Shown: positions 1-24,000 of the stretch, one piece after another
Layout of the letters: the number at the start of each line of letters is the position of its first letter
How positions within the stretch are numbered: position 1 is the first letter of the stretch
Assembly (NCBI GenBank): GCA_021163925.1
Contig: JAGGTD010000006.1
Span: 1-24,000, forward strand
Length of the DNA: 24,000 bases
Source of the DNA: Nitrososphaerota archaeon
GTDB lineage: Archaea > Thermoproteota > Nitrososphaeria_A > Caldarchaeales > Wolframiiraptoraceae
Direction: 5' to 3'
The notes under the pieces: generated by a model
Database searches by the model: none
What the model was told of the DNA's origin: nothing
What the model saw: only the letters and a program-made list of their open reading frames with translations
Position numbers and translations under genes: made by a program

Positions 1-64
1 AAACGGGGCCTCAAAACCCCCCGGCCCAACACCTCTCACTCCATTACTCCTTTAGTCCGATATG

Positions 65-906
65 CTAAAGCTGGCTGGCTCTATATCTTTGAAGTAGCTC
101 TTTGAGCTTTCTCTGTTTTCTCTTAATCGTAAACCCGACTCTTTCAGCAAATCTGAGAATATTTACCCGACCGCGAATCCTGAGGTCGTAGAGGACGGTC
201 TGTCTCCGTTGATATATCCTACCACTTTGAGGATCTTTTAAAAACCGCTTCATCATATGTGAGTAGCTTCTCGATTCTATCCCGAGCGTTCTTAATAGCC
301 ATTGTGTTAACGTGATGAGTTTTATGTTCGTATTTGTGAATCCTATCTCATACCAGTGGGGGCAAACACTACCTTCAGCATCAAATAATCCGCGGAGGGC
401 GTAGGCTGGATAAGGATTTAGATACCTGATTAGGGTCCATGGATTTCCAGTAGATCTCACCCTCTTTAAGATGAGATACAGCTGGATGGAAGATCCTCTA
501 ACAACCCATCTCTGATTATGTTTGCTCCATCTCGGCTTATATGGACTTGACTTACCCACTGCCTTAGAAAGATAATACCCCCCAGCTTTCAGCGAAGTCA
601 TAGTCTTTAACTGAGAGCTTGACATAGTATTGATAACGGGATCTATCAAGCGCGAGGGTTCCATCGCCAAGCCATCCTCCGATCACATAGGCCAGCTCAG
701 GCCCCCATCACTAACTTATTACAACTTCCAAGTGGGTGATGTCTTCCCTTGACCCAATTGCATATCATGCCTGGACTCGGAGAGGAACCATACTTCTCCT
801 TAAGGATCTTTGCGATCCGCTTATAGCCAAATCCCCTTTCCTTTAACCTAATAGCCTCCTCGTAGATTCGAAGCCTCTCCTGAAGACTCCTACGTCCTGT
901 TAACAA
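65..906 (-). pseudogene. HTH + double-motif LAGLIDADG homing-endonuclease-like gene, split over three reading frames
   Basis: Track ORF 697..906 (-) has an HTH-like segment (ERGFGYKRIAKILKEKYG). Track ORF 65..670 (-) carries a LAGLIDADG-type motif (YALRGLFDAEGSV). My translation of the third minus frame from ~701 down to the stop at 565-567 reads PELAYVIGGWLGDGTLALDRSRYQYYVKLSVKDYDFAESWGVLSF*. This is the missing first LAGLIDADG motif, ~95 aa upstream of the second. The frame changes coincide with a C5 run (702-706) and a C6 run (578-583) on the + strand. Removing one base at each gives a single ~280-aa ORF. Confidence 0.7.
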
Positions 907-950
907 GCTTTTTTAATATTTCTCGTGTTCAGCTTAAAAAGTTAACTATC

Positions 951-981
951 GGGGTTCCGGGTTCAAATCCCGCCCGGTCCA
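951..981 (+). other. Orphan tRNA 3'-end fragment (T-arm + 3' acceptor strand); no 5' half in window
   Basis: GGGGTTCCGGGTTCAAATCCCGCCCGGTCCA has a canonical T-loop TTCAAAT with a 4-5 bp T-stem, then the 7-nt acceptor 3' strand CCGGTCC and discriminator A. I found no matching 5' acceptor strand (GGACCGG), D-arm or GC-rich anticodon stem upstream; that DNA is A/T-rich and promoter-like. It shares 18 nt (GGGTTCAAATCCCGCCCG) with tRNA-Ser at 22312-22396 but has a different acceptor. Confidence 0.55.
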
Positions 982-1057
982 AACATCTTTTTCTATCCAT
1001 CGATGAATTGGAGTAATGATTAATTAGTGCGGTCTTGGGCTTGGTTGAGGGATCGGC

Positions 1058-2569
1058 TTGGATTCTGGAATCTATCGTTCGAGGCTTGGCAAGCCCTTAG
1101 ATAGGGAGGCTGCGAGGTTTCTATCATCCCTTGAAGAAGACTCGGAGATCTTCTTAGAGGATATCTTGGGAAGCGAGGCTCACGCGATAATGTTGTATGA
1201 GCAGGGGATAATTGGCCGCGGAGATCTTGAGAAGATCTTAAGGGCCCTTGAAGGGATTAAGGGTGAGTGGCTTAGGGGAAAGATGGGCTTGAAGGCTGAG
1301 GAATTCGAGGACGTCCATGAATTCATCGAGACTCGGCTGATAGAGATGGTGGGGTTGAAGGTCGGCGGAAAACTCCATACCGGGAGGTCTAGAAATGATC
1401 AAGTCGCCCTCGACATAAGGCTTAGGATCAGGAGATATCTGCTTGAGATATGGAATGAGCTCCTTAACTTAATGGAGATTATCCTGACCAGGGCTGAGGA
1501 GGAGAGAGATACTCCACTAATGCTATACACCCATCTCCAGCACGCGCAGACTGGAAACCTATCACACTATCTACTCGCATTATTCGATCACCTCTCCAGA
1601 GATCTTGAGAGATTGGAGGAGTGTTATAGGAGGGTGAATAAGTCTCCGCTTGGAGCATCTGCGATAGGTGGATCGAGCTTACCCTTGAATAGGCCTAGGG
1701 TCGCCGAGCTCTTGGGATTCGACGGAGTTGTCGAGAACTCTATAGATGCCGTAAGTTCAAGAGACTTCGCGCTAGAGTCTCTCTCGATCTCATCGATTCT
1801 AGCAACCTTTCTAAGCAGGGTCTCGGAGGATTTCATAATATGGTCTTCGAGCGAGTTCGGATATCTCGAACTCCCCGATCAGCTTGCATCGCCGTCCAGC
1901 ATAATGCCCCATAAGAAGAATCCATGCATACTTGAATTGGTGAGGGCGAGGGCTGGGAGGATCTCCGGGCTGCTCACAGCATCCCTAATGGAGCTTAAGG
2001 GAACTCCAACCGGATATAATCGAGACCTCCAAAACCAGAAGCAGCTAATCTTCGAAGCCTTAAAGGAGACTTTAGCAATCCTCAGGATATTCTCCAAGGT
2101 CGTGAAGGATGTAAGGTTTAGGGTTGAGAGGATGCGCGAGGTCATCTCAGAAAGCTATGCTCCAGCGATAGACCTGGCCGAGAACTTAGTCAAGTATCTG
2201 GGGATATCGATTAGAGAGGCTCACATGATAGTCGGCGAGGTCGTCAAGGTGCTCGTGGAGAAGGGGATGGGAATGAAAGACTTGGATCTAAACATGATTA
2301 AAGAGGTATCGAGAAGAGTTCTCGGCAAGGAGGTAGATATTCCGGAGAAAGTCCTCGAAGTCATCAAAGAGCCATCAAGGACTGTTAGAATGAGGAGAAC
2401 CATCGGATCGCCGAACCCAAACGAGATCTCAAGAATGATCAAGGATAGGTGGAAGACTCTAAATGAGAGGAAGAAGGTCTTCCAAGAAGTATCTAGGAAA
2501 GTCCATGAGAGTGAGGAGAGGCTTCAGAGAATGGTGAAGTCGCTCATAGGGCAGGGGCAGTCCAAATAG
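1058..2569 (+). CDS. argH: Argininosuccinate lyase
   Basis: 503-aa ORF with the fumarate-lyase superfamily signature SSIMPHKKNP (GSSxMPxKxN), TGRSRNDQV, and an ArgH-like N-terminus (SSLEEDSEIFLEDILGSEAHAIML). The TTG start lies ~30 nt after a TGATTAATTA TATA-like box. It has a ~40-aa C-terminal extension relative to typical ArgH. Confidence 0.93.
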   Translation: MDSGIYRSRLGKPLDREAARFLSSLEEDSEIFLEDILGSEAHAIMLYEQGIIGRGDLEKILRALEGIKGEWLRGKMGLKAEEFEDVHEFIETRLIEMVGLKVGGKLHTGRSRNDQVALDIRLRIRRYLLEIWNELLNLMEIILTRAEEERDTPLMLYTHLQHAQTGNLSHYLLALFDHLSRDLERLEECYRRVNKSPLGASAIGGSSLPLNRPRVAELLGFDGVVENSIDAVSSRDFALESLSISSILATFLSRVSEDFIIWSSSEFGYLELPDQLASPSSIMPHKKNPCILELVRARAGRISGLLTASLMELKGTPTGYNRDLQNQKQLIFEALKETLAILRIFSKVVKDVRFRVERMREVISESYAPAIDLAENLVKYLGISIREAHMIVGEVVKVLVEKGMGMKDLDLNMIKEVSRRVLGKEVDIPEKVLEVIKEPSRTVRMRRTIGSPNPNEISRMIKDRWKTLNERKKVFQEVSRKVHESEERLQRMVKSLIGQGQSK

Positions 2570-2582
2570 GCTCATAGGTGAG

Positions 2583-3257
2583 GTGAGAGTGTCCCTCGAT
2601 GTCAGATTAAGGATCTCATGTATCTTCAAGGCACTCGGCCTCTGGATCCTCATATTCTTATTCAGCAACCTGATAGGTGGGATAGCTGGCCAGGTCGGCG
2701 GGCTTGTATGTGCGATGTTCTCGATCCAGACCGCCTTCATTGTCTTAAGCATGTTAACAGCGGTCATGCTGTTCAGAGACGAATATAGGTATCTGATGGG
2801 CTTAACATTTACATTCAAGTCTATGGTGAGGGTTGTTGCGATCTCGCTTGTCTCAGCTCTACCACTAACTTATCTCACGAGCATCTTGGCACCAACATCT
2901 CATCAAATCCAAGTGAGCATTCCATTACTGATTCCCATGGTCCTGATCTTGGCCCCAATCGGCGAGGAACTTCTATTTAGGGGACTTCTTCTGGGCTGCT
3001 TGATGAGATGTATTAGCAGATGGGGGGCGATCATGATCTCATCGACAATCTTTGCTCTAACCCATCTACCAGCTTTTAGCGCCCATTCAGAAACCCCTCT
3101 GACGATGTTCTTGATATTCGCCGGAGCGTTTATCTTGGGGGTGATCGCCGGCCACTTCAAGACATCTCTAAACTCCCTGATCCCGGCGATCATAACTCAT
3201 TCAATCTTCAACTTCTCGGGAATGGTAACGGGAATAATCATCAAACTATCCATCTAA
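2583..3257 (+). CDS. CPBP-family (CAAX/Abi-like) intramembrane glutamic endopeptidase
   Basis: Polytopic hydrophobic 224-aa ORF with the three CPBP motifs: PIGEELLFRG (EExxxR), FALTHL (FxxxH), ITHSIFNF (HxxxN). GGTGAGGTGA Shine-Dalgarno-like motif directly upstream of the GTG start. Confidence 0.85.
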   Translation: MRVSLDVRLRISCIFKALGLWILIFLFSNLIGGIAGQVGGLVCAMFSIQTAFIVLSMLTAVMLFRDEYRYLMGLTFTFKSMVRVVAISLVSALPLTYLTSILAPTSHQIQVSIPLLIPMVLILAPIGEELLFRGLLLGCLMRCISRWGAIMISSTIFALTHLPAFSAHSETPLTMFLIFAGAFILGVIAGHFKTSLNSLIPAIITHSIFNFSGMVTGIIIKLSI

Positions 3258-3284
3258 CCGATGAAGAGATCGGGCTTTATGAGG

Positions 3285-3359
3285 TGGGCCCGGTGGGATT
3301 CGAACCCACGACCTCCCGGTTATCAGCCGGACGCTCCAACCAGGCTGAGCTACGGGCCC
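3285..3359 (-). tRNA. tRNA-Ile (anticodon GAT)
   Basis: The reverse complement folds as GGGCCCG-TA-GCTC-AGCCTGGTTG-GAGC-G-TCCGG-CTGATAA-CCGGG-AGGTC-GTGGG-TTCGAAT-CCCAC-CGGGCCC-A (75 nt). No encoded CCA. TATA-like AAAATATATAAG ~30 nt upstream (3386-3397, minus sense). Confidence 0.93.
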
Positions 3360-3466
3360 TATTGAACCATCTCAACTCGGGGTCTTATATATTTTGACGG
3401 CTTTAGGCTCTTCCTTCCCCCCACGAACTCGGCTCTGCTCAAGCGATATTTCAGCCAATTTTAACC

Positions 3467-4543
3467 TTACGGCATTATCTCGATGGTGTTGTTATATTTT
3501 GGGTAGATCAGCTGCTCCTCAGCTATTATTCCCTTATCTAAGAGCCTCTCGATTATGGGCATCCTATCCAAGATTAGGTCTATGATGAACTTCGACACCT
3601 CGCAGATCGCCTGCATCCCCTCATCTCCCCAAAGCCTCTCCACATGGGTGTAGAGGCATCTTCCTCCACAGATCTCGAAATACTTACAGGAGAGGCACGG
3701 CTCGCCTATTGGAGGCTTATAGCATTCAATCCTCTCCCTGTCGATTTCCTCAAGCCTCCCGACATAAGCCCAAGGCTCCCTCACCGCGATCGGACATGCT
3801 ATGATCCTCCCATCGCTCACCACCGTGAATGAATCGACTCCTGAGCCGCATGGAGGCTTAACCCCACCTCTCAAAATTCTCGTGAGAATTCCTTGGAAGG
3901 GGGCGATCCCCTCCACAACTCCAGATTTCATCCTCTCAATCCATCGATCCAAGAGCTTTCTGAGACCAGGCTCATAGCTTCCCCTAATCCAGCCCCAGAG
4001 ATCATGCCAAGGTTCAACCCAGATGAAGCTGAGCTGCCAATGGATATGGTTGAATAGCCCAAGATTTAGTAGGTGTCTTACATCGCGATAGATATTAGAG
4101 TCCTCCGTTACCGTCATCCTCGCGACCAGATCACCCTCATAGCCCACTCTCCTAAGCCATCTCAAATTCTCGACGACCCTATCATAGACGCCATCACCCC
4201 TATTCAGGTCCGTGAGCCACCTAGGCCCATCTATCGAGACTAGGATCGTGTCGAATCTCTTGACCAGATCTGGATCCAGCTTGTTTAGGAGGAGTCCATT
4301 GGTCTGCAGGATATAGTGTGATGCATTAAATTTATCCATAACAGATCTGATGAAGTCTATGTTTAGGAGGGGTTCTCCGCCATAGAATGCTATATCGTCG
4401 CCATCCCTAAGAATCCGCGACAGATCATCCACCGAGTATCGAACAGTCCATGGGACGATGGAGTCATCGAAGCTACCCCCACAATACCTGCATCTTAAGT
4501 TACATCGCCCCGTGGTGTAGAGGATGAAGAGCATGGCCCCCAA
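3467..4543 (-). CDS. Radical SAM enzyme with C-terminal SPASM-type auxiliary Fe-S domain
   Basis: N-terminal CNLRCRYCGG (CxxxCxxC) at residues ~14-21. C-terminal Cys clusters CGSGVDSFTVVSDGRIIACP and CLSCKYFEICGGRCLY (CxxCx5Cx3C, SPASM-like). Start is TTG at 4543 or ATG at 4534. TATA-like box ~4568-4575. Confidence 0.85.
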   Translation of the reverse strand: MGAMLFILYTTGRCNLRCRYCGGSFDDSIVPWTVRYSVDDLSRILRDGDDIAFYGGEPLLNIDFIRSVMDKFNASHYILQTNGLLLNKLDPDLVKRFDTILVSIDGPRWLTDLNRGDGVYDRVVENLRWLRRVGYEGDLVARMTVTEDSNIYRDVRHLLNLGLFNHIHWQLSFIWVEPWHDLWGWIRGSYEPGLRKLLDRWIERMKSGVVEGIAPFQGILTRILRGGVKPPCGSGVDSFTVVSDGRIIACPIAVREPWAYVGRLEEIDRERIECYKPPIGEPCLSCKYFEICGGRCLYTHVERLWGDEGMQAICEVSKFIIDLILDRMPIIERLLDKGIIAEEQLIYPKYNNTIEIMP

Positions 4544-4641
4544 AGTACTTAGTTAATCCGGTAACGCTAATATATGGAGTTGGGTCCGAGCGTAAAGTCC
4601 TTATATAGGAGCCATAATCTGATCAGTGGAGAAAGAAGGGC
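4544..4641. promoter_or_regulatory. Divergent promoter region (radical SAM gene leftward, GDPD gene rightward)
   Basis: Two A/T-rich TATA-like boxes: TAATATAT (4568-4575), ~28-37 nt from the leftward starts, and TTATATA (4601-4607), ~38 nt from the ATG at 4642. Confidence 0.5.
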
Positions 4642-5358
4642 ATGCTCGTGATAGGGCATAGGGGTGCTCCCGCCCTAGCTCCTGAAAACACTATCCCATC
4701 ATTTATGAGGGCAATCGAACTCGGTGTGGACTATATCGAGTTTGATGTCCGAGCTTCTAAGGATGGCAGGCTCGTCATAATGCATGACAATACGGTTAAC
4801 AGGACTACGAGCGCCGGTGGACTTGTATCGAGCTATAGCTTGACGCTGTTAAGGAAGCTCGATGCCGGTGGATGGTTTGGGGAGGAGTTCAAGAATGTTA
4901 GGATACCGACTGTTGAAGAGGTTTTGAGGCTTGCGAAGGGTAAGACAGCGGTGGCAATACACATCAAACAGGAGGGGATTGAGGATGAGGTGTTGAATAT
5001 GGTGAGGGAATTTAAAATGATCCATGACTGCATGATCCTAGCCCCGCTCACCATATCTAGGAAGGTTAAGCTATCCGAGCCCAGAATCCCTATTCAAGCA
5101 GATCTACCCGAGATAAATCCGAGAGATGCGATAGATATGTTGGCTGAAAACCTAGTCGATATAGCATCGATACACATCAAGAAGCTAAGTAAAGGGCTCG
5201 TCAGGCTATGCCATAGGAGCGGTCTACTCGTGAATGTCTGGGATGTTGATAAACCTGAACAGGTTAAGGAATGTGAGGAGTCCGATGTCGATTTTATAAC
5301 GACGAATGATCCGAAGACCGTTTTAGAAACCCTACGAAATTTGCTTGTAAGAAACTGA
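4642..5358 (+). CDS. Glycerophosphodiester phosphodiesterase (GDPD/UgpQ-like), cytosolic
   Basis: The N-terminus starts directly with the GDPD catalytic block VIGHRGAPALAPENTIPSF..GVDYIEFDVRASKDGRLVIMHDNTVNRTT. No signal peptide or TM segment. 238 aa. Confidence 0.9.
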   Translation: MLVIGHRGAPALAPENTIPSFMRAIELGVDYIEFDVRASKDGRLVIMHDNTVNRTTSAGGLVSSYSLTLLRKLDAGGWFGEEFKNVRIPTVEEVLRLAKGKTAVAIHIKQEGIEDEVLNMVREFKMIHDCMILAPLTISRKVKLSEPRIPIQADLPEINPRDAIDMLAENLVDIASIHIKKLSKGLVRLCHRSGLLVNVWDVDKPEQVKECEESDVDFITTNDPKTVLETLRNLLVRN

Positions 5359-5498
5359 AAGCCCGATCCACGACGTTAAAAACCAGTAAAGCGGATAATC
5401 GACGCAAACCTCTAACATACACTATGCAATCGGAATCTGATGAAATTAACCTCTCTTTATCAAATTTATCAAACCTTAACATCAGGCCTCAAAGAATG

Positions 5499-5557
5499 CT
5501 TATATATGTCTCAATAGACCTTTATAGATCTTGTCAAACAAGACTTATATATATCCG
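5499..5557 (+). promoter_or_regulatory. Promoter region of the ABC-importer operon: duplicated TATA-like 9-mer flanking a small palindrome
   Basis: CTTATATAT occurs at 5499-5507 and again at 5544-5552. CTTGTcaaACAAG (5530-5542) lies between the two copies. The second box is ~24 nt upstream of the ATG at 5573 (leaderless-type spacing). Confidence 0.5.
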
Positions 5558-7168
5558 GAGTCGTCTATAGGTATGGCTCCTCAGGAAAAAAAGAAGAACT
5601 TAAAACAAAATATTTTGGAGAGTGAAAAGATCTCTAGGAGGGAGGCCCTCTCAACCGCCGGAAAGGTCGCTATAAGCGCCGTAGTCGCTGGAGTAGTCGC
5701 GGGAGTTGGTGGATATCTCGCGGGTAGCGCCGCAGTTCCCCCACCTAAGACCGTCACCGTAACTGCTGCTGGTAAGACCGTTACAGTTCCGGGTAAAACC
5801 GTTACAACCACCGTAACTGGTCCAGCTCCTCCAGCGAAAACCGTTACTTCCACGGTAACTAGTACGGTGGCTCCGGCCGCCGCGGCCATCCCGATCAGGA
5901 TCTGGCCTGGTGCTAAAGGCTATGACAAGTATAGGCTGGATAATCCGAAGGATGTCTGCGCTATCTTGAATAATATGTTGGCCTCGATGGGCGCCAACGT
6001 TAAGATCGACTTCTCGGGAGTGGTCGAGTCGGCGAAGCTGGAGAAGGTCATCGCTGCTTATAAGGCGAAGGAGCTTCCAGAGATCCTTGGAGCTGGACAT
6101 GAATGGGTGGGCCCATTCGCTGAGGGAGGATATATCATACCGATCGACGACTACATTGAGAAATATAAGCTCCTTCTAACCGACTGGTTCCCATATGCGT
6201 GGGCTTGGGAGGCGATGAGATGGAAGGGTAAGACCTATGCGGTCCTACAGGACACTGAGTGTAGGCCGCTCTACTGGAGAAGAGATGTCTTGAAGAAGCT
6301 TGGATGGAGCGACGCCGACCTAGACGCCCTCCCAGAGAAGATTAGGAAGGGCGAGTGGACGATGGAGGACGCTATCTCGGTCGCGAAGGAGGCTATGGAC
6401 AAGGGGCTGGTTAAGTGGGGATTCTATCATAGGCCGACCCCAGGCGCTCAGCCCATGTTCGTCTTCTACGTCCAGTATGGTGGGAAGATCGGAGACCCAG
6501 ATACCGGCAAGCTCATCGCCGACAAGGATGCTTGGCTAAAGACTCTAGAACTCTTCTACAAGCTCGCGGTCGAGGAGAAGGTCATGCCCGCGATGGCCGG
6601 CACATCTTGGAGGACCGTCCACACAGACTTCGTTAACGGCAGGGTTCTCTTCTGGTTTGGCGGAAGCTGGCATTGGGCTGAGTATCAGCACGTAGCCTAT
6701 CACGAGGAGCTTGGAAAGGTTCCAGAGGAGTGGGAGTGGGAGAACCTCGGATTCGGCCTAGTCCCAGCTCCAACAAAGGGCCTAAAGCCGGCGACGAACA
6801 CCCATCCATGGGCGTTCATGATATCATCGCAGGCCAAGAACCCTGAGGTGGCGTTCCTGGTAGCTGTCTTACAGACCATGCCGACATTCGATGTGAGGCA
6901 CTGCATCTATGGAGGCAAGCTACCGTCTAGGGCTACGACATACAGCCATCCAGAATTCAAGAAGAACAAGTTCCTATCCTCAATAGTCTACATGCATGAG
7001 TATACAAGCGTCTTGTTCAACCATCCAAAGATGCCAGTATACACTAGACTAGCCTTTGATACCGTGACATCGGTGGAGAAGGGTGAGAAGAAGCCCGATA
7101 AGGCCGTTGAGGATCTAATGAGCGCTCTAAGAGCAGAGATTGGAGAGGAGATCGTAATCAAGGAATAA
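5531..7168 (+). CDS. ABC-transporter extracellular solute-binding protein (CUT1/family-1 type), membrane-anchored
   Basis: First gene of an SBP-permease-permease-ATPase operon. The likely true start is ATG 5573 (MAPQEKKK). It has a twin-arginine-like ISRREAL motif followed by a hydrophobic helix (residues ~45-67), then a Thr/Val/Pro linker and a ~420-aa Trp/Tyr-rich globular domain. Confidence 0.8.
   Translation: MSNKTYIYPESSIGMAPQEKKKNLKQNILESEKISRREALSTAGKVAISAVVAGVVAGVGGYLAGSAAVPPPKTVTVTAAGKTVTVPGKTVTTTVTGPAPPAKTVTSTVTSTVAPAAAAIPIRIWPGAKGYDKYRLDNPKDVCAILNNMLASMGANVKIDFSGVVESAKLEKVIAAYKAKELPEILGAGHEWVGPFAEGGYIIPIDDYIEKYKLLLTDWFPYAWAWEAMRWKGKTYAVLQDTECRPLYWRRDVLKKLGWSDADLDALPEKIRKGEWTMEDAISVAKEAMDKGLVKWGFYHRPTPGAQPMFVFYVQYGGKIGDPDTGKLIADKDAWLKTLELFYKLAVEEKVMPAMAGTSWRTVHTDFVNGRVLFWFGGSWHWAEYQHVAYHEELGKVPEEWEWENLGFGLVPAPTKGLKPATNTHPWAFMISSQAKNPEVAFLVAVLQTMPTFDVRHCIYGGKLPSRATTYSHPEFKKNKFLSSIVYMHEYTSVLFNHPKMPVYTRLAFDTVTSVEKGEKKPDKAVEDLMSALRAEIGEEIVIKE
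5747..5869 (+). repeat. In-frame low-complexity tandem repeat encoding the (K)TVT-rich linker of the SBP
   Basis: The DNA unit AARACCGTYAC recurs. The protein reads KTVTVTAAGKTVTVPGKTVTTTVTGPAPPAKTVTSTVTSTV. The mirror-image minus-strand ORFs 5581..5889 and 5651..6100 are artefacts of this repeat. Confidence 0.8.
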
Positions 7169-7203
7169 GGCTTATATTTCCCTCTTTTTATTTAAAAGAT
7201 AGT

Positions 7204-8211
7204 ATGTCAAAAAAGTTTTCAAATCTCTTAAGGGGTTATGTGGCGAAACCTAAAGTCTCGATCAGCACGGGTGCCTTGGGAGGTCTTAAGAGCTTTCTAA
7301 AGGAGAAGAGTAGGACGTTCTTCGTTATAGCCTTCCTCACACCCTTCTTGGCCGCGTTGACGATCATGTATGGGTTGCCATGCGCTCTATCAGTCTTGAT
7401 GTCTTTCACCGACATGGGATTAAGCTTCGAGCTACACTTTCTAAACCCACTTCTCAAAAATTACTACACAATATTCCATGTAGCCGATCCTAGGGTGCCG
7501 GTCGTGGCCCAGACAACAATCCTATACGTTGGATGCACGTTATTAATTAATGCCGGATTTTCGTTGGTGCTTGGAGTTCTAACAGCATATTGCATTAGAA
7601 ACGAGAATGTGGCGTCAGTGTTAAGACTTCTATGGTTCCTACCTAGGATGACGCCGGTGATAATCTATGCTCTATTATGGCTCTGGTTCACCGACCCAAC
7701 TTATGGGCCATTATCGATAGTCTCAAGCTGGATAGGACTTAAGGGGGTTAGATGGCTTCTCGACAAACCCTACTCACAGCTAGTGATGATAGCCGTGAAC
7801 GGATACATTGGCGCAAGCTGGGGAATGGTCATCTACGTCTCATCGATAAAGACCATTCCACTGGAGATAATTTATGCAGCGAAGGCGGATGGAGCGACGG
7901 ATTGGGATGTAATAAGGAGGATAATACTACCTCTATTGAAGTGGCCGATCCTATTTGTAACATCATGGCAAACCCTCTCTCTGATCGGATCATATACTGA
8001 GATCCTAGCTATATGGGATGGCTACAGCTATACATCAGGAGTCGAGGTCTGGTCCCTCTTCACATATCACACAGCATTCGAGGGATATAGATTTGGATAC
8101 TCGGCGGCCTTAGCCATAGTCATGGCGACGGTCGCGTTGATCTTGGTCGCGATATACTTCAAGGTCTTCGGATTCAAGCGTATGCTCGAACCATCTAGAA
8201 TAGAGGTGTAG
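7204..8211 (+). CDS. ABC sugar-type transporter permease (MalF/UgpA-like)
   Basis: Polytopic 335-aa ORF with an EAA-loop motif AAKADGATDWDVIRRIILPLL. Located in the operon between the SBP and the second permease. Confidence 0.88.
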   Translation: MSKKFSNLLRGYVAKPKVSISTGALGGLKSFLKEKSRTFFVIAFLTPFLAALTIMYGLPCALSVLMSFTDMGLSFELHFLNPLLKNYYTIFHVADPRVPVVAQTTILYVGCTLLINAGFSLVLGVLTAYCIRNENVASVLRLLWFLPRMTPVIIYALLWLWFTDPTYGPLSIVSSWIGLKGVRWLLDKPYSQLVMIAVNGYIGASWGMVIYVSSIKTIPLEIIYAAKADGATDWDVIRRIILPLLKWPILFVTSWQTLSLIGSYTEILAIWDGYSYTSGVEVWSLFTYHTAFEGYRFGYSAALAIVMATVALILVAIYFKVFGFKRMLEPSRIEV

Positions 8212-8215
8212 AGCC

Positions 8216-9112
8216 ATGATAACGGCTGAAGGTTATAGGAAACTCATTTGGAAGGCGAAGATCAAGTGGCTCATCGGAAACATCATAGTCTACTCGATCG
8301 TCTGCATCCCACTGGTGCCTATAATCCTGATGTACGGGTGGCTAATAGCTCAAGCCTTCAGCGGAGTATGCATCTCAAGCCTAATCCCACAGAAGTTAAC
8401 TCTAAAGAACTTCTATTTCCTAACGGGTCCAATCTATTGGGGTGGAACGCCGCTCTATAAGAGCTATTGGCCGCTGGTCCGAAATACCTTGCTCCTCGCA
8501 TTGGGAACGACGGGGCTGGTGGTTGCGATAACCTCACTCGCAGGTTACGCGATATCGAGGTTCGAATTTAAGGGTAGAGACCCACTATTGAAGAGCGTTG
8601 TTGTCGTGCACTCGATTCCGGGAGTCCTATTCCTAATAGCCTTGATGTATATATTAAACACCATAGGACTCTATGGCAAAGGATTCTTAACCCTATTGAG
8701 CGTGATAATAATCAAGGCTGGATTAGAATCCCCGATGTATACTTGGATGCTTAAGGGTTTCTTCGACTCAGTCCCATGGGAGCTTGAGTGGGCGGCTTTA
8801 GTGGACGGGTGTAGCAGGTTCACCGCGTGGAGAAAAGTTGTGATGCCTCTCATCTTTCCAGGGATAGCCGCCGTGAGCATCTTCGCATTCCTATCAGGTT
8901 GGGGAGAGTATCTTCTAGTCCTAACTTACATCACCGATAGGAAGTGGTATACATTGTCGCTTGCCCTAAGTGAGCTGACCTATCAGTTCAAGCACGTCGA
9001 TTATGGAATGCTGGCCGCGTTCTCCCTCCTATACCTCCTGCCAGCGATGATATTCTTCCTGCTCACCCAGAAATACTTGATGACCATGAGGATAGTAGCG
9101 TACAAGGGATGA
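8216..9112 (+). CDS. ABC sugar-type transporter permease (MalG/UgpE-like)
   Basis: Polytopic 298-aa ORF with an EAA-loop motif EWAALVDGCSRFTAWRKVVMPLIFPG. GAGGTG motif 8 nt upstream. Starts 4 nt after the preceding stop. Confidence 0.88.
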   Translation: MITAEGYRKLIWKAKIKWLIGNIIVYSIVCIPLVPIILMYGWLIAQAFSGVCISSLIPQKLTLKNFYFLTGPIYWGGTPLYKSYWPLVRNTLLLALGTTGLVVAITSLAGYAISRFEFKGRDPLLKSVVVVHSIPGVLFLIALMYILNTIGLYGKGFLTLLSVIIIKAGLESPMYTWMLKGFFDSVPWELEWAALVDGCSRFTAWRKVVMPLIFPGIAAVSIFAFLSGWGEYLLVLTYITDRKWYTLSLALSELTYQFKHVDYGMLAAFSLLYLLPAMIFFLLTQKYLMTMRIVAYKG

Positions 9113-9202
9113 GCATTCAACTCATAAAAGAATCTTTCAAAAGATTTTATCCCAAAAAGCTTATATACACTATGGTGAAATGTTAATCTAAGGGGGTAAA
9201 TC

Positions 9203-10327
9203 TTGGTTAAGGTTAAGCTTGAACATCTAACGAAACGTTTCGGCAAAGTTGTGGCGGTTAACGACCTAAACCTTGAGATCAAGGATGGGGAGTTCATGGC
9301 CCTGCTAGGCCCATCTGGATGCGGTAAGACCACGACCATGCTGATGATAGCCGGAATCTATAAGCCCACAAAGGGGCACGTATACTTTAATGATGTGTGC
9401 GTTGACGATCTACCCCCAAAGGATAGGAATGTTGGAATGGTCTTCCAGAGCTATGCCCTCTACCCCCATATGAAAGTCTTCGACAACATAGCATTTCCCC
9501 TGAAATTGAAGAAGCTTCCAAAGGATGAGATTAGGGAGAAGGTTAAGAAGGTCGCAGACTTCCTAGAGATAGGTCATCTATTAGATAGAAAGCCAGCGCA
9601 ACTATCTGGAGGCCAGATGCAGAGGGTTGCCTTGGCTAGGGCCTTGGTCAAGGAGCCTGACATATTCTTGATGGATGAGCCTTTGAGCAACCTAGATGCT
9701 AAGCTAAGGGTTGTGATGAGGGCTGAGATTAAGAGGCTTCAGAAGAGGCTCGGGATCACGACCATCTACGTCACCCACGACCAAGTCGAGGCCATGACCA
9801 TGGCTGATAGAATCGCTGTATTGAGGGAGGGGGTTTTACAGCAATGCGCTGTGCCGGATGAACTCTACCTCAAACCCAGAAACATGTTTGTCGGAGGCTT
9901 CATCGGAAGCCCGCCCATGAACTTCCTAGACTGTTCACTGGTCGAGGAGAACCATGAACACTATCTAGATCTCGGCGTGTTCAAGCTATGGATACCACCG
10001 GATATAGCGGATTTAATCATGAAGAATGCCTCTGGATCTGAGCTCGTGCTCGGGATTAGACCTGAAGACTTGAAGGTCACCCTAACCCTACCTCCGGAGG
10101 CGAAGGAGGCTGGACAGAAGTCGAAGGTCCAGGCGATCAGATCCGAGATCTATGTTCTAGAGCCGCTTGGAAAGGACGTGATAATAAACACAAAGCTTGG
10201 GGACACACTTGTGAAGGTAGTCGCCCCTCCAACGATCAGGCCATCGGTGGGAGAGACTATATGGCTGAACTTCGACCTAGATAAGATGCATGTCTTCGAT
10301 AAGAAGACTGAGCTCGCGGTAGTCTAG
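9203..10327 (+). CDS. ABC transporter ATP-binding protein (MalK/UgpC-like, with C-terminal regulatory/TOBE-like domain)
   Basis: Walker A GPSGCGKTT, Q-loop MVFQSYALYP, signature LSGGQMQRVALARAL, Walker B IFLMDEPLSNLD, H-loop YVTHD. 374 aa. Confidence 0.93.
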   Translation: MVKVKLEHLTKRFGKVVAVNDLNLEIKDGEFMALLGPSGCGKTTTMLMIAGIYKPTKGHVYFNDVCVDDLPPKDRNVGMVFQSYALYPHMKVFDNIAFPLKLKKLPKDEIREKVKKVADFLEIGHLLDRKPAQLSGGQMQRVALARALVKEPDIFLMDEPLSNLDAKLRVVMRAEIKRLQKRLGITTIYVTHDQVEAMTMADRIAVLREGVLQQCAVPDELYLKPRNMFVGGFIGSPPMNFLDCSLVEENHEHYLDLGVFKLWIPPDIADLIMKNASGSELVLGIRPEDLKVTLTLPPEAKEAGQKSKVQAIRSEIYVLEPLGKDVIINTKLGDTLVKVVAPPTIRPSVGETIWLNFDLDKMHVFDKKTELAVV

Positions 10328-10393
10328 CATCAATCACCCAAGCATCTTTACCTCCAAAATACATATTTTAATAAGCCGTCGAAACTAGAGAAT

Positions 10394-11380
10394 ATGAGCG
10401 GGCAGATAAATTTCGGACTCATTGGGGCTGGGAGGATAGGTGCCTTCCATGCGAGAAACATAAAGCAATATACGGATGCCAAGATCTACGCCGTAGCCGA
10501 CGTGGTTAGGGAGGCGGCTGACAGGCTTGCGAGGGAGGTTGGAGCCGAGAAAACATACTACTCACCCGAGGATCTGATCAAGGATGAGCGCGTCGATGCG
10601 ATCGTCATCTGCCTCCCAAATAATCTACATTATCAGGTCTCGATGATGGCCATCGAAGCCGGGAAGCATGTCTTCTGCGAGAAGCCGCTATGCCTCAAGT
10701 CGAGTGAGGCGGAGGACTTGGTGAGGAGGGTTAGGAAGGCTGGAGTGAAGTTTCAGGTCGGATACAATAGAAGATTCGATAAATCCTATGAGAATGTGAA
10801 GAAGCTCATCGAAGATGGGGATCTGGGAAGACTTGTGCTGGCATACTCCAATACATTCGACCCAGAGCCTCATAGTGGCTGGGAGGCGAATGAGAAGCTC
10901 AGCGGAGGCATCTTATTTACAACATGTAGCCACGACTTCGACATGCTCTACTGGCTGATAGGATCTAGGGTGAGGAGAGTTTACACAGAGTCTAGGGGCG
11001 CGTTTGGGAGAGATCAATATCTTATGAGTCTCCTATCTTTCGAGAATGATGTTCTAGGAGTCGTGAGCGTCTTCGAAGCATGTCCATATGGCCATGACGT
11101 TAAGACGGAGATAATAGGGGATAAGGCCTCCATCAGGATAGAGATGCCCGCGGCAACTTACTTCAAGAAATTTGATAAGAATGGGGTCCACACGGACTAC
11201 CCATATTGGTTCCTAGATAGGTTCGGCCACTCATACATTAAGGAGATCCAGGATTTCGTGCGCTGCATTAAGGAGGATAAGGAGCCGAGGGTGACGGTCG
11301 AGGATGGAGCACATGTTGTGAAGATCTGCGAGGCCGCGAGGGAGTCTCTGCTGAAGAGGATGCCCATAGATATCGGATGA
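10394..11380 (+). CDS. iolG: Gfo/Idh/MocA-family NAD(P) oxidoreductase (IolG-like myo-inositol 2-dehydrogenase candidate)
   Basis: N-terminal Rossmann motif INFGLIGAGRIGAFHA, the EKPL motif (FCEKPLCL), and GYNRRFD. 328 aa. The specific assignment rests on context with IolM/IolN/IolO-like genes. Confidence 0.75.
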   Translation: MSGQINFGLIGAGRIGAFHARNIKQYTDAKIYAVADVVREAADRLAREVGAEKTYYSPEDLIKDERVDAIVICLPNNLHYQVSMMAIEAGKHVFCEKPLCLKSSEAEDLVRRVRKAGVKFQVGYNRRFDKSYENVKKLIEDGDLGRLVLAYSNTFDPEPHSGWEANEKLSGGILFTTCSHDFDMLYWLIGSRVRRVYTESRGAFGRDQYLMSLLSFENDVLGVVSVFEACPYGHDVKTEIIGDKASIRIEMPAATYFKKFDKNGVHTDYPYWFLDRFGHSYIKEIQDFVRCIKEDKEPRVTVEDGAHVVKICEAARESLLKRMPIDIG

Positions 11381-11491
11381 GCTCGGCGAATCCTCAAGAG
11401 ATCGCATCAACTGCTTTATCGATAAAAGGGAGGGTGAGCCCGGCCCTTCGGCCATCAAATTAACCTTAAATTATGCAAGCACAAGCTATCC

Positions 11492-12703
11492 ATGATGCCT
11501 ATGGAGAAGGATATGCTTGCAGCGGTCTTACATGCAAAATGGGATCCGAGGCCGGAGTATAAGCCCACGCCGAGAGACATTGAAGGAAGATTAACCTACC
11601 TCGGATCGATGGTTTGGAGATATCCCGAGCTCAAGCTTGAGCGTAAGCCGATTCCGAGGATTAGGGATGATGAGGTCCTGATAAGGGTTAGGGCATGCGG
11701 GATCTGCGGATCCGACATACACATGTATGAGAAGGATGAGGATGGATACATCCTATATCCTGGATTGACGGCCTTCCCAGTGGTAATAGGCCACGAATTT
11801 TCCGGGGAGATAGTTGAGGTCGGGGACAAGGCATACGACGCCAAGGGTAAGAAGTTTGAGGTTGGAGAGCCCGTCTGCGCTGAGGAGATGATTTGGTGCG
11901 GATATTGTCGAGCATGTAGGGACGGCTATCCAAACCATTGCGTAAACCTCCAAGAACTCGGATTCACCATAGATGGAGCACATGCGGAATATGTTAAGGT
12001 GACTGCGAGACACTGCTGGTCGATAAGGGAGATAATCGATAGACTTGGGGAGGAGAAGGGGTTTGAGGCTGGAGCATTGGTCGAGCCCACATCGGTAGCC
12101 TATAACGCGATATTTGAGAGGGCTGGAGGATTTAGGCCGGGAGCCTATGTCGTCGTCTTTGGAGCAGGGCCGATAGGATTGGCTGCGACGGCGTTGGCTA
12201 AGGCGGCTGGGGCGGCGAAGGTGATAGTCTCAGAGATCTATGATAAGAGGCTTGAACTTGCTAAGCTCGTCGGCGCCGATGAGCTGATAAATCCGACAAG
12301 GCTTAACGAGCCTGTCGAGAACAAGATCTTGGAGCTCACGGACGGAGAGGGCGCGGACATGTATGTGGAGGCCGCCGGAGCCTTTAACAAGACTTGGCCA
12401 ACAATTGAGAGATGTATCTGGGAAGGCAGTAAGATTAACGCTAAGGTCGCGGCGATAGGTAGGGCTGCTGGACACGTTCCGATCTGGTTTGAGGTTCTTC
12501 AGGTTAGGAGGGCTCAGGTATTCGGATCTCAGGGGCATTCTGGGCATGGGATATTCCCATCAGTCATAAGGTTGATGGCGTCAGAGAGAATAGATATGAC
12601 GAGGATGATCACCGCCAGATTCCCGCTGGAGAAGGCGGTAGATGCGTTCAAGCTGATAAGTGAGCATAGGGACGAGCACGCGAAGATCCTTATAAAGCCA
12701 TAA
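11492..12703 (+). CDS. iolM: Zn-dependent medium-chain dehydrogenase, long form (IolM-like scyllo-inosose 3-dehydrogenase candidate)
   Basis: GICGSDIHMY and GHEFSGEIVEVG (catalytic Zn), CGYCRACRDGYPNHC (structural Zn), Rossmann motif VVFGAGPIGLAA. 403 aa with a ~60-aa N-terminal extension. The specific function is inferred from context. Confidence 0.7.
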   Translation: MMPMEKDMLAAVLHAKWDPRPEYKPTPRDIEGRLTYLGSMVWRYPELKLERKPIPRIRDDEVLIRVRACGICGSDIHMYEKDEDGYILYPGLTAFPVVIGHEFSGEIVEVGDKAYDAKGKKFEVGEPVCAEEMIWCGYCRACRDGYPNHCVNLQELGFTIDGAHAEYVKVTARHCWSIREIIDRLGEEKGFEAGALVEPTSVAYNAIFERAGGFRPGAYVVVFGAGPIGLAATALAKAAGAAKVIVSEIYDKRLELAKLVGADELINPTRLNEPVENKILELTDGEGADMYVEAAGAFNKTWPTIERCIWEGSKINAKVAAIGRAAGHVPIWFEVLQVRRAQVFGSQGHSGHGIFPSVIRLMASERIDMTRMITARFPLEKAVDAFKLISEHRDEHAKILIKP

Positions 12704-12788
12704 CACATCCTTCAATTTTTGACGCTTATGGCCTTCATCTCGATCTTTCGAAAATATTAATTAACTCGACCTAGGGAGTATATGTGAG

Positions 12789-13925
12789 GTGATCTACTTG
12801 TCCGAGGTTAAGAGAGTTGTTGATAAGACCGGGAAAGCTTGGTTCGTCACCGAACATCCAGCGATCTTCTTCGAGGACAACACGGTTGGGAGATTGAAGA
12901 AGGAGATCTGGGAGGCATCCGATGAGGAGATAGATAGAATCTTGGAGGAGTATGGCATACCGTCACCGCCCGAACTCGGAAAGCCCGGAACCTATATCCA
13001 AACGACCCCGAGGCATAAGGTGATCGAGAATAGGAGGAAGAACGATATAGTGTTCATCCCCGTTGGAAGCACCGAGGTCCATGGGATGCACTCAGTCTCA
13101 GGCCACGACACACTTCAGGTCACTCAGATAATCGAGGCTGTGAGGAGATACACGGAGAGGAAGGGGAGGCCTGTAAACCTCGTCTGGCCGATAGTCTATG
13201 GAAGCCATCCATATCACCATATCGGAATCCCCGGAAACATAATCTTGCCCGAGACCGTTCTCAGGGAGACCCTGATAGCCGTGATGCTCGGATTATGGAA
13301 TGATGGATTCAGGAAGCAGATAATAATCAGCAACCACGGCCATCAATGGGTCTTAAAATCAGCCCTACATGAATTCATGTACCGCTACCAGCTACCGGGA
13401 ATCTATCAGATCCTCGACTGGCATAGAGCCGTGAGGGAATTCTTCATCCCAACCGGTAGGAAGGATAGTTTTGAGACGAACTTCATCCACGCCGCTGAAG
13501 CCGAGACCTCCCTAGGCCTACTACTATTCCCGAAGGAGATGATAGACATGAGCTACGCGAAGGATGCTTTCGGAAAATCGTATCTCCCAGAGGGACACTT
13601 CGACCTATCAGTCGAGCCGTATAGGAGGCCGCATAGATGGTCTGAGGGCGAGGGGCATATGGCGATAGAGCTTAAGGCGACTCCCATAGGTAATGTTGGG
13701 AGACCGACGCTCGCGAAGGCTGAGAAGGCTAAGAGACCTGTCGCCGCGATCCTAAGATACCTGACCTTACTGATAGATCAGATCCTAGAGGCGTTTCCGC
13801 CTGGAAAGGTTCCGCCGGTTGAGGAGGTAACCCTGAGAACTAGGGAGGAGATGGAGCCATATCTTAAAGAGCCTGGAAGTGAGGGCTGGAAATCCGTGTA
13901 CTCCCTGCCGATATACAGGATCTAA
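12789..13925 (+). CDS. iolN: Creatininase-superfamily metal hydrolase, long form (IolN-like 3-dehydro-scyllo-inosose hydrolase candidate)
   Basis: Family blocks VFIPVGSTEVHGMH, ISNHGHQW and HAAEAETS. 378 aa against ~260 aa for classical creatininase. The possible real start is TTG 12798, 5-6 nt after GAGGTGA. The stop overlaps the stop of the convergent gene by 4 nt. Confidence 0.65.
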   Translation: MIYLSEVKRVVDKTGKAWFVTEHPAIFFEDNTVGRLKKEIWEASDEEIDRILEEYGIPSPPELGKPGTYIQTTPRHKVIENRRKNDIVFIPVGSTEVHGMHSVSGHDTLQVTQIIEAVRRYTERKGRPVNLVWPIVYGSHPYHHIGIPGNIILPETVLRETLIAVMLGLWNDGFRKQIIISNHGHQWVLKSALHEFMYRYQLPGIYQILDWHRAVREFFIPTGRKDSFETNFIHAAEAETSLGLLLFPKEMIDMSYAKDAFGKSYLPEGHFDLSVEPYRRPHRWSEGEGHMAIELKATPIGNVGRPTLAKAEKAKRPVAAILRYLTLLIDQILEAFPPGKVPPVEEVTLRTREEMEPYLKEPGSEGWKSVYSLPIYRI

Positions 13926-14755
13926 ACCAACTTTTTTATTTGATTTATCGCCTGCCTCGCAGCGGAGAATTGGTCTGGGATTGGGAGTATCTCAAATGAT
14001 ATGGTTCCATCATATCCTATCTCCTTGAGCACGCCTACTATCTCCTTGAAATTTATATGGCCTGACCCAGGTGCCTGTCTATTGCTGTCAGAGAAGTGTA
14101 GATATGCGAGGTGGTGTCTAGCTTTTCTAATGGCCTCTGGGATGCTTCTCTCCTCGATATTCATGTGAAAGGTGTCGGCTAAGAGCTTCAATGCCCCAGA
14201 CCCTATCTCCCTAATCAGCTTAACCCCCTCATCCAGCCTATTCACTATATTCGACTCATATCTATTCAGGGGTTCAAGCAAGATGTGTATCCCAGCCCTC
14301 TCAGCCTCCCTCGAACATCTCTCAAGACAACTCCTCAAATTATTCCAGCCATCTCGATATGATCCCTCAAACCTTCCCTTAACCGATCCTATGATTACAT
14401 CTGCTTCAAGTTCTTCCGCGAGCCTAATGTATCGAATTATCCTGTCGACGGCCTTCTCCCTAATCTCTGGACTTGGAGACGTGAAGCTTAAGCCGAACTT
14501 CGTATAGGTTAAGCCAGTCCCAATCGCGGTAACCCTTAGCCCATGTTTAGAGACCTTCTCCTTAACCTCTTTAAGCGGCATACTATAGGGATCCTCGACG
14601 AAGAGCTCCACGCCATCATAGCCTAGTTCATAAATCCTTGAGATGTTCTCATCGAAATCTCCGCCAAGTCCTAGAGGCTGAACATCTGTCTCCGGAGAAG
14701 CGATAACGATTGAAAACGTGAAACTCATTACCTCAGCCTCGAAGAGTGCTCGCAA
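13922..14755 (-). CDS. iolO: Xylose-isomerase-like TIM-barrel protein (IolO-like 5-keto-L-gluconate epimerase candidate)
   Basis: Barrel metal-site blocks ILLEPLNRYES, LLADTFHMNIEE, LHFSDSNRQAPGSGHINF and ISFEILP. The C-terminal half closely resembles my recollection of T. maritima TM0416. The likely true start is ATG 14728 (MSFTFSIVIAS), ~30 nt from a TTTAAATTT box. Confidence 0.65.
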   Translation of the reverse strand: MRALFEAEVMSFTFSIVIASPETDVQPLGLGGDFDENISRIYELGYDGVELFVEDPYSMPLKEVKEKVSKHGLRVTAIGTGLTYTKFGLSFTSPSPEIREKAVDRIIRYIRLAEELEADVIIGSVKGRFEGSYRDGWNNLRSCLERCSREAERAGIHILLEPLNRYESNIVNRLDEGVKLIREIGSGALKLLADTFHMNIEERSIPEAIRKARHHLAYLHFSDSNRQAPGSGHINFKEIVGVLKEIGYDGTISFEILPIPDQFSAARQAINQIKKLV

Positions 14756-14811
14756 AATTTAAACATGAGGTTCAAATATACTTAAATACAGCTTGAATAG
14801 CCGATAGTCTG
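14756..14811. promoter_or_regulatory. Divergent promoter region (IolO-like gene leftward; TAL-like/UxaE operon rightward)
   Basis: A/T-rich 56-nt spacer AAATTTAAACATGAGGTTCAAATATACTTAAATACAG, with TATA-like boxes placed 25-35 nt from ATG 14728 (minus) and ATG 14812 (plus). Confidence 0.55.
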
Positions 14812-16941
14812 ATGGAGTTCAAGGAGATTATCTTCAAATCTAGGCCAGCTGAGCTCCCATCGCCTCCAAGAAGTTTAGATCACGCCGATCACGTGGTCTC
14901 GGTTGGATTGGCTGGCCACACGAAGCTTGCCGCCGATCATCTCCTAAATAGGGAGATGGTTGGAAACCTCGTCAATGCGATTAGAGATATCCTCCGGAGA
15001 TTCAACCTGATCTTCAGGGCGAGCGTCGGAACAGGTGAGAAAGCGGTTCTAAACCGCTCAAGAATCTATGAGACCGTGGCTCAGCTCGCATTAAACCTAA
15101 TCGGCGTTGAGAAGAAGTGGATAGGCTTCTCAGAGGATGAGGTGGAGACCTCGTTGACGAAGATCTTGAACGCTATTAGAGAGTGGGAGGAGGTCGAGAG
15201 AAATGAATTTGGAGATCACCCAATATCGAAGGCGACGGTTGAAAAGATCTTATCTGAGCTGAAGAAGGTGATGTCAGGATACTATAGACCACCGGGATCT
15301 ATGTGTTCTAAGATGGCTCAGGAGATCGAGGAAAAGATGAATTGGGATAACCCGGTGTCGAGCTTCATCAACGTCGCCAAGGAGGTGATTCAAAACAATA
15401 TCTACTATAGGATGAGCATGGATGGATACTGTAAGTTCGGAAACGATTACGCGCTAGGGCTTAGATGGGTTAGGCATCTAGGATATGTTCAGGTCTCAAC
15501 GAATCCGACTCTCGCCGCGGTGGCATATGATGACGATCCAACCCTCTGGGATGGATTCATGGATGAGAGCTTCTGCCAAGACCTTAAGACCGTTGTGATG
15601 AAGTATCCGGAGTGGATTAAAAACCCGGAGAAGTATGCGGATGAGCTCGCGATGAAGGCCACGGAGCTCTCAATCTTCCCCAACCTAGCGGTCTTTAGGC
15701 CTATCGCGATCGCATCGGACTTCTATCATGGCCTCGTCAGCCTCCAATTAAATCCATATGTCACGAAGAACGTTGAGAATAGCGTCAAGCAGGCCATGCA
15801 GATCTACATGGATGCCGAGGAGTTTCTGAAGAGATATGATGAATACCTGCTCTGGGGATATTCGAATCAGGTTTGGAGGGGTAGGCCGAACATAGTCTTC
15901 AAGGTTACCGGGGACAGCCCCGCGGCAATAGACATAACGTCCATCTTGGAGAGCATGGGGATCGGGACAAACAACACGGTTACGTTTACAGTTGCTCAAG
16001 AAACAACCCTGATCCTAGCGAAGATCGAGGGTAGGGCTAAAGCAGTCAAGCTCGGAATTCTCCCTACGATGTGCTATGAGACCACGATGGGCGGGAGATT
16101 AGATGATCACATAAGGGAGGTTCAGGCCGAAGCCTTGCTCAAGAGAGCCGTAGAGAGAGCTGGAGAGGGATGCATCAAAGAGCTTGCGGAGAAGCTAGGC
16201 GCATGGGATAAGATCAAGGATCTACCCACAGAGGAGAAGATCAGGGTTGTTTGTAGTAGGAGGTACTTGAGACCCATGAATAAGAGGCCATTTGCGGAAG
16301 TGTTGGCGAAGGCCGGCGTCGTTGAGGGCGGGGTAGATGAGGCTCAGAAATACCTAGATAGACTTGAACATGACGTAGGCCACGCCGGGATAGAGGTTAC
16401 CCACAGGGTCTACAAGATATTCTTCAGCCCGGAGAACAAGCCCAAGTGGATCAAGTACATTATGTCGAAGTATGGTTTGAGCGAGGATGAGGCGAGAGAG
16501 GTATTGGATAGAATAGATGTCCTACCCGCCTCGAAGAGGAAGCCCATAGACACGCTCCTAACCCTAGCCTGGATGAATATGACGAACACGGAGTTCCCAA
16601 ACCATCAGACAAACGTCTTAATGTTCAGTAGGAGGCCGGACTTCAGGATGGAGGATTATAGAGACTCCGTCTTAAAGGAGATAGATCAGTCGATAATCCA
16701 TAGATTGACCGAGGAGTATCAAGATATAAGGGAAGATTGTAGAGCTGCTCTTGAGCTGAATCCAGAGCTCATAGAGAGGTTGAGGGAGGCCGGAGTAGAA
16801 GTAAACTTTGGGACTAGGGGTCACCTGCCCAAGGATTGGCCTCAATTCGGATCCGTCGTTAAGACCATGGACGAGTTCACGAGATCCTACACGAGGTTCA
16901 GGGAGAGGGTAGTGGAGTTTGTCAAGAAGCTGTCAAGCTGA
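14812..16941 (+). CDS. Transaldolase/fructose-6-phosphate-aldolase (TAL/FSA) family protein of unusual size (709 aa) with unassigned N- and C-terminal regions
   Basis: Core residues ~205-440 carry VSTNP (229-232), VSLQLNP (Gln312 at the TalB Glu96 / FSA Gln59 position), FKVT (Lys364, Schiff-base Lys position), GIGTNNTVTFTVAQ (matching GINCNLTLLFSFAQ) and TMGGRLDD (matching SPFVGRILD). I do not recognise the flanking ~200 and ~270 aa. Confidence 0.7.
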   Translation: MEFKEIIFKSRPAELPSPPRSLDHADHVVSVGLAGHTKLAADHLLNREMVGNLVNAIRDILRRFNLIFRASVGTGEKAVLNRSRIYETVAQLALNLIGVEKKWIGFSEDEVETSLTKILNAIREWEEVERNEFGDHPISKATVEKILSELKKVMSGYYRPPGSMCSKMAQEIEEKMNWDNPVSSFINVAKEVIQNNIYYRMSMDGYCKFGNDYALGLRWVRHLGYVQVSTNPTLAAVAYDDDPTLWDGFMDESFCQDLKTVVMKYPEWIKNPEKYADELAMKATELSIFPNLAVFRPIAIASDFYHGLVSLQLNPYVTKNVENSVKQAMQIYMDAEEFLKRYDEYLLWGYSNQVWRGRPNIVFKVTGDSPAAIDITSILESMGIGTNNTVTFTVAQETTLILAKIEGRAKAVKLGILPTMCYETTMGGRLDDHIREVQAEALLKRAVERAGEGCIKELAEKLGAWDKIKDLPTEEKIRVVCSRRYLRPMNKRPFAEVLAKAGVVEGGVDEAQKYLDRLEHDVGHAGIEVTHRVYKIFFSPENKPKWIKYIMSKYGLSEDEAREVLDRIDVLPASKRKPIDTLLTLAWMNMTNTEFPNHQTNVLMFSRRPDFRMEDYRDSVLKEIDQSIIHRLTEEYQDIREDCRAALELNPELIERLREAGVEVNFGTRGHLPKDWPQFGSVVKTMDEFTRSYTRFRERVVEFVKKLSS

Positions 16942-18472
16942 TGAACTCGTCGAGAAACTTGAAGAACATTTGAGAAGCAGGGGCAGAGAGATAAAGGTAT
17001 ATCGGCGGTCAATCACCACCCAATCCGGCACAGTATCACTTCTAATTAGAGAAGGATTGGATAAGAAGTTCGTGATGATATATCGTGAGGAGAGCGACCT
17101 CGTCGAGAGCTTCAAGGCTGAAGAGGAGGGTGAGCTCGACGGATACAGGTATAGAATCTGCCCATGCAATCATGAAAACGCGCTAGCCCTGAGAAGATAC
17201 TTCCCATACACGAGGCCGAGCCGGCTAGCGAAGGGATCGACGATAGGGATGGGGGATAGGATAGGCGTCGCGACCCCCGGCCACATAAGAGCTGCAAGAG
17301 AGTTTAGGATCTTTCCGGCCCTAGCACAGCAATCGATCAGAGAGATGGGGAGGACGGGGAGATCTCCTGAAGAGGTCTTGGACGATGTTTCTTGGGCGGT
17401 CTTCCAAGAAGGCTACCGAGATGGATTCGCGGCCGACGCAGACCACCTAAAGACCCTAGAGGATATCGATAGAACCTTCAAAGCTGGATTCACGATGTAT
17501 ACGTTAGATCCATCCGACTATGTAGACGATCTAGCCGGCACCTATGATCTCAAAACCTTGAGGGAGAAGTTTGATGGGCTTCCATGGAAAGAGCTTGGAT
17601 GTGACCCAAGAAGTTGCCTGAATAGATATGTCGGTCCAAGATTCAGGCTGAGATCCTCTGAGGGGGAGGTCGATATAACCTTCTCCGAGGAGGTGTTGAT
17701 GAGATCCGCTGTCAAATACTCCAAGGCCATCGCCCACATCTTAAAGATGTATAATCGATTAGTCGAGCTATTCGATGGAAAACGCTTCGACCTAGAAATA
17801 TCGGTCGATGAAACCGCAAGCCCCACAACGCCTCAAGAACACTTCTTCATAGCATCGGAGCTTAAGAGGCTGGGAGTTAGATTTGATGGGCTGGCTCTAA
17901 GATTTGTCGGCGCATTTGAGAAGGCGGTTGATTACCGCGGAGATCTAAAGATGTTTGAGGAGACCTTTAAGACCCATGTAATTATCGCGAAGAGCCTCGG
18001 CCCATATAAGCTGAGCATACATTCTGGAAGCGACAAGTTCTCAATCTATCCAATCATCGGGAAGTGGGCTAAGGGGATGTTCCACCTAAAGACCGCAGGC
18101 ACATCATATCTCGAAGCGCTTAGAGTCGTTGCGAGACATGACCCAAGATTATTCAGGGAGATAATAGATTATTCGATGAAGTGCTTTGAAAGGGATAAGG
18201 CGACATATATGATCAGCACGAAGATCGAGTCGATTCCAGATCATAGAATGTGTCGTGATGAGGAACTGGAGGACGTATTTCTGAATAGGGATGAAGGAAG
18301 GCAGCTACTCCACGTAACCTATGGATCGATCCTAACGGCGAGGGATTCTAATGGGAGATGGATATTCAGGGATAAGATCAGGAAAATTCTGCTCGAGAAT
18401 GAGGAAGAATATTATCAGCTCCTCCAAAATCATTTCAGAAAACATTTAACGGCATTAGGTCTAAAAGGGTGA
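16919..18472 (+). CDS. uxaE: UxaE-family tagaturonate/fructuronate (ketohexuronate C4) epimerase
   Basis: Long colinear resemblance to remembered Thermotoga UxaE: CNHENALALRRYFP, GMGDRIGVATPGHIRA, FPALAQQSIRE..RTGRS, VLDDVSWAVFQEGYRDGFAADADHLK, FTMYTLDPSD, SIHSGSDKFSIYP, KTAGTSYLEAL, LLHVTYGS. The TTG start overlaps the upstream stop by 23 nt; an alternative TTG lies at 16970. Confidence 0.85.
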   Translation: MSRSCQADELVEKLEEHLRSRGREIKVYRRSITTQSGTVSLLIREGLDKKFVMIYREESDLVESFKAEEEGELDGYRYRICPCNHENALALRRYFPYTRPSRLAKGSTIGMGDRIGVATPGHIRAAREFRIFPALAQQSIREMGRTGRSPEEVLDDVSWAVFQEGYRDGFAADADHLKTLEDIDRTFKAGFTMYTLDPSDYVDDLAGTYDLKTLREKFDGLPWKELGCDPRSCLNRYVGPRFRLRSSEGEVDITFSEEVLMRSAVKYSKAIAHILKMYNRLVELFDGKRFDLEISVDETASPTTPQEHFFIASELKRLGVRFDGLALRFVGAFEKAVDYRGDLKMFEETFKTHVIIAKSLGPYKLSIHSGSDKFSIYPIIGKWAKGMFHLKTAGTSYLEALRVVARHDPRLFREIIDYSMKCFERDKATYMISTKIESIPDHRMCRDEELEDVFLNRDEGRQLLHVTYGSILTARDSNGRWIFRDKIRKILLENEEEYYQLLQNHFRKHLTALGLKG

Positions 18473-19593
18473 AGCCGTTTCGCAGAGAGCCTAATGAACT
18501 GACTAGTAAAGATCGGGAGACCAAAATCGTTGAATTTTCTTTTCGAGAGTTAAGGTTTAAATATGTAGAGGAGAGAAATATTGGCATGAAGCCAACCGTC
18601 TATGTAACGAGAAGAATTCCGGAAGTAGGGATCAAGCTCTTAGAAGAATACTGTGAAGTCAGGTATAGAGATGAGGTTCCGTCGCCTCCAAGAGATGAGT
18701 TGTTGAAGGCTGTGGAGGACGTTGACGCCATATTCTGCACCCTGAATGAGAGGATAGATAAAGAGCTCATCGATAGGGCGAAGAAGTTGAGGGTCGTTGG
18801 GACGATGAGCGTCGGATACGATCACATAGACTTGGAATATGCCACCTCAAAGGGGATCTACGTGGTTTACACTCCTGGAGTTCTGACGGAGACCGTGGCT
18901 GATCACGCTTGGGCTCTTCTGCTAGCGGCGGCCAGAAGGGTTGTGGAGGCGGATAATATGATAAGGAGTGGTGAGTGGACGATCCCATGGGCGCCGACCA
19001 TGATGTTGGGGCACGATGTCTATGGAAAAGTTCTGGGGATAATAGGTCTGGGGAGAATAGGCTATGCCGTTGCAAAGCGGGCGAAAGGTTTCAACATGCG
19101 AGTCCTATATTATGACGTTGTTAGGCGCGAGCAGGCCGAGAAAGAGCTTGGAGTCGAGTATGCATCGATAGAGAGAATTTTGAAGGAATCCGACTTCGTC
19201 TCGATACACGTTCCACTAACCCCGGAGACCAGGGGACTGATAGGCGAGAAGGAGCTTAGAATGATGAAGAAGACCGCGGTGCTGGTGAATACGGCTAGGG
19301 GGCCTGTGGTCGATCAGAAGGCTTTGGCAAAGGCTCTCGAGGAAGGATGGATCGCCGCCGCGGGATTGGATGTATTTGAGAAGGAGCCGATAGACCCCGA
19401 CGACCCGCTATTGAAGTTGAAGAACGTGGTCCTAACCCCGCATATAGCCAGCGCCTCACACGACACTAGAAATAAGATGGCCGAGCTAACCGCTGAGGGC
19501 ATAATTAAAGTCTTGAAAGGGGAAAGGCCGGACAACCTCTGCAATCCGGATGTGCTCAAGGTAAGACCGCTCGACCAAGTGAAGCTCATCTGA
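18469..19593 (+). CDS. gyaR: D-2-hydroxyacid dehydrogenase, GyaR-type glyoxylate/hydroxypyruvate reductase (probable true start 18586, 335 aa)
   Basis: From MKPTVYVTRRIPEVGIKLLE onward it is colinear with remembered Pyrococcus GyaR (GIIGLGRIGYAVAKRAKGFNMRVLYY, VNTARGPVVD, GLDVFEKEP, LTPHIASAS). A TTTAAATAT box at 18555-18563 lies ~25 nt before ATG 18586. The 39-codon GTG-initiated extension is probably not translated. Confidence 0.88.
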   Translation: MKPFRREPNELTSKDRETKIVEFSFRELRFKYVEERNIGMKPTVYVTRRIPEVGIKLLEEYCEVRYRDEVPSPPRDELLKAVEDVDAIFCTLNERIDKELIDRAKKLRVVGTMSVGYDHIDLEYATSKGIYVVYTPGVLTETVADHAWALLLAAARRVVEADNMIRSGEWTIPWAPTMMLGHDVYGKVLGIIGLGRIGYAVAKRAKGFNMRVLYYDVVRREQAEKELGVEYASIERILKESDFVSIHVPLTPETRGLIGEKELRMMKKTAVLVNTARGPVVDQKALAKALEEGWIAAAGLDVFEKEPIDPDDPLLKLKNVVLTPHIASASHDTRNKMAELTAEGIIKVLKGERPDNLCNPDVLKVRPLDQVKLI

Positions 19594-19606
19594 CTCCGCA
19601 GATGAG
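19585..19606. terminator. Inverted repeat between convergent genes (candidate bidirectional terminator)
   Basis: CTCATCTG-actccg-CAGATGAG forms an 8-bp stem spanning the gyaR-like stop. It is followed by a T-rich stretch (cctcgatttt) and lies in the 29-nt gap before the convergent gene's stop at 19623. Confidence 0.45.
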
Positions 19607-19622
19607 CCTCTATCCTCGATTT

Positions 19623-20069
19623 TCATTCTTTTATAATCTCCACTTCCACTTCTTCTCCATCCTTAACCTTCCTCAGATCCTCAAGTCCTTCGGTGATCCT
19701 CCCTAAAGGCTTTACGGGACTATAAGCCACGGGCTTATCTCCCTTGCTGACCGGGGTTGGTCCGAAGAAGAGGCATAACGCATTTCCAGGTGGCCAGTAG
19801 GCTACTTCTCCAACCTCCATCTCTCTCCTCTCGCCGCTAAGGTTGAGCTTTATTGGAAGCTCAAAATAGATCTCATCCCCCCATCTCTCCGCCTCAGATT
19901 TGAACGGCGACTTCTCCGATAATCTTTCAAGCTCGGGATCATCCTCAAGTCTTGATGCGGCCTCAACTCCACCGCTAAACTTGAATCTAACGATGTATGG
20001 CATAGTCTCTGCGCTAAGGAGGTTTTGACGGATTTTTAAATATTTCGTCCATCGTGCATGAAGCAGCAA
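19623..20069 (-). CDS. Cyclophilin-like-fold protein of unknown function (TM1367/PF04126-like); probable true start ATG 20003
   Basis: The family-typical block EVGEVAYWPPGNALCLFFGPTP follows EIYFELPIKL. An A/T box (AAATATTTAAAAA, minus sense, ~20033-20045) lies ~35 nt upstream of ATG 20003 (MPYIVRFKF). Confidence 0.6.
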   Translation of the reverse strand: MLLHARWTKYLKIRQNLLSAETMPYIVRFKFSGGVEAASRLEDDPELERLSEKSPFKSEAERWGDEIYFELPIKLNLSGERREMEVGEVAYWPPGNALCLFFGPTPVSKGDKPVAYSPVKPLGRITEGLEDLRKVKDGEEVEVEIIKE

Positions 20070-20157
20070 CGGCTCTCATTTCCCGATTTTACCTCAAGAT
20101 GAATTCATTAAAACTTTTTAGGACGGCGAACAGATAAAATTCGAGGTGTGATAAAGA

Positions 20158-21075
20158 ATGGAGGATTTGAGTAGATATGTAGAGCTAGGTATAGTGCATT
20201 TCATGGCGTTCCCTGAAACCATTAGGGGAGAGAAGGGGATATTGGAATCAATCAGGAAGATATTGCTCGACGACGACTTCAAGGTGATAGAGGTTACTTG
20301 GATCAAGGATCCGAAGGTTAGGAAGGAGGCAGCTGAACTATTTGATCAGTCGGGCATCAAGGTCCTTTACGCCGCCCAGCCAAGAGTACTTCTACAAGGA
20401 CTAAATCCCAACGCCCTTAATGAGGAGGAGAGGAAAAGGGCTGTTGAAGATCTGAAGAAGGGAATCGATGAGGCCATCGAGATAGGGGCTAAAGGCTTCG
20501 CATTCCTCGCCGGAAAGGATCCGGGTCCCGAGAAAAGATCTGAGGCGAAGAAACAGCTGATCAAAACCATAAGTGAACTTTGTGATTATGCCCGCTCAAG
20601 GGAGAAGGATCTCATGGTGGAGCTGGAGATCTTCGACCGAGAGATCGATAAGAGAGCGCTTATAGGCCCCTCTAAGGAAGCGGCTGAGATCGCTAAGATT
20701 GTCAGAAAAGAGCACTCGAATTTCGGCCTACTCCATGACCTAAGCCATCTACCCCTACTCGGAGAGTCTCCTAAAGAAGCCTTGGAACCTATCAAAAAGT
20801 ATCTAACTCATATCCACATAGGTAGCTGCGTACTCGACCCATCTCATGAAGCTTATGGAGATAAGCATCCAAGGTTTCAGCTCAAAGGTAGTGAGGTGGA
20901 TGTCTACGACCTACGAGACTTCCTAAAGACTCTATTCGACATAGGCTACCTAGGCGGAGAGCCGAAGGTAGTGAGCTTCGAAGTCTCCCCTAGACCTGGA
21001 GAAGACCCGGAGCTGGTCATCGCGAGCTCAAAGAGGTTCCTGTGGAGAGCGTGGTCGATGCTCGAGATACCATAG
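20158..21075 (+). CDS. Second xylose-isomerase-like TIM-barrel protein (sugar-phosphate isomerase/epimerase superfamily), specificity unknown
   Basis: E-D-H-E type metal-site spacing: MVELEIFD, LLHDLSHLP, THIHIGSC, VSFEVSP. 305 aa. GAGGTG motif 8 nt upstream of the ATG. Confidence 0.65.
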   Translation: MEDLSRYVELGIVHFMAFPETIRGEKGILESIRKILLDDDFKVIEVTWIKDPKVRKEAAELFDQSGIKVLYAAQPRVLLQGLNPNALNEEERKRAVEDLKKGIDEAIEIGAKGFAFLAGKDPGPEKRSEAKKQLIKTISELCDYARSREKDLMVELEIFDREIDKRALIGPSKEAAEIAKIVRKEHSNFGLLHDLSHLPLLGESPKEALEPIKKYLTHIHIGSCVLDPSHEAYGDKHPRFQLKGSEVDVYDLRDFLKTLFDIGYLGGEPKVVSFEVSPRPGEDPELVIASSKRFLWRAWSMLEIP

Positions 21076-21079
21076 ATCC

Positions 21080-21095
21080 AAAAAAATATTTTTTT
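21080..21095 (+). terminator. A7-TA-T7 palindrome / oligo-T tract after the TIM-barrel gene
   Basis: AAAAAAATATTTTTTT sits 5 nt after the stop at 21075. Oligo-T tracts are the usual archaeal intrinsic termination signal. Confidence 0.5.
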
Positions 21096-21230
21096 AATCT
21101 CTCAACAGCTTTTCACTCTCAAAATTTCGTCGCTATCCCTTAGAGATTATTTGGTAAACCGATCCTTTAAGAGGTCTGGGAGCCTGCCGGAAAAAACAGT
21201 TTTATAATCCCGATTATGTGAATAGGAATA

Positions 21231-21324
21231 GCCGGCGTAGCTCAGTCTGGGAGAGCGGCGGGCTGTTAAAGATCATAGACTTGCAGAGACCCGTCGGTCG
21301 GAGGTTCAAATCCTCCCGCCGGCG
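21231..21324 (+). tRNA. tRNA-Asn (anticodon GTT) with a 20-nt canonical-position intron (21269-21288)
   Basis: GCCGGCG-TA-GCTC-AGTCTGGGA-GAGC-G-GCGGG-CTGTTA[AAGATCATAGACTTGCAGAG]A-CCCGT-CGGTC-GGAGG-TTCAAAT-CCTCC-CGCCGGC-G. Loop CTGT pairs with intron GCAG, leaving 3-nt bulges (TAA and AGA) that carry both splice sites, which is BHB-like. GTTTTATAATCC box ~25 nt upstream. No CCA. Confidence 0.9.
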
Positions 21325-21340
21325 AACTTATATATGATGA

Positions 21341-21363
21341 GAGGTTGAGCTTATCCTCCCGCC
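21341..21363 (+). repeat. Degenerate direct duplicate of the tRNA-Asn 3' end
   Basis: GAGGTTgagcttATCCTCCCGCC compared with the tRNA T-arm/acceptor GAGGTTcaaATCCTCCCGCC (21301-21320). There are 17 identical positions with a 3-nt length difference in the loop, 40 nt downstream. Confidence 0.6.
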
Positions 21364-21417
21364 AACCTATAGTAATACTTATTTATTTAAGGGTGAGATG
21401 TTTACAGTGTGGGATAG

Positions 21418-22235
21418 GTGATTAGGGTTTCTGTGGATGAGTTGAGGAGTGTTAAGCCCCTTATCTGCTATAATATGATCTTCGACCCAAATGCGAATTT
21501 TAAGACGATCTTGTTGAAGGATCTGATCTATAATCCTGATAATGTTGAGAGGATTCTTCGGGTGATTAGGAGTTGCGGTGGGAGGCTCAGATTAATGCCT
21601 CCATCGAATCCCTTGGGCCAAGTGGTTGACATGGCCTTTATCCTTGAATGTCCTGATGGGGTTGAGGAGGTTATCGCCAGAAAGATTGAGGAGCTTGGAG
21701 TGTGTAGGGAGGTTGAGATAATAGAGTCTCTGGATCGGAGGATTGCGATAAGCCCATTCTTCCCGATAATCTCTAGTGGTAGAAGGACGATAATAATGCC
21801 CGAGATACTTTATGCGAATCTGTTTGAGGGCATGAGGACGAGATTTAAGCCAGCATTGACCCAGATATTCCTTTATCAGCTCGGAATTCAGGTGGGAGCG
21901 AGCCTCGCCGAACTCCTGAAAGACATCCTAGAAAGGTATAGGGATGATCCGATCAACGCCTTGAGAATATTATTCCATTTTGGGAGAGCCTTCGGCTACA
22001 ATGTTCTAGACAGGCTTGAGATATTGGATGATAAGATAGTTTTAGAGGTTTTGGATGGATGGGAGGCCAAAGCGCTTAAGAAGAGATACACGTCTCCACA
22101 ATGCCATCTAACCAGAGGGATCATCGAGGGATTCCTGAATGAGGCGGGGGGGGGAAGTGGAATGTTGAGGAGACAGAGTGCATGGCCATGGGCTTTGAGC
22201 GCTGTAAATTCGTGATCTGGAGGAAGACCAAATAA
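21418..22235 (+). pseudogene. V4R-domain (4-vinyl-reductase-type small-molecule-binding) protein gene interrupted by a frameshift in a G8-9 run
   Basis: Track ORF 21418..22215 ends ...SPQCHLTRGIIEGFLNEAGGGSGMLRRQSAWPWALSAVNS*. The frame starting right after the G-run (~22146-22154) reads KWNVEETECMAMGFERCKFVIWRKTK*, the expected V4R C-terminus (E-x-x-C-x7-C-x-F). The N-terminal ~100 aa are unassigned. Confidence 0.7.
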
Positions 22236-22311
22236 GCGTAAAAATGCGGAACGAGATACCGTCCGCGGCTGATCAAATACACTAAACCATCTCCTTGAGG
22301 TTTAAGGAGGA

Positions 22312-22396
22312 CGCGGCGGGCGGGATTTGAACCCGCGAGGCCCACTGGGCCACAGGCTTAGCAGGCCTGCCCCCTACCAGGCTAGGGAACCGCCGC
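22312..22396 (-). tRNA. tRNA-Ser (anticodon GCT), class II with long variable arm
   Basis: The reverse complement reads GCGGCGG-TT-CCCTAGCCTGGTAGGGGG-CAGGC-CTGCTAA-GCCTG-TGGCCCAGTGGGCCTC-GCGGG-TTCAAAT-CCCGC-CCGCCGC-G (85 nt). CGCTATAAATGAG box ~25 nt upstream. No CCA. A CTCCTT-gaggttt-AAGGAG hairpin (22291-22309) lies just downstream. Confidence 0.9.
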
Positions 22397-22492
22397 CGAT
22401 CTTAGCATGTAATCTCTCATTTATAGCGTTTTTGCGGTAAATCTTTTTAGGCTGGCTGGATTCTCTCTCTAGTGGATTGGTGAAGGGAAGGA

Positions 22493-22759
22493 GTGTCTGA
22501 GGATCCTTCCTCCTTGTCGAGGGTCGTATTGGATATTCTAAAACCTCACATCCCATCCCTCGTCGAGTTCTGCAGAGAGATCTCAAAGGTTAAAGGGGTT
22601 AAAAAGGTGAATGGAATAGTTGTAGAGGTAGACGCCGAGACCGACAGCATCAAGCTCACGGTCGAAGGCAGGAACATAGACTTCGACGAACTCCAATCGG
22701 TCGTGAAGAAGCTTGGGGCGGCGATCCACAGCGTCGATGAGGTCTTGGTCGAGGGATGA
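22493..22759 (+). CDS. DUF211-family small archaeal protein
   Basis: The 88-aa ORF matches the remembered DUF211 pattern: RVVLDILKPH.PSLVEF...VKGV..VN..V.E.D.ET.S.K.T.EG..IDFDE....V..LGAAIHSVDEV. GTG start. The stop overlaps the next gene's start (ATGA). Confidence 0.75.
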   Translation: MSEDPSSLSRVVLDILKPHIPSLVEFCREISKVKGVKKVNGIVVEVDAETDSIKLTVEGRNIDFDELQSVVKKLGAAIHSVDEVLVEG

Positions 22760-23343
22760 AGATGTTTAAGAGGCTTAAGCGAATCTTAAGATACTCAGAG
22801 TCCGCGGAATACCCTAGAAGATACGCCGTCATGAACGCATTCGACGGCGTAATAACGATCCTTGGGATAATCTTGGGATCAAAGCTGCTCGGATCCGCTG
22901 AAGCCGGGCAGATAGTTGCGGCGAGCGTGGGCGCATTGATAGCGATGGGGGTCTCAGGGGCTAGCGGCACCTATATAACGGAGATGGCTGAGCAGGAGAG
23001 AAAGATCAAGGAGCTTCAAGACGCCATGCTAACGAATCTTGAGGGAACAATCCTCGTTAAGGCTCATAGAGAGGCCGCCGTGATCTCAGCTCTAGTGGAT
23101 TCAGCCGCAGCCATCTCCGCCGGGCTTCTAGCGGTTACGCCGTATTTCTTAACCGTGGCCGGATACATATCCGAGATCGCCGCATTCTATTCATCCTTGA
23201 TAATCTCCCTCTCCCTACTATTCGCCCTCGGAGTATTCCTTGGAAAGGTTGCGGGCAGAAGCTTACTGTTCTCTGGGCTCAAGGCGCTTGGAATAGGATG
23301 CCTCACCCTCCTCTTCCTACTACTCCTGAACCTAATTCTTTAA
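22756..23343 (+). CDS. Short VIT1/CCC1-family (DUF125) membrane protein
   Basis: YAVMNAFDGVITILGIILG is the family-typical first helix. It is followed by a cytosolic coiled segment (EMAEQERKIKELQDAM) and 3-4 further hydrophobic helices. 195 aa. The 4-nt overlap with the DUF211 gene suggests translational coupling. Confidence 0.7.
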   Translation: MKMFKRLKRILRYSESAEYPRRYAVMNAFDGVITILGIILGSKLLGSAEAGQIVAASVGALIAMGVSGASGTYITEMAEQERKIKELQDAMLTNLEGTILVKAHREAAVISALVDSAAAISAGLLAVTPYFLTVAGYISEIAAFYSSLIISLSLLFALGVFLGKVAGRSLLFSGLKALGIGCLTLLFLLLLNLIL

Positions 23344-24000
23344 GCTCTTCAGGCTTGTAGACTCCTCGCTCCGTTATTATTCCAGAGACGAGTTCAGGCG
23401 GCGTTATGTCGAATGCAGGATTCCAGACCTCCGCACCCCTAGGCGCTATCCTCTCCCTCCCAACATAGAGGACTTCGCGTGGATCCCTCTCCTCGATCAC
23501 GATCTCGTCGAGGCTGTGTTCAAAGTCTATGCTTGAGAATGGTGCAGCGCTATAGAAGGGTATGTTGTAGAATTTTGCCGCGATCGCGTGGCTCAGGGTT
23601 CCGATCTTATTTATCACATGACCGGTCTTCGCGATTATCCTATCCGCTCCAACTATCACCTTATCAACCCCGCCGCGCTGCATCAGGAACGCCGCCATGT
23701 TATCGGTTATCAGCTTAACCTTTATCCCATCCCTCATGAGCTCCCAGACCGTTAACCTCGCTCCTTGAAGTCTAGGCCTAGTTTCGCAGGCGTAAACCAT
23801 CACATCCTTCCCCTGCTCAACCGCCGACCTAATCACCCCTAGAACAGTTCCATATCCAACCGTCGCCAATGCCCCGGCATTACAATGGGTCAGAATCCTA
23901 TCTCCATCCTTGATGAGCTCCGCCCCAATCCTCCCAAGCCTCTTATTCGTCTCGACATCCTCCTCAGCCATCTTCAAGGCCTCGTTAACCACGTTCCTCC
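23303..24000 (-). CDS. mtnA: MtnA/aIF-2BI-family isomerase (methylthioribose-1-phosphate isomerase-like), N-terminus beyond window
   Basis: Blocks THCNAGALATVGYGTVLGVIRSA, ETRPRLQGARLTVWEL, GADRIIAKTGHVINKIGT and WNPAFDITP. The frame stays open to the window edge. About 120 N-terminal residues are expected to lie outside the window. Confidence 0.85.
   Translation of the reverse strand, partial: RNVVNEALKMAEEDVETNKRLGRIGAELIKDGDRILTHCNAGALATVGYGTVLGVIRSAVEQGKDVMVYACETRPRLQGARLTVWELMRDGIKVKLITDNMAAFLMQRGGVDKVIVGADRIIAKTGHVINKIGTLSHAIAAKFYNIPFYSAAPFSSIDFEHSLDEIVIEERDPREVLYVGRERIAPRGAEVWNPAFDITPPELVSGIITERGVYKPEELKELGSGVVGRGG

Follow-up and report, generated by a model that had tools for sequence, protein, structure and literature searches.

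A putative inositol-derivative catabolic island with a transaldolase-fold protein in a hydrothermal Nitrososphaerota archaeon

Glycerophosphodiesters are taken up and hydrolysed in Escherichia coli by the UgpBAEC-UgpQ system, and the Bacillus-type lower inositol pathway uses an isomerase, a kinase and an aldolase (IolB, IolC and IolJ) to yield DHAP and malonate semialdehyde. An oxidative inositol pathway in Thermotoga maritima comprises IolG (TM0414), IolM (TM0412), IolN (TM0413), IolO (TM0416) and UxaE (TM0440), according to Rodionova et al. (2013, 2012) as cited in PMC3750489 and PMC5931981, and the latter also describes the pathway intermediates and the TM0411-0416 operon. In the glycerate pathway, tartronate semialdehyde is converted via Hyi and/or tartronate semialdehyde (TSA) reductase to glycerate, the substrate of glycerate kinase, an example being the Pseudomonas gcl-hyi-TSAR-GK II cluster (PMC2063504).

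Here we analysed a window of 24 kb (the whole stretch of DNA examined, 24,000 nucleotides). A sequence-only reading had proposed that positions 4642-18472 hold a Thermotoga-type locus of consecutive genes for glycerophosphoinositol or inositol utilization in an archaeal-looking genome. Open reading frames with Pfam and NCBIfam matches recovered every gene that it had listed in this interval (GDPD, CUT1 ABC importer, IolG, IolM, IolN, IolO on the minus strand, and UxaE), each where it had been placed. The features are as follows.

4642-5358, plus strand: GDPD-family phosphodiesterase, 238 aa, cytosolic (without a signal peptide); PF03009, 142.6 bits
5531-7168, plus strand: CUT1 solute-binding protein (SBP); Pfam SBP_bac_1, 70.6 bits
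7204-8211, plus strand: ABC permease 1, MalF/GlcT-like; BPD_transp_1, weak GlcT/MalF matches
8216-9112, plus strand: ABC permease 2, MalG/UgpE-like; BPD_transp_1, MalG 105 bits, UgpE 41 bits
9203-10327, plus strand: ABC ATPase of MalK/UgpC/GlcV type; ABC_tran, OB_MalK and TOBE_2 domains
10394-11380, plus strand: IolG-like inositol 2-dehydrogenase (Gfo/Idh/MocA); TIGR04380, 286 bits, cut-off 355
11492-12703, plus strand: IolM, scyllo-inosose 3-dehydrogenase, 403-aa Zn-ADH; NF041097, 545.7 bits, cut-off 450
12789-13925, plus strand: IolN, 3-dehydro-scyllo-inosose hydrolase, creatininase superfamily; NF041098, 302 bits, cut-off 245
13922-14755, minus strand: IolO-like 5-keto-L-gluconate epimerase, AP_endonuc_2 TIM barrel; NF041099, 270.6 bits, cut-off 300
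14812-16941, plus strand: TALL, 709-aa transaldolase-fold protein of an uncharacterized family; Pfam TAL_FSA, only 29.8 bits
16919-18472, plus strand: UxaE, tagaturonate/fructuronate epimerase; PF16257, 567 bits
18469-19593, plus strand: D-2-hydroxyacid dehydrogenase (2HADH, Pfam 2-Hacid_dh), glyoxylate/hydroxypyruvate reductase type; NF009714, 488 bits, cut-off 455
19623-20069, minus strand: cyclophilin-like protein (CypL); PF04126, 118.8 bits
20158-21075, plus strand: TIM2, second AP_endonuc_2 TIM barrel, metal-dependent sugar isomerase/epimerase fold; Pfam, 75.7 bits

The gene set stood but its contiguity did not, as the TALL reading frame, absent from that earlier list, occupies 2.1 kb separating the IolO TIM barrel from UxaE. 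The proposed end at 18472 also has to be moved, because the co-conserved 2HADH, CypL and TIM2 genes continue the cluster to 21075. The archaeal context was borne out by a 97%-identical locus (L005; L numbers designate the loci compared) in an 'uncultured Nitrososphaeria archaeon' MAG, by cluster mates of the window proteins that carry the names Thaumarchaeota or Nitrososphaerota archaeon, by an intron-containing tRNA at 21231-21324 and by TATA-like GCTTATATA boxes 5' of the GDPD, SBP, permease 1 and ATPase genes. We judge it an even call that the interval 4642-21075 forms a three-module catabolic island for inositol derivatives in a hydrothermal archaeon labelled Nitrososphaerota or 'Thaumarchaeota'.

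The same five enzyme families as in T. maritima are clustered here in an archaeal host, with IolM and IolN at equivalog level. The threonine dehydrogenase alternative for IolM fell away, as Tdh was the second-best NCBIfam model with 197 bits versus 546 bits for NF041097; similarly, the creatininase model gave IolN 40 bits. IolN carries an N-terminal extension of ~65 aa, its relatives from other loci score 239-520 bits, and it has at least 584 metagenomic relatives. The best NCBIfam matches of IolO and IolG lie just under their cut-offs. The top PDB match of IolG is 3ezy (200 bits), with named inositol dehydrogenases ranking next, and the closest solved relative of IolO is T. maritima TM0416 itself (2zvr, 193 bits; runner-up 101 bits). 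The IolO gene is convergent with that of IolN and divergent from that of TALL. UxaE matches solved tagaturonate/fructuronate epimerases (9lhw, 440 bits; 6il9, 376 bits), in agreement with its earlier assignment. By analogy with T. maritima, the upper module probably follows the known chemistry: IolG would oxidize myo-inositol to scyllo-inosose, IolM would convert this to diketo-inositol, IolN would open the ring to give 5-keto-L-gluconate, IolO would form D-tagaturonate and UxaE D-fructuronate. The window differs from the T. maritima system in the absence of a ROK-type IolR and of a TM0415-type PfkB kinase (PfkB is present in the relatives L001, L059 and L062), and in a CUT1 importer accompanied by a GDPD.

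This last feature had been read as a phosphodiester front end. As in the E. coli Ugp system, a small cytosolic GDPD accompanies a CUT1 importer whose ATPase is of MalK/UgpC type; the ATPase found here scored 415 bits against the UgpC subfamily model (NCBIfam cut-off 432). The GDPD has the HRG, ENT, E-x-D and HD motifs and its best solved relative is 2pz0 (124 bits), but it lies far under the UgpQ equivalog cut-off (116 bits versus 264, NCBIfam). The SBP likewise is not a UgpB orthologue: it matched neither UgpB nor any other NCBIfam model, lacks a close characterized relative (PDB matches of at most 44 bits, all sugar-binding proteins) and belongs to an archaea-only clade of ~80 clusters (recorded form P0390, 531 aa). 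Its N-terminus, probably starting at Met15 (5573), combines an SRREAL twin-arginine-like motif with a membrane anchor and a linker rich in Thr, Val and Pro. We suggest that this Tat/membrane-anchored SBP and the ABC importer may take up glycerophosphoinositol or a related thermophile solute, which the GDPD would cleave in the cytosol to free inositol and glycerol or inositol phosphate; the system would then be tied to carbon catabolism of the alcohol moiety and not, as in E. coli, to the Pho regulon. T. maritima fails to grow on free inositol, to which its IolR is also unresponsive (PMC3750489); this hints that pathways of this type are not naturally fed by free inositol.

The link between phosphodiesterase and importer was strengthened by its recurrence. 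The GDPD and SBP adjoin iol genes in L001/L002, a canonical GDPD occurs in L053, and in L073, L059 and L062 TALL adjoins divergent GDPD-like genes. Three GDPD genes and an ABC system precede IolM/N/O in the bacterial-type locus L141. An SBP-permease-permease-ATPase-GDPD-Fe-ADH order is found in L171, and IolG-, IolM-, IolN- and IolO-like genes are present within 10 kb of the SBP orthologue in L169. Other archaeal iol clusters have a CUT2 importer instead and no canonical short GDPD, a contrast that we count in favour of the front end, although L062, one of these clusters, has a divergent GDPD-like gene. SBP orthologues in L170 and L172 have neither iol nor GDPD neighbours, which counts against a front end. 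Alternatively, the importer may serve free inositol, another cyclitol or a glycoside, the GDPD being used for unrelated scavenging of phospholipid head groups or glycerophosphodiesters for phosphate or glycerol. The resemblance of the SBP to sugar-binding CUT1 proteins and not to UgpB, SBP orthologues beside iol genes without a GDPD (L169, L071), and a GDPD gene that has its own TATA-like promoter and lies 173 nt from the SBP gene would fit such a division. We nevertheless regard it as rather unlikely, given GDPD-family genes in or next to iol/TALL clusters of at least six independent lineages and the GDPD gene directly 3' of the orthologous ABC operon in L171. That the front end takes up and cleaves an inositol-containing phosphodiester is, on the sequence evidence, a reading to which we give slightly less than an even chance. 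GDPD genes are common and could serve lipid head-group turnover, an observation that also counts against it.

Recurrence of the gene set in rearranged order in different archaeal orders (L001, L060, L073, L079, L082) indicates that the arrangement is not due to chance. IolN and IolM of these relatives also match the equivalog models, the L082 IolN (239 bits) falling just under the cut-off of 245. Since the Iol assignments hold and the set is kept together in several archaeal orders, both points came out on the side of the sequence-only reading. Its description of a complete set did not survive: no genes of UxuB/UxuA/KdgK/KdgA or UxaD/GntE/GntK/Gnd type follow UxaE, and fructuronate reductase, mannonate dehydratase and KDG kinase/aldolase are all absent from the locus. 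Overall, that reading is partly supported. The downstream enzymes of those types give way here to TALL, the GRHPR-type 2HADH, TIM2 and CypL.

These genes may simply be unrelated neighbours of a plain Thermotoga-type pathway that ends at D-fructuronate, with the standard downstream enzymes of either type encoded elsewhere. The upper-pathway assignments are solid, the 24 kb window leaves room for downstream genes elsewhere in the genome, and the iol operon and uxaE/uxu/kdg genes of T. maritima are also at separate loci (PMC3750489). We consider this unlikely because TALL stands between IolO and UxaE, with the UxaE start overlapping the TALL end by 23 nt, and because TALL, UxaE, 2HADH, CypL and TIM2 are kept together across orders while their order is shuffled. 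Furthermore, IolN-anchored loci of bacterial type, which have no TALL, place the downstream genes right after UxaE (an SDR, a PFK-like kinase, 6PGD and a LarA-like gene), where TALL and 2HADH stand here; this layout suggests that TALL, 2HADH and TIM2 take the place of the known downstream enzymes. In Ignisphaera, loci with TIM2-UxaE-x-TALL-2HADH but without IolG/M/N point to a separable module.

The TALL family is mostly archaeal and repeatedly adjoins UxaE, KduI/IolB, 2-Hacid_dh and TIM-barrel genes. Among 81 species-level TALL loci, a UxaE-type gene lies within 10 kb in 18, KduI/IolB in 13 (at a median distance of 58 bp), 2-Hacid_dh in 21 and TIM2 in 12. Of the 81 loci, 43 have one or more of these four partners in that range; the remaining 38 have none, which counts against the lower pathway proposed below, and many Bathyarchaeia have TALL in a housekeeping neighbourhood. 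The associations span Bathyarchaeia, Thermofilaceae, Thermoproteales, Desulfurococcales, Pyrodictiaceae, Ignisphaera and Nitrososphaerota, with varying gene orders.

TALL has no NCBIfam match, but in a Foldseek search of the PDB with its AlphaFold2 model (pLDDT 95.4) the top 50 matches were all transaldolases. It shares with TalB and FSA (PF00923) the TIM-barrel fold, a Schiff-base lysine on the equivalent strand and an Asn/Thr motif (GTNNT versus GINCNLT). K364, Q312, N387 and T389 align with TalB K132, E96, N154 and T156. The lysine is invariant within an NIVFKV motif, the invariant Q312 occupies the TalB Glu96 position as does the Gln of FSA, and, by strand order, the invariant R429 and the A-S-K-R stretch at 573-576 correspond to the anion-site residues R181, S226 and R228 of TalB. 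The protein differs from these enzymes in its length (709 aa, of which ~200 aa form a helical N-terminal domain and ~140 aa a helical insert), in a Met (M426) in place of TalB Phe178 or FSA Tyr131, and in its uronate and inositol gene partners. As both the catalytic Glu of TalB and the Tyr of FSA are missing, TALL could act on another substrate; the conserved anion site suits phosphate and carboxylate alike, so its substrate may be a sugar phosphate (F6P or S7P).

The fold, the Schiff-base lysine and the conserved anion (phosphate) site would also suit a reading in which TALL, extra domains aside, performs the housekeeping transaldolase reaction of the non-oxidative pentose phosphate pathway (S7P + GAP <-> E4P + F6P); its nearness to sugar-acid genes would then reflect general clustering of carbohydrate genes. 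Transketolase adjoins the cluster and TALL in L001/L002 (it is also near TIM2 in L168, a TALL-less locus), and many Bathyarchaeia TALL genes sit amid conserved RMMBL, DHH and prefoldin genes. This explanation appears improbable because an invariant Gln replaces the Glu essential for TalB catalysis, because TALL has 11-15% identity to known transaldolases and ~350 extra residues, and because, even in these Bathyarchaeia, a KduI/IolB isomerase usually follows TALL within ~60 bp and UxaE sometimes accompanies it; one or other is found with TALL in 29 of the 81 loci. From sequence and structural model, we propose instead that TALL cleaves fructuronate as a class I aldolase or transaldolase.

For 2HADH, the top PDB matches (390 bits) are two hydroxypyruvate reductases (PMC4749974), the Pyrococcus GRHPRs 5aov and 2dbq; its true start is likely 18586 (335 aa), the length of the gene call in L004. 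CypL recurs beside TIM2, 2-Hacid_dh or TALL in L001, L045, L054, L060, L082, L099, L166, L168 and L171. The sole NCBIfam match of TIM2 is IolO (45 bits), the hydroxypyruvate isomerase model being unmatched; Foldseek matches of its AlphaFold2 model (pLDDT 93.9) were ketose 3-epimerases and MJ1311, and no hydroxypyruvate isomerase (Hyi) structure stood out. We propose a tartronate semialdehyde/hydroxypyruvate isomerase, while the lack of a Hyi-model match and the ketose 3-epimerases as nearest folds mean that TIM2 may instead be another hexuronate epimerase. TIM2 and 2HADH appear to accompany whichever aldolase is present: L094, without UxaE and TALL, has IolGMNO-TIM2-2HADH with a Cgl0159/LacD-like aldolase and kinase, and L167 has FGGY kinase-class II aldolase-TIM2-2HADH within a pectin/hexuronate locus. 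In L166, TALL is accompanied by TIM2-2HADH-CypL and a MOFRL glycerate 2-kinase (a family described in PMC2063504). The glycerate-kinase link comes from this one locus.

On these sequence comparisons and models we tentatively put forward a new lower pathway. K364 of TALL would form a Schiff base with the D-fructuronate keto group and the C3-C4 bond would be broken, leaving tartronate semialdehyde and a dihydroxyacetone unit that is freed or transferred, for example to glyceraldehyde 3-phosphate to give fructose 6-phosphate. Fructuronate has the D-threo configuration at C3/C4 on which TAL/FSA enzymes depend, which would explain the retention of UxaE. TIM2 would convert tartronate semialdehyde to hydroxypyruvate, the GRHPR-type 2HADH would reduce this to D-glycerate, and a glycerate 2-kinase would pass D-glycerate into glycolysis; CypL would belong to the same module. 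The glycerate pathway similarly pairs a TIM-barrel isomerase with a hydroxypyruvate-reducing-type dehydrogenase, to which L166 adds the kinase. However, TIM2 is not orthologous to Hyi, a D-2-hydroxyacid dehydrogenase stands in for the GarR-type TSA reductase, and tartronate semialdehyde would arise from a keto-uronate by aldol cleavage instead of by glyoxylate carboligation. The proposed logic also resembles the Bacillus-type lower pathway, in that an aldolase would split a C6 keto-acid into a C3 ketose unit and a C3 acid semialdehyde, and KduI/IolB-family genes adjoin TALL in the 13 loci noted above. In contrast, the dehydratase (IolE), hydrolase (IolD), kinase and class II aldolase are absent from the window, and the C3 acid would be the hydroxylated tartronate semialdehyde. 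TALL with the 2-Hacid_dh, cyclophilin-like and TIM-barrel genes is the most unusual part of this locus, which points to an undescribed route for finishing sugar-acid breakdown.

Every gene that the sequence-only reading had placed at 4642-18472 was confirmed by the ORF list together with Pfam and NCBIfam scans, but its gene list had omitted a 709-aa ORF, which fills the space between the IolO TIM barrel and UxaE and overlaps the latter by 23 nt. We refer to the product of this ORF, a transaldolase-fold protein, as TALL. The genes of the locus are as follows:

4642-5358, GDPD, signal-less
5531-10327, CUT1 solute-binding protein (SBP), two permeases and MalK/UgpC-type ATPase
10394-11380, Gfo/Idh/MocA dehydrogenase (IolG)
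11492-12703, Zn-ADH of 403 aa (IolM)
12789-13925, creatininase-superfamily protein (IolN)
13922-14755 (-), AP_endonuc_2 TIM barrel (IolO)
14812-16941 (+), TALL, 709 aa
16919-18472, UxaE
18469/18586-19593 (+), GRHPR-type D-2-hydroxyacid dehydrogenase (2HADH)
19623-20069 (-), cyclophilin-like protein
20158-21075 (+), second AP_endonuc_2 TIM barrel (TIM2)

The identities proposed for the inositol enzymes held up well. IolM (NF041097, 545.7 bits; cut-off 450) and IolN (NF041098, 302 bits; cut-off 245) exceeded their NCBIfam equivalog cut-offs, while UxaE matched PF16257 with 567 bits in Pfam and the solved tagaturonate/fructuronate epimerases with 440 (9lhw) and 376 bits in the PDB search. The best NCBIfam models for IolO (NF041099, 270.6 bits; cut-off 300) and IolG (TIGR04380, 286 bits; cut-off 355) fell just below threshold. 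The closest solved structure to IolO was T. maritima TM0416 (193 bits; runner-up 101), and the top PDB match of IolG was 3ezy (200 bits), which we take to be TM0414, with named inositol dehydrogenases next. Alternative assignments of IolM as a threonine dehydrogenase and of IolN as a creatininase or ArfB-type hydrolase were ruled out by score, as Tdh models reached at most 197 bits compared with 546 and creatininase 40 bits compared with 302. Full sets of IolM, IolN, IolO and UxaE, in shuffled order, are conserved in relatives from different archaeal orders (L001, L060, L073, L079 and L082), whose IolN and IolM also match the equivalog models (the L082 IolN, at 239 bits, being just under 245), and the T. 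maritima-type gene set is present in most of 80 IolN-anchored metagenomic loci. The window shares with the T. maritima-type oxidative pathway the IolM, IolN and UxaE families and their clustering. We consider it likely that IolG/M/N/O and UxaE form a T. maritima-type route, and this upper pathway is an archaeal member of that kind. The bacterial pathway and its TM0411-0416 operon have been summarized (PMC5931981), as have the inositol and hexuronate regulons (PMC3750489).

The archaeal nature of the genome was also borne out, by archaeal relatives and cluster mates, an intron-bearing tRNA and TATA-like boxes. Locus L005, 97% identical, is from a MAG named 'uncultured Nitrososphaeria archaeon'; cluster mates at 90% identity carry the label Thaumarchaeota/Nitrososphaerota archaeon, and ~30 metagenome assemblies contain the same proteins. 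A 94-nt tRNA at 21231-21324 (+), called 'tRNA-Stop (tta)' by ARAGORN and a normal tRNA by Rfam (58.5 bits), reads GGGCT GTT AA plus an insert of ~19 nt and is most likely an intron-containing tRNA-Asn(GTT), an archaeal hallmark. TATA-box-like elements of the GCTTATATA type lie upstream of GDPD, SBP, permease 1 and ATPase (spacers 4544-4641, 5359-5545, 7169-7203 and 9113-9202), and the importer genes may each have their own archaeal promoter. A search for a shared operator in the intergenic regions of the window yielded only these boxes and one weak word, AAATTAACCT, shared by the GDPD-SBP and IolG-IolM spacers, and nothing convincing; the Rfam scan of the window detected three tRNAs only and no riboswitch, and no regulator gene was evident in the window. 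Just downstream of the cluster, a 265-aa ORF at 21418-22215 (+) has as its only match a sub-threshold one to V4R, a small-molecule-binding domain (E 0.0034), and its product could be a ligand-sensing regulator.

Other flanking genes include a free-standing LAGLIDADG_3 homing-endonuclease-like ORF (65-670 (-), 42 bits) at the left edge of the window; a LAGLIDADG_3 gene also lies inside the iol-like cluster of L169 (2607-3467), between IolM-like and creatininase genes. GDPD is immediately preceded by a divergently oriented gene for a radical SAM/SPASM protein of family TIGR04084 (AF0577) (3467-4543 (-), 416 bits), near which no precursor peptide or partner gene is obvious. At 22493-23343 (+), a DUF211 gene (102 bits) overlaps by 4 nt the gene after it, which encodes a VIT1/TIGR00267-family membrane protein; the two have the look of a conserved pair that has nothing to do with the inositol locus.

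The window differs from the T. maritima-type pathway in what follows UxaE. Pfam and NCBIfam scans of all 24 kb found no UxaD/UxuB reductase, UxuA, KdgK/KdgA or GntE/GntK/Gnd, and thus none of the known downstream fructuronate enzymes. The usual order in the 80 IolN-anchored loci is IolG-IolM-IolN-IolO-UxaE, then an SDR, a PFK-like kinase, a HAD protein, a 6-phosphogluconate dehydrogenase and a LarA-like protein; in bacterial-type loci this downstream set corresponds to the uxaD/gntE/gntK/gnd set of T. maritima (named in PMC3750489). In L091, L095, L096, L108, L124 and L125, which are apparently bacterial, UxaE is followed by an SDR of 268 aa, a PFK-family kinase of ~430-457 aa, a HAD protein, a 6-phosphogluconate dehydrogenase and a LarA_N-like protein. 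These clusters look like a route from fructuronate through mannonate, gluconate and 6-P-gluconate to Ru5P, seemingly with the PFK-family kinase in place of a classical gluconate kinase. The same position in the window and its archaeal relatives is occupied by TALL, 2HADH, the cyclophilin-like protein and TIM2, which stay together in L001/L002, L004, L005, L060, L082 and L099.

TALL matched Pfam TAL_FSA (PF00923) with 29.8 bits, at a gathering score of 27, and no NCBIfam model. Its AlphaFold2 model, built from a 64-sequence alignment (pLDDT 95.4, pTM 0.93), retrieved with Foldseek a top 50 of PDB matches that were all transaldolases, at 11-15% identity and with target-normalised TM-scores of up to 0.73. 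TALL shares with transaldolase and FSA the TIM-barrel fold and the Schiff-base lysine: in HMMER and hhalign alignments, invariant K364 (NIVFKV) aligns with this lysine in the IKI/IKL of 3r5e and TalB, and N387/T389 fall at TalB N154/T156. However, TALL fails the catalytic-residue test for both enzymes. The same alignments place invariant Q312 at the position of TalB Glu96, where FSA has Gln, and strand order would place invariant M426 at the Phe178/Tyr131 position; TALL is thus without the catalytic Glu of TalB (E96) and without the Tyr131 of the FSA Gln59 + Tyr131 pair. By strand order in the model, T424-x-M426-x-x-R429 would correspond to TalB S176/F178/R181 and A573-S-K-R576 to S226/R228, and the correspondence of R429 and A573-R576 indicates that the anion-binding site is kept. 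This residue mapping rests on the HMMER alignment to 3r5e, the fold search and strand order; the TalB sequence in the alignments was entered by hand, and hhalign of the TALL family against TalB gave a probability of 24%, with strand 6 misplaced. TALL, at 709 aa, also differs in length from transaldolase/FSA proteins (usually ~220-350 aa), and canonical transaldolases match the TALL family profile only at E ~1e-9 to 1e-11.

The TALL family is small and mostly archaeal. A word-indexed search returned 637 matches, a search of 1.84 billion representatives only ~15 full-length 50%-identity representatives, and a GTDB genome scan 203 confirmed genomic copies, a few of them from bacterial MAGs. One contig labelled as an Anaerolineae bacterium (L006, CAYYKQ010000107.1, 5.4 kb) carries almost the same genes as L001, a 69% relative; the MFS proteins of the two are 99% identical, and the matches of its IolN (68%) and TALL (69%) to the window equal those of L001. 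This contig is probably archaeal and mis-binned into a bacterial MAG. Other TALL loci with bacterial labels, namely Aerophobetes (L057/L063), Dehalococcoidales (L067) and Clostridia (L083), may reflect either true gene transfer or faulty binning.

Partners of TALL were counted as genes within 10 kb at 81 species-level loci. A 2-Hacid_dh gene was present at 21 loci, a UxaE-type gene at 18 (plus L001), a KduI/IolB isomerase at 13 (median distance 58 bp) and TIM2 at 12; at least one of these four was found at 43 of the 81 loci and none at the remaining 38. The associations span Bathyarchaeia, Thermofilaceae, Thermoproteales, Desulfurococcales, Pyrodictiaceae, Ignisphaera and Nitrososphaerota. The Ignisphaera loci have the arrangement TIM2-UxaE-x-TALL-2HADH with IolG/M/N absent, indicating that the lower module is separable from the upper. 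A transketolase gene lies near TALL in L001/L002 and near TIM2 in L168, from which TALL is absent.

2HADH scored at equivalog level for GRHPR (NF009714, 488 bits; cut-off 455) and matched the Pyrococcus GRHPR structures with 390 bits; those enzymes are hydroxypyruvate reductases that prefer hydroxypyruvate (PMC4749974). TIM2 was rejected as an orthologue of hydroxypyruvate isomerase (Hyi), as NCBIfam gave no TIGR03234 (Hyi) match at E<=1e-5 and the nearest folds by AlphaFold2/Foldseek were ketose 3-epimerases and MJ1311; gene context is the basis on which it is assigned a putative isomerase role. The order in L166 is IolO-like <- TALL, then TIM2 -> 2HADH -> cyclophilin-like -> MOFRL glycerate 2-kinase (family assignment per PMC2063504), and this was the only one of 168 loci searched with a glycerate kinase near TALL. 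L167 carries FGGY kinase-class II aldolase-TIM2-2HADH within a bacterial pectin/hexuronate locus, while L094 has IolGMNO-TIM2-2HADH-Cgl0159/LacD-like aldolase-PFK-like kinase, with UxaE and TALL both absent. These contexts indicate that TIM2 and 2HADH accompany whatever aldolase a locus has. UxaE occurs with an aldolase of the TAL type, for which the fructose configuration is required, and is absent from L094, the sole iol cluster seen with a Cgl0159/LacD-like aldolase and kinase.

A lower branch can tentatively be drawn from the observed fold, conserved lysine and anion site of TALL, the gene linkage and the reductase family. TALL would cleave D-fructuronate at C3-C4 through a Schiff base on K364, releasing or transferring a dihydroxyacetone unit and leaving tartronate semialdehyde; TIM2 would convert the latter to hydroxypyruvate, 2HADH would reduce this to D-glycerate, and a glycerate 2-kinase would complete its entry into glycolysis. 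In this scheme we infer what TALL acts on, what TIM2 does and whether the cyclophilin-like protein takes part. The scheme is weakened by the 38 TALL loci that have none of the four partners, by the transketolase neighbours, by the single locus behind the glycerate kinase link and by the anion site of TALL, which would fit phosphate equally well. On balance, fructuronate cleavage followed by TIM2 and 2HADH seems to us possible, with the chances somewhat against it.

At the front end, the window shares with Ugp-type glycerophosphodiester uptake and hydrolysis a CUT1 importer, a MalK/UgpC-type ATPase and a cytosolic GDPD, but its SBP is not of the UgpB type and its GDPD is below the UgpQ equivalog level. 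The GDPD is a full-length match to PF03009 (142.6 bits) with the HRG, ENT, E-x-D and HD motifs and no signal peptide, and scored 116 bits in NCBIfam for UgpQ (cut-off 264). The ATPase has ABC_tran, OB_MalK and TOBE_2 domains and reached 415 bits for the UgpC subfamily model, just below the cut-off of 432. The SBP combines a twin-arginine-like motif with a membrane anchor and a linker rich in Thr, Val and Pro, and falls in a clade of ~80 clusters confined to archaea; it matched no NCBIfam model, UgpB included, and its PDB matches were sugar-binding proteins at no more than 44 bits. As it has neither a characterized close relative nor a UgpB match, its specificity is not readable from sequence, and the PDB and NCBIfam searches gave nothing on specificity for either SBP or GDPD.

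Linkage of importer and GDPD was seen in the window and L005, in L002 (GDPD-SBP) and in L171, and was absent at the SBP-orthologue loci L169, L170 and L172. The GDPD-SBP pair lies upstream of the iol genes in L001/L002. The gene order of the L171 operon is SBP-permease-permease-ATPase-GDPD-Fe-ADH, and genes for a TIM barrel and a cyclophilin-like protein lie close by; the operon's GDPD and Fe-ADH/Fe-ADH_2 genes (14999-16850), the latter of the glycerol dehydrogenase/sn-glycerol-1-phosphate dehydrogenase type, suggest that GDPD-released glycerol phosphate, possibly the archaeal G1P stereoisomer, is oxidized on the spot. A 69% SBP orthologue in L169 is within 10 kb of IolG-, IolM-, IolN- and IolO-like genes, while those of L170 and L172 have no iol or GDPD neighbours at their loci. 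In other archaeal iol clusters the importer is of the CUT2 type and the short, canonical form of GDPD is missing, though one of these clusters, L062, carries a GDPD-like gene of a divergent kind. L053 does contain a canonical GDPD. In bacterial-type L141, IolM/N/O are preceded by genes for an ABC system, a PfkB kinase and a LacI regulator together with three GDPD genes.

The divergent GDPD-like genes, usually accompanied by a PfkB kinase, directly adjoin TALL in L073, L059 and L062. Their ~311-aa products, from Desulfurococcales and Pyrodictiaceae, match the C-terminal half of PF03009 only. The pair is directly upstream of TALL at L059 7797-9787, L062 7819-9823, L071 7786-9765 (an arrangement deduced from ORF sizes alone) and L073 2410-3150, and in L059 an FBPase_3 (FBP aldolase/phosphatase) gene comes next after it. 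The trio points to a possible phosphodiester/inositol-phosphate branch.

T. maritima fails to grow on free inositol, and neither inositol nor inositol phosphate elicits a response from its IolR (PMC3750489), which fits a derivative rather than free inositol as the natural substrate of this type of pathway. That an inositol phosphodiester is imported here and then cleaved by GDPD is plausible, at slightly under even chances.

Taken as a composite statement, our reading of the whole locus is about evenly balanced. Its most extended form is rather unlikely. This would make the TALL family a new class I aldolase/transaldolase that cleaves D-fructuronate, derived from inositol (IolGMNO-UxaE) or from hexuronates (KduI/IolB-type isomerases), to a dihydroxyacetone unit and tartronate semialdehyde, the latter entering glycolysis via a TIM-barrel isomerase, hydroxypyruvate reductase and glycerate 2-kinase; in this lineage, inositol phosphodiesters taken up and cleaved by GDPD, e.g. 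the thermophile solutes glycerophosphoinositol or di-myo-inositol phosphate, would feed the pathway. Literature searches on IolM/IolN in archaea, on a fructuronate aldolase and on inositol in Bathyarchaeia found nothing relevant, and the literature searched held no described counterpart of the GDPD/CUT1 front end with the TAL-like/GRHPR/TIM-barrel lower module. Archaeal inositol catabolism is essentially undescribed, no such report having emerged from these searches.

The locus holds an uncharacterized enzyme family, TALL, whose proposed reaction would be new, and gives a testable function for this family and its partners, the TIM barrel, the GRHPR-type dehydrogenase and the cyclophilin-like protein. 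If fructuronate cleavage is right, it would represent a new mode of sugar-acid degradation and a new TAL/FSA reaction type, of interest for biocatalysis. If true as a whole, the scheme would constitute a lower pathway for the breakdown of inositol and uronic acids that has not been described before, works without a sugar-acid kinase and is widespread in Thermoproteota (Bathyarchaeia, Thermofilaceae, Desulfurococcales, Ignisphaera and Nitrososphaerota). Inositol phosphodiesters (di-myo-inositol phosphate, glycerophosphoinositol and archaetidylinositol head groups) are abundant in hot environments, and for the Thermoproteota of sediments and hydrothermal sites, Bathyarchaeia among them, a route dedicated to scavenging these compounds would be of ecological relevance. 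Finally, the locus may account for the presence of the pathway in T. maritima despite that organism's failure to grow on free inositol.

Follow-up and report, generated by a model that had tools for sequence, protein, structure and literature searches.

A large transaldolase-fold protein encoded beside UxaE in archaea: a candidate D-fructuronate-cleaving enzyme

In Thermotoga maritima, D-tagaturonate is reportedly reached through the sequential action of IolG, IolM, IolN and IolO and then passed to UxaE and the UxuB–UxuA–KdgK–KdgA series (work ascribed to Rodionova, 2012 and 2013). In the Bacillus inositol pathway, the aldolase IolJ (6-phospho-5-dehydro-2-deoxy-D-gluconate aldolase) breaks the C3-C4 bond of an IolB-derived 3S,4R ketose-acid, giving a C3 ketol and malonate semialdehyde; IolJ is a class II, metal-dependent enzyme and requires prior phosphorylation of its substrate by IolC. 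The IolB product itself is 5-deoxy-D-fructuronate, which is likewise 3S,4R (D-threo), as enzymes of the transaldolase/fructose-6-phosphate aldolase (TAL/FSA) family, whose fold is unrelated to that of IolJ, require of their substrates.

Classical transaldolases (EC 2.2.1.2) are represented here by E. coli TalB and by the C. glutamicum enzyme (PDB 3R5E). E. coli FSA (PF00923) is a decamer of ~220 aa subunits with active-site residues Asp6, Asn28, Gln59, Lys85, Thr109 and Tyr131, of which Gln59, Thr109 and Tyr131 have described roles (PMC13259622). The closest analogue, in its proposed way of working, of the enzyme considered below is 6-deoxy-6-sulfofructose transaldolase (BmSF-TAL, PDB 8BC4), a small decameric member of the TAL family with an Asp/Lys/Glu active site and a WAR sulfonate motif, which cleaves a non-phosphorylated fructose analogue bearing an anion at C6, transfers the C3 unit to glyceraldehyde 3-phosphate (GAP) and frees a C3 aldehyde that is handled by a neighbouring dehydrogenase (PMC7491151). 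A transketolase variant of this sulfo-TAL pathway is also known (PMC11659671).

The window analysed here, a 24-kb stretch of archaeal DNA (Table 1), matches the upstream half of the Thermotoga system: it encodes IolM and IolN equivalogs, IolG-like and IolO-like proteins whose best family matches fall below the respective cutoffs, and an unambiguous UxaE. IolO is the epimerase that takes 5-keto-L-gluconate to D-tagaturonate, as a passage in PMC12632266 states, citing Rodionova 2013. The Thermotoga genes for fructuronate consumption are not present: no kinase, UxuA, UxuB, KdgK or KdgA was found among the genes of the 24 kb, in agreement with an earlier sequence-only reading of this DNA that had remarked on the missing uxuB, uxuA, kdgK and kdgA. 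Their place in the operon is occupied by a gene for a 709 aa TAL-like protein and one for a 2-hydroxyacid dehydrogenase of the hydroxypyruvate/glyoxylate reductase type, the TAL-like gene standing first in a unit with UxaE and this dehydrogenase. We propose, with a probability of roughly one half, that the TAL-like protein is a class I, Schiff-base-forming enzyme of TAL/FSA fold that acts directly after UxaE on D-fructuronate or 5-deoxy-D-fructuronate. If true, this would open a final stage in the breakdown of inositol and uronates that has not been described before.

Table 1. Features of the 24-kb window and of the TAL-like gene
Feature	Coordinates	Strand	Basis or remarks
Glycerophosphodiester phosphodiesterase (GDPD, 4642-5358) and ABC transporter	4642..10327	+	
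ABC transporter parts	binding protein 5531-7168; permeases 7204-9112; ATPase 9203-10327	+	
IolG-like inositol 2-dehydrogenase (GFO/IDH/MocA)	10394..11380	+	TIGR04380, 286 bits (cutoff of 355 missed)
IolM, scyllo-inosose 3-dehydrogenase	11492..12703	+	NCBIfam equivalog, 545.7 bits vs 450
IolN, 3-dehydro-scyllo-inosose hydrolase	12789..13925	+	NCBIfam equivalog, 302 bits vs 245
IolO-like 5-keto-L-gluconate epimerase (to D-tagaturonate)	13922..14755	-	NF041099 best match, 270.6 bits (cutoff of 300 missed)
Divergent intergenic region, 56 nt, AT-rich	14756..14811	between IolO-like (-) and TAL-like (+)	sequence read
TAL-like gene	14812..16941	+	ATG to TGA, 709 aa; TAL/FSA fold
N-terminal all-helical domain, residues 1-205	14812..15426	+	AlphaFold2 of domain alone, pLDDT 91
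Barrel strands β1-β6, residues 206-429	15427..16098	+	model, TAL alignment, conservation
Gln312 codon (CAA)	15745..15747	+	position of TalB Glu96/FSA Gln59
Lys364 codon (AAG)	15901..15903	+	predicted Schiff-base lysine
Helical insertion of ~140 residues (427-566) between β6 and β7	16090..16509	+	model secondary structure
β7 (568-572, LPASKR) and β8 (590-594, TEFP)	16510..16596	+	model, conservation
C-terminal helical region, residues 596-709	16597..16938	+	model
UxaE (D-tagaturonate/D-fructuronate 4-epimerase)	16919..18472	+	PF16257, 567 bits
D-2-hydroxyacid dehydrogenase, Pyrococcus glyoxylate/hydroxypyruvate reductase type	18586..19593	+	PRK13243, 488 bits vs 455
Cyclophilin-like protein, PF04126	19623..20069	-	recurs near TAL-like family, 10/80 loci
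Xylose-isomerase-like TIM-barrel protein, PF01261	20158..21075	+	co-occurs in 10/80 loci

The motifs of the TAL-like ORF, VSTNP (from residue 228), VSLQLNP (309), FKVT (363), GIGTNNTVTFTVAQ (383) and TMGGRLDD (425), and the codons of Gln312 and Lys364 were all found where the sequence-only reading had placed them. Its 23-nt overlap between the TAL-like stop and the UxaE start also holds, given a TTG start for UxaE at 16919; this start is supported by the alignment of solved UxaE structures from ORF residue 12 and by a Shine-Dalgarno-like GGGAGAGGG at 16901-16909, just ahead of the TTG. On the upstream side, TATA-like tracts 20-40 nt 5' of the TAL-like ATG suggest that the divergent intergenic region probably holds an archaeal promoter for this gene (a sigma-70 promoter scan being uninformative for archaea). 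The mechanical ORF of the 2-hydroxyacid dehydrogenase begins at GTG 18469 but homology begins at Met40 (ATG 18586), the residue from which PDB entries 5aov, 2dbq and 6bii align (E ~1e-116).

Judged from the primary structure, membership of the TAL/FSA family is marginal. The sole Pfam match on the 709 aa protein is TAL_FSA (PF00923), which scores 29.8 bits (gathering score 27; E 4.9e-7) over residues 224-403 and profile positions 19-151, and sequence similarity to E. coli FSA is correspondingly barely detectable. No phosphoglucose isomerase (PGI) domain appeared in this search, just as no PGI motif had been seen by eye, and a TAL-PGI fusion is ruled out since TAL_FSA is the only match. The fold is decisive. 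An AlphaFold2 model (pLDDT 94.8, pTM 0.93) places eight strands in barrel order, and when it was compared with the PDB using Foldseek, all 50 of the matches listed were transaldolases or FSA (TM-target 0.60-0.73), the best among them being 3r5e (E 1.5e-8, TM-target 0.70). On this model the TAL-like protein is a complete transaldolase-type (β/α)8 barrel, as the proposed TAL/FSA core had implied.

Strands β1-β6 of the model (208-211, 225-230, 308-312, 361-366, 386-389 and 421-425) are associated with Asp212 (FGNDYA), Thr230/Asn231 (STNP), Gln312 (SLQLNP), Lys364 (FKV), Asn387/Thr389 (GTNNT) and Thr424/Met426/Arg429 (ETTMGGR), respectively. Around the barrel, ~450 of the 709 residues are helical additions. 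The N-terminal domain has no fold match in the PDB by Foldseek (best E 0.36, TM ≤0.33) and carries an invariant polar cluster comprising Ser21, Asp23, His24, His27, Asp42, His43, Glu48 and Arg62. The insertion between β6 and β7 is missing both from classical TALs and from a bacterial sister family (see below), in which the alignment shows normal β6-β7 spacing. Large unknown extensions had been claimed at both ends: the N-terminal one of ~200 residues stands, but the C-terminal 270 residues contain β7 and β8, the true additions in this half being the 427-566 insertion and the helices at 596-708.

Profile and hhalign alignments equate Ser310/Gln312 with TalB Ser94/Glu96, Lys364 with Lys132 and Asn387/Thr389 with Asn154/Thr156, and Lys364, on β4, also aligns with its counterpart in the IKI motif of the C. 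glutamicum enzyme. Asp212 and Asn231, at the ends of β1 and β2, were assigned by motif and strand position to TalB Asp17 and Asn35. For β6-β8, where hhalign misaligned, we inferred the correspondence from the order of the strands and the likeness of motifs: Met426 (strand order in the model and the GGR motif), hydrophobic like TalB Phe178, would lie at the position of that residue and of FSA Tyr131, Arg429 at that of Arg181, and Ser574-Lys575-Arg576 at the TalB anion site Ser226-Phe227-Arg228, whilst TalB Ser176 is replaced by Thr. Across 191 sequences (to ~42% identity), Asp212, Asn231, Gln312, Lys364, Asn387, Thr389, Thr424, Met426, Arg429, Ser574, Lys575 and Arg576 are 100% invariant, which indicates that the protein is an active enzyme rather than a relic. 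Thr593-Glu594-Phe595-Pro596 are likewise invariant in the family. The catalytic map drawn from the letters alone, with lysine at the Schiff-base position, Gln312 in place of Glu96, methionine in place of the FSA tyrosine and the Asn and Thr of β5 conserved, is thus borne out, catalysis by Lys364 itself being predicted.

In its barrel, its Asp on β1, Asn on β2, Gln on β3, Schiff-base lysine on β4, Thr on β5, Arg on β6 and Ser-x-basic motif on β7, the TAL-like protein resembles E. coli FSA. However, it has Met426 in all members where FSA has its catalytic Tyr131, so that only the Gln half of the Gln59/Tyr131 pair is present, and it is a 709 aa protein with three additions from an inositol/uronate context; on the methionine and the length it was rejected as FSA proper. 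Classical transaldolases, although they are its best structural matches, have Glu96 where Gln is found in 191/191 sequences, which excludes the protein from that class, and they also differ from it in their smaller size, lack of the three additions, pentose-phosphate context and less patchy distribution. Given Gln312 and Met426, no general acid/base was identified, a point against the proposed activity. Membership of the sulfo-TAL subfamily is unsupported: Gln replaces Glu, the sequence has no WAR motif and the window genes include no sulfoquinovosidase, SQ isomerase or SLA dehydrogenase/reductase.

Far from being the isolated oversized protein that it had first seemed, the 709 aa protein belongs to a family of roughly 690-800 aa proteins, labelled 'transaldolase family protein' in databases, that is present in at least 218 of ~185,000 species genomes, mostly archaeal, and forms ~17 full-length clusters at 50% identity; a literature search found no paper on it. 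The bacterial sister family comprises TAL-like proteins of 460-600 aa that share the Gln/Met signature and score 57-108 bits against Pfam TAL_FSA. A distant homologue, P0151, has lost the Schiff-base lysine.

We surveyed the neighbourhoods of the archaeal family in 80 species-level loci, in which the raw counts, uncorrected for background in the commoner families (GFO, Zn-ADH, 2-HADH), were 13 for UxaE, 12 for IolB/KduI, 15 for IolM-like and 11 for IolN. The most frequent partner is the hydroxypyruvate/glyoxylate reductase, with orthologues (47-64% identity) of the window's 2-hydroxyacid dehydrogenase in 19 loci, often as the next gene. Where at least 8 kb was available on both sides (n=35), 26 loci had at least one inositol/uronate partner gene within 10 kb, and in 15 such a gene lay within 500 bp; the remaining nine showed no gene of inositol or uronate metabolism in the 10-kb range, and they count against a fructuronate-related role; several lie among housekeeping genes. 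Several archaeal lineages have the TAL-like and UxaE genes side by side (in Thermofilum the pair stands alone), whilst in Bathyarchaeia an IolB equivalog (229.5 against a cutoff of 205) comes after the TAL-like gene, in keeping with the proposed chemistry, and in two loci (L015 and L017) both UxaE and IolB adjoin it. In the sister family this is the dominant arrangement: of 48 loci that offer enough sequence, 31 have UxaE as the gene directly downstream and in the same orientation. One bacterial lineage has TAL and UxaE joined in a single continuous ORF, seen in two independent assemblies and followed in both by a PF01261 gene. Archaeal recurrence, sister-family adjacency and fusion together uphold the functional tie to UxaE that had been suggested from the overlap of the two genes.

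How might such an enzyme fit into the pathway? GDPD and the ABC transporter probably serve uptake and release of inositol or glycerophosphoinositol, GDPD possibly freeing myo-inositol from the latter. The IolG-like enzyme and IolM would then oxidise myo-inositol, IolN would open the ring to give 5-keto-L-gluconate, the IolO-like epimerase would convert this to D-tagaturonate, and UxaE would yield D-fructuronate (3S,4R, D-threo). With the C6 carboxylate held, instead of a phosphate, at the anion site (Arg429, Ser574, Lys575 and Arg576), D-fructuronate would form an imine with Lys364 and be cleaved between C3 and C4 with the aid of Asp212, giving (2R)-tartronate semialdehyde and a lysine-bound dihydroxyacetone enamine. 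Hydrolysis of the enamine would release free dihydroxyacetone (an aldolase); alternatively, it might be transferred to an aldehyde acceptor, for example GAP to give fructose 6-phosphate (a transaldolase, the option that parallels the sulfo-TAL pathway). The C3 acid-aldehyde could be disposed of by the co-transcribed dehydrogenase, which would form D-glycerate from it directly or via hydroxypyruvate. Members of the 2-hydroxyacid dehydrogenase family act on 2-keto acids, not aldehydes, and use of tartronate semialdehyde would need an isomerisation, which counts against the scheme; the PF01261 protein is a candidate sugar-acid epimerase/isomerase, but a role as tartronate-semialdehyde/hydroxypyruvate isomerase is speculative and it shows no specific similarity to Hyi.

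This arrangement has the logic of the sulfo-TAL pathway, in which an upstream isomerase/epimerase also feeds a TAL and a neighbouring dehydrogenase reduces or oxidises the C3 aldehyde-acid, with a carboxylate proposed here in place of the sulfonate. In the IolB-linked Bathyarchaeia, the substrate would be 5-deoxy-D-fructuronate (2-deoxy-5-keto-D-gluconate) and the products a C3 ketol and malonate semialdehyde. That is the reaction of IolJ, but carried out on the unphosphorylated acid via a lysine imine, so that these members would bypass both IolC and IolJ. UxaE-linked and IolB-linked members have identical active-site residues, pointing to a specificity that is shared or broad.

The same identity also lends weight to a Schiff-base aldolase or transaldolase for some other non-phosphorylated D-threo ketose or keto-acid supplied by UxaE-type or PF01261-type epimerases, such as D-fructose (from D-tagatose/galactitol), 5-keto-D-gluconate (L-sorburonate) or a keto-aldonate from L-galactonate/L-gluconate routes, fructuronate being then one of several substrates or not physiological. 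The variety of loci fits this: UxaE homologues beside sister-family genes are divergent (24-46% identity to the window UxaE), genes for a Zn-dependent dehydrogenase, a PF01261 epimerase, an MFS transporter and a GntR/FCD regulator occur together in the sister loci, and some archaeal loci have IolM-like and 2-HADH genes with no UxaE within 10 kb. We nevertheless regard it as doubtful, since all of the upstream steps in the window lead to D-tagaturonate, UxaE overlaps the TAL-like gene, and the invariant basic anion site favours an acidic substrate over a neutral hexose. A far more remote idea is that the protein works in the synthetic direction, or assists UxaE in a non-catalytic or regulatory capacity, perhaps as an assembly scaffold acting through its helical additions, and carries no catabolic flux. 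The extent of those additions, the missing general acid/base and the loss of the lysine in P0151 could be read in this way, but with every other catalytic and substrate-binding residue invariant in 191 sequences and the gene standing first in a catabolic operon, we consider it highly improbable.

The anion site bears on the choice between D-fructuronate and a sugar phosphate. The phosphate-site residues are retained, the Arg after β6 (Arg429) and the Ser-x-Arg on β7 (Ser574, Arg576) matching TalB Arg181, Ser226 and Arg228, which leaves room for a phosphorylated substrate, and the site does not look remodelled in the manner of the SF-TAL sulfonate site, a point against the fructuronate reading. 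The protein might, then, be a long archaeal form of a conventional transaldolase for sugar phosphates, or of a fructose-6-phosphate aldolase, engaged in the non-oxidative pentose-phosphate pathway or in RuMP-type carbon shuffling, with UxaE nearby by coincidence or through a UxaE-like action on tagatose 6-phosphate/fructose 6-phosphate. Its database name, the purely housekeeping setting of some loci, a Fae/Hps gene close by in L072-L074 and transketolase genes downstream in L001, L002 and sister loci would all accord with this. That we hold it unlikely reflects the active site, which with Gln for Glu96 and no Tyr131 equivalent has neither known catalytic arrangement; a spread so patchy that it fits an accessory catabolic rather than a core enzyme; the want of any kinase in the window; the closeness of the window UxaE to solved tagaturonate/fructuronate epimerases (9lhw, E 1e-130; 6il9, E 2e-111); and the fusion and the 31/48 adjacency, which speak against coincidence. 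The sulfo-TAL pathway, in its transketolase variant, also offers a parallel to the transketolase genes that adjoin TAL-UxaE in L001 and the sister loci.

The TAL-like ORF (14812-16941, forward strand, ATG to TGA) encodes a 709 amino acid protein in which the transaldolase-family motifs picked out by the sequence-only reading are all found at the residues named, including Gln312 (CAA, 15745-15747) and Lys364 (AAG, 15901-15903). Judged by sequence alone, membership of the transaldolase family is marginal. The sole Pfam match, to TAL_FSA (residues 224-403), scores 29.8 bits where the gathering threshold is 27, whilst a phmmer search of the PDB with the single protein gave a best match at E 0.39 and a profile search reached 3r5e at E 2e-5. 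Weak matches to I-CreI and ABC proteins in that profile search (E 0.02-0.8) were attributed to chance.

The gene is real and conserved. At least 637 relatives were found in a collection of 5.8 billion proteins, those listed being 689-762 amino acids long and nearly all covering at least 96% of the query, and a survey that took a single genome for each species identified relatives in 218 genomes. The lineages concerned are the Nitrososphaeria, Bathyarchaeia, Thermofilaceae, Desulfurococcales and Pyrodictiaceae, plus a few bacterial metagenome-assembled genomes (MAGs); MAGs with family members bear the labels Bathyarchaeia, Nitrososphaeria, Thermofilaceae, Desulfurococcales and Hadarchaeota. At the level of cluster representatives the long archaeal family is small, with ~17 full-length clusters: an exhaustive phmmer search of 1.84 billion representatives returned 145 matches only, 40 of them at E ≤ 1e-30. 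Database entries are named 'transaldolase family protein' or 'hypothetical', and literature searches found no publication on the large TAL-like family, which belongs to a known superfamily and combines a new architecture with a catalytic-residue state that is also new and a substrate class predicted to be so. One distant homologue from the phmmer search (P0151, 626 amino acids, 29% identity) has both N- and C-terminal additions, but its Schiff-base lysine (IAFGFA), aspartate (FSSEG) and asparagine (SMDAR) are all replaced, which would fit a pseudoenzyme paralogue.

AlphaFold2 modelling with 41 family members gave a confident structure (pLDDT 94.8, pTM 0.93) whose beta strands number exactly eight and follow barrel order (208-211, 225-230, 308-312, 361-366, 386-389, 421-425, 568-572 and 590-594), and the 50 matches listed by Foldseek against the PDB are transaldolases and FSA only, headed by 3r5e (E 1.5e-8, target-normalised TM-score ~0.7). 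In the model, then, the core is a transaldolase-type barrel, as had been proposed. The accompanying picture of a core with two extensions needs revision: strands 7 and 8 lie within the supposed C-terminal extension and complete the barrel, leaving three helical additions (see table). Modelled alone, the all-helical N-terminal domain reaches pLDDT 91, and a structure search of the PDB found no relative for it (best E 0.36, TM ≤ 0.33). Within this domain a cluster of polar residues is invariant (Ser21, Asp23, His24, His27, Asp42, His43, Glu48 and Arg62). This His/Asp-rich cluster (residues 21-62; 14812-15000 in the window) is missing from the bacterial sister family described below and resembles a site for metal binding or acid/base catalysis.

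Features of the window around the TAL-like gene and segments of its product, with the number of family loci (of 80 at species level, by tblastn) that carry each neighbour within 10 kb or less; counts are raw, uncorrected for background in the commoner neighbour families, and the KduI/IolB-family row refers to the surveyed loci
Feature	Position	Loci (of 80)	Remarks
Glycerophosphodiester phosphodiesterase	4642-5358		upstream of TAL-like gene
ABC transporter	5531-10327		upstream of TAL-like gene
IolG-like dehydrogenase	10394-11380	19	upstream of TAL-like gene
IolM	11492-12703	15 (IolM-like)	equivalog cutoff passed
IolN	12789-13925	11	equivalog cutoff passed
IolO-like epimerase	13922-14755		best match, just under cutoff; strand opposite TAL-like gene
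Divergent AT-rich spacer			56 nt, directly before TAL-like gene
UxaE	ORF start TTG 16919	13	3' of TAL-like gene
2-Hydroxyacid dehydrogenase	18586-19593	19	next after UxaE; 'glyoxylate reductase' equivalog passed; orthologues 47-64% identical, immediate next gene in 8 loci
Cyclophilin-like gene (PF04126)	19623-20069 (-)	10	after dehydrogenase
Second PF01261 barrel	20158-21075	10	after cyclophilin-like gene
KduI/IolB-family gene		12	
N-terminal all-helical domain	residues 1-205		separate domain in model
Barrel strands 1-6	residues 206-426		model
Helical insertion	residues 427-566		model
Barrel strands 7 and 8	residues 568-594		complete the barrel in model
C-terminal helices	residues 596-708		model

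Profile-to-PDB and hhalign alignments place Ser310 and Gln312 at the positions of TalB Ser94 and Glu96, Lys364 at that of Lys132, and Asn387 and Thr389 at those of Asn154 and Thr156. The hhalign register against TalB is right from beta3 to beta5. Past beta5 it puts the family's beta6 (YETTMGGR) on TalB beta7 (YETVVMGAS), a placement that was discarded because the model has eight ordered strands with a distinct beta7 carrying ASKR. The remaining residues were assigned from strand order in the model and motif similarity: on this basis Asp212 would correspond to TalB Asp17, Asn231 to Asn35, Thr424 to Ser176, Met426 to Phe178 (Tyr131 of FSA), Arg429 to Arg181 and Ser574-Lys575-Arg576 to Ser226-Phe227-Arg228. 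All mapped active-site residues are 100% invariant among 191 non-identical full-length members (689-800 amino acids, down to ~42% identity), indicating that the family retains the predicted Schiff-base lysine, C4-OH base and anion site. Gln312, noted from the sequence as the FSA-like state, is present in all 191, none having the transaldolase glutamate. The family therefore differs from classical transaldolases in lacking the catalytic Glu and from FSA in having Met in place of the catalytic Tyr, and this third residue state (Gln/Thr/Met) does not decide between aldolase and transferase. Positions near the active site vary only at Asn388Ile, Glu423Asp/Val/Ile and His598Gln; these track taxonomy rather than partner type, and none of the active-site-proximal positions separates UxaE-linked from IolB-linked members.

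Upstream of the TAL-like gene, the window genes match the Thermotoga maritima inositol pathway step by step, as far as its end point D-tagaturonate (PMC3750489, citing Rodionova 2013); IolO activity is likewise restated in PMC12632266. The UxaE ORF, with a Shine-Dalgarno-like GGGAGAGGG upstream, overlaps the end of the TAL-like gene, starting 23 nt ahead of its stop. From residue 12 onward this ORF aligns with solved tagaturonate/fructuronate epimerases (E 1e-130), making the overlap, first noticed from the sequence, credible. The dehydrogenase that follows has its nearest relatives in the Pyrococcus glyoxylate/hydroxypyruvate reductases 5aov, 2dbq and 6bii (E about 1e-116). Its ORF opens with 39 codons without homology, which begins at Met40; the true start is therefore probably ATG 18586 rather than GTG 18469, so that its seeming 4-nt overlap with the UxaE stop is probably spurious. 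Within the 24 kb neither a kinase nor a homologue of UxuA, UxuB, KdgK or KdgA is found, in agreement with the earlier remark that the last four are absent from this locus. A scan for sigma-70 promoters and terminators gave background levels and is irrelevant for an archaeon. The glycerophosphodiester phosphodiesterase gene lies directly 5' of the sugar ABC transporter and iol genes, a layout shared with two surveyed loci (L001 and L002), which suggests that the locus feeds on glycerophosphoinositol and not on free inositol only.

To survey neighbourhoods across the archaeal family, crude ORF calls from 86 loci were clustered in addition to the tblastn comparison. Of 35 loci whose flanks extend 8 kb or more in each direction, 26 carry at least one of these neighbours within 10 kb (15 within 500 bp); about a quarter have none that is telling. 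In Thermofilum the TAL-UxaE pair stands alone amid unrelated genes. In many Bathyarchaeia the TAL-like gene lies between an alpha/beta hydrolase gene and a KduI/IolB gene scoring above the IolB equivalog cutoff of NCBIfam (229.5 versus 205), and in two loci UxaE and IolB both adjoin it. The cyclophilin-like gene, where present, is usually accompanied by the PF01261 protein and the 2-hydroxyacid dehydrogenase. The IlvD gene near the TAL-like gene in L027-L032 encodes a genuine dihydroxy-acid dehydratase (847 bits) and was left aside as contextual evidence. One Bathyarchaeia subgroup (L011, L013, L022 and L025) has paralogous URO-D-like (PF01208) genes on the flanks, in place of inositol or uronate genes.

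The next relatives of the archaeal family are bacterial proteins of 460-600 amino acids with clear TAL_FSA domains (57-108 bits), the same signature residues, Gln (in SLQVNP) and Met (in MNGR), and a beta7 of normal type (ASLR). A metagenome scan with a profile of this sister family identified 418 relatives; UxaE is present in 41 of the best 80 loci, and of the 48 whose downstream sequence extends 2.5 kb or more, 31 have it there in the same orientation. In two independent assemblies of bacterial-looking metagenome contigs the two are fused as one uninterrupted ORF (L086, 5253-8633; L153, 4993-8781; 1084-1262 amino acids, including P0240 at 1084, with UxaE at the C terminus), followed in both by a PF01261 gene. 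Recurrent adjacency and Rosetta-stone fusion together establish that the TAL-UxaE linkage is old and recurrent. A transketolase gene also recurs beside the pair. In L105, L110 and L117 (also L109, L112 and L160) the order is transketolase, Zn-dependent (IolM-like) dehydrogenase, TAL-like, UxaE and IolO-like epimerase, paralleling the sulfo-TK/sulfo-TAL pairing; such loci may represent an L-aldonate or galactitol route.

The best-supported reading is that the TAL-like protein is a lysine-imine enzyme predicted to cleave C3-C4 of D-fructuronate, the UxaE product, or of the IolB product. Our derivation from Fischer projections makes the latter, 2-deoxy-5-keto-D-gluconate, 5-deoxy-D-fructuronate, with the same 3S,4R configuration and C6 carboxylate as D-fructuronate, so that two unrelated upstream enzymes converge on one substrate class; D-tagaturonate, as originally argued, and likewise 5-keto-L-gluconate do not have this configuration. 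Cleavage would release tartronate semialdehyde (malonate semialdehyde from the IolB product), with the C3 ketol unit either freed as dihydroxyacetone or handed to an aldehyde acceptor, and the adjoining hydroxypyruvate/glyoxylate-type reductase would convert the C3 acid into D-glycerate. As that reductase family acts on 2-keto acids, tartronate semialdehyde would first have to isomerise to hydroxypyruvate, a speculative step that could run spontaneously or with a PF01261 protein as catalyst. [quoted passage not shown] By analogy with this precedent, a transferase would be at least as likely as the aldolase of the sequence-only reading. The sequence-only observation is confirmed and its interpretation supported in part: comparative evidence considerably strengthens the D-fructuronate interpretation, the chemistry and the fate of the C3 unit are predictions, and the lack of the canonical route applies to the 24 kb of the window.

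A conventional sugar-phosphate TAL/FSA has in its favour an anion site of the phosphate-binding type with no obvious remodelling except the extra Lys575, which keeps a sugar phosphate in play as substrate; we consider this reading improbable. The L072-L074 loci, where the gene for a bifunctional Fae/3-hexulose-6-phosphate synthase is found two genes 5' of the TAL-like gene beside PF01261 and GFO-family genes, are the only hint of a pentose-phosphate/RuMP link in the archaeal family. Slightly less improbable, if still unlikely, is that the substrate is another D-threo ketose or keto-acid, a reading that keeps the lysine-imine chemistry and parts company with ours over the compound cleaved. A non-catalytic role, in a family whose mapped active-site residues do not vary, we consider very improbable indeed.

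Cleavage of ketohexuronates could be one part of something wider. Tentatively, and with the odds somewhat against it, we suggest that an unrecognised Gln/Met-type TAL clade (the ~720 amino acid family, which is mainly archaeal, the bacterial sister family and the TAL-UxaE fusions) and UxaE-type 4-epimerases form a widespread 'uronate-TAL' module, the carboxylate counterpart of sulfo-TAL. D-fructuronate or 5-deoxy-D-fructuronate would donate C1-C3 to glyceraldehyde 3-phosphate, giving fructose 6-phosphate and tartronate or malonate semialdehyde, and inositol, L-aldonate and hexuronate catabolism would be completed without UxuB/UxuA/KdgK/KdgA or IolC/IolJ. Catalysis would dispense with both the transaldolase Glu and the FSA Tyr, the acid/base role perhaps falling to the N-terminal His/Asp cluster or the substrate carboxylate.

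Were the predicted activity correct, it would be new to the TAL/FSA superfamily (C3-C4 cleavage of, or C3 transfer from, a ketohexuronate), would provide the final steps that the Thermotoga-type inositol pathway lacks in archaea carrying the family, and would extend more broadly the sulfo-TAL logic of splitting a C6-anionic fructose analogue. The sugar-acid metabolism of these archaeal groups is mostly inferred from annotation, and the label 'transaldolase family protein', taken at face value, would then wrongly credit the carrier genomes with a pentose-phosphate transaldolase. An active site without either known acid/base residue, together with three large additions, makes the protein a target for mechanistic and structural enzymology, and the family may be a source of thermostable biocatalysts able to form C-C bonds with acidic aldehydes.

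Elsewhere in the window, a 265 amino acid ORF (21418-22215, +) has no Pfam or NCBIfam match. A 201 amino acid ORF at the window edge (65-670, -) has a LAGLIDADG-like domain (PF14528) and may encode a free-standing or intein-derived homing endonuclease. A radical SAM/SPASM protein gene (3467-4543, -; subfamily TIGR04084, 416 bits) adjoins a tRNA-Ile and a CPBP-type intramembrane protease gene (2583-3257), with which it may form a peptide-maturation pair unrelated to the TAL-like finding. Finally, the 94-nt tRNA at 21231-21324 (+; Rfam 58.5 bits), called 'tRNA-Stop, anticodon tta' by ARAGORN, most likely represents an archaeal tRNA that contains an intron and whose anticodon was mis-assigned.
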